Assembly (NCBI GenBank): GCA_951812955.1 | Contig: OX638340.1 | Coordinates: 2,240,001-2,304,000, forward strand | Direction: 5' to 3' | DNA length: 64,000 nucleotides | Source of the DNA: an uncultured Gemmatimonadota bacterium | Lineage (GTDB): Bacteria; JAAXHH01 | Shown: positions 1 through 64,000 of the stretch, piece after piece | How the letters are laid out: every line of letters begins with the position of its first letter | How positions within the stretch are numbered: the first letter of the stretch is position 1 | Translations under genes and position numbers: made by a program | Notes under the pieces: model-generated | The model's database searches: none | The model's input: the letters and a program-made list of their open reading frames with translations, nothing else | What the model was told of the DNA's origin: nothing

Positions 1-74
1 TCCTGCGCCAGACCGTATCCCCGGACGAGATCAACATCCGGCACGTATGGAAGCCCGTCCTGCTGATCGGTCTC

Positions 75-1082
75 ATGGCTCTGGCGGTGGTCTACTGGTC
101 GGCCACGACCTACAGGCACTACCGGGAACGCAGGCGCGCCGGAATCAGCACCACGGAGGGCCGTCCCTTTCTTCGCCGGACCGACCGGATCATCCTCATC
201 GCGCCCGCCCTCGTGCTTTACACGGTGTTCGTGATCATTCCGAGCGCGAAATCGTTCCTCTGGAGCCTGAACGAGTGGGATGGGCTGACTGAAATGCGTT
301 ACACGGGCCTGCTCAACTTCGGCCGCCTGCTCTTCGAAAGCGACGGATTCTGGATCGCGCTGAACAACAACCTGTTCATCATGTTCGTAATCCCGCTGTT
401 CGTCATCCCGATTTCTCTCTTCCTGGCCGTATGCATCAGCCGAGAGATCTGGGGGTCGCGATTCTTTCGCATCGCCTTCTTCTTCCCGAACATTCTCGGT
501 GCCGTGGCCGCCACGCTCCTCTGGATGCACCTCTACAATCCCCAGGGCGGTCCGATAAACACGGCGCTGGTGGGCATCGGGGTGATCCTGTCCGCGGCCG
601 GTCTGGAAACCGCGGGAAGCTGGCTGCAGGCCATGGAAGGATTCGCCTGGCTGTCGCAGTCCAACCTGTACTGGGCGCTGATCCCCATGTCCATCTGGGG
701 CGCGTGCGGGTTCAACATGATCCTCTTCCTGGCCGCCATGGAGAGCATTCCCCAGAGTCTCTACGAAGCGGCGGATATCGACGGCGCATCGTCGTGGCGG
801 CAGTTCTGGACCATCACCCTGCCCCTGATCTGGGAGGTGCTATCCATCTCCATCGTTTTCATGGTCATCGGCGGAATGAAGGTCTTCGAGTCCATATGGC
901 TTTTGACCAACCAGTCGCCGACCACGCAGGTGCACGTCATCGGCACGCTCATGGTGCAGGACATGTTTACCGAGTTCAAGATCGGCGAAGCCACGGCCAT
1001 CGCCGTACTGCTGTTCATCATGGTCTTTTTCGGAACGGCCGCCACGTTGAGACTCATGCGGAGGGAAACGGTGGAATTCTGA
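75..1082 (+). CDS. ABC transporter permease, carbohydrate type (MalF/UgpA-like inner membrane component). The reading frame is open to the window start, so the true start may lie upstream.
   Basis: Multi-TM hydrophobic protein with the EAA loop motif (EAADIDGASSWRQFWTITLPL) typical of binding-protein-dependent permeases. No in-frame stop between position 1 and the ATG at 75. Confidence 0.8.
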   Translation: MALAVVYWSATTYRHYRERRRAGISTTEGRPFLRRTDRIILIAPALVLYTVFVIIPSAKSFLWSLNEWDGLTEMRYTGLLNFGRLLFESDGFWIALNNNLFIMFVIPLFVIPISLFLAVCISREIWGSRFFRIAFFFPNILGAVAATLLWMHLYNPQGGPINTALVGIGVILSAAGLETAGSWLQAMEGFAWLSQSNLYWALIPMSIWGACGFNMILFLAAMESIPQSLYEAADIDGASSWRQFWTITLPLIWEVLSISIVFMVIGGMKVFESIWLLTNQSPTTQVHVIGTLMVQDMFTEFKIGEATAIAVLLFIMVFFGTAATLRLMRRETVEF

Positions 1083-1125
1083 TGAATCGGGCGAGAACGA
1101 AGCAGCGAACGACGGTGAGGAACTG

Positions 1126-2046
1126 ATGACGCGGACGGACGAAATGAAACAAGCTGGAGATAACGGCCGGACGGGCGAAACGAGTCCGAAGGGCGAGATG
1201 CGCCGGACCGCGGCCTGGAATCTGATTGTATACCCGATCCTGCTCGGTTACCTGGTCATCGTGGTCTATCCGATGGCCTGGCTGCTTTACACGTCGCTCA
1301 AGACGGACCGGGAGATCTTCCTTGCGCCCTTCACGCTGCCGGACTGGGCGGACCTGCAATGGATAAACTTTTCGCGGGCATGGACAGTGGGGCAATTCGG
1401 GGATTACTTCCTGAACAGCGCGGTGCTGACGGTCCTGACCGTGATCCTGTCCCTGCTCTTCGCGGCCATGGCGGCCTATGCCCTCTCGCGGTTCCGCTTC
1501 TTCGGCGCGCGACCGTTGTTCTTCTTCTTCCTGGCCGGCCTGATGGTGCCGCTGCAACTGGCCATCGTGCCGCTATTCTTCCAGATGAAGGACCTGATGC
1601 TGCTCAACTCCCGGCTGGGACTGCTGATCGTGTACATCGCCTTTGGCATGCCCTTCGCCATCTTCATCCTGGCGGGGTTCTTCAAATCGCTGCCGTCGGG
1701 CCTTCACGAATCTGCGCTCATGGATGGGGCCGGCGAACTGCGGGCCTTCTGGCACATTATGCTGCCGCTGGCCAAACCCGCCCTGGTCACCGTGGGCATC
1801 TTCGCCTTCCTCGGCACCTGGAACGAGTTCTTCATGGCCTTCATGTTCCTGTCGGGCGAAAATGCCGAAAACCTGCGCACCCTTCCGCTGGGCCTAGCCA
1901 ACATTACCATCGTGAGCCAGTACCGCAGTGACTGGGGCATGGCCTTCGCCGGCCTGGTGCTCATGATGCTGCCCACCATGGTGGTCTATGCCCTGCTACA
2001 GCGGCAGGTGACCCGGGGGATCACGGTGGGGGCGCTAAAGGGGTAA
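1126..2046 (+). CDS. ABC transporter permease, carbohydrate type (MalG/UgpE-like)
   Basis: Six-TM profile and EAA-loop region (ESALMDGAGELRAFWHIMLPLAKPAL). Lies directly downstream of the first permease. Confidence 0.8.
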   Translation: MTRTDEMKQAGDNGRTGETSPKGEMRRTAAWNLIVYPILLGYLVIVVYPMAWLLYTSLKTDREIFLAPFTLPDWADLQWINFSRAWTVGQFGDYFLNSAVLTVLTVILSLLFAAMAAYALSRFRFFGARPLFFFFLAGLMVPLQLAIVPLFFQMKDLMLLNSRLGLLIVYIAFGMPFAIFILAGFFKSLPSGLHESALMDGAGELRAFWHIMLPLAKPALVTVGIFAFLGTWNEFFMAFMFLSGENAENLRTLPLGLANITIVSQYRSDWGMAFAGLVLMMLPTMVVYALLQRQVTRGITVGALKG

Positions 2047-2118
2047 ATTCCAGCGCTTTGTCATCTTAAATCCACAGAATGCACGGAAAGGTACATATTC
2101 ACTCCCGATTCTGTTTAA

Positions 2119-3717
2119 ATGGATCCATCAACGCGTCTGAGGACCAGGGATTGGCAGATCATGCCACACGATTCACAGCCAACAGACACGATCTGGTACT
2201 GCATTCGGCGAAATGGCATCGCGAAAGATGAAGGCTGGATCGGCGATGTCACGCTGGATGACTTGCCGAATCAGGTGGGCGTTGAACCGGGTGATACGTT
2301 CGAAGTTTGTATCGCTTCAGACTTTCAAACTGTACCGCCTGACCAGATATCCAGCTTCTTCTACAACCGGGACCGCGGGATTGTCGGCTTGGAGATGGCT
2401 TACGGTGATGAGACCTTGCGAATCGCGCCTACTCGAATGATCGCAGCGAATCTCGGGTTTGCCCGGGCCATGGAGAGATTCCGTCAACAGTTAAACATAA
2501 GCGCTGACGAATTCGCCACCAACGGCAGGCTGCGTGTTTTTTCCGCCAGGCAGGTCCTGGTACCGGGCGGAAGCATACCTGACCGAATGGAACTACATCG
2601 TGGATCAACACTCGTGACCGAGGCTCCGTCGGATGGCAGGGACCGAGCTGAGGTGCTGGCCTGTGGAATTAGTCGGTGGATGCTTCGAAATATGTCCGAG
2701 GATGGCGCGTTGCCCTACAAATACTGGCCTAGCCGGGGTAAAGAATCTCCGGCCGATAACGCCATTCGCCGGTTTCTTGCATCCCTGGCCCTTGAACGTC
2801 ACGGTAGATATTTCGATGACAAAGAAATTCGTGAGGCGGCCCGGCGCAACCTGGGCTTCAATCTGAAGCGGAATTTCAGGGTCATCGGCGGTGGAATAGG
2901 CGCCATAGTGGAACCAACAGGAGCGAAGCTTGGTGCGGCGGCGCTGGCCGCTTTGTGTATACTGGAGAGCCCGGCATTCAGTGATTTCAAGACCGAGTAC
3001 GACATGCTGACCGCTGGTGTGAACTCACTTGCGGATAAGGAAATGGGATTTCGTACATTCTTCTTTCCACCCGAACGCGACGGAGAAAACTGGAATTTCT
3101 ATTCGGGGGAAGCACTACTGTTCTGGGCCGAGGCCATGCGCCATGGCGCGCCGGGTGCCCCTACGCTGGAACGCTGCGCCGAGACTTTTGATAAGTGCCG
3201 GGAACGGCATTTTCGGGCACGGAACCCCGCTTTCGTTCCGTGGCATATACAGGCCTGCACATCCCTGTTCAAACAAACAAGGCGGCGTGAGTTCGTCGAT
3301 TTTGTGTTTGAGATCAGCGACTGGCTACTACCAATGCAGCAGTGGGACGGAATGTTGCCGGACCTTCGCGGTCGGTTCTACAATCCAAAACGACCGGATT
3401 TTGGACCGCCACACGCGGCTTCCACCGGAGCCTACCTCGAAGGTCTTGCGGACGCCTCGATGTTGGCGCAAATGGTAGGAGACTGTCCCCGTGCCAAAGC
3501 ATACCAACGAGTCGTAAACCGTGGGCTGCGTTCTCTACGTCAACTGCAGTTCCGCGATGCCTGCGACACTTTCTATATTTCAAAGAAACACCGTGTCATG
3601 GGCGCGATCCGTACGGAAGCCTACGACAATTCAGTTCGAGTCGACTCGGCAGCGCACGCCCTGATCGCGGCAGTAAAATGGCTGAAATCAGGACGTACTC
3701 ATTCGGTCGGCGCGTAG
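2119..3717 (+). CDS. Hypothetical 532-aa protein, possibly an all-alpha (alpha/alpha-toroid-like) fold. Function unknown.
   Basis: Long ORF with coding-like composition and no recognisable catalytic motif. It is not LanC-like (no CHG/WCHG zinc motifs). Its 3' end overlaps the 3' end of the convergent AspH-like gene by 19 bp. Confidence 0.5.
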   Translation: MDPSTRLRTRDWQIMPHDSQPTDTIWYCIRRNGIAKDEGWIGDVTLDDLPNQVGVEPGDTFEVCIASDFQTVPPDQISSFFYNRDRGIVGLEMAYGDETLRIAPTRMIAANLGFARAMERFRQQLNISADEFATNGRLRVFSARQVLVPGGSIPDRMELHRGSTLVTEAPSDGRDRAEVLACGISRWMLRNMSEDGALPYKYWPSRGKESPADNAIRRFLASLALERHGRYFDDKEIREAARRNLGFNLKRNFRVIGGGIGAIVEPTGAKLGAAALAALCILESPAFSDFKTEYDMLTAGVNSLADKEMGFRTFFFPPERDGENWNFYSGEALLFWAEAMRHGAPGAPTLERCAETFDKCRERHFRARNPAFVPWHIQACTSLFKQTRRREFVDFVFEISDWLLPMQQWDGMLPDLRGRFYNPKRPDFGPPHAASTGAYLEGLADASMLAQMVGDCPRAKAYQRVVNRGLRSLRQLQFRDACDTFYISKKHRVMGAIRTEAYDNSVRVDSAAHALIAAVKWLKSGRTHSVGA

Positions 3718-4334
3718 ATGTAGTGCCCGCGTCCTTTCTCCGGCAGCACGTCGAAAATCAAGTGCACCCGTGGTTCGTTTGTCGGGTTTCTCGCTTCGTG
3801 CAGCGCCTTGTTGTCGAACACCCACAGCTCGCCTTCCCGCATCACTATGGTTTCACCTTCTGCGGTCATTGGACTCCCCTCCGGGCTCCTCAGCACAAGG
3901 TGGTATCGATCACGTATTCGGTAGTAAGCGCCGGCGTCGGTATGAGGTCGAACCCACCCCTGAGGTTGCAAGGATACCAGTGTAGCGCGTCCAAGTACAC
4001 CCCGATGAAGCGTGGCGATCTCTTTACAGAACGCCAGCGTTCGGGGGAATTTTCTAGCAGTAGCAGTAGTGCGACTGTCATGGACGTCGTTGGCGTTTTT
4101 CGCTCCTGGAGGCAGTGGTTTTTTAGCGGTACGCAGAAAGATATTTTGGGTGTCGCGTTGACAACGAACCTTGCGTTGCCGACTGGTATCGGCGAGCCAA
4201 AGATCTGGTACTGTGTCCAATTCCAGCATTAGCGGTTCAATATCGATGCCCGTCGCGATCCGGGTGAAACGCTTACCTGCCGGTGACACATCATTTGATT
4301 CTTTACCGGGAATCACATCGGTCTTGTGTATCAC
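3699..4334 (-). CDS. Aspartyl/asparaginyl beta-hydroxylase family Fe(II)/2-oxoglutarate oxygenase (AspH/LpxO/CinX-like)
   Basis: Strong similarity to the AspH catalytic core: GWVRPHTDAG..YHLVL aligns with the human THVWPHTGPTN..MHLGLVI, and GELWVFDNKALHEARN..RVHLIFDV aligns with GKVLIFDDSFEHEVWQ..RLIFIVDV. Both His ligands and the 2OG-binding Arg region are conserved. Confidence 0.85.
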   Translation of the reverse strand: MIHKTDVIPGKESNDVSPAGKRFTRIATGIDIEPLMLELDTVPDLWLADTSRQRKVRCQRDTQNIFLRTAKKPLPPGAKNANDVHDSRTTATARKFPRTLAFCKEIATLHRGVLGRATLVSLQPQGWVRPHTDAGAYYRIRDRYHLVLRSPEGSPMTAEGETIVMREGELWVFDNKALHEARNPTNEPRVHLIFDVLPEKGRGHYIYAPTE

Positions 4335-4469
4335 AAACGACCACCCTTACCGCCATATGCCAATGGGATTGATCAGCACCATCTCAGTATTCAACACAAG
4401 TAGTTACGTATGCTGGAGCCAGCTCAACAGGCCAGAAAGTACACGTTCGGTTAATCGAACAGCCATGAA

Positions 4470-5483
4470 TCAGTCGTCATCGTCGTCATCTTTATCATCG
4501 TCGTCATCGTCATCGTCGTCATCGTCGTCATCATCATCGCCGTCGCCATCCCCGTCACCATCCCCGTCGCCATCGCCATCGCCATCGCCGTCACCATCGC
4601 CGTCGCCATCCCCGTCTCCATCACCATCACCGTCGCCATCTCCATCACCATCGCCGTCACCGTCGCCATCCCCATCGCCGTCCCCATCTCCATCGCCGTC
4701 GCCGTTACCTCCAGAGTTCCCACTGGGCGGTGGACTTAACTCTTCATCGCCGTCGCCATCCCCATCGCCGTCTCCATCACCACTGGGCGGTGGACTTAAC
4801 ACTTCGTCACCGTCGCCATCCCCGTCGCCATCCCCGTCTCCATCACCGTCGCCATCCCCGTCTCCATCACCGTCGCCATCGCCATCCCCATCGCCATCGC
4901 CATCACCGTCGCCATCGCCATCCCCATCGCCATCGCCGTCACCATCCCCATCACCATCACCGTCGCCATCACCGTCGCCATCCCCGTCCCCATCTCCGTC
5001 GCCATCCCCGGCCCCGTCCCCATCGCCATCGCCGTCACCATCGCCGTCGCCATCCCCGTCTCCATCACCGTCCCCATCACCGTCGCCATCCCCGTCCCCA
5101 TCACCATCACCGTCACCATCGCCGTCACCGTCACCATCGCCGTCCCCATCGCCACCATTTGAACTTGTGGTATTTGTTACCACACTTGCGTTGTCCTCGT
5201 TATTGCTACCTGCATCCCCGTTCCCATCCCCATTTCCGTTCCTATCTCCATTTCCGTCACCATCTCCATCTCCATCGCCATCTCCGTCCCCGTCGCCGTC
5301 CCCATCGCCGCTGCCACCCGGACTCTGAGCACTCCCCACCTGATTCGCACTCGTGGCGAATCCAGACCCTGATCCCATGGGGTTCAGATCGTTGTCCCCT
5401 CTGCAACCCAGGATCATGAGCAACGAAGCGACAGTCAGTTGCATTCTTCGCAACCATTGCATAATGGTTCGGCACAAGGCCAT
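4470..5483 (-). CDS. Lipoprotein made almost entirely of Gly-Asp dipeptide repeats (about 125 GD units), with two short EVLSPPPSG/EELSPPPSG spacers and a C-terminal poly-Asp tail (D15-K-D6)
   Basis: Minus-strand frame has an N-terminal signal peptide with RR n-region and lipobox (..ASLLMILGC). The (GD)n tract is uninterrupted, 337 aa and in frame. The other frames of the same DNA give SP-repeat or HR-rich shadow ORFs without start context. It is on the same strand as the AspH-like gene, 135 bp upstream of it. Confidence 0.6.
   Translation of the reverse strand: MALCRTIMQWLRRMQLTVASLLMILGCRGDNDLNPMGSGSGFATSANQVGSAQSPGGSGDGDGDGDGDGDGDGDGDGNGDRNGNGDGNGDAGSNNEDNASVVTNTTSSNGGDGDGDGDGDGDGDGDGDGDGDGDGDGDGDGDGDGDGDGDGDGDGDGAGDGDGDGDGDGDGDGDGDGDGDGDGDGDGDGDGDGDGDGDGDGDGDGDGDGDGDGDGDGDGDGDGDGDEVLSPPPSGDGDGDGDGDGDEELSPPPSGNSGGNGDGDGDGDGDGDGDGDGDGDGDGDGDGDGDGDGDGDGDGDGDGDGDGDGDGDGDGDDDDDDDDDDDDDDDKDDDDDD
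4473..5320. repeat. Roughly 830-bp period-6 (hexanucleotide, GTCGCC/GTCACC/ATCGCC variants) tandem repeat tract, with an embedded 60-bp direct duplication (cactgggcggtggacttaac twice) and a 3' GAT/GAC homocodon run
   Basis: Read directly from the sequence between 4473 and 5320. The period is a multiple of 3, so slippage would preserve reading frame. Confidence 0.9.
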
Positions 5484-5817
5484 GGCACGCTACCTATTTG
5501 CCGGTTTGGAAATACAGTACAGGAGTGTTATTTGATTGTAATACGGAGCACACACAATCATGAGGAACCCTACCTTTGCCGTGACAGGCTATAGGGAACG
5601 TCACGGCAGACACAGATAGTAGGTAACGTTGTGTACCCTAAATAAAACCGGATTCCAGCTTGGATGTCAATGATTTAGACTTCAAGGTGATCACAAGACC
5701 TTTACATGACACAGTAATCCGTCCACTTTCGCCATTTCGATTCCTATCACAGCAACTAGGAATACGGCACCGCGGCGACAGTCCTGGCCTTGCATACACG
5801 GGTATATCAATCAGGTA

Positions 5818-6177
5818 CTAAGGCTTGTCGATCCAGACCGGATCCGGCGTGATGCTCGTCTCTGGCGGCGGCCCGGTATCGGTCCATTCTTCCTCGTTCT
5901 CGAGGAGGAATCCGGGTTCGACCGACATGTCGTGATCGCAGATGATCTGGCAGGACAACCGTACCTCGCCGACCAGCCCTTTCTCGGAAAGTACCGCGTG
6001 CTCGGCCTCGGTCATCGTGTCCGGCTCGCCCTCACTGATGGTCACCCGGCAGGTTGTGCACTTGGCGTTCCCACCGCACCGGTGGCCGATGTTCACCCCG
6101 GTGCCCTCGATAGCCAGTACCAGACGCTGCCCGGAATCGACTTCGTTCTCCACTCCGTTGACGGTAAGTTTCGGCAT
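5818..6177 (-). CDS. [2Fe-2S] ferredoxin, adrenodoxin/putidaredoxin type
   Basis: C-x5-C-x2-C ... C cluster ligands (HRCGGNAKCTTCRV ... LSCQIIC). 119 aa, the typical size for this family. Confidence 0.75.
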   Translation of the reverse strand: MPKLTVNGVENEVDSGQRLVLAIEGTGVNIGHRCGGNAKCTTCRVTISEGEPDTMTEAEHAVLSEKGLVGEVRLSCQIICDHDMSVEPGFLLENEEEWTDTGPPPETSITPDPVWIDKP

Positions 6178-6274
6178 GATTCCCTGCTCCTTTCGCGTGT
6201 GTGCTAAACCAGTCTCAAGTGGGTTGTGACTCCATCTCGATCGAATTCAGTACAAGTATCTCCGTTTGCTACGA

Positions 6275-7066
6275 TTAAATAACGTGACCCAGCCGGTCCC
6301 GAGTATGTTCCAGGTCCACCCAGCGATGCGGTCCGTCGGTTACAGCGTAGCACACCTCGTAGACCGGATTCTCCGTGGCCTGCAGGGCCAGTTCGATGAT
6401 CCGCGTGATGTCCGCCTGGCTGCACCAGACCGATCGCAGGAAGGGTTCTGTTGCCTCGTTCTCCTTGTTGACCCATCCGATGCGAAGGCAGACGACGGAA
6501 AAATCGTGGGCATCATGGTAGGTGCGGCAGATCCCCTCGCCCCAGATCTTGCTGGCGGAATAGGGTTCCGTGGGCCGCGGCGGATCGGTGACCTTGACGA
6601 TAGGCATGGGATCGGGCAGCCCCTCCAGACGGCCCTTCAGTAGCGACACGTACGGTTCGTCAAATTGACCGTATCCCCAACTCGCCATGACGGAACTCGC
6701 GTAGATCATTCGCCTGATGCCCTGTTCCCGGCAGACCTCCAGCACGTTGTAGGTACCCCGGATGTTGGCGTCCAGAATGGTCTCGAAGGACGCGCCCGGA
6801 TCGGGGACGGCGCCGAGATGGACCACGGCGTCCATGCCCTCGAGAGCCCTGGACACGGCATCGCGATCGGTCAGATCGGCCAGTGAGAATCGATCTTCCG
6901 GGATGCGCAGGAGATCCTCGTCGTCGATGCGGTCCGACGACACGGTCCGGCGGCCGCTGCCGTAGGCTTCGTACTCATCCTTTCCGCTCAGATACCTGTA
7001 GGTCAGGTTGCCGATCAGTCCGTACGCTCCTGTTACGTGGACCTTCAAGGGTGTTCCTTCGCTCAT
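6275..7066 (-). CDS. NAD(P)-dependent epimerase/dehydratase family protein (short SDR-like)
   Basis: N-terminal Rossmann motif VTGAYGLIG, 263 aa. Confidence 0.75.
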   Translation of the reverse strand: MSEGTPLKVHVTGAYGLIGNLTYRYLSGKDEYEAYGSGRRTVSSDRIDDEDLLRIPEDRFSLADLTDRDAVSRALEGMDAVVHLGAVPDPGASFETILDANIRGTYNVLEVCREQGIRRMIYASSVMASWGYGQFDEPYVSLLKGRLEGLPDPMPIVKVTDPPRPTEPYSASKIWGEGICRTYHDAHDFSVVCLRIGWVNKENEATEPFLRSVWCSQADITRIIELALQATENPVYEVCYAVTDGPHRWVDLEHTRDRLGHVI

Positions 7067-7194
7067 CGATTCCTCCAGTTTAACTTCGGCAGATTGGTCG
7101 TACTACTTCTCCAACATACGATTACGCAAAAGTCGAATCATGCCTGCTTAAGATGTCTCGCTCTTCAGTCAGTGAATTTCGGTAATGGCCCTGC

Positions 7195-8826
7195 TCAGGC
7201 CTCGTCCATGAAAGGATAGCGCCAGTCCGTCGGCGGGACCATAGTTTCCTTGATCGTCCGGGCGCTCATCCACCGCAGCAGGTTCATCGGACTGCCCGCC
7301 TTGTCGTTCGTTCCGGACGCCCGGGCGCCACCGAAGGGCTGCTGTCCGACGACGGCCCCGGTGGGCTTGTCGTTGACGTAGAAATTACCGGCCGAGTTGC
7401 GGAGCGCATCCGATATGCGGACGATGGCTTCGCGGTCCTGCGCGAAGACGGAGCCGGTCAGGGCGTAGGGTGACGTGCCGTCGCAAAGCGTAAGCGTATC
7501 TTCCAACTGGTCGTCTTCGTAAACGTAGATCGTGAGCACGGGACCGAAGATTTCTTCTTCCATGGTTTTGAAACGCGGGTTCGTCGTCACGATTGTCGTC
7601 GGTTCGACGAACCAGCCTCGCTCGCGGTCGCAAACGCCGCCCGTGATGATCTCGGCGTCATCCGCCGAACGGGCGTATTCGATGTGACCGGCGATGTTTT
7701 CGAAGGAGGCCTCGTCGATCACGGCCGCCATGAAGTTGGTGAAGTCTTCGGGATCTCCCATCTTGATCTGCGAAGCTTCCGCCGTGAACCGATCCCTGAA
7801 TGCCGGCCACAGGGAACGGGGAATGTACATCCGGGAGGCCGCGGAACACTTCTGCCCCTGGTATTCGAAGGCGCCGCGTACCGCCGCCGCGACGAGGGCT
7901 TCCACGTCCGCTGAGGCGTGGACGAAGATGAAGTCCTTCCCTCCCGTCTCGCCCACGATGCGAGGGTAGTGCCTCATGCGCTCAAGGTTGCCCGCCACCG
8001 TGCGGTACATCCGCTGAAAGGTCTCTGTCGAACCGGTGAAATGGATCCCTGCCAGATCCGGGCTGTTCAGCACCGGATCGCCCACTTCGGCCCCGGATCC
8101 CGGGATGAAGTTAATCACGCCGGGGGGCAAACCGGCTTCTTGCAGCAGCCGCATGACGTGCCACGCCGAATAAACGGCCGAGGATGCCGGCTTCCAGAGG
8201 ACCGAGCAGCCGGTCAGCGCCGGCGCCGTGGGCAGGTTGCCGCCGATGGCCGTGAAATTGAACGGGGTTACGGCAAAGACGAACCCCTCGAGGGCCCGGT
8301 ACTCCAGTCGGTTCCACACCCCGACAGAGGATGCCGGCTGGTCGCTCATGAGCTGCGCGAGGTAGCTGACGTTGAATCGCCAGAAATCGATCAGTTCGCA
8401 GGCCGAATCGATCTCGGCCTGGTAGATCGTCTTGGACTGGCCCAGCATGGTGGCGGCGTTGACCGTCTGGCGCCAGGGACCGGCCAGCAAGTCCGCCGCT
8501 TTCGCTATAACCGACGCCCGGTGCTCCCAGGGCATATCCGCCCACGCGGCGCGGGCTTCCAGGGCCGCATCGATCGCCATACGGACCTCGACCGCTCCCG
8601 CTTTGTGATAGACGCCGAGATCGACTGTGTGATCGTGAGGCGCCCGTAGCGGTGCCGTGTTACCCGTCTTCACTTCGCGCCCGCCGATGATCAGTGGGAC
8701 CTCGACAGGCGAGGATTTCAACTCACCGAGCTTCGCCTTGACGGCGGCTCGTTCGGCCGATCCGGGCGCGTAGTCCAGTACCGGCTCGTTGTAGGGCTGA
8801 GGCGGGTTGAAGCGTGCGTTGGCCAT
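7195..8826 (-). CDS. pruA: L-glutamate gamma-semialdehyde (1-pyrroline-5-carboxylate) dehydrogenase, aldehyde dehydrogenase superfamily
   Basis: Start chosen at MANARFNPPQPYNEPVLDYAPGSAER (ATG at 8826). The ORF track extends a further 44 codons to 8958 in an Arg-rich extension. The ALDH catalytic Cys region FEYQGQKCSAASR is present. Confidence 0.85.
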   Translation of the reverse strand: MANARFNPPQPYNEPVLDYAPGSAERAAVKAKLGELKSSPVEVPLIIGGREVKTGNTAPLRAPHDHTVDLGVYHKAGAVEVRMAIDAALEARAAWADMPWEHRASVIAKAADLLAGPWRQTVNAATMLGQSKTIYQAEIDSACELIDFWRFNVSYLAQLMSDQPASSVGVWNRLEYRALEGFVFAVTPFNFTAIGGNLPTAPALTGCSVLWKPASSAVYSAWHVMRLLQEAGLPPGVINFIPGSGAEVGDPVLNSPDLAGIHFTGSTETFQRMYRTVAGNLERMRHYPRIVGETGGKDFIFVHASADVEALVAAAVRGAFEYQGQKCSAASRMYIPRSLWPAFRDRFTAEASQIKMGDPEDFTNFMAAVIDEASFENIAGHIEYARSADDAEIITGGVCDRERGWFVEPTTIVTTNPRFKTMEEEIFGPVLTIYVYEDDQLEDTLTLCDGTSPYALTGSVFAQDREAIVRISDALRNSAGNFYVNDKPTGAVVGQQPFGGARASGTNDKAGSPMNLLRWMSARTIKETMVPPTDWRYPFMDEA

Positions 8827-9095
8827 GATCCATATGTACCCGCCGCGGGGCCGATGTGTCAACTGTTTTGTAGGCCTTCCATGCGGCTGGAGGATCGGCG
8901 AATCAACGGCCGTTGGACGAGCGGACAGACGGCGGACAGACACTGCCGGACGGGCCATTTTAGCCTTGCCAGATCCTGCGGGGAAATGAGATATTGAGGT
9001 TATAGGCCAAAGCCAGACACGCGAATCATAAGAGCAGGATCAACCAGGTTCGCGGCAGCCCAGGAATTGCAGCCGCCCGGACCGGAGGTACGGTC

Positions 9096-10184
9096 ATGAG
9101 CACCGATCAAGCTGACCAGGAACACGGCATCAAGGCGGTCAACCAGGAATTCACGCAATACGACCAGGTGAAGAAGGAACAGACCTACAACCTGGCCGAA
9201 GGCGCGGCGGAGGAGGAATTCGACGAGGAAACGCAGATCAGGACCTGCGACATGAACCTGTTCCATCACGGCGGACCGGAGGGCAAGGCGCAGTTCGCCC
9301 GGGACATCGGTGAGGCCATGGAGGGCATCGGTTTCGTGATCCTCGAGAACCATGAAATCCCGGCCAGCCTGTACGTCGAGGCCGAGCGCAAGGTAGCCGA
9401 GTTCTTCACGTCCACGCCTATAGCGGATAAGATGAGATACGAGGCCCAGCGGCACGGGTCGGTCAACCAGGGCTACTTCCCCATCAAGCAGACCAGCCGG
9501 ATGCATCCCGATCTCGTCGAGGGCTGGGTATTCTGCCGGCGGGCCTTCAACCTGGGCGAGAACCCGGACTACCGCGAAACGGACTACTGGCCCGCGACCG
9601 GATACGAACCCTTTTTCCGCCAGGTCATCCGGCATCACGAAGGTCTGATCCTGCCCCTCATGCAGAGCATCCTGGCCTATCTCGGCTGTGACTCGACAAT
9701 GTACGACGAGAAACTCACGCGAACGAACTTCGGCTTCCGGCTCAACTACTACCCGCCCATCACCCGGGAGGACGACGAGTCCGGCGCCGGACGCATGCTG
9801 GGCCATGAGGACGTGGACCTGTTCACCATCCTGCCCTCCCACGGGGTGGATGGCCTGCAGGTGCTCAACCGCGAAAACATGAAGTGGATCCGCCTCAATC
9901 CGCCCGAGGGCAGCATCATCATCAACACCGGCGACTACATGCAGCGGATCACCAACGACCGCCTTCCTTCCACCACGCACCGTGTCAGCAAGCCTATCGA
10001 CACCAGTCTCTACGAATCGGCCCGCATCAGCATTCCCATGGCCGTATACGTCTGGGAGGAAGAAATGCTCGAGGTGCTGCCCAACACGGGCGAGCCCAAG
10101 TACGAACCCATCTCCGCCGTCCAGTTCCACACCCGGACCACGAGCAAGTACTACGGCGACGATTATGCGGTGGATGATGATTGA
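9096..10184 (+). CDS. 2-oxoglutarate/Fe(II)-dependent oxygenase, isopenicillin-N-synthase-like (DIOX_N + 2OG-FeII_Oxy) family
   Basis: HxD...H facial triad (GHEDVDLFTILP ... STTHRV) with the DSBH core GLQVLNRENMKWIRLNPPEGSIIINTGD. Confidence 0.75.
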   Translation: MSTDQADQEHGIKAVNQEFTQYDQVKKEQTYNLAEGAAEEEFDEETQIRTCDMNLFHHGGPEGKAQFARDIGEAMEGIGFVILENHEIPASLYVEAERKVAEFFTSTPIADKMRYEAQRHGSVNQGYFPIKQTSRMHPDLVEGWVFCRRAFNLGENPDYRETDYWPATGYEPFFRQVIRHHEGLILPLMQSILAYLGCDSTMYDEKLTRTNFGFRLNYYPPITREDDESGAGRMLGHEDVDLFTILPSHGVDGLQVLNRENMKWIRLNPPEGSIIINTGDYMQRITNDRLPSTTHRVSKPIDTSLYESARISIPMAVYVWEEEMLEVLPNTGEPKYEPISAVQFHTRTTSKYYGDDYAVDDD

Positions 10185-10380
10185 CGGGGACTGTTGAATC
10201 GAAATGGCTGATTCGATGTGGACGACGACTGACTAAATCGGGGCAGAAGCGGACCCTCTTCGAGCATTCGGAAGGTCGACGACCGAAGACGAAGCGATAA
10301 TACGTCTGTCGGCCACCCAGCGGCCCGCGAATGACCACCCGTGGTAGACGACGACAGGCGGGATCCAGGAAAGGCTAAGC

Positions 10381-11136
10381 ATGACTCCCCACGAAAGATA
10401 CCTCTTCGACCTGCAGGGTTTTATCGAGGTCCCGGACGCGTTGGACGCCGGGCAGCTCGCAGAACTGAACGGCATACTGGACGAGAAGATCGACGGGGCC
10501 ATGGCACCCGGCGCCACCACCCACCGATTCGGCTTCACCCTGCTCGACTGGGGACCAACCTACCGGGAACTGATCGACAATCCGCGGATAGATCCTTATC
10601 TGGAACAACTGATCGGTCCGAAGTACCGGCTGGACCACGATTATGCCGATATCATCCGAAAAGGCGACGGTCCAATCGGCACGACCCTCCACGGAGGCGC
10701 CATCCCCTTCGACCCCCTCTACTCCTACACCTGCACCAACGAAGAGATCCGTTGCGGCCTGACTGTGGTCGCCTACTACCTGAAGGACGTAAATCCAGGC
10801 GACGGCGGATTCGGCTGCGTGCCCGGCAGCCATAAGAGCAACTTCCGGTTCCCGGACGAGTGGCGCAACCTCAAGACCGACCAGCCCTTCATCCGCGCCG
10901 TAACCGGCAAGGCCGGCACCGCCGTCATATTCACCGAGGCCCTGACCCACGGCACCATGCCCTGGCACGGTGACGAGCGCCGCACCCTCTTCTACAAGTA
11001 CTCGCCCAATTCGATATCCTGGTACGCGGAATACTATGACGCCGACCGGTACGAAGGTCTGACGGAACGGCAGCAGGAGATCCTTGAGGCACCGAACGCG
11101 CGGTATGGAGAACGGTCTAAGCGTGGGGTTGTGTAG
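10381..11136 (+). CDS. Phytanoyl-CoA dioxygenase (PhyH) family protein
   Basis: N-terminal ERYLFDLQGFIEVPDALDAGQL, typical of PhyH-family proteins. 251 aa. Confidence 0.65.
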   Translation: MTPHERYLFDLQGFIEVPDALDAGQLAELNGILDEKIDGAMAPGATTHRFGFTLLDWGPTYRELIDNPRIDPYLEQLIGPKYRLDHDYADIIRKGDGPIGTTLHGGAIPFDPLYSYTCTNEEIRCGLTVVAYYLKDVNPGDGGFGCVPGSHKSNFRFPDEWRNLKTDQPFIRAVTGKAGTAVIFTEALTHGTMPWHGDERRTLFYKYSPNSISWYAEYYDADRYEGLTERQQEILEAPNARYGERSKRGVV

Positions 11137-11214
11137 GTGGGCTTTACGGATAGACCAGTTGATATTACGACCACATTTATTTGCTCATTGATTTACTGTA
11201 TCTCGAGGTTACAA

Positions 11215-11505
11215 ATGGACGTTAAGGAAGCCGTAAGTACGGCCATAAAACATATTGCAGATGTATACTCGGAAGAGGGAATCTCGCATATTGGATTAGA
11301 AGAGGTAGAATACGACGAGATTAACTCACAATGGAACGTGACCGTTGGATTTGCACGTAAGTGGGACTTCCCTACTCCGGTTCTTATCCCCGTATTACCT
11401 TCACCAAGACCAAACCAAAGAACCTACAAAATCGTAGTAATTCGTGATAGAGACAAGAAGGTCACCGCAATGAAGATAAGGGATTTAGCTACGTCGAATG
11501 AATAG
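11215..11505 (+). CDS. Small hypothetical protein, possible cognate partner of the downstream PIN protein. First gene of the lower-GC insert.
   Basis: ATG with AGG Shine-Dalgarno about 8 nt upstream. The ORF track starts at a GTG at 11137, immediately after the PhyH stop. The 3' end overlaps the PIN gene by 8 nt. No recognisable antitoxin fold. Confidence 0.4.
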   Translation: MDVKEAVSTAIKHIADVYSEEGISHIGLEEVEYDEINSQWNVTVGFARKWDFPTPVLIPVLPSPRPNQRTYKIVVIRDRDKKVTAMKIRDLATSNE

Positions 11506-11968
11506 TGTGCTTATAGATACGAATCTACTTGTCCTTTTGGTTGTAGGATCTACCGATAGAGAGTTTATTAGTCGACATAAACGCACAAAATCGTTCATAC
11601 CCAGAGACTATGACGAACTGACACGTCTGTTGTCGGGATCTCGTGAGTTATGGGTTACTTCTCACTGTCTGGCAGAGACATCGAATCTTCTGAAGCAAAC
11701 CGATAAAACAAAAGCACAGATCTTGTTACATACTCTTGCGGCCTACTGCGATATTGCCCGCGAATCGCATATTCCCAAAGAGACGGTATTTGGATACGAG
11801 AACTACCGCAGACTTGGCGTCACCGACACCGGCTTCATATACTCATCCGAAACAGTCTCTCGATCTATAACAGTAGATTTCAACTTGTACATCGAACTGA
11901 GTAACCTTGGCAGAGAAGTGATAAACTTCCACCACATCCGTGCTTCGTATCTCCAGAATGTCGATTGA
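11498..11968 (+). CDS. PIN-domain protein (VapC-like putative RNase toxin)
   Basis: N-terminal MNSVLIDTNLLVLL is the hallmark PIN start. 156 aa. Located in the lower-GC island. Confidence 0.6.
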   Translation: MNSVLIDTNLLVLLVVGSTDREFISRHKRTKSFIPRDYDELTRLLSGSRELWVTSHCLAETSNLLKQTDKTKAQILLHTLAAYCDIARESHIPKETVFGYENYRRLGVTDTGFIYSSETVSRSITVDFNLYIELSNLGREVINFHHIRASYLQNVD

Positions 11969-12089
11969 CACGACGATCACACAGTTTTGCACATTCCAGT
12001 GCTTAGTTTTTGGTCAAGACCAACCTGTAGTTAAAACCAACCAATGGCCCTGAAGAAATCCCAAAATTTGGTAAACACTGCCAGGAGAG

Positions 12090-13034
12090 ATGCCACCTAT
12101 GCTTGACGAATTGGTTGGATGTATCGATGAACTTAAAGATCGTATTTCCAAATACCGAAACTCACTAAATGAGAACGAAACTCGTACTCGAATGCAGTTA
12201 ATAGATCCGCTGCTTCGTGTGCTGGGCTGGGACGTCTCCGATCCACGGTACGTTATCCCAGAATTCAAGGTGTCCGATGGTTGGGCTGACTATGCCTTAT
12301 TGCGGGATGATGGTAAGCCTGCTGCTATGGTGGAAGCTAAAAAACTGGACGAACCGTTAAAGCCCGCACACCGTGCTCAGATGTTGAAATACGCAATTGA
12401 GTTGGGTATCCCATACACTGGTTTGACAGATGGAAATCACTGGGAGTTGTACAATGTTTTCCAACCGGTACCTATGGAGGACAAACAGATCTTGGATGTT
12501 ACTTTATTGGATTCCCACTCCCACGAAAGTGCACTAAAGTTACTGCTGCTCTGGAATCCAAATCTAGACGCCGGCAGCGCGGTGAAAGCAAATGAACCTG
12601 TTCTCGTCGACACTCAGAATGGCGGTTCGATTCCTCCAATAATCGTTCCGCCACCATCGAACTGGAAGGCACTTTCAGATTACGAACCACCAGCAGGAAC
12701 ACCCGCACCTAAGGCTATTAGGCTTTGGGATGACTCAGAAAGAGAAGTGCATCATTGGTATGAAATTCTCACCATAGTAGCCGAAAAGCTCTACAACGAA
12801 AATGTCCTTACATTGGAACATATACCGATTCAATGGGCTAAAAAGACCTATAGTATTCACTCTCAACCAGTACATCCGACCGGCAACAAGTTTGAAAATC
12901 ATAAAGAAATCGGTAACTCGGGATTGTTCGTAAACGTAAATTTAAATACCGGTCAAGTACGAAATAACACCCGGAATCTACTGAAGAAATACAACATTGG
13001 TACAGAGAAGGTTTACCTCAAGGTAGCCGATTAG
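12090..13034 (+). CDS. Stand-alone type I restriction enzyme HsdR N-terminal-like (PD-(D/E)xK nuclease) domain protein with an uncharacterised C-terminal half
   Basis: NETRTRMQLIDPLLRVLGW ... DGWADYALL ... AAMVEAKKLDE matches the HsdR_N motif (ETRT..IDP.L..LGW, D...EAK). Confidence 0.6.
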   Translation: MPPMLDELVGCIDELKDRISKYRNSLNENETRTRMQLIDPLLRVLGWDVSDPRYVIPEFKVSDGWADYALLRDDGKPAAMVEAKKLDEPLKPAHRAQMLKYAIELGIPYTGLTDGNHWELYNVFQPVPMEDKQILDVTLLDSHSHESALKLLLLWNPNLDAGSAVKANEPVLVDTQNGGSIPPIIVPPPSNWKALSDYEPPAGTPAPKAIRLWDDSEREVHHWYEILTIVAEKLYNENVLTLEHIPIQWAKKTYSIHSQPVHPTGNKFENHKEIGNSGLFVNVNLNTGQVRNNTRNLLKKYNIGTEKVYLKVAD

Positions 13035-13444
13035 GTAGTTTCGTTGACCTACCATGTTGAGGAGTGATATTTCTTGATCTCCACAGACAAGGTTAAGGGT
13101 AAACCACAGCATACCTCCTCACTATCAGGCACGGTTCCTCAGTACGTTGAAGCGATATCAGCAACTCGCTAGCTAGCAGCTACCTGCCCCGTCGCATGGA
13201 ATACTGGGTACAAACCGTCTTTCACTTTAGTGGCGATTTGTTCACGGCTCCGTTCGTCAAATACAATTGAGCCCACTAATTCCACCTGTTTACCTCGACA
13301 AACAAGAGTACAGATCAATCACTTCGTATGACAAAACTCATTCAACTTCTATTCGAAATTGGAATCGGTGACCACCACTCAACCTCTGAATCGTGTGAGA
13401 CTGATGAAGATTCGCTGGTACATGGAAAGGATAATGGAGTGTAA

Positions 13445-15622
13445 TTGATGAATTCAACGTCTGAAGAAACCACCACCCGTCCCTGTTGGTTTGTGGGCGC
13501 CAGTTATTCTGGTACGGGCGATCAAACTGAGCGATTTCTCACGGAAGGTATCTGGGAGAACGGCTTCGACAACGATCATCCGGCCGTCGCGATGACCAAA
13601 ACCATTCAGCCCGGAGACCCAATCGCGATCAAGTCCGCCTACGTTCGCAAACACGACCTACCTTTTGACAGTCGCAACCAGTTCGTATCCGTAATGGCGA
13701 TCAAGGCCATCGGGACGGTTTTAGAGAACATCGGTGATGGCCATACCGTTAAGGTTAAATGGAATAAGGAGGTAACTCCGCGAGAATGGTATTTCTTTAC
13801 TAACAGAGGTACAGTTTGGAAAGTATCGCCTGGTAGTGACTGGTATTCCGACGCCCTGATCGGATTCGCGTTCGAGAACAAGCCGCAGGATATCGATCGT
13901 TTCTTAAAAGTGCCGTATTGGAGGGAGAGGTATCGAGGAGACACGCTCAATGATCAACGGTTTGCGTGGACGAGGTTCTACGAGGCCTTTGCGGATAAGC
14001 TGCTCACATATAGGAACAAGCGCTTAGACTTAATAAATGGTATACAAGAAATAGCTGCCAGAGAGTATGCCATGTTGGTTCTGAGGGATCAGTTTCGGGA
14101 CGGTACGATCGGTCCACTCAAAGACATATGCCCATTTACTACCATCGGATTGTTCAATAAGGGAATAACGAATAGCAATCGAAGATCAATTGCATCAGAA
14201 CTCGCTGAATTGCTGGGAGTGTCAGAGTCGGTTCCGGATTCATTCGATGGAATACCTGTTCTCAACAATCAGAATTCCTGGTTTTTTTCGTATGAAAAAA
14301 ACCGACGACCGGAAGATATTGAAATCCTTTGGAATGTTTACTCCCGTGCAATTGCCTTCGCTGATTCAGATGATTCCGATGCGCGATCTGCTTTCGTCTC
14401 TGCTTACGACGACGCATCCGAGGTTTCTCACGTAGGTTGGAAACTTACATTTGGGCTGTATTGGATACGGCCTTGGGATTTCCCCGTCCTCGACACGAAT
14501 ACCCGGCGTTACCTGGACAAGAAACTCAATATTGAGATCGGACTAAATGGACCGAAAAGGGGATACTGTAGTGCGAACGACTACCTGACGGTCCATGACA
14601 CACTTGAAAAGAGGTTTCTGGAGGACACATATCCGGTTCGTTCTTTTCCAGAACTAGCACGCGAAGCCTGGTTGTATAAGCCCGGTGACCCGGATCCCCC
14701 GCCAGATAGCGGTCTGGATCCCCCGCCACCACCTGTCCCTTATTCACTCGATGATATCGTGAAAGACGGCTGTTTCATTGCCAGAGATAAACTCGAGTCG
14801 ATACTCAATCGACTCCGTACCAAGAAAAACCTCATTCTACAAGGCCCTCCAGGAACCGGGAAGACTTGGCTCGCCAGGAAGTTGGCCTACGCTTTGATCT
14901 GTGAGCGAGACGAAAGCAAGGTTCGTTCGGTACAGTTCCATCCCAATCTCTCTTACGAAGATTTCGTACGTGGTTGGCGGCCGGCGGGAGATGGTAAACT
15001 TACGCTCGTAGATGGCCCCTTCATCGCCATAAGGGACGAGGCCGAAAAAGATCCTACTACTCGATACGTCTTGGTCATCGAAGAGATCAACCGGGGCAAT
15101 CCCGCACAGATTTTCGGCGAGATGCTGACATTGTTGGAGACCGACAAGCGAACTCCAGACGAAGCCTTGGAATTGGTTTATTCAAAGACTCCGGATGAGC
15201 GATTCTTTGTTCCTAACAATCTGTTTGTCATCGGGACGATGAACATTGCTGATCGTTCACTGGCACTTGTAGACCTGGCATTACGCCGTAGATTTGCATT
15301 TATCGATCTGGAACCTACCCTTGGCAAGACTTGGCGAGACTGGGTCCATTCTAAAAACGGGATAGATAACGAGACTCTCACCGAAATTGAGCATCGTATA
15401 GATGATCTGAACCGGACGATCTCCAATGATTCCGGTCTTGGCTCGCAATTTCGCTTGGGGCACAGTTATGTGACGCCGCCGTTTGAACAGCCGATTAAAG
15501 ATGGGAGAAAGTGGTACAGGGAAGTCGTTGAAACGGAAATTGGACCACTACTCGACGAATACTGGTTCGAAGACCTCGCGAAATCTAGAAACGCAAAAAA
15601 GAAACTTTTGGATGGTTTTTAG
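13445..15622 (+). CDS. mcrB: McrB-family AAA+ GTPase (5-methylcytosine-specific restriction subunit homolog) with a long (about 440 aa) divergent N-terminal region
   Basis: McrB signatures are present: ILQGPPGTGKTW (Walker A), FHPNLSYEDFVRGWRP, VIEEINRGNPAQIFGE (NxxN GTPase motif), FVIGTMNIADRS and ALRRRFAFIDL. Confidence 0.85.
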   Translation: MMNSTSEETTTRPCWFVGASYSGTGDQTERFLTEGIWENGFDNDHPAVAMTKTIQPGDPIAIKSAYVRKHDLPFDSRNQFVSVMAIKAIGTVLENIGDGHTVKVKWNKEVTPREWYFFTNRGTVWKVSPGSDWYSDALIGFAFENKPQDIDRFLKVPYWRERYRGDTLNDQRFAWTRFYEAFADKLLTYRNKRLDLINGIQEIAAREYAMLVLRDQFRDGTIGPLKDICPFTTIGLFNKGITNSNRRSIASELAELLGVSESVPDSFDGIPVLNNQNSWFFSYEKNRRPEDIEILWNVYSRAIAFADSDDSDARSAFVSAYDDASEVSHVGWKLTFGLYWIRPWDFPVLDTNTRRYLDKKLNIEIGLNGPKRGYCSANDYLTVHDTLEKRFLEDTYPVRSFPELAREAWLYKPGDPDPPPDSGLDPPPPPVPYSLDDIVKDGCFIARDKLESILNRLRTKKNLILQGPPGTGKTWLARKLAYALICERDESKVRSVQFHPNLSYEDFVRGWRPAGDGKLTLVDGPFIAIRDEAEKDPTTRYVLVIEEINRGNPAQIFGEMLTLLETDKRTPDEALELVYSKTPDERFFVPNNLFVIGTMNIADRSLALVDLALRRRFAFIDLEPTLGKTWRDWVHSKNGIDNETLTEIEHRIDDLNRTISNDSGLGSQFRLGHSYVTPPFEQPIKDGRKWYREVVETEIGPLLDEYWFEDLAKSRNAKKKLLDGF

Positions 15623-16743
15623 TGGTGAATGGCCCAGTAGTTAGTACGGCTGACGAGACGATCGAACAGGCCGGGTATATCGGTCGTATCCCTTTACGAA
15701 ATATCTGGCTGCTCATGCTTTACGCCTCTGACCTTTTCAGGCAACTTGATGCGTCTGAATACCGCTCCTTCGAAGATAATCCTGATGACCTGCCCGATCT
15801 GGTTGCCGAGATCCTATCACATGAAGTCGAACGTCGACTAAAGCGAAATCTGAGTTACGGCTACCAATACCGTAACGAAGTGCTCGGACGGGTTCGCGGA
15901 CGTATCGACCTTTTACAAACCGAAGCTCATCAACTACTGCAACGCGGCATGGTCGCCTGTCGATTCGACGAACTGACAATCGACACACCGAGGAACAGGT
16001 ACGTTCGATCCGCCCTCGAGATGATATCCAAATATGTTCGTCGAAAAGACCTGGCTCACCAGTGCAGGTCCCTCGTTGGAAGCCTTAGGCGACAGGGAGT
16101 CGTTGGAGAACGACCTGGGCGTGAGGTGACGTCAGTTGAGCGATACGGTAGACATGACGCTGTTGACCGCAAGATGGTGGATGCGGCTCGTCTTGCCTTC
16201 GAAATGGCCATTCCGACCGAGCAGACCGGTTCCAGGCACCTTCCACTACCGGACCGTGATATAAACTGGATTCGCAGACTCTATGAGAAAGGCGTTGCAG
16301 GATTCTATGATGTGGTACTTTCCAGAAGGGGATGGAATGTGTATCCGGGAACGATTCTCAGATGGCCCACGACAGTCAGAAGTCCGCGAATAGACGGGAT
16401 ACTACCCTCCATGCGGACCGATATTGTGTTGGATCATGTTGACGAAGGCCGACGGATCGTTATAGACACGAAATTCAACTCGGTTTTGTCGAGAGGTTGG
16501 TATCGAAATGAAGGGATACGAAGCGGATACATGTACCAGATCTATGCTTACCTTAGGTCGCAGGAAGAGAGTGGTGATCCGCTTGATTGTAATGCAGAGG
16601 GAATGTTTCTCCATCCGTCGGTTGGTGAGATGTTCAACGAATGGGTAGATATTCAGGGTCATCGGATCCACTTCAATACCGTTGATCTCGCAACCGATAC
16701 ACAGACCATCAGATCGCAGTTGTTGGATGCGGTGAAACCTTAA
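15622..16743 (+). CDS. mcrC: McrC-family nuclease subunit
   Basis: GTG start overlapping the mcrB stop (TAGTG), 373 aa, C-terminal PD-(D/E)xK-like IVLDHVDEGRRIVIDTKF. Position immediately after mcrB supports the call. Confidence 0.7.
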   Translation: MVNGPVVSTADETIEQAGYIGRIPLRNIWLLMLYASDLFRQLDASEYRSFEDNPDDLPDLVAEILSHEVERRLKRNLSYGYQYRNEVLGRVRGRIDLLQTEAHQLLQRGMVACRFDELTIDTPRNRYVRSALEMISKYVRRKDLAHQCRSLVGSLRRQGVVGERPGREVTSVERYGRHDAVDRKMVDAARLAFEMAIPTEQTGSRHLPLPDRDINWIRRLYEKGVAGFYDVVLSRRGWNVYPGTILRWPTTVRSPRIDGILPSMRTDIVLDHVDEGRRIVIDTKFNSVLSRGWYRNEGIRSGYMYQIYAYLRSQEESGDPLDCNAEGMFLHPSVGEMFNEWVDIQGHRIHFNTVDLATDTQTIRSQLLDAVKP

Positions 16744-16834
16744 ACTGACTTTGCTCTCGACATAGTCGTTCCACCAGCCCATTTCCCGCATCCGTTTGGT
16801 GTGTTCGGCAGCTTCGGTAATCTCAAGATTTGAC

Positions 16835-17761
16835 TCACCCCGCCTTCCTGAAGACCTCGAAACGACGGTCCAGCCGGTCCTGGTCCGGATGGTCACGGGT
16901 GCGTGAAGGCAGGTGCAGTCCCGATCCGTCCAGTTGCTTGAGGGCCTGGAGCATGGGACCGTCATCCTTGTCCAGCAGGCGGTCGGATACGTGCAGCCGG
17001 TAGTCGGGATCAATGCCGATCAGGTGGGCGTCAAAGGCCGCATGATGAATCTTGGACAGGGCCAAGCCGTTGGGTACGACGGGTTGTCCCAATGCCTCGT
17101 CGCCATCGGCAATGATGTGGGCGGCATCCAGTAACTGCGTTTCCGGTAGGCCGGTAATGGCACAGCGGCCGCGATAGGCGTGAAGGACAGCCTCGCGGAA
17201 CGTGGCTTGGTGGAGTCGTTCCTTGACCATGCGCAGGGCATACCGCCGCTCTACCGCGTTAATCGGAGCTTCCATCTCGGCCTGGTTGGGGTTCCCAAAG
17301 GCAAGCGTGGACTTGAGCGCGAATCCATCCCAATTGGAGATGAAGGTGGGAATGATCGCCTGATACCGGCTGGGAGACACACCGAGAAAGTAGATCACGG
17401 GAATCTGATTCTCCCAGGCAACCTTTAACCACTGGTTGTCTGCTGCTGCCGGGTCCTGTCCCATGAAGGCGTAGTCCACGGAATCGTTGCCCTCGAAAAT
17501 CTGGCTGTGGACCTGCTTTTGGTCGTCGTACCAGACTCGGCCGCCCGGTCTGGGGTACACGGTCCTGATCGAGAGAAGGTACCGCATCCGGCGCGGCTTG
17601 AATATGCCCCGCTGCGGATTGACAAGGGGGATCCTTTCGCCTTCGAATACGAACCCCGGCGCCAGTTCGTCCCTCGTAAGGTGGCCATGGGTTTCACTCA
17701 GCCGCCGCACGTGATCGAACGCGGCCATCCGCATCCTCGGATCTCGGTCGTCGACGTTCAT
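16835..17761 (-). CDS. HNH_2-family endonuclease with an N-terminal putative DNA-modification reader domain (type IV restriction-like)
   Basis: C-terminal YRGRCAITGLPETQLLDAAHIIADGDE ... NGLALSKIHHAAFD is the HNH_2 pattern (C..TG...L.AAHI.P ... NGL.L....H..FD). Confidence 0.7.
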   Translation of the reverse strand: MNVDDRDPRMRMAAFDHVRRLSETHGHLTRDELAPGFVFEGERIPLVNPQRGIFKPRRMRYLLSIRTVYPRPGGRVWYDDQKQVHSQIFEGNDSVDYAFMGQDPAAADNQWLKVAWENQIPVIYFLGVSPSRYQAIIPTFISNWDGFALKSTLAFGNPNQAEMEAPINAVERRYALRMVKERLHQATFREAVLHAYRGRCAITGLPETQLLDAAHIIADGDEALGQPVVPNGLALSKIHHAAFDAHLIGIDPDYRLHVSDRLLDKDDGPMLQALKQLDGSGLHLPSRTRDHPDQDRLDRRFEVFRKAG

Positions 17762-17770
17762 CTCAGTCCT

Positions 17771-18787
17771 TTACCCCCGGTAAATCCTCTCATTGTGCCA
17801 GGATAGTACTTCGGTGGACGGCTGGTCCACCGCATTCCTGGGAACGACAATCTGTTTCCCGTGCAAAGAGTAGTAATCGCGCCCGTTCTCGAATTCCTCC
17901 CGGACCTGTCCGCTGACCTCGAAGTGCAATTCAGGGGTCACCGTTACGTATCCGGAATCGAACAGCCCGTGGATGTCGCGCCTTAGCAGCAGTCCGTTCC
18001 TGGCTTCGTGGATGCCCCCTTCGCTGTAGGGACGGATGTGCGCGGCATCAAGGGCCGGCAGCGTCCGTTCGCGGGTAACTGCGCAACGGCGGTCGTAAAG
18101 GTCGGTTACCAGGGCCCTGAAAGCACCTTGACCGAGACGCGGTTTGACCAGTTGCGGTTTGCCGTAAAGGGTTTGCCCGGCCAGGAGGCCTGAGGGTTCG
18201 GCCACGATGCCGGCAGGATTTGCAGATACACTGGTTGGCTGTCGGAATTCCAAACGGCCGTTGACTGCGTCCCACAATGCCCGTCCGTCTGAGTCACCGG
18301 TACTAAATGTCTTTAGTGACACGATGTTCGGCGACCATGTCGACGGCACATCGACAAACTCGGATGCCTCGAAGAAGAAGGGTTGGGTAAGGATCCGGCA
18401 GCCAATCTTGTAATCGCTCGGCTCACGTGGGTCAACATTACGGTAACGTGAGATACGATTTCGCATTTCCTGCAATGTCTCGGCACCGTTGGCTTCCCCG
18501 AATGCTTCCCATGCAAGGGAACAAGGCATCACATTGGCATAGGCAAAAACGCCGCCGCCAACGATTACGTTGTACGGCGCGTGTAGCTTGAAGAGGAACA
18601 GTTCACCGGGCTGAAGTGCCTTGAAGTTCGTGCCAGAAGGCGCCCAGAAGTTGACCTCCTCCAGGTGCGGCTTCTGCCGGAGAGTCTTGAACCAGTCCCC
18701 GTCGGTCACGGCAACGACCAGCTTGATGTCCATAGCGCGAATTCCGGTAAACTTTGGTGCTATTGGGATACAGGCAGATCCGATCAA
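17771..18787 (-). CDS. HNH_2-family endonuclease with an N-terminal PUA/EVE-like beta-barrel domain (type IV restriction-like)
   Basis: C-terminal RRCAVTRERTLPALDAAHIRPYSEGG ... NGLLLRRDIHGLFDSGYVTV. N-terminal KLVVAVTDGDWFKTLRQ..VNFWAPSG..GELFLFKL resembles PUA-like modified-base readers fused to nucleases. Confidence 0.7.
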   Translation of the reverse strand: MIGSACIPIAPKFTGIRAMDIKLVVAVTDGDWFKTLRQKPHLEEVNFWAPSGTNFKALQPGELFLFKLHAPYNVIVGGGVFAYANVMPCSLAWEAFGEANGAETLQEMRNRISRYRNVDPREPSDYKIGCRILTQPFFFEASEFVDVPSTWSPNIVSLKTFSTGDSDGRALWDAVNGRLEFRQPTSVSANPAGIVAEPSGLLAGQTLYGKPQLVKPRLGQGAFRALVTDLYDRRCAVTRERTLPALDAAHIRPYSEGGIHEARNGLLLRRDIHGLFDSGYVTVTPELHFEVSGQVREEFENGRDYYSLHGKQIVVPRNAVDQPSTEVLSWHNERIYRG

Positions 18788-19076
18788 CGGACAACCGCAA
18801 CCGTGCGTCTCGCTGATCGAGCCTTATCATCTAAAATAAAAGACGGCAACCATGGCAGGTCAAGTGCCGCCTGTGCGACCCGGTTTTTGACGTTTGGAAC
18901 ACAGAACGAGTGCTTCCAGATTGCCTTGACCAAATGTACCTGTTAGTTTACTGAACGTTGGTACACTTGATCTCATAAGTTATCAGGAGATTACGAGCGA
19001 GTAGTGAAAGGAACGATTCATATCTTATGTTGTGTAATTTAAATCATATATCGGAAATAGTACATAGGGGAGTTGT

Positions 19077-19274
19077 GTGGTGAATAGTAACTCAAAAGAT
19101 AATAACGAACGGCGATCGCCGATAAAAACCGCCAAACATGACAACTCGAGTGACGAAAACAATCCCCCAGCCAACCTGGCGGAAGCGATACGCGCCCGTT
19201 TTGCACCGTTGGGTGGGATAGAACTGGATCTTCCGCCACGCGAACCCATGCGCGAACCGCCCGAATTCAAATAA
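19077..19274 (+). CDS. Possible degenerate RHH/VapB-like antitoxin remnant: only a C-terminal tail (AEAIRARFAPLGGIELDLPPREPMREPPEF) is retained
   Basis: The C-terminal motif resembles the toxin-binding tails of FitA/VapB antitoxins. The N-terminal half is low-complexity and has no RHH. It lies in an AT-rich intergenic patch with no adjacent toxin. Confidence 0.25.
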   Translation: MVNSNSKDNNERRSPIKTAKHDNSSDENNPPANLAEAIRARFAPLGGIELDLPPREPMREPPEFK

Positions 19275-19359
19275 TGAGAACGCATTAGCGCTGACTGGAA
19301 ACTGTCCCATATGAACCCGGCAATTCCGCACTGGTAATCCAACCAACAAAGGACACCCC

Positions 19360-20754
19360 ATGCCCCCGATCGACATCGGCTCACGCCGCGAGCTCTTTGT
19401 AGACTCATTTCTGATCGACACCCTCACGGACGCCCACCAACATCTTCACGAACCCGTTCTAAAGGAGACGGTATTCCGCGTAGAGGAACCTCTGGAGAAC
19501 GCCTGTACGGGTTGCTACAACCTGGTACAGACAGACGGCAAAGTCCTGGTGTATTACCGCGGCTATCACCCCACGGGCAAACACGAGGATCTGCCCGAGG
19601 GTTGGGCGGAAACGCAGACGACAAACCTGCTGGTCAGCGATGACGGCATCCACTTCGAACGGCCGAACCTGGGCCTGGTGGAAGCGGAAGGTTCGAAGGA
19701 CAACAACATCCTCGTCCGGGGCCGCGAGGCACATAACTTCTGCGTCTTCCTGGACGGCAATCCGGAAGTGGCGCCCGATCAGCGTTTCAAGGCCGTCGGT
19801 GGAGAAGGCAGGGACAGTCTCTTCGGTTTCACTTCATCCGACGGATTGACCTGGAAACCGGTGCAGGACGGTCCCCTCGCGATCACGGGCGCCTTCGACT
19901 CGGTGAACGTGCCCCTTTGGGACGACTACGCGGGTTGCTACCGCCTCTTCAGCCGGTACTTCGAACAGACGGGGGAAGACGGCGTCGGGGTCCGGGCAAT
20001 TCAGAGCTGCACCTCGGAGGATTTCATCCACTGGACCACGCCCGAACATCACGTGTACGGCGAAGGCGTCCCGTTCGAGCACTTCTACACCAACGCCACC
20101 ACGCCATGCCCTGGCGCGGAACACATCCTGCTGTCCTTTCCCATGCGGTTCGTGCCGGAACGGACGAAGGACATCAAGGGCATGGATTACCCCGGGGGCG
20201 GCGTGTCCGACGCTATATTCATGTCGAGTCGGGACGGCGTCCACTGGGACCGGAGTTTCATGGACGCCTGGCTGCGCCCGGGCCTGGAAAAGCGCAACTG
20301 GACGCACCGCAACCAGACGCCGGCCGCGGGAATCGTTCCGACAGCCCCGGACGAATGGTCGATGTACGTCGCCGAGCATTACGGATGGGACACCAACGGC
20401 GTGAGGCGGGTGACCGTCCGTCCCCACGGTTTCGCCTCCGTCCGGGCAGGCTACTACGGTGGCGAACTGTTTACGAAACCCCTGACCTTCACCGGATCGA
20501 CGCTGTATATCAACTACTCGGCGTCCGCCGTGGGCGCCGTGTCCGTGGAGATTCAGGATACGGAAGGTCGAGCCTTGGAGGGATTTGCGGCAAACGACAT
20601 GGATCCCCTGTTCGGCGACGACCTGGACGCCCCGATTACGTGGAAGGGCTCCGACGGTCTGAATGGCCTGAACCGGCTGAACGGTGTGCCGGTCCGCCTG
20701 CGGTTCATCCTGAAGGACGCCGATCTCTTCTCGATCCGTTTCGGAGATTCCTGA
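19360..20754 (+). CDS. Hypothetical 464-aa protein, possibly a beta-propeller glycoside-hydrolase-like fold
   Basis: Long ORF with good coding statistics and no definitive motif recognised. Confidence 0.45.
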   Translation: MPPIDIGSRRELFVDSFLIDTLTDAHQHLHEPVLKETVFRVEEPLENACTGCYNLVQTDGKVLVYYRGYHPTGKHEDLPEGWAETQTTNLLVSDDGIHFERPNLGLVEAEGSKDNNILVRGREAHNFCVFLDGNPEVAPDQRFKAVGGEGRDSLFGFTSSDGLTWKPVQDGPLAITGAFDSVNVPLWDDYAGCYRLFSRYFEQTGEDGVGVRAIQSCTSEDFIHWTTPEHHVYGEGVPFEHFYTNATTPCPGAEHILLSFPMRFVPERTKDIKGMDYPGGGVSDAIFMSSRDGVHWDRSFMDAWLRPGLEKRNWTHRNQTPAAGIVPTAPDEWSMYVAEHYGWDTNGVRRVTVRPHGFASVRAGYYGGELFTKPLTFTGSTLYINYSASAVGAVSVEIQDTEGRALEGFAANDMDPLFGDDLDAPITWKGSDGLNGLNRLNGVPVRLRFILKDADLFSIRFGDS

Positions 20755-20872
20755 GAAGAATCCTGAGAAGATTCGTGAGAAATACAGACCCCGGGGTTAT
20801 CCCATCGGTATTCCGTGTCAAAGGATAGCTTTGATGAGGATTGAGGACCGGGGGCAGCGACTTCCGGCTCAC

Positions 20873-21643
20873 CTATTCAGCCTTCGGTCTGATTTTCCTG
20901 TAAATCACCGGAGTCAGGGAAATGGTAATCAGCAGGGCGAGGGCGATGCCCAGGTTGGTCAGGGCAGAGGATCTTAGCGCGGCGCGCGCCACGTCGTCGA
21001 GTTCAGTGCCGGCCATGTAGACCTGCATCAGCGACGCCGCGGTGTATGCGTAGATGAAAGTGGAAGGCGTGATGCCGATCATCGTCCCCAATACGTAGTG
21101 AATCTTCCGGATTCCGGACAGCCCGGCGGCAAAGTTGAGGAGATTGAATGGGATCAATGGGATCAGCCGTAGCTGGAGCATGCGCAGGAAACCCTGATTC
21201 CTCAGCTGGCGGTCGATCCGGTCGATCGGACCCTTGATGTAGCGGGAGATGAAATCGCGGCCCAGGTACCGGGCCAGGTCGAAGGCCAGGCTGGCGCCGA
21301 TGTTCGCGCCGACCAGCACGTAAAGCGTGCCCCACATGGCGCCGAAGGTGAACCCGGCGACAAAGGTCATGACCACCATCGGCACGCCCACCGTCGTGAG
21401 CAACGCGTACAGGCCGATGAACACCAGGGGCGCCCACCAGTAGCCCGCGATGGAATCGAAGAATCCCTCCATCGCAATGGGCTGGAGATACGCTCCCAGG
21501 GGGGTGAAGCTATAAACAAGAATGCCGGAAGAGGCGATCGCGAGCAGGATGGCCAGCTTGACGAGCGAACGCTTCCGGCTTGTTCCCTTGCCGGGGCCTA
21601 CCTGCCGCATGGCGTGTATGATTTCTTCATCGATCCATCCCAT
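20873..21643 (-). CDS. DedA/TVP38/TMEM64-family membrane protein
   Basis: VPMVVMTFVAGFTFGAMWGTLYVLVGANIGASLAFDLARYLGRDFI matches the SNARE-associated/DedA core. Confidence 0.75.
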   Translation of the reverse strand: MGWIDEEIIHAMRQVGPGKGTSRKRSLVKLAILLAIASSGILVYSFTPLGAYLQPIAMEGFFDSIAGYWWAPLVFIGLYALLTTVGVPMVVMTFVAGFTFGAMWGTLYVLVGANIGASLAFDLARYLGRDFISRYIKGPIDRIDRQLRNQGFLRMLQLRLIPLIPFNLLNFAAGLSGIRKIHYVLGTMIGITPSTFIYAYTAASLMQVYMAGTELDDVARAALRSSALTNLGIALALLITISLTPVIYRKIRPKAE

Positions 21644-21745
21644 TCGGAGCGTTGTCAGTCAGCCCGGCGTGTCGGCAGTCAGCTCGGAACATTTGCACTC
21701 GGCCCGGTGTGTCGACAGCCAGCGCTTAAACTATGATCGACCGCT

Positions 21746-22531
21746 TTACTCCGCGCGCTGCTCGTTGATGCCCCAGTCATAATGCAGGTAGTCGACGTCC
21801 ACGTCTTTCCGCTTCAGCAACGCACGCGCCGCATCATCCGGCACGTAGGGCGTGATGTACTCCAGGACTTCCTGCTGGTTCTTCCCGAAGTCGTCCTCGT
21901 ACCAGTCCATGATCGGCGACAGCCAGACGGTGTTATCCTCCGGGTCGGCTCGGAACTTACTGGGATCGGCGAAAAAGACAAGGGTATTCGCCCTCAGCTG
22001 CCGGTCCATGTCCTCCGCTGTGAACGCTTCGGTCATGAGTGGCGGGCATCCTATGGAAGCGCACACGAGGGCGAAGTGGACCAGGGGCTCGTCCATCTTG
22101 CGCAGGATATTGTGCTCGATGTCATCCAGCGAGTATTCCCTGCCCTGGATTTCGATCTTGTAATCCTTCCAGATGCTGTACCCCAACAGGCTGACGTGAT
22201 TCTTGATGCTGCTCGTGGGATAGAAGTGCAGCATCCCGCGGATCGTCAACGCGTTGTAGGTATTGATCCAGAAGGCGAAGACCTCGTTGCGGTCCTTCAG
22301 CCCACCCGGGTCCACGCCCTTGATCATCTCCAGGTAGCCGTCCAACGTACCCACGTCGCGGGCCTTCCAGGTCCGGTAGTCGATCATGCCCCGTTCATCG
22401 ACGTATTTCTTCAACAATCCGTCGTACACGGAATGGTCCACTGTGCCGCCTCCCTGCGCTCCGGCGGTTCCGGTAAACATGATCGCCGTCAGCGCAACGG
22501 TCATCAAGGTAATCCATTGTCTTGTTCGCAT
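21746..22531 (-). CDS. DUF547-domain secreted protein
   Basis: Signal peptide plus FWINTYNALTI, the DUF547 signature. Confidence 0.7.
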   Translation of the reverse strand: MRTRQWITLMTVALTAIMFTGTAGAQGGGTVDHSVYDGLLKKYVDERGMIDYRTWKARDVGTLDGYLEMIKGVDPGGLKDRNEVFAFWINTYNALTIRGMLHFYPTSSIKNHVSLLGYSIWKDYKIEIQGREYSLDDIEHNILRKMDEPLVHFALVCASIGCPPLMTEAFTAEDMDRQLRANTLVFFADPSKFRADPEDNTVWLSPIMDWYEDDFGKNQQEVLEYITPYVPDDAARALLKRKDVDVDYLHYDWGINEQRAE

Positions 22532-22641
22532 CGTTCGCGCCCCCTATTTCCCTTGCCCGAGGTGGGATTTCCTGCTATCTTTCGTTCACTTCCGCAGACG
22601 TTCCACGGACCGGTTACATCCTTCCCAGGCGGTAAGAAACT

Positions 22642-23208
22642 ATGGAAACGAAATCTCGCGTCAACATCGTCTACGTCCTCGCCGCGCTCCTGATCCTGGC
22701 CGGATTGATCTCGGCCATCGTGGGCGAAATGAGATCGCCCGAAGTGGCCGTCATATTCGATGCGGATGGCTCAATCTCTTCTAACCCCTACTCGGTCGAT
22801 CTGGAATTCGCCTTGACGGACGCCGACGAGAACGAATTCACCATCGCGCAGTTCGAGGGCCAGGTCCGGGTCGTCAACTTCTGGGCCACCTGGTGCCCCC
22901 CATGCCGCGACGAGATCCCCGACTTCCAGGCGTTCCATGAGAAGTACGAAGAAAAGGGCGTCAAGGTCATCGGCATCGCCCTCGACGAGCAAGGTGCGGA
23001 AATCGTACAGCCATTCGTCGAGGAAATGAACATGACCTACCTTTCCCTCATCGACACCACGCAGAAGGCCGCCAGGGAATTCGGTGGGATCTACGGTATT
23101 CCGACCACCTTCATCATCGACCGCGACGGAATGGTCCAGAAGAAACACGTAGGCTACATGTCCTACGAAAACCTGGAATCCGCCGTGCTGCCGCTGCTGG
23201 CAAACTAG
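22642..23208 (+). CDS. TlpA/ResA-like thiol-disulfide oxidoreductase (thioredoxin fold), membrane-anchored
   Basis: N-terminal TM segment and VVNFWATWCPPCRDEIPDF (CxxC active site). Confidence 0.8.
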   Translation: METKSRVNIVYVLAALLILAGLISAIVGEMRSPEVAVIFDADGSISSNPYSVDLEFALTDADENEFTIAQFEGQVRVVNFWATWCPPCRDEIPDFQAFHEKYEEKGVKVIGIALDEQGAEIVQPFVEEMNMTYLSLIDTTQKAAREFGGIYGIPTTFIIDRDGMVQKKHVGYMSYENLESAVLPLLAN

Positions 23209-23362
23209 GTTACATCTGCTGCTGGCGAACTAGGTGTTACATTCGGCCGATGCGCGTCGGTATATACGGCCACGGCTCCTCCGGCCGCTGCTCCTCCGGC
23301 TGTTTCCCGTACTCGATCCGATGCTTTGCCGTACGCGCCGAAATCACCTCCCCGAGCAGAAT

Positions 23363-23953
23363 TCACCTCTCCGTGCCGTGCAGTCTCCCGAGCGTCAGCG
23401 CCAGGTTACGCCCCAATCCCTCCACCGCCGCCTGGCGCTTCTCGTCTTTCAAACTACCATCATCCGTAAACGCTCCGTGCGCGCCCGGAACCGCCACCTG
23501 GTCCGGCAGGATCATGACGTGGATGTTGCTTAAGATCGATCGCACGTGCACGAGTCCGCGCAGACCGCCCAGCGCACCTGGCGAAGCGCTCATCAACGCG
23601 GCCGTCTTGTTCCGGAAGACCGCCAGCCTCTCCTCGCCCGGCGCGGGCCTGGATGCCCAGTCGATCGTGTTCTTGAGGAGCGGCGTGATCGAACTGTTGT
23701 ATTCCGGCGCGGCGATCAGCAGTCCCTGGCTGGCCATCATCAGCGCCTTGAAGCGGACCGCGTTCTCTGGAATTCCATCTCGTTCTTCCAGGTCGCCGTC
23801 GTACAGTGGCATGGGGTAGTCGCGCATATCGACCAGGTCGACCGCGGCTCCGGCCTCCTCTGCGCCACGCGCCGCGATACCGACCAGTTTCCTGTTGAAA
23901 GAACCGGTCCGCGCACTGCCGGCAAATGCAAGAATTCTGGGTACATAGCTCAT
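23363..23953 (-). CDS. NADPH-dependent FMN reductase (flavodoxin-like fold)
   Basis: MSYVPRILAFAGSARTGSFNRKLVGIAA matches FMN_red family N-termini. The internal ATG is chosen as the start. Confidence 0.7.
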   Translation of the reverse strand: MSYVPRILAFAGSARTGSFNRKLVGIAARGAEEAGAAVDLVDMRDYPMPLYDGDLEERDGIPENAVRFKALMMASQGLLIAAPEYNSSITPLLKNTIDWASRPAPGEERLAVFRNKTAALMSASPGALGGLRGLVHVRSILSNIHVMILPDQVAVPGAHGAFTDDGSLKDEKRQAAVEGLGRNLALTLGRLHGTER

Positions 23954-24484
23954 ATGGTTTTCGCTTTCTCCCACTGTTGATTCAGTTATTTAAATAGTAG
24001 TCCTGAACTATTTCAGCATCATTACTAAGCCACGCCGGAATCGCCCAGCGGCGCGACTTCCAGCCTACTGTCCCGCACGACCTTCAGCCCATTCTCCCAC
24101 GGCACGAACCGGGTCCGCGTTGGCTCCGCCCCGCCGCACGAGCTTCAACCCTCGATGGCACCGCTCCACAGCGAGTCCCGCGGAACGACCCTAAGGTACT
24201 ATAAAAAGTCGTGATACAAACCCCGAAAGTCAAGGGAGGATTAGACACTGAATGCGCCGGTCCGATCGGCTGCTTCACCCCTTCCGGCAAGGACTTTCCA
24301 GGCGGTTGAACGACGGAGAAACACCTTGACTGCAGGGGCTTGTATTGCTATGGTTCCAACATCGTAAACGCAACGTCCTCACAGGGCTTTCCGACGCGCT
24401 GCCGCGATGGGTTCAGCGCGGTATTCCGAGACGGAATCCCGGTTACTCCGAACCGGCCGGAAACCGGCCAATCCAATCCCGCCC

Positions 24485-27226
24485 ATGCCCCGATCCAAAG
24501 GAACGCTGACGCCCGCCATGGCGCAATACGCCAGGATGAAGGATCAGCACAAGGATGCGATTCTCTTCTTCCGCATGGGGGATTTCTACGAGACCTTCGA
24601 AGACGACGCCAAACTGGTGTCGCGCGTCCTGGGCATCACGCTGACTGCCCGCAACTCGGGCACCGGCGGCGGTGAGAAGACGCCGCTGGCCGGCGTGCCC
24701 TATCACGCCGTGGAAAAGTACATCGCCGAACTCGTAGGTTCGGGATACAAAGTGGCGGTCTGCGAGCAGGTTGAAGATCCGAAAAAGGCCCGCGGCGTGG
24801 TCAAGCGGGACGTGGTTGAGGTCGTCACGCCGGGGACGACGATGCTGGCGCAGACCCTCGATCCCGGCGAGAACAACTACATGGTCGCTCTCGCATTCGA
24901 CGAGGCAGAATACGGCCTGGCCTTTCTCGATCTGTCCACCGGCGAGTTCCGTGCGGCGGAACTGAACGAAGAAAACCTGCTCAGCGAGCTCAATCGCCTC
25001 GATCCCGCCGAAGCGATCGTGTCCTACGACTGGGCGGAGCAGGCAGCGGCCCTGCTCGAACCCCGGTTCCCCGAAATGGCGATCAGCCGCCTGGAGGAGT
25101 GGGCGTTTTCATACGATCACGCCCGCCAGGTCCTGCTCGATCATTTCGAGGTGTTGACGCTCAAGGGATTCGGCTGCGACGAAATGGCCGGCGGCGTCTC
25201 CGCGGCGGGCGGCATGCTGGTCTATCTCCGGGAGACCCAGAAGAACCGGCTGGCCCACCTGAAGTCCATGGCCCGCTACGACGTCGCGGACTCCATGCTG
25301 ATGGACACGGAGACCCAGCGCAACCTGGAGTTGATTACCTCGTTGCGGGACGGCGGCCGCGAAGGTACGCTCCTTTCCGTGATGGACCGGACGTACACGC
25401 CCATGGGCGCTCGGTACATGCGCCAGGCAATCACCCGGCCGCTGGTTTCGGCCGAAGCCGTCCTGGCCCGCCAGGGGGCGGTGGGCGAACTCCATGCGGA
25501 GCACGGCACGCGGGACGCATTCGCGGACCTGCTCAAGACCATGGGGGACCTGGAGCGCCTTGCGGCCAGGGTCGGATCCGAACGGGCGAATGCCCGCGAC
25601 CTGATCGCGTTGAAGACCGCCCTGCACGTGATCCCGGTCATCAAGGAAACGCTCAAAAGCCTGAAAGCCGGATTGTCCGCAGGCCTCCGGGACGGGCTGC
25701 GGGAACTGAAATCCCTGGCGGAGAATCTGGATCGAGCCCTGGTGGACGATCCGCCCCTCTCGCTTACGGAAGGCGGGCTCATCCGGGCAGCATACAACGA
25801 GGAGCTCGATGATCTGCGCACGGTCAGTTCGGGCGGAAAACGCTGGATCGCAGAACTGCAGCAGAAGGAACGGGAGCGCACGGGGATCCAGTCCCTCAAG
25901 GTCGACTACAACCGCGTCTTCGGCTACTACATCGAGGTCACCAAACCGAACCTGCACCGGCTGGAAGGCGAATACATCCGCAAGCAGACCATGCGCAACG
26001 CGGAGCGGTTCTTCACCCCGGAGCTCAAGGAATACGAGGAGAAGATCCTGGGCGCCGAGGAAAAGATCGGGGAGCTGGAATATGCCCTTTTCCTCGAACT
26101 CCGGGAGGAGGTGGCCGCGAGCCTGGGCGAGATCCAGGGCAATGGCCGATCGATCGCGCAACTGGACTTCCTGACCGCGCTGGCCGAACTGGCCGCCCGG
26201 AACGACTACGTGGCCCCGGAGATCGACGATGGATCCGTCCTGGAGATCGACGACGGACGCCACCCTGTGGTGGAGCAACTGTTGCAAGGCGAAGCCTTCG
26301 TCCCCAACGATACGCAGCTCGACACCCGGACAAAACAGATCGCCCTCATCACCGGGCCGAACATGGCCGGCAAGAGCACCTATCTCCGCCAGGTGGGCCT
26401 GATCGTACTCATGGCCCAGGTCGGTTCCTTCGTCCCGGCGCGGTCCGCGCGGATCGGCATCGTGGACCGCATCTTCACGCGCGTCGGCGCCTCCGACAAC
26501 CTGGCCCGGGGCGAAAGCACCTTTCTCGTAGAGATGAACGAGACCGCCAACATTCTGAACAACGCGACGCCGCGAAGTCTCGTCCTCCTCGACGAGATCG
26601 GGCGGGGCACGAGCACCTACGACGGGCTGAGCATCGCCTGGTCGGTCACGGAGTTCCTCCACAACACGCCGGAACGGGCGGCCAAGACCCTCTTCGCCAC
26701 GCATTACCACGAACTGATCGAACTGGCTTCGAGTCTCGACCGGATCGCCAACTACAACGTGGCTATCCGGGAGCAGGACGACCGGATCGTATTTCTGAGG
26801 AAGGTGATGCCCGGCGGGAGCGACCGCAGTTACGGGATCCAGGTGGCGCGCATGGCTGGGTTGCCGCGCAGCGTGGTCGAGCGAGCCCGGGTCATCCTGG
26901 CCAACCTGGAGGGCGAGGACCTTGCTCCGGGCGGCCAGGATGGCCAGGGCGGCGTCGAGGACGCGGATGGAACGGGCGGCGCGGCGGGCTCGGATGGCGC
27001 GGGTGGACCAGGTAGTCCGGCTGGCGCGGCGGGCGAGGCGGGCACACCGCGCCACGGAATGCCCAGGGCGGAAAGCGCCGAATACCAGCTCAGCCTGTTC
27101 CTGCCTGCGGACCATCCGGTCGTCGAGGACATCAAGGAACTCGATCTGGACGTAATGACGCCGGTCGAAGCCATGAACGCCCTGTACCGGCTACAGCAGA
27201 AAGCCGCGGATCCCGATGGCGAATAG
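24485..27226 (+). CDS. mutS: DNA mismatch repair protein MutS
   Basis: TPAMAQYARMKDQHKDAILFFRMGDFYETFEDDA (mismatch-binding domain) and the Walker A GPNMAGKSTYLRQV. Start moved to the ATG at 24485 (MPRSKGT). Confidence 0.95.
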   Translation: MPRSKGTLTPAMAQYARMKDQHKDAILFFRMGDFYETFEDDAKLVSRVLGITLTARNSGTGGGEKTPLAGVPYHAVEKYIAELVGSGYKVAVCEQVEDPKKARGVVKRDVVEVVTPGTTMLAQTLDPGENNYMVALAFDEAEYGLAFLDLSTGEFRAAELNEENLLSELNRLDPAEAIVSYDWAEQAAALLEPRFPEMAISRLEEWAFSYDHARQVLLDHFEVLTLKGFGCDEMAGGVSAAGGMLVYLRETQKNRLAHLKSMARYDVADSMLMDTETQRNLELITSLRDGGREGTLLSVMDRTYTPMGARYMRQAITRPLVSAEAVLARQGAVGELHAEHGTRDAFADLLKTMGDLERLAARVGSERANARDLIALKTALHVIPVIKETLKSLKAGLSAGLRDGLRELKSLAENLDRALVDDPPLSLTEGGLIRAAYNEELDDLRTVSSGGKRWIAELQQKERERTGIQSLKVDYNRVFGYYIEVTKPNLHRLEGEYIRKQTMRNAERFFTPELKEYEEKILGAEEKIGELEYALFLELREEVAASLGEIQGNGRSIAQLDFLTALAELAARNDYVAPEIDDGSVLEIDDGRHPVVEQLLQGEAFVPNDTQLDTRTKQIALITGPNMAGKSTYLRQVGLIVLMAQVGSFVPARSARIGIVDRIFTRVGASDNLARGESTFLVEMNETANILNNATPRSLVLLDEIGRGTSTYDGLSIAWSVTEFLHNTPERAAKTLFATHYHELIELASSLDRIANYNVAIREQDDRIVFLRKVMPGGSDRSYGIQVARMAGLPRSVVERARVILANLEGEDLAPGGQDGQGGVEDADGTGGAAGSDGAGGPGSPAGAAGEAGTPRHGMPRAESAEYQLSLFLPADHPVVEDIKELDLDVMTPVEAMNALYRLQQKAADPDGE

Positions 27227-27276
27227 CACGCTTCGGAGAGAGTAGCCGCGTGGGTGTAGAGAGGAGCCGTGCGCAT

Positions 27277-27424
27277 CGTCTTCTCCGCCCTGCTCGTCAA
27301 CGACGACTCCATATGTAGGTGGCATGATCGGCATTCCTGCCGCCATGCTCTTCAACCCCGACTCCTAAGGTAGGTGGCCGTGTCCATCATATCCTCCGCT
27401 ATGCTCGTCAACCCCGATGGAGAC
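27277..27424. repeat. Three imperfect tandem copies (about 56 bp each) of the NUDIX gene 5' end
   Basis: ccgccctgctcgtcaacgacgactccatatgtaggtggc, ccgccatgctcttcaaccccgactcctaaggtaggtggcc and ccgctatgctcgtcaaccccgatggagac. The first two copies end in in-frame stop codons. Confidence 0.7.
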
Positions 27425-27799
27425 ATCCTCGTCAACCTCCGCGACGACGACCCCCGGATCATCTTCCCGAATCTGTGGAGCCTCATCGGGGGCCACGTGG
27501 AAGCGGGAGAATCGCCCGAAGAAGGCCTGGTCAGAGAGGTGCTGGAGGAGATCGGCTACCGGTTGACCGAGTACCACGCCCTGGCGACCTTCTTCGACGG
27601 GGAAGACGTGCGTCACCTCTATCTCTCCCCGATCGACGTCCCGATCGAAGATCTCGTACTGGGCGAAGGCCAGGCCATCCGGTTCATCGATCCCAGGCGG
27701 GCGCTCGCCGAACTCGACCTGTGCGTCACCGGCCGGCGGTGCATCGAGGTCTACCTGCGCCACCTCGAATTCCAGGCGTACGTCCGCACGCGAAGCTGA
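27374..27799 (+). CDS. NUDIX hydrolase
   Basis: Nudix box GGHVEAGESPEEGLVREVLEEIGY. GTG start. Alternative ATG at MLVNPDGD. Confidence 0.8.
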   Translation: MAVSIISSAMLVNPDGDILVNLRDDDPRIIFPNLWSLIGGHVEAGESPEEGLVREVLEEIGYRLTEYHALATFFDGEDVRHLYLSPIDVPIEDLVLGEGQAIRFIDPRRALAELDLCVTGRRCIEVYLRHLEFQAYVRTRS

Positions 27800-27861
27800 G
27801 GGCGGCCCGCCAACCCGGATCCGCCAACACGGATCCCAGCAACCTCCCGAAAGACTTTCCC

Positions 27862-30800
27862 CTACGCTTTCTTCAACCCCCATGACCTGACCATGTAGTA
27901 GATGACCGGAATGACCACGAGGGTCAGTACCGTAGAAGTCACCATGCCGCCCACCATGGGCGCGGCGATGCGCTGCATGACCTCCGATCCCGTGCCGGTT
28001 CCCCACATGATGGGCGTCAACCCGGCCATGGTGGCGGCGACCGTCATCATCTTGGGGCGCACGCGCTCCACGGCCCCGTGCATGACGACCTCGTAGAGAT
28101 CCTGACGTGTGTTCAGCGCGTCACGGTCTACCCGTTCCTGGTAGGCCTGTTTCAGATAGAGCAGCATGACGACCCCCGTTTCCGCCGCCACGCCGGCCAG
28201 CGCGATGAACCCGACGCCCACCGCGATGCTGAAATCGTAGTCCATCAGATACATCAGCCACACGCCGCCCACGAGCGCGAAGGGCAGCGATAGCATGACG
28301 ATCATACTGTCCGTGACGTTGCGAAAGTTCATGTATAGCAGCAGGAGAATGATGGCCAGGGTGACGGGCACGACGACCTGCAGACGGCGCTGCGCCCGCT
28401 CCATGTACTCGTACTGCCCGCTCCAGACCATGCTGTATCCCACGGGCAGGGAAACCCGTTCCGCGATGTGCTGTCGGGCGGTTTCCACGTAGGCGCCGAT
28501 GTCCGTGTCCTTCAGATCCACGTATACCCAGGCCGTGGGCCGGGCGTTCTCCGACTTGATGCCGGCGGGTCCTTTCCGAAATCGGATTTCTGCCACCTGG
28601 CTGATGGGGATCTGCGCCCCCGAGGGCGTAGGAATCAGGATGCGCCTGAGGTCCGATACGTCGTCGCGCAGCTCCCGGGCATAGCGGATGTTCACCGGGT
28701 AGCGCTCGAGTCCCTCGACCGTGTGAGTCACGTCCACGCCGCCCACCGCTGACATGATGACATCCTGCACGTCGCCCACGGTCATCCCGTAGCGTGCCGC
28801 CTCGACGCGGTCGATCTCGAAGTCGAGGTAGTTCCCGCCAAGTGTCTTCTCCGGGAAGACGCTGAGCGTGCCCGGCAGTTCACTGAGTTCTACCGCGACC
28901 TGCTCTGCCAGATCCGACAGCTCGGCCAGATCGTTCCCCATCAGCTTGACGCCCACCGGGGTCCGGATGCCCGTGGACAGCATGTCGATCCGGGTGCGGA
29001 TGGGCATGGTCCAGGCGTTGGTCAGACCCGGAAACTGGATCGCGTTGTTGAGGGCTTCTACGAGTCCTTCGCGGGTCATGCCCGGCCGCCATTCTTCCTC
29101 GGGCTTTAACATGATGGTGGTCTCGATCATGGACAGCGGCGCAGGGTCGGTCGCCGTGTCAGCCCGTCCCACCTTGCCGAATACCCGTTCCACTTCCGGG
29201 AAGGAACTTATGATCTTATCGGTCTGCTGCAGGAGCTGTCGGGCCTTGGTAATCGATATGCCTGGATCCGTGGTGGGCATGTAGAGCAGGTCGCCCTCGT
29301 AGAGCGGCGGCATGAACTCGGACCCGATCCGCTGCAGCGGATACCACGTGGCCGAGAGGACGACCACCGCGACGGCGATGGTCAGCCACCTCAGGCGGAT
29401 CGCCGACCGGATCACGGGCCGGTACAGGAACACGAGCAGCCGGCTGAGCGGATTCCTGCGTTCCGGCAGCAGACGTCCCCGGACCAGGTAGCCGATCAGT
29501 ACGGGTACGAACGTAATCGCCAGCAGGGCGGCCGCTGCCATGGTGTACGTCTTGGTATAGGCCAGGGGCTTGAAGAGCCGGCCCTCCTGGGCCTGCAGGG
29601 CGAAGATTGGCGCGAAAGACAGCGTGATGATGAGCAGGGAGTAGAAGAGGGACGGTCCCACTTCCTTCGTGGCGTCGAGGACGATCTGCCAGTGGTCCTT
29701 CTTCCCGCGGTCCCGCTCCATGTGCTTGTGCGTGTTTTCGATCATGACGATGGCGGCGTCCACCAGCGTGCCGATGGCAATGGCGATCCCGCCGAGGGAC
29801 ATGATATTGGCGTTGATCCCCTGCCAGGACATGACCAGGAAGGCGGCGAGCACGCTGATCGGAAGGGTGAGGATGACCACCAGGGCCGATCGGAAGTGGA
29901 TCAGGAAGATGATGCAGACCAGGGCGACGATGAGGCTTTCTTCCAGAAGCTTGTTGCTCAGGTTGTCGATGGCCCGTTCGATCAGGTTCGACCGGTCGTA
30001 GGCCGTGATGATCTCCACGCCCTCCGGAAGGCCCGATTTGAGCGACTCCAGCTTCTCCTCCACGTCCCGGATGACCTCCATGGCGTTCTCGCCGTACCGC
30101 ATGACGATGATGCCGCCGACGATCTCCCCCTCGCCGTTCCATTCCGCCAGCCCGCGCCGCAGTTCCGGTCCGGTCGTTACCCGCGCTACCTGGTGCAGCA
30201 AGACGGGCGTGCCGAAATCGTCTACACCAAGGGTGACGTTCTCCAGGTCCTCGACGGACTTGATGTACCCCAGTCCTCGGACCATGTATTCTGTTTCCGC
30301 CATTTCCACGACCCGGCCGCCCACGTCGTTGTTGCTCCGCTGGATCGCCGTCTTGATCCGGTTGAGCGGAATGCCGAAGATCAGCAGCTTGTTGGGGTCG
30401 ACCTCCACCTGGTACTGCTTCACGAACCCGCCGATGCTGGCGACCTCGGAAACGCCATGAACAGAAGTCAGTTCGTATCGCAGGAACCAGTCCTGGATGC
30501 TACGGAGTTCCGCCAGGTTGTGCCGGTCGCTCCTCAGCACGTATTCGTAGACCCATCCCACGCCCGTGGCGTCCGGTCCCAGGCTCGGATTCACGCCTGG
30601 CGGCAATCGGTCGGTCACGTAGCTCAGGTACTCCAGCACGCGGCTACGGGCCCAGTAGATGTCCGTGCCGTCCTCGAAGATGATATACACGAAACTGAGC
30701 CCGAAGAAACTGTAACCCCGAACCGTCTGCGCATGGGGCACCGCGAGCATGGCCGTCGTCAGCGGGTAGGTCACCTGGTCCTCCACCACCTGCGGCGCCT

Positions 30801-30966
30801 GGCCGGGATATTCGGTCAGGACGATCACCTGCACGTCCGAGAGATCCGGGATGGCGTCCAGGGGGATCTCCACCAGGGCCACGGTTCCCCCCGCGATCAA
30901 CAGCAAGGTGACCAGGATCACGAGGAACCGGTTCTTGACAGAGTATTCGATTATGCGTTGTAACAT
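27862..30966 (-). CDS. cusA: Heavy-metal efflux RND transporter, CusA/CzcA family
   Basis: 1034 aa, 12-TM RND architecture. N-terminus RFLVILVTLLLIAGGTVALVEIPLDAIPDLSDVQVIV is typical of the HME-RND family. Confidence 0.9.
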   Translation of the reverse strand: MLQRIIEYSVKNRFLVILVTLLLIAGGTVALVEIPLDAIPDLSDVQVIVLTEYPGQAPQVVEDQVTYPLTTAMLAVPHAQTVRGYSFFGLSFVYIIFEDGTDIYWARSRVLEYLSYVTDRLPPGVNPSLGPDATGVGWVYEYVLRSDRHNLAELRSIQDWFLRYELTSVHGVSEVASIGGFVKQYQVEVDPNKLLIFGIPLNRIKTAIQRSNNDVGGRVVEMAETEYMVRGLGYIKSVEDLENVTLGVDDFGTPVLLHQVARVTTGPELRRGLAEWNGEGEIVGGIIVMRYGENAMEVIRDVEEKLESLKSGLPEGVEIITAYDRSNLIERAIDNLSNKLLEESLIVALVCIIFLIHFRSALVVILTLPISVLAAFLVMSWQGINANIMSLGGIAIAIGTLVDAAIVMIENTHKHMERDRGKKDHWQIVLDATKEVGPSLFYSLLIITLSFAPIFALQAQEGRLFKPLAYTKTYTMAAAALLAITFVPVLIGYLVRGRLLPERRNPLSRLLVFLYRPVIRSAIRLRWLTIAVAVVVLSATWYPLQRIGSEFMPPLYEGDLLYMPTTDPGISITKARQLLQQTDKIISSFPEVERVFGKVGRADTATDPAPLSMIETTIMLKPEEEWRPGMTREGLVEALNNAIQFPGLTNAWTMPIRTRIDMLSTGIRTPVGVKLMGNDLAELSDLAEQVAVELSELPGTLSVFPEKTLGGNYLDFEIDRVEAARYGMTVGDVQDVIMSAVGGVDVTHTVEGLERYPVNIRYARELRDDVSDLRRILIPTPSGAQIPISQVAEIRFRKGPAGIKSENARPTAWVYVDLKDTDIGAYVETARQHIAERVSLPVGYSMVWSGQYEYMERAQRRLQVVVPVTLAIILLLLYMNFRNVTDSMIVMLSLPFALVGGVWLMYLMDYDFSIAVGVGFIALAGVAAETGVVMLLYLKQAYQERVDRDALNTRQDLYEVVMHGAVERVRPKMMTVAATMAGLTPIMWGTGTGSEVMQRIAAPMVGGMVTSTVLTLVVIPVIYYMVRSWGLKKA

Positions 30967-31006
30967 GATGAGCCCCTTTAAGTTCCGGACGGTCCAGGCG
31001 GACCGG

Positions 31007-32362
31007 TCAATGCATCATCCGGTGGTCGAGCATTTTCTGGATCGCCTCCTGGAGCCGGCTTTCCGAATCGATCAGGAACTGGGCGGAGGTCACGACCCGT
31101 TCGCCCGCGCTGACGCCGCGCATCGCCTCCACGTAACCTTCCCGACCCTCCATGCCGAGGGTAACTTCGCGGGGCTCGAACTTCCCGCCATCGAGGGCGA
31201 CGAAGACCACGTTGCGCTCGCCGCTGTGGATGACCGCGCTGCCCGGGATAACCAGCAGGGGCCGCTCGCTGCGCGCGGAAAGGCGGATATTGGCGTACAT
31301 CTGGGGTTTCAGTTCGAGATCCCGGTTGGGGAACACCAGACGGATCTTGATGTCACGCGACGCGCGGTCCAGGTAGGGATAGATGTAATCGATCGTGCCG
31401 CGATAGACCTTCCCCGGGTTGTAGGGCAGTTCCATCTCGGCCGTCAGTCCCGGATTCAACCACGGGGCGTCCCCGTCGTATACGTGGGCGAAGGCCCAGA
31501 TGCTCGAAAGATCGGCCATACGGTACATGTCCATGCCTGGCGTGACCCGCATGCCCAGTTCGGCCATCCGCTCCACGACGATGCCCGTTGAAGGCGCATA
31601 GATGGTCAGGGTCCGGGCGATCGTGCCCCTTTCCTCCAGCTCCTGGATCTGCGCCTCGGTCACGTCCCAGTAGAGCAGGCGGCGCCGCGAGGCATCCAGC
31701 AGCGACTCCGCGCCTTTCGTGATGGTCTCAAACGTGCTGTTTTCGAGATTTTCAACGTTCTGGAACGCCAGGAGGTATTCTTCCTGCGCCGCGACGAGTT
31801 CCGGCGAGTAGATGGCCAGCATCGGATCGCCCGCGGCGACCCGCTGACCCGTCTCGTTCACGTAGAGCTTTTCGATCCACCCGGGATACTTGACGTTGAT
31901 CCGGGAATACATTTCCTCGTTGTAGTCCAGGTGGCCGACGGTCCGTATGGATCGGGTCAGCGGACGTTCCTGGACGGCCGCGGTTTGGACGCCGATGTTC
32001 TGTATCGTGGCCGGATCGATCACGATGGTAGCGCCGGGGGAGGGCGCCGCGTCCTCGGCCTGTTCGTCCATAGCCTGTTCGGCCACGGCCTGCTCTTCCG
32101 CTTCGGCCGTGTTTTTCATCGGCGTAAGATTCATCCCGCAGATCGGACACTGGCCCGGTTCTTCCGTAATTACGTTCGGATGCATACCGCACGTCCACAA
32201 CTGAACCTGCGCCGTATCACCGCTATCGGAAGTGGTCGTCGACTCCGGATCGCCACAGCCCGTTAACAGCACCAGCGGCGCGGCGGCCAGCAGCATGACG
32301 GCCAGCAACCTGGAGGCCAGTGACCGGAATGCACGCCCGCGTAGTCTCTTGACGATGTTCAT
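31007..32362 (-). CDS. cusB: RND efflux membrane-fusion (periplasmic adaptor) protein, CusB-like, with an N-terminal heavy-metal-binding Cys motif
   Basis: WTCGMHPNVITEEPGQCPICGMNL matches the metal-binding domain found in CusB-like adaptors. Position is between the OMF and RND genes. Confidence 0.8.
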   Translation of the reverse strand: MNIVKRLRGRAFRSLASRLLAVMLLAAAPLVLLTGCGDPESTTTSDSGDTAQVQLWTCGMHPNVITEEPGQCPICGMNLTPMKNTAEAEEQAVAEQAMDEQAEDAAPSPGATIVIDPATIQNIGVQTAAVQERPLTRSIRTVGHLDYNEEMYSRINVKYPGWIEKLYVNETGQRVAAGDPMLAIYSPELVAAQEEYLLAFQNVENLENSTFETITKGAESLLDASRRRLLYWDVTEAQIQELEERGTIARTLTIYAPSTGIVVERMAELGMRVTPGMDMYRMADLSSIWAFAHVYDGDAPWLNPGLTAEMELPYNPGKVYRGTIDYIYPYLDRASRDIKIRLVFPNRDLELKPQMYANIRLSARSERPLLVIPGSAVIHSGERNVVFVALDGGKFEPREVTLGMEGREGYVEAMRGVSAGERVVTSAQFLIDSESRLQEAIQKMLDHRMMH

Positions 32363-32378
32363 GATTTACCTCCTGTGT

Positions 32379-33647
32379 CTACGGGAGCGATCCCCCGGCG
32401 GCCCGTTCCAGCCGGCTGAGATACTTTCGGTAGTTGGCCGTTTCGGCCACGTACCCGAGCCGGGTACGCAGCACCATGCGTTCCGCGTCGAGCAGGTCGA
32501 GGAAGTCCATCTGCCCCGACTGGAAAGCGGCCAGTGTCGCCAGCACGCTGTTTTCCGCCTGGGTGATGAGGCCTTGCTCATAGACGTCGAGAGCCCGTCC
32601 GGAATGACGCAGGCGCCCGTATGCCTCCGCGACCTCCGCCGCGACGGTGTCCCGGATGCTCCGCCTGGCATATTGGCTTTCTTCCACGCGTGCCATGGCC
32701 TCCTGCACCCCGGCCCGCGTGCGTTTCCTGAACAGGGGCAGATTCACGCTCAACATGACGCCGAAGGCGTCTTTCCCGGCGTCGGATGCCGGGTTCCCTT
32801 CGAGCTTCGGAACGGTGATATAAGAAGCCTGCACCATGAAATCCGGCCGGTTGCCGAGGCGCGCGAGCCGGAGACCCAGTTCGTTTTGCCGGATCCGTGC
32901 GTCGACCGCCTCCAGTTCCTGCCGGACGGCCAGTGCTTTCTCAACCACCAGGGATTCGGGCTGTGTGTATCTCGTGGTATCAATGGCCGCAACCCGGTCG
33001 ACAGGCGTATCGGACGGACGGCTCAGCGCGCCGTTGAGGCGGGCAACGTGGGCGCTCCGCTCACCTTCCAGCGTAATGCGCTGTTTCAGTATCTCCGAAG
33101 CTTCCACGTGCGACTTGAGTACGTCTGCCTGGGAACCGCTCCCGGTGGCGTACTTCTCCTCCGCGGCGCCGGTGAAGGTCTCCAGCAGGACGAGATAGTC
33201 TTCAAGGATGCGCAGGGACCGGTCTACCCGGAAGAGATCATAGTAGACCGACTTCACTTCGTAGGTGATATCGCGCGCAATCGATTGGATCCCGGCCGTT
33301 TCGACCGCTGTTTCTTCCCCGGATATGTCGCCGCGCAGGCTCAGCTTGCCCGGATATGGAATCTGCTGTCCGAAGGCCAGCACGTTCCTCTGCGGTCCGA
33401 CACGCGTTTCCGGAGAGGATAGCCAACGCGTGTACATTAATACCGGATCCGAGTAGGAAGCGACCTGCGGCCGTCGTTGCGTGACCGCGGTCCGACGGTG
33501 ACGCGCTGCCTGCAGGACGGGGTTGCGGTCCAGGGCCTCGGCGACCAGCGCCTCGAGTCGCGGCGTCTGCGCCCGGGCCGGCAGAACGGCGAAAACGAGG
33601 GCGAAAGACATGATCAGAAAACCCGCGTATCGTGAAAAAACGGACAT
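32379..33647 (-). CDS. cusC: TolC-family outer-membrane efflux protein (CusC-like)
   Basis: Signal peptide, 422 aa, coiled-coil/alpha-barrel repeat pattern. First gene of the C-B-A operon on the minus strand. Confidence 0.8.
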   Translation of the reverse strand: MSVFSRYAGFLIMSFALVFAVLPARAQTPRLEALVAEALDRNPVLQAARHRRTAVTQRRPQVASYSDPVLMYTRWLSSPETRVGPQRNVLAFGQQIPYPGKLSLRGDISGEETAVETAGIQSIARDITYEVKSVYYDLFRVDRSLRILEDYLVLLETFTGAAEEKYATGSGSQADVLKSHVEASEILKQRITLEGERSAHVARLNGALSRPSDTPVDRVAAIDTTRYTQPESLVVEKALAVRQELEAVDARIRQNELGLRLARLGNRPDFMVQASYITVPKLEGNPASDAGKDAFGVMLSVNLPLFRKRTRAGVQEAMARVEESQYARRSIRDTVAAEVAEAYGRLRHSGRALDVYEQGLITQAENSVLATLAAFQSGQMDFLDLLDAERMVLRTRLGYVAETANYRKYLSRLERAAGGSLP

Positions 33648-33893
33648 GGCCTGTTCCTCGGGTTGATATGAATTGATCGTTACAGTTGAATACGGCCTGG
33701 AGAGCGGATGTGGCGGTCCCTTGCGGGATGGCGCTTCGCATCATCGGCGCGCAGTATCGTTAGGCGTTACGCATCGTCCCGGGACGCGCAGGCTGCCGGA
33801 CGGACAAAACCTGGAAGTCCGGATACACGATGCCTTCTACGCGTCGCGTGTTACGCTCACGGCCCGTTGGTGCCCAGTGTTTTCAGGTGGGTA

Positions 33894-34331
33894 TTAGATG
33901 AGGTACGTGCAGAAGAGTGCGCGCAATGGGGGTGGGGACCGGTCGGTATTCGATTCCGGAGAAATCCGTGAGACATGGACCGCCGGTTCAACCAGGTGTA
34001 ACCCCCGCAGCGGCGTCGATAGGACCAGCTGATCGGGTTGAACGGAAGCGGCTGGAAGCAGCGCACCCACCCCGGATTGCCGGTATGGCGCCGGATCGAC
34101 GCTGCAGCAGGACATGGCCAGCGTGCCCGTCGCGCATGTTTCCGTCGCGTGGCCCGTGGCGCATGTTTCCGGAGTCTTGGCCGTCGAGCAACAAGCGTGC
34201 TCGCTCCCGGACGAAGATGCGTCCGGCGACGAAGACTTTGCCATCATGCACACGCCGTCCGCTGCCGTGCCCGCCAGGGACGGAGACGACAAGGAGAGGA
34301 AAAGGATGAGAACGGTGAATCGCCTGATCAT
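33894..34331 (-). CDS. Small secreted Cys/His/Met-rich hypothetical protein upstream of cusCBA, candidate periplasmic metal-binding protein. The C-terminal half may be read-through.
   Basis: Signal peptide MIRRFTVLILFLSLSSPSLAG, then HACCSTAKTPETCATGHATETCATG (ETCATG repeated). Same strand and immediately upstream of cusC. Confidence 0.35.
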   Translation of the reverse strand: MIRRFTVLILFLSLSSPSLAGTAADGVCMMAKSSSPDASSSGSEHACCSTAKTPETCATGHATETCATGTLAMSCCSVDPAPYRQSGVGALLPAASVQPDQLVLSTPLRGLHLVEPAVHVSRISPESNTDRSPPPLRALFCTYLI

Positions 34332-34478
34332 GACCGGATCTCCGGGGAATCAACCTGGCTCGATATATAACAATCTACCCGCATACCGGGAGAAACACAA
34401 TCGAATTCGGGACACCCGCGACGCCTGCCGCGTCGGACCGCACTCCGCCCTGGCCTACCAGTCCGTATCGGATCCGCG

Positions 34479-34703
34479 CTATTTTCCCCGCCTTCGCTGG
34501 CGCCTGACGAGCTTTACTACTTCCTTCACCGAGAGGTTCGTCTTGACCGTTGGTATATCCAGCGGAGACGCTGGAGGCAGTTCGGGGACGACGGCATATC
34601 TCCTGCCATCCTTTCTGCGTATGATTACTTTTCCGGTCGATTCCGCTTCGTCGAGCAAACTCGACAGATGCTGCCTCGCTTCAGTATAGGTATAGACGTC
34701 CAT
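34479..34703 (-). CDS. Phd/YefM-family type II antitoxin
   Basis: MDVYTYTEARQHLSSLLDEAESTGKVIIRRKDGRRYAVVP matches the Phd/YefM consensus. Start moved to the ATG at 34703. Confidence 0.65.
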   Translation of the reverse strand: MDVYTYTEARQHLSSLLDEAESTGKVIIRRKDGRRYAVVPELPPASPLDIPTVKTNLSVKEVVKLVRRQRRRGK

Positions 34704-34710
34704 GACGCAG

Positions 34711-35118
34711 TCACTCCCCTTGAAATTCCAGACGCACAACGTCAATGCCAAGCGACTCCGCGGCGCGGGCCAATGACCGGTCCAGGGTCAGCAGAGGCGC
34801 ATTGTACCTGATGGCGGTCTCCAGAAAAAAAGCGTCGGCCGCCACTCCCTTCATTCGAGACGCGATCGAAAGGATCTGGGCCATGTCCACGTCCACGTAA
34901 CGTAGCGGGATGTTGCCCAGGATCTCCATGCCTCTGCGCGCCTCCTCGGCGTCGATCCCTTTCTGCCGGATCATGACGGAGAAGGCATGGCAAATCTCCC
35001 ATCGAACGAAATCCGGCGCGATGAGGACGTGACCCGAAGCCGCTTCGGCCAGGGCACCGCGTTCCGGACCCTGCATTACGGATGCAATAATCGCCGATGT
35101 ATCGATGACCATATTCAC
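34711..35118 (-). CDS. vapC: PIN-domain toxin (VapC-like)
   Basis: MNMVIDTSAIIA..., 135 aa. The acidic residues needed for a PIN active site are present. Confidence 0.7.
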   Translation of the reverse strand: MNMVIDTSAIIASVMQGPERGALAEAASGHVLIAPDFVRWEICHAFSVMIRQKGIDAEEARRGMEILGNIPLRYVDVDMAQILSIASRMKGVAADAFFLETAIRYNAPLLTLDRSLARAAESLGIDVVRLEFQGE

Positions 35119-35490
35119 GCTGAAACCTCCCTTTTAATATTGTACAATTGTACATCATTATGTCAACAAAAATAACGAAACCCCGTATTTACAGGCCTTT
35201 AGGGGTTGCCGCCGACTTGGCGGCATTGACCAGCGGAGATCACCACAGATGCAATTCATGGTACGTGCGGCCGGCCGATTCAAAGGATTATGACGCAAGA
35301 CGTTCGCGCAATTACCCTTTTTCAGCGGCCATTGTTCACACACCGGTCACACTTATTTCGTTATATTTGAATGGAATGGGCGTTTTTTTAGATACCTTCC
35401 TATTGCCTACGTATCCGGTTGACTTCATGCGGGCTTGGATCCGTCGATCGTAACAGCAGTACGTTAATCACTTCTACGGGGATAGCGATC

Positions 35491-36003
35491 ATGAACGGCA
35501 CATTGAGTGAAGGAAGCAGGCGGGAGTTGACGGACAGGTTCGTTTGTGCGGTGCAGCACCTGGGCCGATTGATGCACAACGGACGGCTTGGCGAACTGAA
35601 GAAACTCGACCTGAACGCCCACCAGGCGGATACCCTGATGTTGCTGTATCATCACGGGCCCACCCGGATGGGGACCCTGGCGAACTACCTGGGGAGTAAA
35701 CTGCCGCACATGTCCCTCATTGTAGGTCACCTGGTCAACAAGGGTTACATTCAACGAAGTTCGGATCCAAAGGACCGGAGAGTGGTTATCTGCGAATTCA
35801 CTGCAAAAGGCAGGAAGGCTGCGCAACAGATCATACAACATACGAGGATACTCGTGAACGAGGTGGCCGAAAAGTGGGATTTCGAACAGTTCGAATCCGT
35901 GGTCGAGTCGCTGGAATCGTTTTGGGACCCAGAATCGGGAGTTCCCGGATCAGCCGTTTCTGGGCAGCGCCAGTCCAGAGACAGGTTGTTGGAAGAGATG
36001 TAA
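35491..36003 (+). CDS. MarR-family transcriptional regulator
   Basis: Winged-helix region LNAHQADTLMLLYHHGPTRMGTLANYL...DPKDRRVVICEFTAKGR. Confidence 0.8.
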   Translation: MNGTLSEGSRRELTDRFVCAVQHLGRLMHNGRLGELKKLDLNAHQADTLMLLYHHGPTRMGTLANYLGSKLPHMSLIVGHLVNKGYIQRSSDPKDRRVVICEFTAKGRKAAQQIIQHTRILVNEVAEKWDFEQFESVVESLESFWDPESGVPGSAVSGQRQSRDRLLEEM

Positions 36004-36169
36004 TCCCAGATATGGCAGGCCAGTTCAATGCAGGGTGAAGCAGCCGGCGATCCGACTGTTGCCATTGCGCCCGAAGCCGGATCTGCGTGACCGGCGTCAG
36101 TTGGAACTACTTCGGCAATAAATAGTCCGCCAGAACATCGAGGTCGATTGGGGCGTCCCGCCCTAATTC

Positions 36170-36405
36170 TCCGACCCGCCCCTACATCCGACCCGCCCTT
36201 ACCACCGACCCGCCCACACCCCCGGCCCAACCGGGAGAGTACAGATTCCTACCATATCCTTGGCCATCCGGCACTGCTCGGCTGGCCGTCCATTTCCGCC
36301 GCCGAGACGGCTGTCCGCTTTCGCCCCAGTCGGCCGTCCATTTCCGCCGCCGAGACGGCTGTCCGCTTTCGCTCCAGTCGGCCGTCCGCTTTCGCCCCAG
36401 TCGGA
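36170..36405. repeat. Intergenic direct repeats: ccgacccgccc x3 (14-bp period) followed by 48-bp unit ggccgtccatttccgccgccgagacggctgtccgctttcgccccagtc x2 plus a partial third copy
   Basis: Read from the sequence between the two marR paralogs. Confidence 0.85.
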
Positions 36406-36441
36406 TCGCGGAACGGCACGCCTGCGGCAATAAAGTTTAAT

Positions 36442-36470
36442 TTGACAAATGTTATTTTACTGGATAGTTT
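36442..36470 (+). promoter_or_regulatory. Candidate sigma70-like promoter (TTGACA-N17-TAGTTT) in the AT-rich stretch upstream of the second marR, with a nearby GTTCGAAC palindrome
   Basis: Exact -35 hexamer, 17-nt spacer, -10 matching TAnnnT. Located about 230 nt upstream of the marR start. Inference only. Confidence 0.3.
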
Positions 36471-36698
36471 CCATACAGTTTTGTTCGAACTTTGTTTGGA
36501 ACTTCGGTTTATCTCCAGGGCATTCCCCGCCCCGGAGCATTCAACGTGAATTTACACACGTAAAACCGGTTCGATTCAAGGGACTACAACAAGCGGTTTC
36601 CAGACAGGGCCGAGCGTCCCGTGGCATTACCAGAAACACGGAATCGCGGGGTCCCGCGGAAAGCGTGCCGATCCAACCACTCTCATGGTTCTGGGTGA

Positions 36699-37181
36699 AT
36701 GAACGTGGAGAACGAATTCAGGCAGGACATCTCGAACCGCTACTTGAAGTCCGTGGAAGAAATCAACCGGATCATGTACAGCGGCCGTCTGCATGAGTGG
36801 CAGGGGATGGATCTATCGATTTCCCAGTTCAATACCCTTGTCATGCTGAAGCAGATGGGACCGATGCGCATGGGTATGATTTCCTACTATCTGAAGAACA
36901 CGCTTGCCGCCACCACATCGATCGTAGACCGTCTGGAGAACAAGGACCTGGTGATTCGGACCAAGGATCCCGAAGACAGAAGAGTGGTCATCTGCGAATT
37001 GACGGAACACGGGCAGAAAGCAACGGAGCGATTCTGGCGAGTCGCGCGGGAGGCGGCCTTGAGGGTAGCCAGCAAGTGGGACCTGAAGCAGTTCGAATCA
37101 GTGGTCGAGGCGCTGGAACTGGTCTTGCAGACCCATAAGGAGATCGTTCAGTCCGGCACATCTACAAAGCCTGCCGAATAA
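36699..37181 (+). CDS. MarR-family transcriptional regulator (paralog of 35491-36003)
   Basis: QFNTLVMLKQMGPMRMGMISYYL...DPEDRRVVICELTEHGQ. Clear paralogy with the upstream MarR. Confidence 0.8.
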   Translation: MNVENEFRQDISNRYLKSVEEINRIMYSGRLHEWQGMDLSISQFNTLVMLKQMGPMRMGMISYYLKNTLAATTSIVDRLENKDLVIRTKDPEDRRVVICELTEHGQKATERFWRVAREAALRVASKWDLKQFESVVEALELVLQTHKEIVQSGTSTKPAE

Positions 37182-37223
37182 CCCACGCAACAATCTACTA
37201 AGCCTGCCAAATAACCACTGACA

Positions 37224-38195
37224 TCAAGATGAAGAAGAACAGGTAAGCATGAAGTGCCGCGCAGCGCCGATGATGCCGGCGTCGTCGCCGAGTTTGGCAG
37301 GCACGATCCGCAGTATGCCGGCCGACCACTTGTAGGCCCGCCGCGCCACCTCGGCGCCGATGGGATTGAAGATTAGATCGCCCGCCTTAATCACGCCGCC
37401 TCCAATAACGATCAATTCGGGATTCAGCAGGTTGGTGAGGCTGGAAACGGCCGTACCGAGCAGCGTGGCGGACCGGTGCATCACTTCCCGCGCCGTATCG
37501 TCGCCCTGGCCGGCGGCCTCGGCGACCATGGCCGCATCGATTCGGTCCAGGTTGCCCCCGCTCATTTCCCTTAATACGCTCTTCCGGCGACCGTGCACCA
37601 GTTCCCGCGCCTGTTCGGCGATGGCCGTCGCCGAAGCATAGGCTTCCAGGCATCCCGGCGCGCCGCAGCCACACATCCTGCCGTTCTCCACGACGGTCAT
37701 ATGGCCGATCTCGCCGCCCGCGCCGTTGGAGCCGCGCCAGACTTCGTTGTTCATGATGATCGCGCCGCCCACGCCCGTCCCCAGGGTAATACATATGACG
37801 TTCGCCTTGCCGGCGGCGGCGCCTACCCAGTGCTCCCCGATGGCCGCGGCGTTGGCGTCGTTCTCGATCGTCACCGGCAGTCCCAGGCGTTCACGGAGGA
37901 TCGACTGGAGCGGAAGATCCACCCATTCCGGCACGTTCGGCGCGTATACCACGATCCCTGAATCCTCCGGAATCAACCCGGGCGTACCCACGCCCACGCC
38001 GGCCACGCGGCCCCTTCCGCAGGAGTCCATGGTCATCTCGACGCAGGTCACCAGCCGGTCGATCACCTCGCCGGCGGTGCGGCTGCCCGATATGGATTGC
38101 CAGGCCCTGTGGGATATGCGGCCGCCGTCGTCCACTACGGCGCTGTTGACATTGGTCCCCCCCAGGTCCACGCCTATGACCAGGTCTCGCTTCAT
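37224..38195 (-). CDS. glk: ROK-family glucokinase
   Basis: MKRDLVIGVDLGGTNVNSAVV (ATP-binding DxGGT) and the ROK zinc motif GHMTVVENGRMCGCGAPGCLE. The upstream 485 codons of the 808-aa ORF in the track are an Arg/Gly-rich read-through and are excluded. Confidence 0.85.
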   Translation of the reverse strand: MKRDLVIGVDLGGTNVNSAVVDDGGRISHRAWQSISGSRTAGEVIDRLVTCVEMTMDSCGRGRVAGVGVGTPGLIPEDSGIVVYAPNVPEWVDLPLQSILRERLGLPVTIENDANAAAIGEHWVGAAAGKANVICITLGTGVGGAIIMNNEVWRGSNGAGGEIGHMTVVENGRMCGCGAPGCLEAYASATAIAEQARELVHGRRKSVLREMSGGNLDRIDAAMVAEAAGQGDDTAREVMHRSATLLGTAVSSLTNLLNPELIVIGGGVIKAGDLIFNPIGAEVARRAYKWSAGILRIVPAKLGDDAGIIGAARHFMLTCSSSS

Positions 38196-39754
38196 GCCCG
38201 TTCCCTGCTTCCGGCCAGGTCCACGCCCGACATCGGCTCCGGAGCGGGTATGCCTATCATGGACAGCACGGTCGGCGCCACGTCCGCCAGCCGGCCACCG
38301 TCGCGAAGACGCGCGTTTCTCCCGGAATCGTCGACAAGGATGAGCGGCACGGGATTCGTAGTGTGTGCGGTATGGGGCGTGGAGGTGACGGGATCCACCA
38401 TCATCTCCGCGTTGCCGTGGTCCGCCGTGACGATCGCCCCGCCGCCGGCCGACCCGACCGCGTCCATTACCTCTCCCAGGCACCGGTCGACCGTCTCCAC
38501 GGCCGCAACCGCCGCGGGGAGCGAACCCGTATGGCCCACCATGTCCGGATTGGCGAAATTCACCAGCACGAAATCGTATTCCCCGCCGCGAAGGGCGCCG
38601 GCCACGCGGGATGCGACCTCGGGCGCGCTCATTTCGGGCTTCTCGTCGTAGGTGGCCACGTCCCGCGGAGAGGGGACCATTAACCGGTCCTCGCCGTCGA
38701 AAGGCCGCTCGTCGCCTCCGTTGAAGAAATAGGTGACGTGGGGGTATTTCTCCGTTTCCGCCACGCGCAGTTGCCTCCGTCCGGCACGGCTGATCGTTTC
38801 CCCCAGAATACAGGCCATGGGCTCGGGTGGACGGAAGGCGCAAGGCACATCGAAACGTGCATCGTAGGGCGTCATGGTGGCGACGCGTACGTCCGGCACG
38901 GTTCCGCGGCAGAAACCGTCGAAGTCCTCCTCGATGAAGGTCCGGACGATCTGGCGTCCTCGGTCCGCCCGGTAATTGAAGACGATCACCGCGTCGCCAT
39001 CCGCCATCGTCCCGGCGGGGCCGTCCCGCGTCGCCCCGATCACGGTGGGCGATACGAATTCGTCGGTTTCGCCCCGGTCGTAAGCCGCCTGGATCGCCTC
39101 CGCCGCGGAACCGGCCCGGTTCCCCTTTCCCGCGGTGAAGAGATCGTAGGCCCTGCGCACCCGATCCCACCGGTTGTCCCGGTCCATGGCGTAGAAACGT
39201 CCGGTCACGGTGGCGATGCGGCCCGTACCGAGCCGTTCGATAGTCTCCTGCAGCGTCCGCAGATAGGCCGGCGCGCTTCGGGGCGCCGTATCGCGGCCGT
39301 CCACGACTGCGTGCACCAGGACGCGGTCTCCTGTGAATCCCTGGCGGGAGGCCAGTTCCAGTAGCGTCAGGTAGTGTTTTTCGGCGCTGTGGACCAGTCC
39401 GTTCGATGTGAGTCCCAGCAGGTGCAGCCTGCCGCCCGTTCCACGGAGCCGTTCCAGGATTGCGGCAAACGCCGCGTTCTCGAAGAACCTGCCGTCGTCG
39501 ATGGCCTCGTTGATCCGGGTGACTTCCTGCCGCACCACCCGCCCGGCGCCCAGGTTGAGGTGGCCGACTTCCGAGTTGCCCATGATACCGGGAGGAAGAC
39601 CCACGTCTACACCCGATGCACTCAGCATGGTGTGAGGATACCGTTGCCACAGCCTGTCGAAGTTCGGCGTCTCCGCCAGCAAAACGGCGTTGGCGTCGCC
39701 GCGGGGGGCGATGCCCCAGCCGTCCAGGATGACAAGCGCGACGGGAGGATTCAT
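38192..39754 (-). CDS. gpmI: 2,3-bisphosphoglycerate-independent phosphoglycerate mutase
   Basis: MNPPVALVILDGWGIAPRGDANAV...MGNSEVGHLNLGAGR. The 3' end overlaps the glk start by 4 nt. Confidence 0.9.
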   Translation of the reverse strand: MNPPVALVILDGWGIAPRGDANAVLLAETPNFDRLWQRYPHTMLSASGVDVGLPPGIMGNSEVGHLNLGAGRVVRQEVTRINEAIDDGRFFENAAFAAILERLRGTGGRLHLLGLTSNGLVHSAEKHYLTLLELASRQGFTGDRVLVHAVVDGRDTAPRSAPAYLRTLQETIERLGTGRIATVTGRFYAMDRDNRWDRVRRAYDLFTAGKGNRAGSAAEAIQAAYDRGETDEFVSPTVIGATRDGPAGTMADGDAVIVFNYRADRGRQIVRTFIEEDFDGFCRGTVPDVRVATMTPYDARFDVPCAFRPPEPMACILGETISRAGRRQLRVAETEKYPHVTYFFNGGDERPFDGEDRLMVPSPRDVATYDEKPEMSAPEVASRVAGALRGGEYDFVLVNFANPDMVGHTGSLPAAVAAVETVDRCLGEVMDAVGSAGGGAIVTADHGNAEMMVDPVTSTPHTAHTTNPVPLILVDDSGRNARLRDGGRLADVAPTVLSMIGIPAPEPMSGVDLAGSRERA

Positions 39755-39888
39755 ATGGAAGTACGTACTCCGGACGTATCGATTCGGGTACCCATTACCC
39801 TTCTGGCGAAGGGCCAATTATGAAGAAAACGCGGAAGTCACTCCGCGTTTTCTGATGTGTCGATCGATATTCCGTAGATCAATTTGTG

Positions 39889-41370
39889 TTATTCTTCGGG
39901 GATCCGCAGGCCGATAAGAAACTGCGCATTGCCCCGCTGTATCCTGAATCGGATGGCCTGGCCGGGTTCGAATTCTCGGACGATGCCTAGGAATTCCTGT
40001 ACGCTGGACACCGACTCGCCGTTCACCTCGCGGATCAGGTCGCCCCGTTGCAGTCTCTTGTCCTCGGCCACGCTGCCCGCGCGAACCTGGGTGATCACCA
40101 CGCCCGAACCCGCCTCGTAGAAACGAGACCACTCCCGCGTCACATCCATGACGTCGATGCCGAGGTTGGTCGCGGGGCTCCTTCTGGGTTCGCTCGTCGA
40201 CGCGACGCGGGTCGGATCTCCATCGGGTAACTCGCCAAGTTCCAGCGCGATCGTCACCGGCGATCCTTCCCGTACGACCTCGATCTCAATTTCCGTCCCC
40301 GGAGCGATATCCGCGATCCGTTTCCGCAGGTCGTCCACGTCTTCCACGTCTTCCCCGTCGACCGCGACGATGACATCCTCCACCTGGAGATCGGAGTCGA
40401 TCGCCGGTCCGTCATCCACGATGTTGCTTATGAGCGCTCCCGCCTTGCTGTCCAGGCCCATGGATTCGGCCACGATCTCATCCAAATCTGCGATTTCCAC
40501 CCCCAGGTACCCGCGGCTCACGCGTCCGTCCTCGACCAGCCGGGTCATGATGTCCCGGGCCATGTTGGCCGGAACCGCGAAGCCGACGCCCTGGTACCCG
40601 CCGGTCCGGGTGGAAATGGCGGTGTTGATGCCCATGAGGTTCCCTTCCAGGTCGACCAGCGCGCCTCCGCTGTTCCCCGGATTGATGGCGGCGTCCGTCT
40701 GGATGAAGTTCTCGTAAGAGTTCGGTTCCAGTACGCGTCCCCGGCCCTTGGCGCTGACGATGCCCGCCGTGACGGTATGGTTCAGTCCGAAGGGATTGCC
40801 CACGGCCAGCACCCACTCGCCGACCCTCAACTTGTCCGAATCGCCAAAGGCCAACACGGGAAGATTATCGAAATCGATCTTGATGACGGCAAGATCTGTA
40901 CGGGGATCCAGTCCGACGATCTCCGCCTCCGTCTCCCGTTCGTCCGACAATTGAACGGTCAGTTTCTCCGCGTTTTCCACCACGTGGTTGTTCGTCACGA
41001 TGTAGCCGTCTTTCGACACGATCACCCCGGACCCCAGACCCTGGAACGGCCGCGGCCGTTGATTTCCCGGCGGTCCGCCGCCGAAAAACTCTTCGAAGGG
41101 ATTCCTGAACCGCTGCTGCGTCTGCGCGACCGCGCGTTTGCTCGTGATGAGTACAACGGAAGGCTTGACCCGCTCCGCGATGGTGGCGAAGGTCTCGCTG
41201 AATTCCTGCATCGACCGCTGGTCAGCGGCGACGACCGGTGTTATCGACCTGTTCTCGTCCTGTTCGACAATGGAGGCGTCCCAGTTGGAAATGAACAGGC
41301 CGCCGAGTACCATGCCCGTGATGAGCAGCGCCGCGCCGGCGAAGCCTCCTATATTCCTTTTCTCCGTCAT
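39889..41370 (-). CDS. HtrA/DegP-family periplasmic serine protease with two PDZ domains
   Basis: Signal/TM anchor, trypsin-like core GSGVIVSKDGYIVTNNHVV...GNSGGALVD, and two PDZ-like C-terminal segments. Confidence 0.9.
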   Translation of the reverse strand: MTEKRNIGGFAGAALLITGMVLGGLFISNWDASIVEQDENRSITPVVAADQRSMQEFSETFATIAERVKPSVVLITSKRAVAQTQQRFRNPFEEFFGGGPPGNQRPRPFQGLGSGVIVSKDGYIVTNNHVVENAEKLTVQLSDERETEAEIVGLDPRTDLAVIKIDFDNLPVLAFGDSDKLRVGEWVLAVGNPFGLNHTVTAGIVSAKGRGRVLEPNSYENFIQTDAAINPGNSGGALVDLEGNLMGINTAISTRTGGYQGVGFAVPANMARDIMTRLVEDGRVSRGYLGVEIADLDEIVAESMGLDSKAGALISNIVDDGPAIDSDLQVEDVIVAVDGEDVEDVDDLRKRIADIAPGTEIEIEVVREGSPVTIALELGELPDGDPTRVASTSEPRRSPATNLGIDVMDVTREWSRFYEAGSGVVITQVRAGSVAEDKRLQRGDLIREVNGESVSSVQEFLGIVREFEPGQAIRFRIQRGNAQFLIGLRIPEE

Positions 41371-41542
41371 GCTCGATCTCCCTTTCTATGCTGTTTTTGC
41401 CCTGCCATTTACAACTATGCATAATACCGGGCACGCGTCCCGGCGTCAAACGATTACGGTCTATCTGCGACTGCCTCTTCCCCTTCCCATCCGGTTTCGC
41501 CAAGCGTCAGTCCGCCGGCCACACCCCGCGCTTCGAGCAATT

Positions 41543-41636
41543 CCTGCCTCAGTTCAGATTCGCGTCCCGGGTCGAAACGGTCACGCCGTCCTGCCTCAGT
41601 TCAGATTCGCGTCCCGGGTCGAAACGGTCACGCCGC
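41543..41636. repeat. 47-bp perfect tandem duplication (x2) covering the last 13 codons, stop codon and 6 nt of 3' flank of lon
   Basis: cctgcctcagttcagattcgcgtcccgggtcgaaacggtcacgccg occurs twice back-to-back. Copy 2 contains the lon stop (TGA on the minus strand at 41596-41598). Confidence 0.85.
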
Positions 41637-44049
41637 CTTGCATGGACTCCACCCAGGTCCCGTCGCTTTCCGGGGTGTCGGCGGGTTCATCCATGAGCGC
41701 CAGTTCCAGGACCTGGTCGATATGGTCGACCAGGCAGAACCCGAGCTTCTCCTTAACGGCCGCGGGGACGTCGTCCAGGTCTTTCTCGTTCCGGCGGGGC
41801 AGGATGATGGTGGTGATACCGGCCCGCATCGCGCCGAGGACCTTCTCCTTGACGCCGCCGACCGGCATGACCTTCCCGCGCAGAGTGACCTCGCCGGTCA
41901 TGGCCAGATCGTTTCGTACCGGCCGGCCCGTGAGCAGGGAGGTCAGCACCGTCACGAGCGCCACGCCGGCGGACGGACCGTCCTTGGGGATAGCACCCAC
42001 GGGCAGATGGATATGTATGTCGTGCCGACCGAAGAACGCCGGGTCGATCTGCCATTCCTCGGCGTGCGACCTGACGTAGGTCATTGCGGCCCGGGCGGAT
42101 TCCTTCATCACGTCGCCCAGTTGGCCCGTAAGCGTCAGCCCCTTTCTGCCGGGCATCTTGCTGGCTTCGACAAACATGATCTCGCCGCCGGCCGGGGTCC
42201 AGGCCAGCCCGATCGCCACGCCGGGGTCTCCGGTGCGTTCCGCGGTCTCGGAGAAGTACTCGGGCGGACCCAGGTGCCGGTGCAGGTCACCTTCGGAAAT
42301 CTGGAAGGGTGGAGCCTGCCCTTCGGCGACCGAACGGGCCGATTTGCGGGCGACTGTGCGGATCTTCCGCTCCAGGTTGCGCAGGCCCGCCTCCCGGGTA
42401 TAATCGGAGATGATCCGGGCGATCGCCCGGTCGTCAAGACGCAGGTCATCCGTGGACAACCCGTGCGACTCCAGTTCCCTGGGAACGAGGTAGCGCCGCG
42501 CGATTTCGACCTTCTCCTCTTCCGTGTATCCCGACAGCTCGATGATCTCCATGCGGTCGCGCAGCGGCTCCGGTATGCCGGCCAGCATATTGGCAGTGGT
42601 CACGAACATGACGTTGGACAGGTCGAAGGGCAGATCGATGTAGTGATCGGTAAAGGTGTCGTTCTGTTCCGGGTCGAGCACTTCGAGCAGCGCGGAGGAG
42701 GGGTCTCCCCGGAAATCCCGGCCGAGCTTGTCGATCTCGTCCAGCATGAAGACCGGGTTGTTGGTGCCCGCCTTGCGGATGCTCTGGATGATGCGTCCCG
42801 GCAACGCGCCGATGTAGGTCCTGCGGTGTCCCCTGATCTCAGCCTCGTCATGCACACCGCCCAGCGATATGCGCACGAACCGTCGGCCCAGGGCGCGGGC
42901 GATCGACTTGCCGAGCGAGGTCTTGCCCACCCCCGGCGGACCCGCGAAACACAGGATGGAACCCTTCAGGTCCGGCTTCAGGCTCCGCACGGCCAGGTGT
43001 TCGAGGACGCGGTCCTTGATCTTCTCGAGGCCGTAGTGGTCTTCGTCCAGGATTTCCCGGGCCCGCTCGATGTCCAACTGATCATCCGATGAAACGGACC
43101 AGGGCAGCTCCGACAGCCACTCGAGATAGGTCCGCAGTGTCGAATACTCCGGAGAGACGGTCGGAATGCGCTCCAACCTTTTGAGTTCGCGCTCCGCTTC
43201 CGCCCGGGCCTCGCCAGGCAGGCCGGCTTCCTCGATCTTCTCGCGCAGGTCGGACAGGTCCTCGCCCTGTCCTTCGCCGTCTTCTCCGAGCTCCCGTTGT
43301 ATGGCCTTCATCTGCTCGCGGAGATAGTACTCGCGCTGTGCCTTGCCCATCTTGTCCTCGACCTGCGACTGGATGCGGCTGCCCGTCTCCGCCACTTCGA
43401 TCTCCCGGGTTATCAGGAATGTCAGCGCCTTCAGCCTTCCCTTGACATCGCTCAATTCCAGCATGGCCTGCTGGTCTTCGAGGGAAATCTTCAGATTGAA
43501 GGCGATGAAATCGGCCATTTTGGATGGCTGGTCCTCCAGGTTGAGCAGGGGGATGCGCAGCTCTTCGGACATGGTCGGGACCAGTTCGATCAGCCGCTGG
43601 AACTGCTCCGCCAGGTTGTGGGCCAGTGCCTTGCCTTCCATGGACTCATGTTTCTGCTCAGCCTGGAGTTCCACCCGGACGCGCATGATCGGCTCGGTTT
43701 CGAGCACGTCCAGTACACGTGCGCGGGCCACCCCGTGGACCACCGCGTGGAGGCTGTCTTCCGGCAGCTTCATCATCTTGTATATCCGAACCAGCGTACC
43801 GAATTTGTAGAGATCTTCGGGCGACGGCTGGTCCGTGTCCGGGTCCCGCTGCGCCAGGACCATGACCATCTTGTCCTGTTGTAGCGCCTCGTCCAGCGCC
43901 TTGACAGAACCCGTCCGGTCGGCTACCAGCGCGGCCGCCATATGGGGATACACGATCAGGTTGCGCACCGGCAGCACGGCGATGGACTCGATTACCGAGT
44001 TCTCCTGCAGGTTCAACGGTACTTCCTGGAGCGCCTTGATTTCAGCCAT
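41596..44049 (-). CDS. lon: ATP-dependent Lon protease
   Basis: 817 aa with the Lon N-domain, AAA+ Walker A GPPGVGKTSLGKSIA, and the protease domain with catalytic Ser in PKDGPSAGVALVT. Confidence 0.95.
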   Translation of the reverse strand: MAEIKALQEVPLNLQENSVIESIAVLPVRNLIVYPHMAAALVADRTGSVKALDEALQQDKMVMVLAQRDPDTDQPSPEDLYKFGTLVRIYKMMKLPEDSLHAVVHGVARARVLDVLETEPIMRVRVELQAEQKHESMEGKALAHNLAEQFQRLIELVPTMSEELRIPLLNLEDQPSKMADFIAFNLKISLEDQQAMLELSDVKGRLKALTFLITREIEVAETGSRIQSQVEDKMGKAQREYYLREQMKAIQRELGEDGEGQGEDLSDLREKIEEAGLPGEARAEAERELKRLERIPTVSPEYSTLRTYLEWLSELPWSVSSDDQLDIERAREILDEDHYGLEKIKDRVLEHLAVRSLKPDLKGSILCFAGPPGVGKTSLGKSIARALGRRFVRISLGGVHDEAEIRGHRRTYIGALPGRIIQSIRKAGTNNPVFMLDEIDKLGRDFRGDPSSALLEVLDPEQNDTFTDHYIDLPFDLSNVMFVTTANMLAGIPEPLRDRMEIIELSGYTEEEKVEIARRYLVPRELESHGLSTDDLRLDDRAIARIISDYTREAGLRNLERKIRTVARKSARSVAEGQAPPFQISEGDLHRHLGPPEYFSETAERTGDPGVAIGLAWTPAGGEIMFVEASKMPGRKGLTLTGQLGDVMKESARAAMTYVRSHAEEWQIDPAFFGRHDIHIHLPVGAIPKDGPSAGVALVTVLTSLLTGRPVRNDLAMTGEVTLRGKVMPVGGVKEKVLGAMRAGITTIILPRRNEKDLDDVPAAVKEKLGFCLVDHIDQVLELALMDEPADTPESDGTWVESMQGGVTVSTRDANLN

Positions 44050-44830
44050 GTCTTACCTCGCTTTCCCTGCCCTTGTGCCGCGTCCTCGGGCGTCCTCAAG
44101 AGGTGGCCGTCGCGAGACTCGGTTAGCCCTCGACCGTCAGTGAACGTCGCCGGGCCTGTTTCCATTCGCATGGCCATGGGAAGCGCCTCGCGGCTGCTTG
44201 ATTCATTATACGCACCAACCGGCCAATACGCTTCATTTGGCCTGGATTTCTACCGTACTACAGCAACATAGGGTGCAAACTCCATGCCACGATGATTCCG
44301 TGTCGACGACTTGATGATTCCGTGCCTCCTTCACGATGCTTCTGGGCCGACGGCATGGTAAATTCGCGCCACGCCAGGATTCTATTCGCGTATATGTGCC
44401 AATTTGGCATATCAGGTCGCACAAACTGCCATTTTAGCATGTGGCTTACTACAGAATCTCACACTATTTGGTCGGCAACTTCATCCCTCCGCTCGAATCC
44501 GTGTATGCCACGGCCTTCGCATAGCTATTCCGAACCGCGCCGGAGGTTTTTCTGCCCAGACCGTACTGCGCCTGTGTGATCTGCTGTCCGGACCGCGCTG
44601 CGCCAGTGTAATTTGCTACCCGGACTGCGATACGCCTTGTGTGTTCTACTTCCATCGAAACAGGTTGACAATTCGACGGTTCGGGTTACCATGTCGAGAA
44701 ATGATCGGCCTGCGTGTCCGTACTTAAACAGAGCGGTCTGTTCAGCCTGTTCCGGGGCAATCACGCGCCTGTTTTCGACGGAAACAGCCGCGACATTTCT
44801 CTGTCTACTGTCTCCATACGAGGAATACCC

Positions 44831-45298
44831 ATGAAACGTCCTTTCATTCGGATCTTGACGACCACGCTGTCATGCTTTCTTATCGCGGGATTGGCCATGG
44901 CGGGTTGCGGCGGCGAAGGCGGCGGAAGCCAGGACCATGCCGAAGAACCGGCCGAAAGCGAGGCGCCCGACCCGAACACCGAGGCGCGCCAGGAGTACAT
45001 GAGAGAGATCGCGCAGCTCTGCGAAGGGATCGCCCTGGCGATCGAGGAAGGATCCGTGGGGACGATCGGCGCCGACGTGTCGAATCTCAAGGGGGTCATG
45101 GAGGAAGTGTCTACGATGCCTCCGCGATACGATTCTTCGAGATTCGGGTTCTACGCCTCCGACTTCCAGATACGCGCCGACACGCTCATCGCAGCTGCGG
45201 AGACCGGTTCGGCCATCGAGGCCGACTCCGCGATGCAAGCCCTCGCGATCACCTGCGGCGTTTGCCATTACAACTGCAAGTTCCCGGCCGATCCGTAA
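44831..45298 (+). CDS. Cytochrome c'-like (class II c-type cytochrome) lipoprotein
   Basis: Lipoprotein signal (FLIAGLAMAGC), about 135-aa helical mature part, single CxxCH heme motif (CGVCH) about 12 residues from the C-terminus, as in cytochrome c'. Confidence 0.5.
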   Translation: MKRPFIRILTTTLSCFLIAGLAMAGCGGEGGGSQDHAEEPAESEAPDPNTEARQEYMREIAQLCEGIALAIEEGSVGTIGADVSNLKGVMEEVSTMPPRYDSSRFGFYASDFQIRADTLIAAAETGSAIEADSAMQALAITCGVCHYNCKFPADP

Positions 45299-45370
45299 TT
45301 CGCGGTTAGTTCCCGGCCGACCCGTAAATATCCGGCAAGTTCCCGGCCGATCCGTAATTCCCGCCAAGGA
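45279..45370. repeat. Three tandem copies of about 30 bp (agttcccggccgatccgtaa...), the first containing the last 6 codons and stop of the cytochrome gene
   Basis: aagttcccggccgatccgtaattcgcggtt / agttcccggccgacccgtaaatatccggca / agttcccggccgatccgtaattcccgcc. Confidence 0.8.
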
Positions 45371-45376
45371 GGAACC

Positions 45377-46360
45377 ATGATACGTCAATTCACCGCGGCG
45401 CTCGTCTGCGCCGCGCTCATAGCCGCGGCGTGCAGTGATTCCGAAGGGCCCGCGCCGTCCGAAGAGGAGCCCGCAACCGTGAACCCGATGAATGAATACG
45501 GCATGACGGCCAGCAACGTATTCCTGTACTACGCCGACGTAGAAGCGGCGACGGAGTTCTACACCCGGACCCTGGGCTTCGCCGTTGCGGCAGATTACGG
45601 GTTCGCCAAGATCCTCCGCGTCGCCCCGAGTTCCTTCATCACCCTCGTCGACGAAGAGATGGGCATGCACAGCGCCAGCGATCCCAAGACCGTGGCCATC
45701 GCCCTCATCACGGACCAGCTGGACGAGTGGTGGGACTACATGAAGGACCAGGAAGTAGAGATGCGGTCCACCTCCTACAACCCGGTCGAGGGACGTCCCC
45801 ATCACGGATTCGTCGCCATCGATCCGGAGGGTTACCTCCTGGAGTTCGAGCGGTTCAACGAACACGCCGAGAACGAGATGCTGGTCCCGGTGCTGAACGA
45901 GACCGAGACGATCTATCCCGCCGAAGGCACGTCCAATGTGCCTCCGGGACTGGGTTTCAAGGCGACGGTGGTGTGGTTCTACTACAAGGACATGCCCGCG
46001 ATCCAGGCCTTCTACGAAGAGGTCATGGGCTTCGACCTGATCGTGGACCAGGGGTGGACCAAGATCTACCGCATCTCGCCATCGGGCTACATGGGCCTCG
46101 TGGACGAGCAACGCGGCATGCACAACTTCACGGAGAAGAAGGCCGTCACCATGTCCTTCTGGACGGACCGTATCGACGACTGGTACGCCTACGTCAGCGG
46201 CCACGGCGACTTTGAAATGCGCTCCGAGAAGGTCGAGGAAACGGACCGGTACCGCGCCTTCGTCGCCTACGATCCGGAAGGCTACTTCCTTGAATGGAAC
46301 GTCTTCAAGGACGCGCCGGACAACGAGACGCTCCACAGAATGCTGCGGGGCGAAGAGTAG
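45377..46360 (+). CDS. Two-domain VOC (glyoxalase/bleomycin-resistance/extradiol dioxygenase) family lipoprotein
   Basis: Lipoprotein signal (ALIAAAC). Two internally repeated halves (FLYYADVEAATEFYTRTLGF ... VVWFYYKDMPAIQAFYEEVMGF), each ending in a YDPEGY.LE motif. Confidence 0.65.
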   Translation: MIRQFTAALVCAALIAAACSDSEGPAPSEEEPATVNPMNEYGMTASNVFLYYADVEAATEFYTRTLGFAVAADYGFAKILRVAPSSFITLVDEEMGMHSASDPKTVAIALITDQLDEWWDYMKDQEVEMRSTSYNPVEGRPHHGFVAIDPEGYLLEFERFNEHAENEMLVPVLNETETIYPAEGTSNVPPGLGFKATVVWFYYKDMPAIQAFYEEVMGFDLIVDQGWTKIYRISPSGYMGLVDEQRGMHNFTEKKAVTMSFWTDRIDDWYAYVSGHGDFEMRSEKVEETDRYRAFVAYDPEGYFLEWNVFKDAPDNETLHRMLRGEE

Positions 46361-46371
46361 AAGGAAGAAAC

Positions 46372-47607
46372 ATGCCGACCATCAGGCCCTACGACCCGGA
46401 ACGCGATCGAGACGCGATCATCCGGGTCTGGCGCGAAGTACATTGGATCACCAGCGACGTGCAGGCCAAGTGGGCGCCGCTGTTCATGGAGAAAACCCGG
46501 ACCGACGTGGCGGAGGTGAACGGCGAAGCGGAGTGCCAGGCTTCATCGACCGACGGGACGTTCCGCTACCAGGACGAAGACCTGGCCATGTCCGCCATCG
46601 TGGGCGTGACGACCAGCCGCGTCGCCCGCAAGCAACGTCTCGCCCAGCGGGTTACGGCGCACCGCATTGCCGAAGACGCCGCCCGGGGGGCGGAGATCTG
46701 CATGCTGACCATGTTCGAGCAGGGATTCTACGACCTGATGGGATTCGGCACGGGTCCCTACGGACACAGGGTGCGGTTCGATCCCGCCGACCTCACGATC
46801 GACCGGCCCTTCCGGGTGCCCAGGCGCCTGACCGCCGACGACTGGGAAATGATCCATTCCGCCATGGTAAACCGCAGGTTGACCCACGGTGGCTGCAGGC
46901 TGTATCCGGCGGAGTTGCTGCAGGTCGAACTGAATCACTCGGAGAAATCCTTCGTGCTGGGCTACTGCGATGGTCCAGGCGGCGAGCTGACCCACTTCTT
47001 CTGGGCGAGCGACAATGAAGAGCACGGTCCCTGCTATGTCTACATGATGGCCTACCAGGATCATTCCCAGCTCATGGAACTGCTCGCGCTCATGAAATCT
47101 CTCGGAGACCAGATTCGGCTCTTCCAGATCGTCGAACCCCCCGACGTGCAAATCCAGGACCTGATCAGGCAGCCCTTTCGGGCCAGGATCGTATCCGAAA
47201 AAGGTCCCTTCAACACACTGATTCGGGGTGATGGGTACTGGCAGGCCCGGATCTGCGACCTGGAAGCCTGCATGGCCAAGACCCGCCTGCACGGCCCGTC
47301 GACGCGGTTCAATCTTTCCCTGAGCGATCCCATCGAGAAGTACCTGGACGCCGGCGCGTCCTGGCGAGGTCTTAGTGGGGAGTACGTGGTCACGCTGGGT
47401 CCCGAGTCCCAGGCTGAACCCGGCGCCGACCCCGCACTACCTACGCTGGCCGCCTCCGTCGGCGCCTTCACCCGTCTCTGGCTCGGCGTTCGTCCCGCCA
47501 CCGGCCTGGCCGTCACCGACGACCTGTCCGGTCCCCCCGAACTGCTGTCCGCGCTGGATCGCACCCTGCGCCTGCCCGTGCCGGGGATGTGCGGGTGGGA
47601 GTTTTAG
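46372..47607 (+). CDS. Eis-like GNAT N-acetyltransferase with a C-terminal SCP2-like domain
   Basis: About 410 aa with tandem GNAT-like regions and a C-terminal TLAASVGAFTRLWLG segment like the Eis sterol-carrier domain. Start moved to the ATG at 46372. Confidence 0.55.
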   Translation: MPTIRPYDPERDRDAIIRVWREVHWITSDVQAKWAPLFMEKTRTDVAEVNGEAECQASSTDGTFRYQDEDLAMSAIVGVTTSRVARKQRLAQRVTAHRIAEDAARGAEICMLTMFEQGFYDLMGFGTGPYGHRVRFDPADLTIDRPFRVPRRLTADDWEMIHSAMVNRRLTHGGCRLYPAELLQVELNHSEKSFVLGYCDGPGGELTHFFWASDNEEHGPCYVYMMAYQDHSQLMELLALMKSLGDQIRLFQIVEPPDVQIQDLIRQPFRARIVSEKGPFNTLIRGDGYWQARICDLEACMAKTRLHGPSTRFNLSLSDPIEKYLDAGASWRGLSGEYVVTLGPESQAEPGADPALPTLAASVGAFTRLWLGVRPATGLAVTDDLSGPPELLSALDRTLRLPVPGMCGWEF

Positions 47608-47713
47608 ATTTCCGCGACTTTTCCTACTAATGCTATAACTGCATTTCCCGGCGGTTCTTCACGATTCGATGAACCCCTGCCGCGAACGTACTGCTCGGTC
47701 GAGCTAACTTTAA

Positions 47714-47963
47714 GAGGTTCGTGATGGTTCTCAAGATCAATTCAAAAAGCAAATCACCTTACCGACAAGTGTTCTGGATGCCCTCGGTGTGGATCCCGGT
47801 GACCAGATTGAAATCATCGAGGGACCTGATGGATTCATCCTCAGGCCCCGGAAAATTGACTATTCAAGTCTGGGGACATTGAAGGAGAAAACTCGACGCG
47901 GTCACGACACCTTCGATATCCAGGTCTTCCGCGAGCAGCCCTATAGCCCATCGCTAAAGGAAT
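47714..47963 (+). pseudogene. MazE/AbrB (SpoVT-AbrB) family antitoxin-like gene, apparently frameshifted in an A5 homopolymer near its 5' end
   Basis: The downstream frame encodes KQITLPTSVLDALGVDPGDQIEIIEGPDGFILRPRK (looped-hinge-helix pattern), but the only start (ATG 47724) is in the -1 frame. One extra A in ttcaaaaagc would fuse MVLKINSKK to QITLP. Confidence 0.4.
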
Positions 47964-48289
47964 GATACCTCGGTGCTTGCCGAAATCAAGGAAGTGCAGG
48001 ATCGTGCGGGTTTCTGCGTAGGCAGATTTTGGAGATCCATCGGTAAATGCGTTGAAAGTTGGAGTGGTGGAGATGGGGTTCCTCAAGCCACACTTGAAGA
48101 ATACAAACATTAGTTGGTGTGTCCGTGATTGTGTCCTCATTACATTGCGGAACCAGACTGAATAGTATATCATACTCGATATACATTTGGATCTTACGAT
48201 CCAGTGGAAGGAAGAGTTCCCAGGACCAACCCAATCTTGGATTTGTGGATCTTATACAAGCGTTGCGACGATCAGTGGAGCGAACAACG

Positions 48290-48505
48290 ATGAAAAACGA
48301 GTTCACTGCGATTATCGAAAGGGACGAAGAAATATACATTGCTTTTTGTCCCGAAATACCGGAAGCGAATGGCCAAGGCGCGACCAAGGATGAAGCCTGC
48401 GAGAGCTTGGCAGAGGCCATTGCCCTTGTATTGGAAGATCGCCGGGAAGAGGGGCTTCGCGGAGCAGCCCCTGGAGCTATTCGAGAAAGAGTCACCATTT
48501 CGTGA
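48290..48505 (+). CDS. hicB: HicB-family antitoxin
   Basis: MKNEFTAIIERDEEIYIAFCPEIPEANGQGATKDEACESLAEAIALVLE matches the HicB N-domain consensus. Confidence 0.65.
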   Translation: MKNEFTAIIERDEEIYIAFCPEIPEANGQGATKDEACESLAEAIALVLEDRREEGLRGAAPGAIRERVTIS

Positions 48506-48690
48506 AACGGAGGAGTTTAATCCGACATCTCCAAAGACACAACTGTCAACTCAAACGCGAAGGACGTTCGCATTCATTGTGGTGTAATTCGATAACGGGG
48601 GCTGTCGAAACAATTCCTCGTCATACCGAGATTTCTAACCGTCTGGCGCGTAAGATATGCCGAAATCTCTCAGTTCCTGATATACTGTAA
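48502..48690 (+). CDS. hicA: HicA-family mRNA interferase toxin
   Basis: SLIRHLQRHNCQLKREGRSHSLW...ETIPRHTEISNRLARKICRNLSV matches HicA (LIK.L...GW...R..GSHH.F.H). Start overlaps the hicB stop (ATGA). Confidence 0.65.
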   Translation: MKRRSLIRHLQRHNCQLKREGRSHSLWCNSITGAVETIPRHTEISNRLARKICRNLSVPDIL

Positions 48691-48839
48691 CCATGACTAA
48701 TCGTCTTGTGATTTGATCAACAAAGTTGTTTGCAGAATTACCTGTTCTCCAGAAGTACCCCTCCCATCTGAAACAGCACTCCTCAAAGGCAATCTGAGTC
48801 AGCGTTACGACGTCAAGATGACGTTTATCTTCGAAGTAC

Positions 48840-50084
48840 TCAGCGCATGAAGCACGGAAGCGCCTGGCTGACCGCCGGTGGATGAACGATGCGCTTGACC
48901 AGACTGCCTGATCCGTCGTCCTGCCACTGGATCTGTATGCCCTTCAGGTCGCGCTGGGCGCCGGCCTGGGCGTCGCCGATCGGATAGACACCGAACGGTC
49001 CCAGGACAGTCAGTTTGGAGGTCGCAAACAGAAAGTTGCGTATTGACGCCCGGTCGATTTCCCCGGTGGGCGTAGCGGCCCGGTTGATGCCCTCCGCGAG
49101 CAGCTCCACGGCGCCGAAACCTGCGGCGGCCTGGTAGTCCGGCATCCTGTGGTAGGCCGCTTCGTAGCGTCGTACGAACATCTCGTTCGTGGCGATGTAC
49201 CCCTCCGTGCGGATCGTTGGATCCCAGGCCGCGTTGCTGATGACGCAGCGACCAACCGCGCCTACCTCGTTGATGAAGGTTTCCCCGCTCGCCAGGAGGA
49301 GGGACGTCAGGAGCGGTCTGTATTCCACGGCGTCCACGGCCCGCGCGAACGCGATCGCGTCGTCCGAGTATCCTCCGCCGATGAACAGATCGGCGCCCGC
49401 ATCCCGCGCCATGGCCGCCAGTGCCTCGTGGTCCACGCTGCCCAACGCGTAGGCCTGCTCCATAACGATGTCGAGCCCACTGTTCCGCGCCGCGTCGCGT
49501 ATGCCCTGGGCCACCGCAGTGGGAAAGGCCGTATCCTCCCACACCAAAGCCACCGTGCGGGCGCCGGACTGCGCGGCCAGTTCCACCGATCCCTCGAGAT
49601 AAGTCGGGGCCGGATTCGTCACCTGCACGCTCCACTGCCGTCCCCGGTTCGCCCAGATCACGGGAGCCGCCGCCGCCGAGGAGACGAGCGGGATGCCGGC
49701 TGCTTCCGTCACGCCGATCACGGGTTCGGTGATCCCGCTGCTGTAGGGGCCCAGAAAGGCGGTGATCGAATCCGATGCGATCATCTCCTGATAGAGGCGA
49801 ACGCTCGCATCCGCGTCGCTCCCATCGTCGCGTATCACCAGCTGCACCTTCCGCCCGCCGATGCCGCCCTTCTCGTTCAGCATTTCGACGGCGAGCCTAT
49901 AGCCGCGGCTGACTTCCTCCCCGGGCGTGCTGAGGCGGCCGGTCTCCGCCACGGCCGCCCCAAGCGTGATGGGTTTCGGCGCCGGCGCCGGCGTTGACTC
50001 CGGCCCCATCGGATCTTCGTTGCCGCACGCGGCCAACGACATTGCCAGCGCCATTGCCAGCGCGCCAAGCCATCTTTGTCTCAT
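48840..50084 (-). CDS. ABC transporter substrate-binding lipoprotein, branched-chain amino acid (LivJ/LivK-like, PBP type 1)
   Basis: Lipoprotein signal (MSLAACG) and Leu/Ile/Val-binding protein family pattern. 414 aa. Confidence 0.8.
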   Translation of the reverse strand: MRQRWLGALAMALAMSLAACGNEDPMGPESTPAPAPKPITLGAAVAETGRLSTPGEEVSRGYRLAVEMLNEKGGIGGRKVQLVIRDDGSDADASVRLYQEMIASDSITAFLGPYSSGITEPVIGVTEAAGIPLVSSAAAAPVIWANRGRQWSVQVTNPAPTYLEGSVELAAQSGARTVALVWEDTAFPTAVAQGIRDAARNSGLDIVMEQAYALGSVDHEALAAMARDAGADLFIGGGYSDDAIAFARAVDAVEYRPLLTSLLLASGETFINEVGAVGRCVISNAAWDPTIRTEGYIATNEMFVRRYEAAYHRMPDYQAAAGFGAVELLAEGINRAATPTGEIDRASIRNFLFATSKLTVLGPFGVYPIGDAQAGAQRDLKGIQIQWQDDGSGSLVKRIVHPPAVSQALPCFMR

Positions 50085-50114
50085 GATAACACCTCATTGA
50101 TCAGAATTGTCCCA

Positions 50115-50435
50115 TCACAACTTCGGATCCGGATCCCCGGTATTCACGCCGCCTTCCTGTATCAGCAGGTAATTCATCGTCGATGCGGCCTGGCGAAACT
50201 TCATCGCCTCCTGGTAGGCCGGATCGTTGTACCATGCCTCGGCCTGCGCCTTGCTGGAAAATTCCAGAATTACCATCCTCCCGTCGTAATCATTGCCCTC
50301 GACGCAGGCGATCTCCTCGCCCCGCGTCAGGAACTTCCCCCCGTACTTCTTGACGATGGGAGGCGTCCGGTCGGTGTATTTACGGTAGATGTCAGGGTCG
50401 TGGATGGACATCATGGAGATGACATAAGCAGGCAT
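50115..50435 (-). CDS. DUF1330-domain protein
   Basis: 106 aa, MPAYVISMMSIHDPDIYRKY...RMVILEFSSKAQAEAWYNDPAYQEA, typical DUF1330. Confidence 0.7.
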   Translation of the reverse strand: MPAYVISMMSIHDPDIYRKYTDRTPPIVKKYGGKFLTRGEEIACVEGNDYDGRMVILEFSSKAQAEAWYNDPAYQEAMKFRQAASTMNYLLIQEGGVNTGDPDPKL

Positions 50436-50578
50436 TGAAGGTGCTCTCCTGTCTGGTTGGCGTGACCTGGTATGGACTCACTTCAGGGTAGTTCAGCAAG
50501 AGCCGACTTGGCTTCCCAAAACACACGCTGAGCCACAAAGGATGCTTTGGAGGCGGAAGCACCTGTGGCGTCATGGCG

Positions 50579-52246
50579 TCAATCGACCTCGTCCGGATGG
50601 TCCCCTTCCACAATCCGCTCCGCCCGGTGGGTCTTTCCATCCTGGAGAAAGAGGAAATGGTCCACGTTTCCCATCTCGTCCCGGACGAAGGTGATCCGGG
50701 CGTCCTCTACTTCCAGGTAGAAGTCCCCTGAAGATTCGAGGATCAGTTCGCTTCGGGGCTGGCCGGGGGGCTGGCCGTAGAGCTTTCCGTCGCTGTAGGT
50801 GATGTCCACGGTAAACTCGGGGGAGAACGTGTAGGTTCCGGTGCATGCCTCGTAGGCGTCCTCGCTCAGGCGTACGGTCTTCATTGGGGGCGGCGCCAGG
50901 GGATTCCGGGCGCTCAGCAGGTGGAAGCCGATGTCCTCGACGTTGGCCGAGCTGTTGGACAGGACCACGACGCCCTTTCGCCACGCCTTGAGGAAGGCGG
51001 CGAATGCGTAGAACCCGTTGGTCCGGCCGGTGAGCCAGTGGATTTCTCGGCCTTGTTCGTCCTGGCGCACCTTCCAGCCCAGCGCGGTCCGGACGCCCTC
51101 TTCGTCAGTCGGTTCCCTGGCCACGATGAGGCTGTCGAAGGACGCGTGGTAGCGGGTCGAATCGTCTTCGGTGAAGTCTTCCGGCAACGCGTAGATGATA
51201 CCCATGTTGGCCGACACCAGGGTCATCATGTCGTGGAGATTGGACCGCAGCCCCGTGCCGCCCACGAGGGTCGTATCGGACCAGGCGTGCACGGGGCGGC
51301 GGGCTTCGTCGTGTCCGGTCGCCAGATACGTCCGCATGGACTGCGAAGGCGCGTTGGCCGTGTTGGCCAGCTTGATAGGATCGCCGAGCATCTCCCGGAC
51401 CAGGTCGTCGTATGATTCGCCGGTAGCCCGTTCCAATACGTGTCCCAGGAGTCCCATTCCGAGATCTGAATAGGCATAGGGGGCGTCCGTCGAGTAGCGG
51501 TCTTCCGTCTCGAAGGGATCGTCTCCTACCGGATCCTGTCCTTCCGGATCATCTCTCTCCAAAACGTTGTAACCAAACTGGGCCCCAAGCCCGTCGCGCT
51601 GCGCGTCCGTGTACCCGGCGAGGTATTCGTACAGCAACTCCACCGAATATCCCTTCAACGGATCGTCCGGATCGTCCGAAACCAGGTTGTCCGGCACGCG
51701 GGGCAGTCCCGAGGTGTGGGTGGCGAGGTGCTCAATCAGGATGGGGCGTCCGGCGGGTGTCGCCGGCACGGTCACCGTATCCGGGAGATAGACGGACACC
51801 CGGTCGGTCAGGTTCAGGTCGCCCCGCTGGACCAGGAGGGACAGCATGGCCGTCGTATACAGGCTGCTCAACTGGCCGATCTCGAAGACCGTCATGGCGC
51901 TCGCGCGCCGTATCGTGCCGCGGTTAAACGTGCCGTGGGCGTAGACGTACCGGTTGATGCCTCGGATGATCCCGGCGACGATGCCCACCGTCTGGCCGTA
52001 TTCATCGACGCGTTCGCGAAGCACGCGCTGTACGGGGTCCTCTTCCTCGACCTCTTCCGCACCGGAGCTTCCCGCGCTGCTGGGCGTATTGCTCCTCGCG
52101 CCCTGCGCATAGGCCGAGTCCTGCGCATAGGTCGTGCCCTGCGCATATGCCGAGCCCAGCGCGCGCGCCGGTGTGGACACGGCGAGCGTATAACAGATGC
52201 CGAAACAACACAACCACATGAGAAAACGGCCCGTGAATGACCGCAT
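50579..52246 (-). CDS. Secreted beta-lactamase-fold (class C/PBP-like) protein with a C-terminal DUF3471-like domain. The canonical SxxK motif is altered.
   Basis: Signal peptide. FEIGQLSSLYT aligns with the consensus F.IGSvSKtFT, and Lys is replaced by Ser. C-terminal VRLSEDAYEACTGTYTF...DGKLYGQ is DUF3471-like. Confidence 0.75.
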   Translation of the reverse strand: MRSFTGRFLMWLCCFGICYTLAVSTPARALGSAYAQGTTYAQDSAYAQGARSNTPSSAGSSGAEEVEEEDPVQRVLRERVDEYGQTVGIVAGIIRGINRYVYAHGTFNRGTIRRASAMTVFEIGQLSSLYTTAMLSLLVQRGDLNLTDRVSVYLPDTVTVPATPAGRPILIEHLATHTSGLPRVPDNLVSDDPDDPLKGYSVELLYEYLAGYTDAQRDGLGAQFGYNVLERDDPEGQDPVGDDPFETEDRYSTDAPYAYSDLGMGLLGHVLERATGESYDDLVREMLGDPIKLANTANAPSQSMRTYLATGHDEARRPVHAWSDTTLVGGTGLRSNLHDMMTLVSANMGIIYALPEDFTEDDSTRYHASFDSLIVAREPTDEEGVRTALGWKVRQDEQGREIHWLTGRTNGFYAFAAFLKAWRKGVVVLSNSSANVEDIGFHLLSARNPLAPPPMKTVRLSEDAYEACTGTYTFSPEFTVDITYSDGKLYGQPPGQPRSELILESSGDFYLEVEDARITFVRDEMGNVDHFLFLQDGKTHRAERIVEGDHPDEVD

Positions 52247-52270
52247 GAGTCTGATCCTCTCCGAGTGTGC

Positions 52271-53086
52271 TTAGTGCCGCGGTACCAGCACTTCGTTGGC
52301 GCTGTCCAGCCGGACGGGTTTCGCGTAGTGATACACGTTGACGCCCTCGGCGACCGGCGTGGGCACCCGGACGATGAACTCCACCCAGTCAGGTGTATTA
52401 AACGCGGCGAAGGCCAGTTCGATCCCTTCCATCATGTCTTCCGGGTCGCGGGTCAGGTCCGGCAGCAGTACCGGGCCCGTGTCCGGCTGGTAGATCCAGT
52501 CCCGCTCGTTGGCATTGATCGTCTTGACCGGGTATTCGAGCACCGCGGCGTACCGGTCGTTCCCGATGGTCGTCCGGGCGTTCAGGGGGACGTTGCCGAG
52601 GACGGCCTCGACGATGGTCCGCGGCGTCTCCAGAAGGCGGCCGTCCACGCGGGACAGGTCGATCCGGACGTCGTCGAAGGTCTCCGCGATGGCGACGATC
52701 TGCCGCTCGGGCTGCTCTCCCAGGGAGGGCGGGTAGAGCGTGGCGCCCCGGTTCGCCACCTCGTAGGTCTTGATGGCCATGAAGGTGTCCGACGAGAAGA
52801 TCGGCTTGAAGTCCGCGCTGGGGATGTGCCAGATATCCCGCTCCACCCCGACCTGTTCGGTCTTGCAACTCACCCCCAGGACGTATTCTTCCCGGAACCC
52901 GCCGTCCTTCCCGGTCACGGTCAGGGTGGCCTCTATGGGAATGCGGGCGTTATTCAGGGAATAGGGCACCTTCTGGGTCACGGTCTTCGGCGGTTTCTTC
53001 TCGGAATCCACGCGAAAGGTAAAATAGGAACGCGCGAAATCGATGGTCTGCATGGGCATGGGCACTCCTGAAAGGTTCTGCAGCAA
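52271..53086 (-). CDS. Hypothetical protein (271 aa), no recognisable domain
   Basis: Coding-like ORF between the beta-lactamase-fold gene and a repeat-containing intergenic region. Confidence 0.45.
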   Translation of the reverse strand: MLQNLSGVPMPMQTIDFARSYFTFRVDSEKKPPKTVTQKVPYSLNNARIPIEATLTVTGKDGGFREEYVLGVSCKTEQVGVERDIWHIPSADFKPIFSSDTFMAIKTYEVANRGATLYPPSLGEQPERQIVAIAETFDDVRIDLSRVDGRLLETPRTIVEAVLGNVPLNARTTIGNDRYAAVLEYPVKTINANERDWIYQPDTGPVLLPDLTRDPEDMMEGIELAFAAFNTPDWVEFIVRVPTPVAEGVNVYHYAKPVRLDSANEVLVPRH

Positions 53087-53090
53087 CCGG

Positions 53091-53267
53091 CTATGGACTA
53101 CTTGATCCAGATGCAGCCTACAAATGGTTTTTCAACATCTGATTATGGACTACTTGACGCGACTGATTATGGACTACTTGTGATTATGTACCTTCTGTTC
53201 CAGACGCAGATTAAAATGGGTCCTGGACACGGTTATTCATACCTTCTGGACACGGTTATTCATACCT
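53091..53267. repeat. Intergenic direct repeats: gattatggactacttg x3 and c(c/t)tggacacggttattcatacct x2
   Basis: Read from the sequence. The first set lies upstream of the hypothetical gene 52271-53086. The second set lies immediately 3' of the FtsX-permease stop (53256). Confidence 0.8.
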
Positions 53268-55718
53268 CAATGCATGCACAGGGTCGGACAGCGTGGTCTT
53301 CAACGTATGATACATCACAGTCAGCAGAGCGATCATCGTGACGAAAGCCCCTACGAGACCGAAGATGCCAAGATTGACCACGGCGTGATACGCAAACTCC
53401 TGAATCCACGTCATCATCATCGTGTACGCAATTGGCCAGGCTATGGCGTTTGCGATGAGTGACAAAATGACCACCTCGCGGCATTGCAGGGTTAACAGAC
53501 TCAGAAAAGTCGCTCCCAGTGCCTTTCGTATCCCCACTTCCCTGATGCGTTTTCTTGTCGTGTATGAAACAAGGCCGGTCAGGCCCAGGCAAGCGATAAG
53601 AACCGCTATCAGCGAAAAACTGCCGAGTATCGTAATCAGTCTGTTCTCTTCGTTATAGAACTGTGCGGTGTCTTCATCCAGGAAGTAGTAGGCAAATGCG
53701 AAGTCCGGATTGATGTCCCTCCATGTCTCCTCGATGAATGCCAGGGTTTCCTCGTAGTTCTCCGAACCGAGTTTAATGGACACATTCCAGAATTCATCTG
53801 ATGCGAGCATGGCGAGCGGTTCGATTTCCGACCTTAAGCTATTGTAATGAAAGTCATTTACTACCCCGATTACCGTTCTGAAGGATTCAGCGGCCTCCCC
53901 GGACGCTGACATGCCGCGGGGCGCAATCCACCTTATCCTTTCTCCCACGGCTCCTTCAGCAGAATCCCAGCCGGCTTTCGCGGCCGCGCGCTCGTTGAGA
54001 ATGATTGAACGCCTGTCTTCCGCCGCCAGGGTACTCGAGAAAAAACGTCCTGCTTTCATGGTCATGCCAAGCGTACGGAGGTAGTCGGCGTCGACCCAAA
54101 AGGTCCTTACCTGGATTTGCCCTCCGTCGTCTGCGGTTATCGGCCGTATGGTCGTTTGTAGCGGCGGTCTTCCCGGGGGCATGTCGGACCCGGAAACACT
54201 GAGTACGCTATGGTGTTCAAGCAGTCTTTCTTTCAGGGCCGAGAATGTATTTACGACAGGAGTGAATGTGAGCGGAATGACGACTATCCGTTGGTTGTCA
54301 TAGCCCAGGTCCTTGTCCCGGATGTAATCTATTTGCTGATACACGATGCAGGTAGCGATTATCAGAACAGTCGATATGGTGAATTGAAACACGACCAGCG
54401 TTTGACGCAGCGACGCCTTTTTTATCCCTCTGCTAATCCCGCTTTTAAGTACGTCAATCGGTTTGTAAGATGAAAGCAGGAGGGCGGGGTAAATGCCGGA
54501 GACAAGTCCAACCATCAGCGAAGTGCCGAGTAACGCCGGTATCAACTCGGAGATATCATAACTGATCTGGTCTGCTGACGCTGTCATCATACTGCTGAAC
54601 ACGGGAAGCAGGAACTCGATCATTCCCCAAGCGATAGGCAAGGCGATGATGGCGATAAACACAGACTCTCCGATATGCTGTGCCATCAGTTGGGCTCGTT
54701 GCGCTCCCAGCGTTTTACGCAGTCCTATTTCACCTGCACGGCCGCTCGAGTACGCGGTAGCGAGATTGATGAAGTTCACACAGGCAATCATCAGTATCAG
54801 TACCGCTACGGCGCCGTAGAGGAAAACAGTTGAAATACTGCCGTTTGGTTCCAACTCACCCATGCGACTAGAGTAAAGATGAATGGATGTCAGGGGTTGC
54901 AGAGTGAGGTCAAAAGTAATTTGCTCACTTTCAAACCGGGGATTCACGTGCCTGGAAACAAACTCGGGAAACTTGGTGGTCAATTCACCGGGGATGGAAG
55001 CCGGTGTGAGCAACAAGTAAACATGGCTGCGGTTCCAAAGATCCCAGGTGTACCGCTCATCCGGCCTAAAACTGACCGATGATTCACGTTGATGTGCGAG
55101 AAAATCATAATTCATGTGCGAGTTTGGTGGCAGGTCTCGCATTACCCCCACGATACGATAGTCCCAGGTATCTTCGGCGCGAATCGTTTTACCTATGGGA
55201 TCGGCATCCTTGAAGTACTTCAGCGCCATGGATTCGGACAAAACGACCGTAAAGGCGTCTTTCAGCGCGGTTTCGGGGTTTCCTTGAACGAATTCGACCG
55301 AAAAAACATCGAAAAACGTGGAGTCCGTGTGATAGAACCCCTTTTCATAGAATCGATTTTCGCCGTGGGCTATCATGTAGGAAGAACCCGGTTTCAGAAC
55401 GGTCACCGACGCTTGAATTTCCGGGAACTCCTCTTTCAGGACGCTGACCAGGGGGGTCAAGGCAGCAGCGGTTTCCGTGGTGCTGTTCGGACTGTGTATG
55501 TCCATCGCCACGCGGTATATTCTGTCTGAATTCACATTGAACCGATCGAAACTCAGTTCGAACCGCATGTAGAGCATAATCATCACGAAACATGTTACGC
55601 CAATTGTAAGACCCACTACATTGATGGATACATAAGCCTTATTGTTCCACAGGTGGCGAACAGTAGTCCTTAAAATGTTACTGATCAGCGACGCAGGAAG
55701 AAACCCGGTAGCGGCCAT
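53256..55718 (-). CDS. FtsX-like ABC transporter permease with two FtsX domains (MacB/YtrF-like permease-only protein)
   Basis: N-terminal TM, large periplasmic domain, 4-TM FtsX block, second periplasmic domain, second FtsX block. Start moved to the ATG at 55718 (MAATGF). The track ORF begins at an upstream TTG. Confidence 0.8.
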   Translation of the reverse strand: MAATGFLPASLISNILRTTVRHLWNNKAYVSINVVGLTIGVTCFVMIMLYMRFELSFDRFNVNSDRIYRVAMDIHSPNSTTETAAALTPLVSVLKEEFPEIQASVTVLKPGSSYMIAHGENRFYEKGFYHTDSTFFDVFSVEFVQGNPETALKDAFTVVLSESMALKYFKDADPIGKTIRAEDTWDYRIVGVMRDLPPNSHMNYDFLAHQRESSVSFRPDERYTWDLWNRSHVYLLLTPASIPGELTTKFPEFVSRHVNPRFESEQITFDLTLQPLTSIHLYSSRMGELEPNGSISTVFLYGAVAVLILMIACVNFINLATAYSSGRAGEIGLRKTLGAQRAQLMAQHIGESVFIAIIALPIAWGMIEFLLPVFSSMMTASADQISYDISELIPALLGTSLMVGLVSGIYPALLLSSYKPIDVLKSGISRGIKKASLRQTLVVFQFTISTVLIIATCIVYQQIDYIRDKDLGYDNQRIVVIPLTFTPVVNTFSALKERLLEHHSVLSVSGSDMPPGRPPLQTTIRPITADDGGQIQVRTFWVDADYLRTLGMTMKAGRFFSSTLAAEDRRSIILNERAAAKAGWDSAEGAVGERIRWIAPRGMSASGEAAESFRTVIGVVNDFHYNSLRSEIEPLAMLASDEFWNVSIKLGSENYEETLAFIEETWRDINPDFAFAYYFLDEDTAQFYNEENRLITILGSFSLIAVLIACLGLTGLVSYTTRKRIREVGIRKALGATFLSLLTLQCREVVILSLIANAIAWPIAYTMMMTWIQEFAYHAVVNLGIFGLVGAFVTMIALLTVMYHTLKTTLSDPVHALRYE

Positions 55719-55852
55719 GGCGGATCTCCAGCAGCTTAAAACGGGATTTCGTACAGGAAGCAGAAGCCACCCCAACCTTATGCGGACAATATAGTGTTCC
55801 CCTCGACTTTTCGGTACGACATTACAGGCGTAACGCGGCAACCAGGAGCACC

Positions 55853-57697
55853 ATGTCAAGCGAACTGACCAGGACCTACCGCCCGTTCTCGGACTCCCGC
55901 CCCTACACCCGCTGGTGGTGGTTCTACGATGACATCAGGGCGGTGGACATCCGGACGCAGTTGCGATGGGTGCGGGACCAGGGATTCGGTGGCGTGGAGA
56001 TCGCCTTCATGTATCCGCAGCCAGGGTCCGGTGAAGGGCCCCACTGGCTGAGCGAGGCGTGGACCGACTTGGTCGCCTTCGCCAAGGAAGAGGCGGACCG
56101 GCTCGGGATCGGATGCGACTTCACCTTCAGCACGTCCTGGCCCTTCGGTGGGTCGATCGTTCCCGAGGAGGACGCGGGACAGGTATTCGGCGGGCCGGCG
56201 ACCCAGCGCCTGGAAAAGTCGTGGGAACTGTCCTATTTCGGCCGCGGCCGGATCCTGAACCACCTGGACACGGGCGCGTTCAGCCGTTACGCCGAGCAGG
56301 TAGGTGGCGCACTGAAACCCGCCCTGCGCGGTACGACCTCGGGAATGTTCTCCGATTCGTGGGAGGTTTTCCCGGAGGGCCTCTGGAGCGCCCACCTGGA
56401 CCCCGTCTTCAGGGATCGTTTCGGGTACGACCTGGAACCGTTCAAGGCATGTATCGACCAGCATCCCGACGTGCGGTACGATTACCGGAAGATCCTGTCG
56501 GATGCGGCGATCGAGGGCTTCTTCAGGCCCTATGCCGAGGTTTGCCACCGCCTCGGCGCCGTGAGCCGCGTGCAGTGTCACGGGGCGCCGACGGACCTGC
56601 TGGCCGCTTTCGCGCTCGTGGACGTCCCGGAATCGGAGGCCCTGCTGTTCGAGACGTTCTTCTCGGCCATACCGGGTTCGGCCGCGGCCCTGGGCTCTCG
56701 GCCCGTGGTGACCTGCGAGACGTTCACCTGTATCTACGGCTACGCGCCATGGCCCGCGCCGTCACCCCATCACGGCGAGGAGAAGGTGGAGGACATGAAG
56801 CTCATGGCGGACGCGGTGTTCGCCAACGGCGTCAACCACATCGTCTGGCACGGCATGCCCTACAACGCGCCGGGCGGGAACAACACCTTCTACGCGACCA
56901 CGCACGTCGGTCCGGGCAGCGGATTCGCCGGCCGGCTTCCGGCCTTCAACGCCTACATGGCCGAGGCCTCCGATTTCGTCAAGCAGGGCAGAACGTATAC
57001 GGACGTGGCCGTGTACCTCCCACTGGAAGACCACTGGATGTGCCATACGCTGCCCGAGGAACGGCGCGGACCGGCCGCGAACTATTACTGGGAACTGCAA
57101 ACCGTCGAACGGCCCGGTGCCTTGCTTGGGTACCATCCCCTCTGGATATCGACGCCTTTTCTGGAGGAAGCGGAGGTGGAGGACGGCCGCGTTCGATATG
57201 GAGAGGCAGTCTTTTCCGTATTGTATGTGGACGTGGAATGGCTGGACGGCGAAGCCCTGTCGGCCCTGCAGCGGCTGGCAAGGGAAGGTGCGCATATCGT
57301 CATTCCGCGCAGGCCTGCCGCGCCCGGCCACCGTCCGCCTGCGGATTACGAGGATCGCCTGAAACAACTGATGAGCCAACCAGCGGTTACCACTGATCCG
57401 GGTGAGGCGCTGCGGCATCCTCCCCTCGTGAGCGGCCTGGACACGCCGGAATTCTGGTGCAGGGAGGTCGACGGCGACTACCACCTATACTTCGCCCATC
57501 CCGATACGAAGCGCATCCGGTACCCCATGGCCTACGAGGGCTGGCGTTCCACGGGCCTGGTCGAGCGGGAAGTAGTCCTGCATGTCAACAGCCGGGAGCG
57601 GACGGTGCGCCTGGCCTTCGAGCCCGAAGATGCCATGCTGGTCAGGGTATCGGCCACGGGCGCGGTGGACGTGGAACCGGGGCGTGTTGATGAGTGA
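55853..57697 (+). CDS. Putative glycoside hydrolase (TIM-barrel, family uncertain)
   Basis: N-terminal RPYTRWWWFYDD...GFGGVEIAF pattern is reminiscent of bacterial GH families. 614 aa. Low-confidence family call. Confidence 0.45.
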   Translation: MSSELTRTYRPFSDSRPYTRWWWFYDDIRAVDIRTQLRWVRDQGFGGVEIAFMYPQPGSGEGPHWLSEAWTDLVAFAKEEADRLGIGCDFTFSTSWPFGGSIVPEEDAGQVFGGPATQRLEKSWELSYFGRGRILNHLDTGAFSRYAEQVGGALKPALRGTTSGMFSDSWEVFPEGLWSAHLDPVFRDRFGYDLEPFKACIDQHPDVRYDYRKILSDAAIEGFFRPYAEVCHRLGAVSRVQCHGAPTDLLAAFALVDVPESEALLFETFFSAIPGSAAALGSRPVVTCETFTCIYGYAPWPAPSPHHGEEKVEDMKLMADAVFANGVNHIVWHGMPYNAPGGNNTFYATTHVGPGSGFAGRLPAFNAYMAEASDFVKQGRTYTDVAVYLPLEDHWMCHTLPEERRGPAANYYWELQTVERPGALLGYHPLWISTPFLEEAEVEDGRVRYGEAVFSVLYVDVEWLDGEALSALQRLAREGAHIVIPRRPAAPGHRPPADYEDRLKQLMSQPAVTTDPGEALRHPPLVSGLDTPEFWCREVDGDYHLYFAHPDTKRIRYPMAYEGWRSTGLVEREVVLHVNSRERTVRLAFEPEDAMLVRVSATGAVDVEPGRVDE

Positions 57698-57871
57698 AGC
57701 AGCGCATGGATTCATTGCCACATAGGCGCATTGAGGCGTCGCATCAGCACATTGCCGCAAAGATGCATTGGAGCGCCGCGTAAACTCATTGTCGAACAGG
57801 CGCAATGAAGCGGCGCATAGATTTACTGCCGCAAAAGCGTATCGAAAACCAACCACGGAGACTTAACACCC

Positions 57872-58987
57872 ATGCACGACCCACGATATGGTGACCTGGC
57901 GAAGGTGCTTACCGGACACTCGACGAAGATCCAGCCGGGAGACCGGGTACTCATCGAGGCCTTCGACGTGCCCGATGAAATGGTTATCTCGCTCATCCGG
58001 ACGATCCGGGAAGCGGGCGGCGTTCCGCTGGTCTCCATCAAGCACCAGCGCGTCATGCGGGAACTGGTCCATGCCGGGGACGAGGCCGCGATGGAAGCCG
58101 CCGGCGCCTTTGAATCCCATCGCATGGAGCGGGTGCAGGCCTACATGGCCCTGCGCGGCAGCCGGAACGTGATGGAGATGTCGGACGTGCCTGGCGAAGC
58201 CATGCGGCTCTACGAGCAACGCTGGCTCAAGCCCGTGCACTTCGATATCCGCGTGCCAAAGACCCGGTGGGTGGTGCTGCGCTGGCCGACCCCGTCCATG
58301 GCGCAGCAGGCCGGCACGAGCACCGAGGCCTTCGAGGACTTCTTCTTTGACGTGTGCACCCTGGATTATGGGAAGATGGAAAGGGCCCTCGCGCCGCTGA
58401 AGGAGCACATGGACCGCACCGACCGTGTCCGGCTCACAGGTCCGGGTACCGACTTGAGCTTCAGTATAAGGGACATCCCCACCGTCGGATGCTCGGGCGA
58501 CCGTAACATTCCCGACGGCGAGTGCTTTACCGCGCCGGTGCGCGATTCGGTCAATGGCGTCATTACGTTCAACACGCCGACGCTGTATCACGGCGTGACG
58601 TTTACGGACGTGCAGTTGAGATTCGAAGACGGCAAGATAGCGGAGGCGAGCGGCAACCGGACGGAGAAGCTCAACGAGATCTTCGACACCGATGAGGGGG
58701 CGCGCTACATCGGCGAATTCGCCATCGGCTTCAATCCCCACATCACCGCGCCCATGCTGGACATTCTCTTCGACGAGAAGATCGCGGGTTCCTTCCACTT
58801 CACGCCCGGACAGGCCTACGAGGAAGCGGACAACGGCAATCGATCCGCCGTGCACTGGGACATGGTCATGATCCAGACGCCGGAATACGGCGGCGGGACC
58901 ATCGAGTTCGATGGGGAAGTAATCAGGAAAGACGGGATATTCGTCGTTCCGGAACTCGAGGGCCTGAATCCGGAACGATTGAGGTGA
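57872..58987 (+). CDS. Aminopeptidase, peptidase M29 (AmpS/PepS) family
   Basis: [38 protein letters not shown] is typical of the M29 N-terminus. 371 aa. Confidence 0.8.
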
Positions 58988-59029
58988 AACAGGCGCGCTA
59001 CGACGACGCGGAGAAGATCGAAGAAAGTC

Positions 59030-61555
59030 CTACTGTTCCAACAGCATGAAGCTGGTCGTCCTGGTTGCGCGCTGCCCGGAATGCCGGTCCTCAAGCGTCA
59101 CCGCGAGCACATACACACCGGCCGTCAGGTCCGTGGTATCGATCGCCGTGTACTCGGCTTCCTCGGACGTATCGCCCTCGCCCTCATACGACAGAACGAC
59201 GGTCTGCAGGTCGCCGGACCGATCAACCGGACGGCCGCCCGTATCCGGCATGCCCTCGGGTTTGATCTCGTAGTAGGTCTGGTAGGAGGTCCGTCCCGCT
59301 TCGTCTCTGTCCAGGTTATAGATCTCGTAATACACGTACACCAACTGGCCCCGCCCATATGCGCGCAACGGATGCGGCACGATGTTCAGCCCTTTCCTGA
59401 CGAACGATCCGGTCTGGTCGGTCGGCGTTATACCGGTAGACATCTTGAGGCCGCTGATCATCAGATCGCGTCCCTGGTAATCGGGGATGGAAACCGGTTT
59501 CCTGTAGACGCCGATGCGCTGGGAGGTTTCATCCTGCATCTCCACGGCCGCCGTGAACTGTCCCGAAGGCACCAGGACATCGACGGCCAGCGTGTAGGCC
59601 GATACCCGGGCCTGTTCGGAGCTTATCATCCGCTTCGGCCGTTCGATGGGACCGAAGCGGAACTTCTGATTAAGCACCGGCTTGTTTACCGTATCGCGCA
59701 GCGTGGCCTGGTTTCTCAGGAAAGTTTCGTTTCCAAGGCCGTCGGTGACGTCTCCGAACTGCCAGACTGGAAGGCTGTAGACCAGTTCCATTACCGTTTT
59801 CTTGCCGTTCCCCCGGAAAGTGGTGATGTCGAAGGCATAGTCCAGGCCGTCGCCTCCGAAATCGTGCTCGTAGTCTTCCGGGCTACGCTCGATCAGCTGT
59901 TCGGCGATCCGCTGGGGATGATGCATTTCCTCCTTCTGAATTTCGTTGAATGCAGCGTTGTTATCGGGTTCCGTGGAGATCATCAGCGTGCGCAGGGGGT
60001 AGTCGAACCGGCCCCCTCCCATCTGGTCGACGAAGAACAATTCCATGTCGTGCGCCGCGTATACCCAGCTCTCCGACCTGTAAGACGGCCCCATCGCCCG
60101 TCTTTGAACGATCCTGGTTTCGTAGTTGACCTCGGATTGATCATTTAATGAAGACTCTTCTGTGGCTACGTTGTCCGCGGTGAGGTTGTTCACGGTCAGA
60201 AGTGATGCAGCGCCGAAGCCCGCGCGATTCTTCGTGTCCTGTTCCAGCTGGACGGACACCTGTCCCCGGTCCACTTTCAAGCGGTAACCGAACTGCCAGT
60301 TCTTTTCGCGAATGGCGTCCACGGCCGGATTGCCGGTGGGCATGTAGATATCTCTTGGGTCCTCGTATGAGCGGAAGAGAAACCGTCGGCGGTCGTCGGG
60401 CTCGCCATAGCGGACGTATATCTCCCCACGACGGTCGTAGGGGAACCGAGCCGAGGAAAAGTGTATACGTGCATACATCACCCGCTTGTAATGTTCGACC
60501 AGGCGTTCGTTCTCGACCGTGGCTGGATTCGGGTCCCGGGCATTCCAGAAGTCCTGCCACAACCTGTCGCGGGCCGGTCCTTTCGCGGCCTCCCAGGCCG
60601 CCAGCTCGTCGGGAGAAGCCACGTGGGCCAGGTCCCAGTAAATCTCCTGTTCCTCGGACTCAAGCCCCTTGATGTAGGTCTCCAGCGACCGCTGCAGCAG
60701 GTCGTACTGTTTCTTCGAACTCATGGACAGCGCTTCGAACTGCGTCAGCATGGTCCGGATCAGGTCGGGCGTGATACCCTCCATCTCCTCCGCCATCTTC
60801 CGGAGCTGTTCTGCGCCCCGCTCGTAATATTCGAACCGGTGACAGATGCCGGCGAATTTCCGAAGCGTCTCGGGATGGTCCGGATTGACCTGGTACTGTC
60901 TCAGGTAATTAGTCAGCGCCTTGATGTAGTCGTCGTAACGGTCCCTGACGCGCTTCCCGTGGTCCGCCAGCTTCAGTTCCTCGTAACAACGGCCGAGTTG
61001 ATAGAATGCGTCCGGATGCTCGGGATCCAATTCTACAGTCCGCTCAAAGTACGCCCGGCCATCCTGATGACTGCCGATCAGCCAGGCGGTATCGACCTGG
61101 TCCATGTACGTCAGGCCCATGATGTACTGGATCTGGGCGTTTTCGGGATCCAGTCTCATGGCGGTGCGCAACGCCTTCCGGGCATCGAGGCGCCGGTGCG
61201 GCATGCGATTGTATACGAGCCCCAGGCCCATATGGCCAGGTGCCCATTTCCTGTCTCTCCTGACCGCGTGCTTGAAGGCCTTGAGCGCTTCTGCGTCCCT
61301 GTTCAGTGCGAACAGGGCCATGCCGAGCCAGTAGTGGCCGGAAGCACTGTTCTTATTATCCAGTACCGCCTGCTGCAACGGAGGCAGCGCTTCACGGTAC
61401 ATGCCCAGTTCGTAGTAGCGTTTGCCTTCTTCAAGCGATGACTGGCTTGCCAGCCCTGCATCCGGCGGCAAGGCGGACTGGGCCTGCGAGCGACCGAATG
61501 GGACCCACACGGTCAGAATCAGTGCGGCGGTTGAAATGAAACGGAGTGTAGTCAT
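59030..61555 (-). CDS. Large secreted TPR-repeat protein with a C-terminal GWxTD-like domain
   Basis: Signal peptide (MTTLRFISTAALILTVWVPFGRSQA), N-terminal TPR repeats, then PYDRRGEIYVRYGEPDDRR (GWxTD-like core). Paralogous to the next gene. Confidence 0.6.
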   Translation of the reverse strand: MTTLRFISTAALILTVWVPFGRSQAQSALPPDAGLASQSSLEEGKRYYELGMYREALPPLQQAVLDNKNSASGHYWLGMALFALNRDAEALKAFKHAVRRDRKWAPGHMGLGLVYNRMPHRRLDARKALRTAMRLDPENAQIQYIMGLTYMDQVDTAWLIGSHQDGRAYFERTVELDPEHPDAFYQLGRCYEELKLADHGKRVRDRYDDYIKALTNYLRQYQVNPDHPETLRKFAGICHRFEYYERGAEQLRKMAEEMEGITPDLIRTMLTQFEALSMSSKKQYDLLQRSLETYIKGLESEEQEIYWDLAHVASPDELAAWEAAKGPARDRLWQDFWNARDPNPATVENERLVEHYKRVMYARIHFSSARFPYDRRGEIYVRYGEPDDRRRFLFRSYEDPRDIYMPTGNPAVDAIREKNWQFGYRLKVDRGQVSVQLEQDTKNRAGFGAASLLTVNNLTADNVATEESSLNDQSEVNYETRIVQRRAMGPSYRSESWVYAAHDMELFFVDQMGGGRFDYPLRTLMISTEPDNNAAFNEIQKEEMHHPQRIAEQLIERSPEDYEHDFGGDGLDYAFDITTFRGNGKKTVMELVYSLPVWQFGDVTDGLGNETFLRNQATLRDTVNKPVLNQKFRFGPIERPKRMISSEQARVSAYTLAVDVLVPSGQFTAAVEMQDETSQRIGVYRKPVSIPDYQGRDLMISGLKMSTGITPTDQTGSFVRKGLNIVPHPLRAYGRGQLVYVYYEIYNLDRDEAGRTSYQTYYEIKPEGMPDTGGRPVDRSGDLQTVVLSYEGEGDTSEEAEYTAIDTTDLTAGVYVLAVTLEDRHSGQRATRTTSFMLLEQ

Positions 61556-61704
61556 GATCTCTATGTGATAAACCGGGTACGGTATGGCCTGCAAGGTACG
61601 GTGTAGCCCGCATGGTACGATATGGCCTGCGAACAAACTGAACCGTCGATCAAAGCGGCTGTTTCCCCACACGTTCGGCGACGCGGGGAAGACCGAAGAA
61701 AGTC

Positions 61705-64000
61705 CTACCGTTCCATGACCAGGAAGTTGGCTGATTTGGAAACGGTACTTCCCGCGTGCAGGTCGGTAAGCCTGACAGTAAGTATATACTCACCCGCCGG
61801 CAGACCCGAAGTATCCAATGAAGTATACTCACGGTCCTCGGCTGAAGACCCTTCTCCCGCGAAGGCCATCATTACCGTCTGCATGTCTCTTTGCCTGCGG
61901 GCCGACCAGCCACGCCTTTCAGTAACCTCCAGGGGGCTGATCTCGTAGTGGAATTCGTACGCTGTTCTCTTCTCCCTGTCCAGGCTGAGGTTGTATATCT
62001 CGCAGTAAACGTAAACGGGGTTTCCCCGAAGGTAGAGCCGTCCCGGATTGGGCGTGATGTTCAATCCCTTGCGCACAAAGGGGCCCTGTACGCCTGTCGG
62101 AGCGATGATGGTGGCCAACTTGAGATCGCTGATGAGTAATTCTTCGCCGCTGTAATCAGACAGGGTGACTGGCTTGCGATACACTCCGATCCGGCTCGTC
62201 GTCTCGTCCTGCACCTGGACCGCCAGCGTGAAGCGTCCCGCCGGCGCCACGACGCTAGCGGGCAACGAATACACCGGGACATTCACTTGGCTTTCGGCCA
62301 TCGGCCCCTTCGGCCGGTCGAAGGGGCCGAAACCGAACTCGTGGGTGAACTGCGGGCTCATGGTCGAATCACGCAGGGTGACCAGGTGCGCGAGCCGGGT
62401 CCTGATCCCTCTGCCGTCCGACACCTCACCGAACTGCCATATGGGTATGCTGTAGGACAGATCCAGTTCCGTTGCACCGTTGTCCGCCCTGAAACTTACG
62501 GCGTCGAAGGCGTACTCGAGCGGCTCTCCGCCGTAGTCGTGCAGGTATTCCTCCGGGGCTTTGGCGATCAGTTCTTTGGCGAGCCGCCGGGGACTGAACC
62601 TTTCCTGCCGGGCCATCGCCTGCGGGTTGGTAAGCAGGTTGCCCTGGGGGTAATCGAATCGGCCCCCGCCGAACTGGTCGACGAAGAACAGTTCCAGGCC
62701 ATGCCGGACGTATACCCAGCTCTCGGTAGTGTATCCCGCACCCATTTCCTTTCTCTCCCTCTGCAGGTCAAAGACCGCGGATGATGCAACGATTCCGTCG
62801 GCCAGCGTTCCGCCAAGGGAGTCCAGTTCTGCTACAGTTACCCCCTCGGGCGGGACGATCGTCAAATTGCCCCGGTCGACACGCAATTGATAGCCAAACC
62901 GGTTATTCTGCTCTCGGATCGCGTCCACTGCCGCGTCATCGGAAATCGTAGCACTTTGATAGGCAATCCGATCTGCGTTATAGACGTTGCCGCGGCGGTC
63001 TTCCGGTTCACCGTAACGGACGTACATCTCGCCGCGGCGGTCATAGGGGTGCTGTCCCTGTGAAAAATGGTACCGGGCATACATTACGCGACGGTAATGC
63101 GCTACGAGGCGTTCGTTGGTCACGGTGGCGGGATTCGAATCCCTGGCATTCCAGAAGGCATGCCAGCGCGCATCGCGTTCGAGTCCGCCGGCTTCCTTCC
63201 AGGACGCCAGCTCGTCAGGAGTAGCCACGTGCGCCAGATCCCGGTAAACGCGCTGTTCGTCAGGGCCAAGAAGGGAAATGTACGTTTCAAAAATCCCATG
63301 CAGCACATCCGGCCGTGATTTCGAGTCTTCGGAAAGCGTGCTGAATTGCGTAAGCAGGGTCTGGACGATAGCTGAACCCGAATCTTCAAGTTCTGCTCCG
63401 GCATGTTCCAGTAACTCAACGGCCAGACCATACCTTTCGGAAAGAAGGGCCAGATAGACGAAACGGCCGAGTGCGTCGTAATGGCCGGGATTTACCTTGA
63501 ACTGCGAGATATATGCCGCCATCGCCTTGTCGAATTCGGGCGACTCGGGCCGTTCAAAACAACGGCCGATCTGAAAATACGCATCGGGATGGGAAGGATC
63601 CAATACCGCCGCTTTGAGGAAATAGTTCCGGCCGTCCCGGCCGCCACCCAGAATCCGGTCGGTCTTTCGCGGATTCATATGGGCGATTCCGATATGGTAC
63701 TGGATTTCCGGGTCGTCAGGCGCCAGCCTGGCCGCCATACGCAAGGCGTGACGCGCGTCCAGTCTTCGGTATTTCAACTGAATGTAGGACTTGCCCAGCC
63801 CCACGTAGCCTAACGCCAACTTCTCGTCCAGTTCGACTGAACGCTTGAACGAACTTACCGCCTTCCGGTATTGCTCCAACCCGTATTGAGCCATGCCGAG
63901 CCAGTAGTGGGCGGGCGCCGAACCCCCATCAGCCTCGACGGCCTGATTAAAGTACGGCAATGCTTCCGCGAACTTTTCCTGGTCGAATAGCGTCCGGCCC
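61705..64000 (-). CDS. Paralogous TPR + GWxTD-like domain protein. The 5' end runs off the window.
   Basis: Shares long conserved blocks with the preceding protein (ATVxNERLVxHY(K/R)RVMYARxHFS, PYDRRGE(I/M)YVRYGEP, ESWVYxxHxxELFFVDQxGGGRFDYP, YYEIYNL). The reading frame is open to position 63999. Confidence 0.6.
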   Translation of the reverse strand, partial: GRTLFDQEKFAEALPYFNQAVEADGGSAPAHYWLGMAQYGLEQYRKAVSSFKRSVELDEKLALGYVGLGKSYIQLKYRRLDARHALRMAARLAPDDPEIQYHIGIAHMNPRKTDRILGGGRDGRNYFLKAAVLDPSHPDAYFQIGRCFERPESPEFDKAMAAYISQFKVNPGHYDALGRFVYLALLSERYGLAVELLEHAGAELEDSGSAIVQTLLTQFSTLSEDSKSRPDVLHGIFETYISLLGPDEQRVYRDLAHVATPDELASWKEAGGLERDARWHAFWNARDSNPATVTNERLVAHYRRVMYARYHFSQGQHPYDRRGEMYVRYGEPEDRRGNVYNADRIAYQSATISDDAAVDAIREQNNRFGYQLRVDRGNLTIVPPEGVTVAELDSLGGTLADGIVASSAVFDLQRERKEMGAGYTTESWVYVRHGLELFFVDQFGGGRFDYPQGNLLTNPQAMARQERFSPRRLAKELIAKAPEEYLHDYGGEPLEYAFDAVSFRADNGATELDLSYSIPIWQFGEVSDGRGIRTRLAHLVTLRDSTMSPQFTHEFGFGPFDRPKGPMAESQVNVPVYSLPASVVAPAGRFTLAVQVQDETTSRIGVYRKPVTLSDYSGEELLISDLKLATIIAPTGVQGPFVRKGLNITPNPGRLYLRGNPVYVYCEIYNLSLDREKRTAYEFHYEISPLEVTERRGWSARRQRDMQTVMMAFAGEGSSAEDREYTSLDTSGLPAGEYILTVRLTDLHAGSTVSKSANFLVMER

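Follow-up and report, generated by a model that had tools for sequence, protein, structure and literature searches.

Several genes in the window, the 64,000-nucleotide stretch of DNA analysed here, carry short tandem repeats that copy the start or the end of the gene itself, which raises the question of whether gene termini are targeted by a systematic process or whether the repeats have a more ordinary origin. The DNA comes from an uncultured, sponge-associated lineage, a group known from sponge metagenomes that is labelled Candidatus Latescibacterota or 'Gemmatimonadetes'. Three such repeats, at the 3' end of lon, the 3' end of a cytochrome c'-like gene and the 5' end of a NUDIX gene, were named in a preliminary description; all three exist, with coordinates within 1-11 bases of those claimed (for lon, 41543-41636 was claimed and 41542-41635 was found). 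The analysis suggests that the repeats are probably genuine local short tandem duplications (14-63 bp) in a duplication-prone lineage, and that they are seen at gene ends mainly through survivorship.

The repeats in the window and in its relatives

Arrays were surveyed with Tandem Repeats Finder (TRF), in which the lon, cytochrome and NUDIX repeats score 124-188. The features at these loci are as follows.

41596..44049, minus strand: lon gene (TGA stop at 41596-41598)
41589..41635, minus strand: lon repeat, gene copy; final 12 codons (GVTVSTRDANLN), TGA and 7 nt past the stop
41542..41588, minus strand: lon repeat, second copy; non-coding, 100% identical, abutting the gene copy downstream
45276..45363, plus strand: cytochrome c' 3' end in three copies, period 29-30 bp
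27380..27799, plus strand: NUDIX gene, 139 aa, the same length in relatives
27266..27432, plus strand: NUDIX 5' end in three copies, period 55-56 bp
27807..27836: array after NUDIX, 14 bp x 2.1, starting 8 nt past the NUDIX stop

The lon array is a perfect 47-bp x 2 repeat at 41542-41635. The periodic region measures exactly 94 nt (2 x 47), with 0 bp of microhomology at the junction and none in the flanks, and the htrA promoter (-35 at 41449, -10 at 41421) lies about 90 bp downstream of the second copy. Across relatives the distance from the lon stop to the htrA -35 box ranges from 0 to about 165 bp; in L005, L003 and L006 the stop overlaps or abuts the box. The lon end is single-copy in L092 and L093, the closest relatives (~96-97% DNA identity), and likewise in L002-L006; the 47-bp duplication was present in no relative examined, and its junction was sought in JGI metagenomes and not found. 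Because the closest relatives are single-copy, the duplication is private to the window; it probably arose very recently, an artefact being the less likely option. The lon end has been duplicated separately in L001, where direct repeats of 42-43 bp surround a unique 61-bp spacer without coding capacity; the left boundaries of the two duplications differ by only ~4 nt.

The cytochrome copies occupy 45276-45304, 45305-45334 and 45335-45363. The first carries the true stop (TAA, 45296-45298) and the third adjoins the ribosome-binding site of a glyoxalase-family gene (45377..46360); identity is 97% between copies 1 and 3 and 76% between copies 1 and 2. L092 has an identical triple array and L001 a shorter one, whose shortening fits a deletion between CCGGC repeats. 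L002 has a single-copy allele in which the glyoxalase ribosome-binding site lies directly at the cytochrome stop and GCAAG arms (5 nt) are spaced 29 nt apart, which is the signature of a microhomology-mediated duplication.

The NUDIX copies begin at about 27266, 27321 and 27377 and have core identities of 78-91%. Each contains a Shine-Dalgarno-like GGTAGGTGG, a start codon and ~13 codons. Copy C holds the true start (GTG at 27380), and copies A and B are short upstream ORFs closed at TAG 27371-27373 and TAA 27366-27368, respectively. The duplicated ends can mislead start-codon calling: the NUDIX gene was called at 141 aa and should be 139 aa. The differences between copies are not adenine-specific and involve all four bases. 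The triple repeat is also found in L091 and L090, two copies are present in L085, and in L087 the same spacer holds repeats that are unrelated to those of the window. An alignment of the upstream copy B peptide of the window with that of L091 shows mostly non-synonymous changes.

At least two further stop-spanning duplications are present in the window, at a MacB/FtsX permease gene (53256..55859, stop 53256-53258) and at an AhpC/TSA gene (22642..23208, stop TAG 23206-23208), together with other arrays.

53223..53267, minus strand: MacB/FtsX stop-spanning repeat, 23 bp x 2, perfect except for the final base of the second copy
~23191..23242, plus strand: AhpC stop-spanning repeat, ~25 bp x 2, copies diverged
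53071..53180, minus strand: spacer between MacB and the next downstream gene, 22-35 bp unit, three copies
36171-36228: intergenic array, 17 bp x 3
36284-36404: intergenic array, 48 bp x 2.5
44288-44352: intergenic array in the lon-cytochrome spacer, 22 bp x 3
44552-44625: intergenic array between lon and the cytochrome gene, 32 bp x 2.3
61576..61630, minus strand: TPR-gene array, 19 bp x 2.9, at the gene start or shortly before it (gene 59030.., start codon uncertain)
23267..23300: intergenic array where the AhpC and FMN-reductase genes converge, 15 bp x 2.3

The AhpC repeat is shared with L085, where the second copy carries a mutated stop. The identity or near-identity of their copies indicates that the lon and MacB repeats are young.

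Array abundance, turnover and the reading-frame filter

The window contains 19 arrays with periods of 14-150 bp, or 2.97 per 10 kb, compared with 0.67 per 10 kb in a control set of 77 loci from other bacteria (1.27 Mb in total). The relatives L001, L003 and L006 have densities of 2.7, 3.6 and 4.5 per 10 kb; the lineage has a 4-6x excess over the control loci of tandem arrays with a period of at least 14 bp. For periods that are not divisible by 3 the lineage has a density of 1.3 per 10 kb versus 0.20-0.25 in the controls, GC-matched loci included, and the window has eight such arrays versus 1.6 expected (P = 3e-4). The non-coding DNA of the lineage holds about 5x the tandem duplications of other bacteria. 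Together with the further terminus-spanning cases in the window and in relatives, this enrichment bears out the earlier suggestion of a recurrent pattern, as a genome-wide tendency.

Copy numbers vary between strains. The 17-bp array has three copies in the window versus ~6 in L093, and the 48-bp array differs as well, at 96-97% identity; the 32-bp unit is repeated 2.3 times in the window versus 2.8 times in L092. The arrays expand and contract between strains like VNTRs. The units lie head to tail and derive from local sequence that is single-copy in other alleles (L092, L093, L002), and copy number differs between close relatives (lon, two versus one; NUDIX, three versus two; the 17-bp array). 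The repeats are ordinary VNTR-type tandem-duplication loci in an unusually duplication-prone lineage, and the finding indicates no new molecular system.

All arrays inside confident genes of the window have periods divisible by 3 (15, 15, 27, 15, 15, 15 and 18 bp). Among terminus-spanning or intergenic arrays of the lineage the period is divisible by 3 in ten of 29, about one third, as expected without constraint. Coding arrays are thus filtered by reading frame. The association with gene ends was compared with a null model in which non-intragenic duplications of 15-55 bp were placed at random, and which predicts that 13-40% of these will span a terminus. Terminus-spanning arrays make up 14 of 38 versus 8.1 expected (P ~0.016), a frequency ~1.7x that of the simple null, and this excess is overstated by the repeated counting of orthologous arrays. 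The excess is weak; there may be some site preference for gene ends, and the association is mostly survivorship. Of the earlier claim that gene termini are copied, then, the terminus-spanning arrays themselves are real, whereas their apparent targeting is largely a selection effect.

Survivorship would operate as follows. A duplication across a stop or start would always leave one intact reading frame with its signals and would be tolerated, whereas the same duplication inside a gene would survive only when in frame. Most genes would once have been packed 0-20 bp from the next gene or promoter, so that a gene end would fall within nearly any tolerated duplication nearby. As non-coding by-products, the extra copies would lengthen spacers and incidentally pull apart signals that had overlapped, for instance a stop and the next ribosome-binding site or promoter. 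The reviews of Anderson and Roth on bacterial duplications reportedly state the related classical rule that only one novel joint arises when a segment is duplicated in tandem, and that the genes at its ends persist as intact copies. That rule accounts for tolerated events across starts and stops as against out-of-frame internal ones, although it was described for kilobases to megabases and the events here are of 14-63 bp. Relatives show the stepwise growth of spacers by local duplication, through which overlapping genes become separated.

Origin of the duplications

The duplications would copy whatever sequence lies locally, and would arise by replication slippage, by microhomology-mediated tandem duplication (MTD) or by an error of the end-joining or flap-ligation type, in a lineage that makes or keeps them unusually often. 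Single-copy states that represent the ancestral condition are seen in relatives for lon (L092, L093, L002-L006) and for the cytochrome (L002). The mechanism at the molecular level is inferred, as is the neutral character of the additional copies.

MTD is reported to be the main way in which tandem duplications arise in all of life, and to become more frequent when Rad27/FEN1 is lost (bioRxiv 10.64898/2026.02.28.708716). The present loci resemble MTD in the head-to-tail duplication of a single-copy segment followed by expansion or collapse (bioRxiv 10.64898/2026.02.28.708716; PNAS 2021, PMC8639346), in the GCAAG arms of the single-copy cytochrome allele and in their strain-variable copy number. 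They differ in the lon event without microhomology, in the filler found in several of the relatives' events and in a density several-fold above that of the other bacteria sampled. Three young arrays in relatives exceed two full periods by only 1-3 nt (TRF coordinates), which is near chance; together with the lack of microhomology at lon, this means that classical microhomology-mediated slippage is insufficient for all events. The filler between copies is 5-61 nt long (61 at lon and 29 at iPGM/ROK in L001, 5 at the glyoxalase gene in L006) and points to a different or additional process.

Defects in flap endonucleases (yeast rad27/FEN1; the 5' nuclease of Escherichia coli Pol I) give a duplication mutator phenotype. 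Such mutators accumulate many tandem duplications of 5-100 bp genome-wide, which would give a lineage-wide excess like that seen here; one difference is that their duplications are typically bordered by short direct repeats. MutS, whose gene lies in the window, is intact and retains all of its five domains.

A broader reading, which we consider unlikely, is that the lineage has a mutational regime of its own, in which frequent duplications of 14-63 bp, often free of microhomology and sometimes with filler, in line with end joining or flap ligation, strike gene junctions above chance, loosen a compact genome and uncouple its signals. If true, this regime would be a natural model for the birth of bacterial intergenic DNA, leaders and upstream ORFs.

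Other readings of the repeats

Duplication of local sequence with survivorship at gene ends was weighed against four alternatives. A process associated with breaks or nicks might target gene ends and produce microhomology-free duplications, sometimes with filler; examples are breaks linked to transcription termination or R-loops, and staggered nicks closed by fill-in synthesis and an end-joining pathway. The lon junction without microhomology, the repeat-filler-repeat structures in L001 and L006, the independent hits on the lon end in the window and L001 at nearly the same boundary and the 14 terminus-spanning arrays would all be consistent with it. However, that excess is small and is inflated both by repeated orthologue counts and by present spacers being longer than ancestral ones, many arrays lie in spacers away from termini, and the cytochrome array is consistent with ordinary microhomology arms. 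A scan of 41300-45500 returned a single terminator-like site, at 44528-44545, outside the lon and cytochrome repeats, and the repeats show no folding stability beyond that of shuffled controls (z-scores from +0.1 to +1.2). Such a process is quite unlikely, and template switching at terminators, as once proposed, is unsupported.

The same folding scores, with an Rfam search of the repeats that gave no match, also run against the structured 3' UTRs that had been suggested, and an intrinsic terminator or structured 3' UTR was rejected as a candidate. A different adaptive role is that the duplications were favoured for splitting overlapping signals (stop and ribosome-binding site, promoter, ATGA), or that the upstream ORFs or leaders tune the downstream gene. 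The affected junctions are indeed tight in relatives, as at the lon stop and htrA -35 box of L005, L003 and L006 and the cytochrome stop of L002; iPGM and ROK overlap at an ATGA in the window and L003, but in L001 a 53-bp array lies between them. Further, the upstream NUDIX copies still have their ribosome-binding site and start codon and end in frame at a stop beside the true start, and cytochrome copies 1 and 3 are nearly identical while copy 2 has drifted. Survivorship, however, also predicts terminus-spanning events at tight junctions, the NUDIX copy B peptide gives no sign of constraint between the window and L091, single copies suffice in close relatives and many arrays occur at sites without signal overlap. 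We regard an adaptive role as decidedly improbable.

An assembly or polishing artefact would explain the identity or near-identity of the lon and MacB copies and the absence of the lon repeat from every relative examined, two of them at 96-97%, and from the JGI metagenomes. Three of the five start- or stop-spanning repeats nevertheless recur with diverged copies in independent assemblies from other samples, and comparable perfect duplications are present in a relative assembled as a single 3.69-Mb contig (L002, 17051-17099). The 94-bp lon structure is below typical read or k-mer length, and assemblers are more prone to merge tandem copies into one than to create new ones. The cytochrome, NUDIX and AhpC repeats, with copies diverged to 76-91%, are not artefacts, because independently assembled relatives share them and an assembler yields no diverged copies; these are real, inherited repeats. 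The preliminary description had taken absence from all relatives as the mark of an artefact: the cytochrome (L092, L001) and NUDIX (L091, L090, L085) repeats recur and the lon repeat does not, which leaves lon alone of the three as young or artefactual. Overall an artefact is very improbable, and duplicated gene ends in these metagenome-assembled genomes should be treated as real features, not to be polished out.

Footprints of mobile elements or recombination (target-site duplications, att remnants, a MIRU/REP/MITE family, DGR repeats or stray CRISPR-type integration) have a close to negligible probability: the L001 lon-end repeats around their spacer and the position of MIRUs, too, at operon junctions, where their ORFs are coupled to neighbouring genes (PMC12548453), would suit them, but the window copies abut with nothing between them and the units are locus-specific, mutually dissimilar, without copies elsewhere in the window and no more stably folded than shuffled sequence. 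Comparisons of unit with unit and of unit with the entire window showed nothing shared between loci above words of 7-9 nt, the spacer and insert sequences of relatives had no match among the loci compared, and a Pfam scan of 30 window proteins found no integrase, transposase, reverse transcriptase or cas domains. Three specific candidates were rejected: a MIRU/REP/MITE family (units at different loci are unrelated, and palindromic or TIR structure is unsupported as judged by folding energy), an att duplication of a gene end (window copies are contiguous, and the 61-bp L001 spacer is without coding capacity) and a DGR (differences span four bases, the lon copies are identical and the 30 scanned proteins include no reverse-transcriptase domain). 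The repeats give no indication of a function or of mobile-element origin.

The closest parallel in form is with mycobacterial MIRU-VNTRs, which likewise have 15-60 bp units, lie in operon spacers and vary in copy number between strains, and whose small unit ORFs abut a neighbouring start or stop much as the upstream NUDIX copies do. MIRUs, however, form a dispersed family whose members share their sequence and are presumed mobile, whereas here each unit copies local sequence and there is no family. As with VNTRs, the copy-number differences at 96-97% identity could be markers for strain tracking in sponge microbiomes.

Duplicated gene ends in the window and in its relatives

The preliminary description had reported tandem repeats made from the ends of the lon, cytochrome and NUDIX genes. 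This observation is confirmed and is extended by two more stop-spanning duplications, in the AhpC and MacB/FtsX genes. The cytochrome repeat is located by its stop codon in the text below, and the other features are as follows.

23191-23242, AhpC stop duplication, about 25 bp x 2, copies diverged
27380-27799, NUDIX gene, 139 aa, matching at least 30 relatives
41542-41635, minus strand, lon repeat, perfect 47 bp x 2
41596-44049, minus strand, lon gene, 817 aa, full Lon domain set (precomputed Pfam hits)
53223-53267, MacB/FtsX permease stop duplication, 23 bp x 2, perfect but for one mismatch at the last base of copy 2

The cytochrome c'-like gene encodes a CxxCH motif at its C-terminal end and matches Pfam Cytochrom_C_2 weakly; it ends in a TAA stop at 45296-45298. 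This stop is followed by two extra copies of the last 20 nucleotides plus stop with a period of 29-30 bp, the third copy adjoining a glyoxalase-family gene's ribosome-binding site; the threefold repeat of about 30 bp including the stop is present as described. The start region of the NUDIX gene (ribosome-binding site, start codon and ~13 opening codons) recurs upstream of it as two diverged copies with 78-91% identity over the cores, and here too the description of a threefold 5' end with upstream short reading frames ended by stop codons holds. About nine additional arrays lie in the spacers of the window. The MacB/FtsX-type permease gene itself (53256-55859) is missing at the syntenic position in the relative L002, where a 264-aa gene adjoins a GH106 gene, and may be a lineage-specific insertion.

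The closest Lon proteins (87-95% identity) are encoded in assemblies of sponge metagenomes that carry the label Gemmatimonadetes or Candidatus Latescibacterota. Gene order is kept around lon in the loci L001-L006 and L092-L093, and around NUDIX in L085-L091; the nearest relatives are L092 and L093, with ~96-97% DNA identity over 10 kb. Every base of the cytochrome triple repeat is identical in L092. The array of L001 is shortened to a period of 16-17 bp, its middle copy carrying the same variant GACCCGT, and the cytochrome end of L002 is in the single-copy state. The NUDIX triple repeat recurs in L091 and L090, two loci from other samples and other assemblers; the NUDIX spacer holds two copies in L085 and unrelated tandem repeats in L087. 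Changes in the upstream NUDIX copy B between the window and L091 are mostly non-synonymous, as read from the alignment. The AhpC repeat is also present in L085, with its second stop mutated. Since the cytochrome, NUDIX and AhpC repeats recur in relatives, they are inherited features, and the suggestion of an assembly artefact fails for at least these three of the five terminus-spanning repeats. For lon the choice is between a recent event and an artefact.

The lon repeat and the lon-htrA spacer

The duplication described as a perfect 47-bp pair including the lon stop was found at 41542-41635. Its first copy holds the final 12 codons of the gene, its TGA stop and a further 7 nt past the stop, and the second follows directly downstream with no gap. 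A single copy of the lon end is present in L092, L093 and L002-L006. The duplication junction had no match in the JGI metagenomes, where a search with the flanks gave one single-copy relative, L093, and an exact look-up of the window's Lon protein gave no record. Because the two copies are 100% identical to each other and these relatives are single-copy, the duplication is either very recent or an artefact. A recent event is favoured, since L001 has independently duplicated its own version of the lon end (two identical copies of 42-43 bp with 61 bp between them), since perfect duplications of a like kind occur in L002, a 3.69-Mb single-contig relative, and since other arrays vary in copy number among close strains. 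The htrA promoter is unaffected by the duplication.

The lon-htrA spacer (window 41371-41595), measured between the lon stop and the -35 box of htrA, lengthens stepwise among the relatives.

Length between lon stop and htrA -35 box
L005: ~0 bp, stop overlapping the -35 box
L003, L006: 11-13 bp
L002: ~55 bp
L092, L093: ~95 bp
Window: 142 bp
L001: ~165 bp

No source for the 85-bp insert of the window clade or for the 61-bp spacer of L001 was found among all loci compared. An older lon-end copy near the htrA promoter (repeat family D8, 76% resemblance) was considered and dropped, as by our own estimate this resemblance is at chance level for a 10-nt seed within 400 bp. In L092 (3378-5830) lon is split into two called ORFs of 637 and 170 aa, which is probably a frameshift error of a short-read contig and not a real pseudogene.

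Array density and the gene-end pattern

Arrays were counted with Tandem Repeats Finder at one setting for all sequences (period 14-150 bp, score at least 50).

Tandem-repeat arrays per 10 kb
Window: 2.97
L001: 2.7
L002: 1.8
L003: 3.6
L005: 0.9
L006: 4.5
77 control loci (1.27 Mb, diverse bacteria): 0.67

Arrays with a period that is not a multiple of 3, in practice non-coding arrays, occur at 1.3 per 10 kb in the lineage compared with 0.20-0.25 in controls, GC-matched controls included; the window has eight compared with 1.6 expected (P = 3e-4). The preliminary description was right in part: the systematic process that it proposed stands as a lineage-wide tendency to duplicate. Of the causes or consequences that it had offered, terminators and structured RNA do not hold, nor does artefact in at least three of the five cases. 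In the region 36171-36404, set against 7900-8270 of the 96-97% identical L093, one 17-bp unit, CCGACCCGCCCTTACCA, is present in three copies in the window compared with about six in L093, and an adjacent 48-bp array also differs; the region lies ~300-530 bp upstream of a MarR-family gene (36699-37181).

The evidence points to a selection filter behind the gene-end pattern. All arrays inside confident genes have periods divisible by 3, the seven non-multiple-of-3 arrays scored as intragenic being located in doubtful fallback ORFs. Among terminus-spanning or intergenic arrays in the lineage, the period is divisible by 3 in 10 of 29, or one in three, as expected without constraint. In a model that scattered duplications of 15 to 55 bp randomly over the gene map of the window, a start or stop was spanned by 13-40% of the non-intragenic ones, more often by the longer ones. 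In nine loci, 14 of the 38 non-coding arrays span a terminus compared with 8.1 expected (P ~0.016), a small excess that is overstated, because three of the 14 are one cytochrome array (window, L092 and L001) and because spacers today are longer than before the duplications. The relatives show that the affected junctions were very tight at first: in L005, L003 and L006 the -35 box of htrA is overlapped or touched by the lon stop, the cytochrome stop of L002 lies directly upon the next gene's ribosome-binding site, and the iPGM and ROK genes share an ATGA overlap in the window and L003. At junctions this tight, every tolerated duplication has to include a gene end. For the most part, survivorship in a compact genome accounts for the seeming preference for gene ends.

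Routes of duplication, rejected readings and other features

In the single-copy cytochrome allele of L002, GCAAG arms 29 nt apart bound the repeat unit, which is a signature of microhomology-mediated tandem duplication; the shorter L001 array fits later deletions between CCGGC repeats. Microhomology-mediated duplication is reported to be the chief origin of tandem duplications throughout life and to become more frequent when the flap endonuclease Rad27 is lost (bioRxiv 10.64898/2026.02.28.708716). The lon event, with zero junction microhomology, does not fit this route. Young arrays in relatives extend just 1-3 nt past two full periods (TRF coordinates), and three events in relatives contain 5-61 nt of filler without detectable source. 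Together with the lon junction, these overhangs and fillers make more than one route likely, end joining or flap ligation being candidates. The sole repair gene identified in the 64 kb, mutS, is intact (913 aa as modelled; 905-914 aa in relatives).

Further arrays were seen at gene ends in the relatives. In L001 (16201-16330) a 53-bp x 2.5 array, whose unit is a 24-nt junction plus 29 nt of filler, replaces the iPGM/ROK overlap (window ~38192-38195), leaving the genes ~100 bp apart. In L006 (7772-7890) an array of 62 bp x 1.9 crosses a glyoxalase-family stop; C-terminal codons with the stop make up 57 nt of its unit, and filler the other 5 nt. An array of 30 bp x 2.9 begins at the stop of a VTT-domain gene in L085 (3351-3438), and a perfect 23 bp x 2.1 in L002 (17051-17099) takes in the ATG of a PIN-domain gene together with its ribosome-binding site.

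The loci show the behaviour of short tandem duplications or VNTRs. In position they resemble mycobacterial MIRU-VNTRs, which sit at operon junctions and carry small ORFs that are coupled to neighbouring genes (PMC12548453); MIRUs, however, form a dispersed family and the units at these loci do not. The analysis gave no evidence that the repeats have a function or are mobile. The units of different loci show no relation to one another and have no further copies in the window; this lack of similarity, with the sourceless L001 61-bp spacer and 85-bp insert, rejects a dispersed-repeat or mobile-element family. RNA structure or a riboregulator, the former proposed in the preliminary description, was rejected: shuffled sequence folds at least as well as the repeats (z-scores of the repeats +0.1 to +1.2), Rfam gave zero matches across the whole window and the sole terminator-like site found in 41300-45500 lies outside the repeats, which also counts against the proposed template switching at terminators. 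DGR repeats, att sites, CRISPR-like arrays and REP/MITE elements were ruled out on anatomy.

A literature search returned no paper on terminus-spanning short duplications as a bacterial class, and nothing specific on tandem-repeat richness in this lineage or Latescibacteria. The logic behind terminus-spanning duplications is nevertheless textbook genetics, since the genes at either end of a tandem duplication keep an intact copy. What remains novel is the high duplication density, the occurrence of events that lack microhomology or contain filler DNA, and the way spacers can be seen to grow step by step across relatives.

Three other arrays were noted in the window. A long array at 4415-5310, with 12-nt and 60-nt periods and no Pfam match, would give ~330 aa of (Gly-Asp)n with a poly-Asp end on the minus strand and (Ser-Pro)n on the plus strand. 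In-frame repeats lie in the C-terminal part of MutS (26938-27003, 27 nt x 2.4) and near the N-terminus of a beta-lactamase-family protein (52100-52162, 18 nt x 3.5, SAYAQG-like hexapeptides). The window also contains a low-GC (0.47-0.53) island at 11137-18787 with the following genes.

13445-15622, AAA_5/nSTAND3 protein
15622-16743, McrBC-family protein
16835-17761 and 17771-18787, minus strand, two HNH_2 endonuclease-domain proteins, after the McrBC-family protein

Only ~1.2 kb separates the flanking PhyH gene from the 464-aa gene in L085, and the island therefore looks like an inserted defence island of ~8 kb.

Follow-up and report, generated by a model that had tools for sequence, protein, structure and literature searches.

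Proteins with a GWxTD domain constitute a very large exported family for which no published function was found. The domain is catalogued (profiles TIGR04514 and PF20094, GWxTD_dom), and NCBI and JGI already list some homologues of the proteins described here under the name "GWxTD domain-containing protein". A preliminary description of the present DNA gave the function of the domain family as unknown, consistent with the literature searched, in which no paper mentions the domain. Classical members, represented here by P0285 (the representative with the WETDRG motif), have a TPR region, a GWxTD segment and a C-terminal module. N-terminal TPR arrays are also found in exported periplasmic scaffold proteins of the CpoB/YbgF, PilW and PrsT (PEP-CTERM TPR lipoprotein) types. 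The window analysed in this study, a stretch of DNA of 64,000 nucleotides, carries near its right-hand end two genes whose products have the same TPR + GWxTD + C-terminal module arrangement as the classical family members.

Organization of the gene pair

Both ORFs were confirmed as adjacent genes on the minus strand. The ORF of gene 1 extends from 59030 to 61672; the likeliest start is the ATG at 61555, since homologues align from M1 onward and the protein then begins with an N-terminal leader. A database protein (P0001) is 100% identical to the gene 1 product. Gene 2 was listed as 61705-63960; its frame remains open to base 64000 and its N-terminus therefore lies outside the window. The orthologue of gene 2 in L030 (93% identical, 806 aa) has a hydrophobic N-terminal leader. 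The features of the pair are as follows.

59030-61555, minus strand: gene 1 (p1-type), 841 aa; coordinates include the stop codon
61478-61555, minus strand: predicted Sec signal peptide of gene 1, judged by eye from the translation, which starts MTTLRFISTAALILTVWVPFGRSQAQ
60686-61438, minus strand: TPR-repeat region of gene 1, approximately aa 40-290 (Pfam TPR hits and AF2)
60353-60634, minus strand: N-terminal part of the GWxTD domain of gene 1, aa 308-401 (TIGR04514, 55.0 bits)
60425-60442, minus strand: motif PYDRRG of gene 1 (from the translation)
60086-60352, minus strand: variable insert inside the GWxTD core of gene 1, approximately aa 402-490 (pLDDT 33-49)
59876-60085, minus strand: C-terminal part of the GWxTD core of gene 1, approximately aa 491-560 (ESWVY...ELFFVDQ.GGGRFDYP strands and two helices)
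59486-59836, minus strand: Ig-like beta-sandwich 1 of gene 1, approximately aa 574-690
59033-59446, minus strand: Ig-like beta-sandwich 2 of gene 1, approximately aa 704-841 (AF2, pLDDT 90-97)
61705-64000, minus strand: gene 2 (p2-type), architecture as in gene 1; 5' end beyond the window
62986-63246, minus strand: GWxTD domain of gene 2, including PYDRRG (TIGR04514, 49.9 bits)

Gene 1 encodes an exported protein made of TPR repeats, a GWxTD module and two beta-sandwiches. Pfam families TPR_11, TPR_16, TPR_19 and TPR_2 exceed their cut-offs in its TPR region, and AF2 predicts an all-helical repeat for aa 40-150 with a pLDDT of about 90. When both proteins were compared with Pfam, the TPR families were the only ones above threshold. 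A helical linker leads into the N-terminal part of the GWxTD domain, where helices with FW..RDP and NERLVEHY.RV precede PYDRRGEIYVRYGEPD. Placed at aa 308-401 of 841, this segment is central in the protein and not C-terminal as first described.

Paralogy of the two genes is borne out by BLASTP (45% identity and 63% positives over 785 aa, E=0). The shared blocks PYDRRGE(I/M)YVRYGEP(D/E)DRR and ESWVY..H..ELFFVDQ.GGGRFDYP are present in both, and a third, YYEIYNL, is exact in gene 1 and reads YCEIYNL in gene 2. At the DNA level, the best blocks are approximately 60-75% identical. The N-terminal part of the GWxTD core is the best-conserved segment (63% amino acid identity), followed by its C-terminal part (55%), beta-sandwiches 1 and 2 (49% and 47%), the TPR region (41%) and the insert (35%). 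Thus the N-terminal TPR regions, singled out initially as divergent, are not dramatically so, their 41% identity comparing with 47-63% in the GWxTD and beta-sandwich parts. A scan of the gene pair for promoters and terminators revealed nothing beyond the expectation from shuffled sequence.

Membership in the GWxTD family

The suggested relationship to the GWxTD domain was substantiated by the TIGR04514 profile, whose cut-off of 28 bits is exceeded by both proteins over most of the model (profile positions 5-99 of 105 for gene 1 and 3-90 of 105 for gene 2). The Pfam profile is less sensitive to gene 1: PF20094 scores 15.3 bits (E=0.017, positions 36-114 of 172), below its gathering score of 26.9. 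Relatives do exceed the PF20094 threshold, among them P0121 (44% identical to gene 1; 30.4 bits), P0134 (40%; 35.9 bits) and a family protein of L064 (31.8 bits), and longer family members do so too, so that for this profile the membership of gene 1 follows by transitivity, not directly. In one relative, PF20094 profile positions 101-154 match the segment equivalent to the C-terminal part of the GWxTD core. Furthermore, alignments of gene 1 with representatives that score 75-95 bits on TIGR04514, P0285 among them, extend across aa 255-549 of the 552-aa query, and these proteins share its TPR front and C-terminal region.

The motif itself varies within the family. Both window genes read PYDRRG; among 326 collected family proteins, PWDxRG is the commonest form outside the close clade, and GWDxRG, GYDDRG and one WETDRG also occur. 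The motif had been portrayed as one in which "GW" is replaced by "YD". That it is altered is correct; the substitution is more precisely one of G-W by P-Y, with the window clade carrying a conservative exchange of W for Y inside a [PG][WYF]D.RG pattern. With respect to G-W-x-T-D(-R-G), the window motif keeps the aromatic residue, the D and the R-G, but not the G-W and the T. Judged from the profile matches and the shared architecture, the window proteins are bona fide, somewhat divergent members of the GWxTD family.

Origin of the pair

With p1-type genes at other loci in other genomes, gene 1 shares 63-79% identity; gene 2 shares 60-93% with p2-type genes elsewhere. Each gene is therefore closer to relatives elsewhere (up to 79% and 93%, respectively) than to its partner (45%), which indicates that two old paralogue lineages have been juxtaposed. 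This disposes of the tandem duplication originally proposed: a recent local event is ruled out by the far closer relatives that each gene has elsewhere. Duplication in the assembly is likewise ruled out by the 45% protein identity, the 72-75% identity of the best DNA blocks and the occurrence of the same gene order in L006 and L036.

In approximately 14 related genomes, a p2-type gene stands alone at this site, between a co-directional gene for a MacB-like permease and a convergent gene for an M29 aminopeptidase. A p1-type copy between p2 and M29 is found in the window, L006 and L036 only. The remaining p1-type genes follow a gene for a repeat-rich protein with a weak TonB-C-like end; identification of this upstream protein as TonB was rejected, the match having an E value of only 0.037. 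In two genomes the two kinds of p1 gene coexist (L006 with L007, and L036 with L009). A repeat search, combined with alignment of the 3' ends of the two genes, uncovered a pair of 55-nt direct repeats that are 84% identical.

59001-59055: direct repeat copy A, made up of the 26 nt that end gene 1 and 29 nt of 3' flanking sequence
61676-61730: direct repeat copy B, made up of the 26 nt that end gene 2 and 29 nt of 3' flanking sequence

The flank that follows gene 1 matches the p2-M29 spacer of a genome with an "empty site" (L030). The repeats look like a trace left when the 2.67-kb p1 segment came to occupy this position, recombination at the 3' ends being one of several possible routes.

Distribution, multiplication and export of the family

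A phmmer search with aa 290-841 as the query against 1.84 billion cluster representatives (50% clustering) returned 5241 matches at E<=1e-3, 1692 at E<=1e-10 and 182 at E<=1e-30. Most matching proteins are 750-850 or 1100-1250 aa long and align through the whole module, the same architecture being retained across the 5241 representatives. In species-representative genomes, 356 matches were confirmed and 76 loci kept. The fetched loci, which contain 153 family ORFs, come from MAGs labelled Latescibacterota, "Gemmatimonadetes" or unclassified bacterium. Sponges and a coral are the source of many (SB0665, APA, IRC1, RHO and Plut isolates), and others bear the sample labels groundwater and SI072. 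Further named relatives belong to Zixibacteria and candidate division KSB1.

Across the 76 loci, a family gene most often has a further member of the family as its neighbour; tandem arrays reach six to eight copies in L043, L059 and L061, a pattern that fits diversification. The window's own genome contains at least a third paralogue (P0039, 54% identical), encoded on the same 3.81-Mb contig as P0001. Secretion, part of the first account of the pair, received support from a crude test, in which 123 of 131 full-length family ORFs had a hydrophobic leader at the N-terminus. The pair is thus real but ordinary for its lineage, because the family is heavily multiplied in sponge- and coral-associated bacteria of the Latescibacterota type. 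It adds new members to a catalogued, functionally uncharacterised family of exported proteins and in itself contributes little beyond these two. In Latescibacterota-type genomes (from sponge, coral, groundwater and seawater), the tandem arrays of the family are among the largest gene arrays met here.

Structure and conservation of the module

A first, full-length AF2 model had a pLDDT of 66 and was good in the TPR region and the C-terminus only, being poor in the core. A second model, of aa 290-841, was built from a more diverse alignment (58 sequences) and reached a mean pLDDT of 79.9 and a pTM of 0.65. The GWxTD segment (the 105-aa "domain") is only the first part of a longer conserved module, of about 550 aa. 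This module follows the TPR repeats and, as modelled, comprises an alpha/beta core split by the variable insert and then two Ig-like beta-sandwiches. The insert (approximately aa 402-490, about 90 aa), whose length differs widely between relatives, is probably disordered, to judge from its low pLDDT. The strands of the C-terminal part of the core, which include the conserved motifs ExWxY and F..D, are modelled with a pLDDT of 81-90.

Conservation of individual residues was counted in 123 representatives, each pair of which is at most 50% identical. Many residues are conserved in 87-100% of these. In the core they comprise W (in FW), D (in RDP), R (in NER), the E-H pair with the R following it, D and R-G (in the motif), G.P (in YGEP), and ExWxY; in the last domain, Y.E.Y.L and one each of S, P and D reach the same level. 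Y.E.Y.L (VYVYYEIYNL in gene 1) lies in beta-sandwich 2 and is nearly invariant, being retained in 119-123 of the 123 diverse representatives. The charged residues of the core are near-universal, each occurring in 87-99% of the set (E-H, 98-99%; three Arg, 97-99%; two Asp, 94-95%).

No homologue of solved structure emerged from sequence searches, the best match being TcmN (E=0.59). Among the structural matches listed, none has a fold corresponding to the GWxTD core; the multi-domain query lowers sensitivity for the core, and the result is absence of evidence, not proof of a new fold. The Ig-like domains resemble the C-terminal O-antigen-binding domain of Wzt (6o14) and RbmA (4be5), as well as GH2 accessory domains, the MG domains of alpha-2-macroglobulin, transglutaminase beta-barrels and arrestins. 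The beta-sandwich matches cover about 100 aligned residues at 8-14% identity (5-14% for the Wzt, RbmA, alpha-2-macroglobulin and transglutaminase comparisons) and reflect a generic fold; homology, a common ligand and sugar binding do not follow from them. A catalytic core of the transglutaminase or GH2 type was unmatched (overall TM-scores 0.13-0.17), and a papain-like core with the Cys-His-Asp triad of transglutaminase-like enzymes was not found. Likewise, no catalytic Pfam or NCBIfam domain was detected in either gene or in longer relatives; those of 1000-1300 aa carry an unannotated N-terminal extension alone, with no enzyme domain fused.

Genomic context

The gene for the M29 aminopeptidase (57872-58987, plus strand) is convergent with gene 1 across a 42-nt spacer, and the two are therefore not co-transcribed. 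This arrangement persists only where the M29 proteins are 89-96% identical; around distant relatives in the family, as in KSB1 and short-form contexts, it is missing. Being confined to close relatives, it is ascribed to inherited synteny. The functional link to the aminopeptidase that had been entertained at the outset thus comes down to a convergent adjacency conserved inside one narrow clade, and an operon is ruled out by the orientation of the genes and by the restriction of the arrangement to close relatives.

Other neighbours vary with the paralogue group and include GH106-like, GH116 and PcRGLX-like proteins, Kelch lipoproteins, FGE-sulfatase-like proteins and MacB-like permeases. Comparison across lineages revealed no conserved neighbours except other copies of the family. 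MacB-like ORFs make up 20 of 184 immediate neighbours versus 14 of 666 neighbours at ranks 2-8; 16 of the 20 adjacencies belong to a single inherited synteny block, and 3 of 31 ortholog groups have a MacB neighbour.

Possible roles of the proteins

Both proteins are most likely periplasmic or located at the cell surface. From the leaders, the TPR repeats, the conserved alpha/beta core with its two Ig-like domains, the lack of a match to any catalytic family, and tandem amplification in which the TPR region and the insert diverge most, we infer that they may act as non-catalytic envelope adaptors (periplasmic or surface), a reading that we hold tentatively, at a little short of an even chance. 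On this view, the module of GWxTD core and beta-sandwiches would attach to a single shared ligand in the envelope or outside the cell, possibly a glycan or other anionic polymer. The TPR array and the insert, which vary more, would bring in protein partners that differ, and having many paralogues would thereby diversify the client side. In this scheme the core module as ligand binder, the TPR region as client binder and the periplasmic or surface location are all inferred. The gradient of conservation between the two genes, with 55-63% identity in the core as opposed to 41% in the TPR region and 35% in the insert, was counted in its favor. On the other side, comparison of the neighbourhoods of the loci revealed no ligand, partner or consistent operon neighbour, and the literature searched holds no paper on any family member. 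The near-universal charged residues of the core would also fit an active site or a metal site, which speaks against an adaptor.

In the main alternative, suggested by the unusually polar character of the conserved core residues, the GWxTD core would be an enzyme not yet described, such as a lyase or hydrolase that attacks polymers of the envelope, of algae or of a host. The beta-sandwiches would then bind the substrate, and the TPR region would serve in regulation or docking. The near-invariance of the polar residues across the 123 representatives, the fact that the core is the best-conserved part of the protein, and the frequent presence of CAZymes or related proteins next door (the GH106-like, GH116, PcRGLX-like and FGE-sulfatase-like proteins) all point in this direction. 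However, sequence searches produced no catalytic family match, no fold among the matches listed covers the core, and the core has no conserved Cys or Ser nucleophile. Moreover, the conserved Arg, Asp and Glu residues are equally compatible with structural salt bridges, and the CAZyme neighbours change from locus to locus; since such genes are expected to be common genome-wide, their adjacency weighs little. On balance, an enzyme appears unlikely. A broader formulation, to which we give somewhat less credence still, would see the module of about 550 aa as a functional unit so far overlooked: an enzyme, or else a receptor specific for a polymer of the envelope or matrix, with the near-invariant D/E-H/R constellation as its site. 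If so, tandem amplification in Latescibacterota would amount to diversification of substrates or partners, possibly in conjunction with the adjacent MacB/FtsX-type permeases.

By analogy with FtsEX-EnvC or the clients of LolCDE, the proteins could also be periplasmic partners of the adjoining MacB/FtsX-type (duplicated permease) ABC transporters, participating in mechanotransmission. A MacB-like permease gene lies directly upstream of, and co-directional with, the p2-type gene in approximately 16 genomes; such genes also adjoin some group-B and distant copies, sometimes with an ABC ATPase, and are enriched among immediate neighbours (see above). Yet the small number of ortholog groups involved and the dominance of one synteny block diminish the force of this enrichment, and MacB-like genes are absent from most tandem arrays and from KSB1 and short-form contexts. 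With both families multi-copy, chance adjacency is likely, and a partnership seems improbable. The window contains another MacB-like gene (53256-55859), 3 kb away, which is compatible with such a partnership.

No more probable is the idea that these are "eukaryotic-like" TPR effectors directed at the host by sponge and coral symbionts: although the closest relatives come from sponge and coral MAGs and TPR proteins are reported to be the predominant eukaryotic-like proteins in sponge-associated Latescibacterota (PMC12993501), the family and its tandem arrays also occur in groundwater- and SI072-labelled MAGs and in KSB1, the conserved part is the bacterial GWxTD module and not the TPR region, and no dedicated secretion signal was detected in either protein, the T9SS C-terminal domain (Por_Secre_tail) giving no PF18962 or TIGR04183 match at E<=1.

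Comparison with known systems

For work on the family, the leads are the module of about 550 aa, its fixed charged residues, and a set of paralogues differing mainly in the TPR region and the insert. The module also separates these proteins from the exported TPR proteins mentioned at the beginning. Matches to the NCBIfam models of CpoB/YbgF, PilW and PrsT score 26-38 bits against cut-offs of 90-312 and involve the TPR repeats only, and those families are devoid of the GWxTD and beta-sandwich module. The closest described relatives are the classical GWxTD proteins, from which the window proteins depart in motif, in the PF20094 score of gene 1 (below the gathering threshold) and in the core. P-Y-D-R-R-G takes the place of G-W-x-T-D-R-G, leaving, by our reading, one residue fewer between the aromatic residue and the RG, and the core of gene 1 is split by the 90-aa insert, predicted to be disordered.

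Direct repeat at the gene 3' ends

The 3' ends of gene 1 (p1-type) and gene 2 (p2-type) share a direct repeat:

Window 59001-59055 and 61676-61730: direct repeat, 55 nt, 84% identity, at gene 3' ends

Each copy comprises the final 26 nt of gene 1 or gene 2 and 29 nt of 3' flank, the flank portion being more highly conserved than the coding portion. The flank of gene 1 matches the spacer between the p2-type gene and the M29 aminopeptidase gene in L030, a genome that lacks the p1 copy. Possibly, the repeat is a footprint left when genes 1 and 2 were brought side by side.

Neighbours of the GWxTD genes

Both in the window and in related loci, GWxTD genes are adjoined by duplicated permeases of the MacB/FtsX type, about 790-870 aa long:

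Window 53256-55859, minus strand: MacB/FtsX-type permease, 3 kb downstream of the GWxTD genes
L027-L039 and L045-L048, at about 7400-9870, plus strand: MacB/FtsX-type permeases

Such permeases are approximately five-fold enriched among immediate neighbours, mostly through one synteny block. One lies directly upstream of p2-type orthologues and presumably also just past the window end, upstream of gene 2. At 52500-55500, over the window's MacB-like gene, G+C falls to 51-52%, against 58-65% in the genes around, a drop that could reflect a different origin of that gene.

At their other locus, p1-type orthologues come directly after a different protein:

L003-L010 and L038, at about 7800-9900 (e.g. 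L004:7767-9749), plus strand: 590-860-aa protein

Besides a hydrophobic segment at its N-terminus, this protein contains long tandem repeats of acidic character (…HEVTTFDVPEPMDD…), and its C-terminus bears a weak, sub-threshold resemblance to TonB_C (E=0.037). Elsewhere in the window lies another ORF, for which Pfam gave no hit at E<=0.001; similar ORFs recur in syntenic loci of related genomes (cluster c43):

Window 44870-46336, minus strand: 488-aa ORF

Arrays and variant forms of the family

In more distant Latescibacterota genomes, GWxTD genes stand in tandem, five to eight to an array (L043, L044, L059, L061, L073; whole loci), and genes for Kelch-repeat lipoproteins of about 365 aa are scattered among them. 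In L052, L063 and L076, the genes interspersed with GWxTD genes are tandem ones for FGE-sulfatase-like proteins of about 350 aa. The family also has a long form (1100-1300 aa) and a short member:

L056:16676-19981, L052:2732-6616, L064:7538-10888, L061:1519-4953, L050:8831-12439, L077:696-4241: long-form GWxTD genes
L081:8001-9281: short GWxTD protein, 426 aa, metagenomic contig

Long-form proteins carry an additional N-terminal region of about 380-500 aa ahead of the TPR repeats, for which no Pfam match was obtained at E<1e-3. The L081 protein has no TPR repeats; its gene stands singly, outside any array, flanked by rho and pdxA with housekeeping genes around, and could serve as a tractable model for the family.
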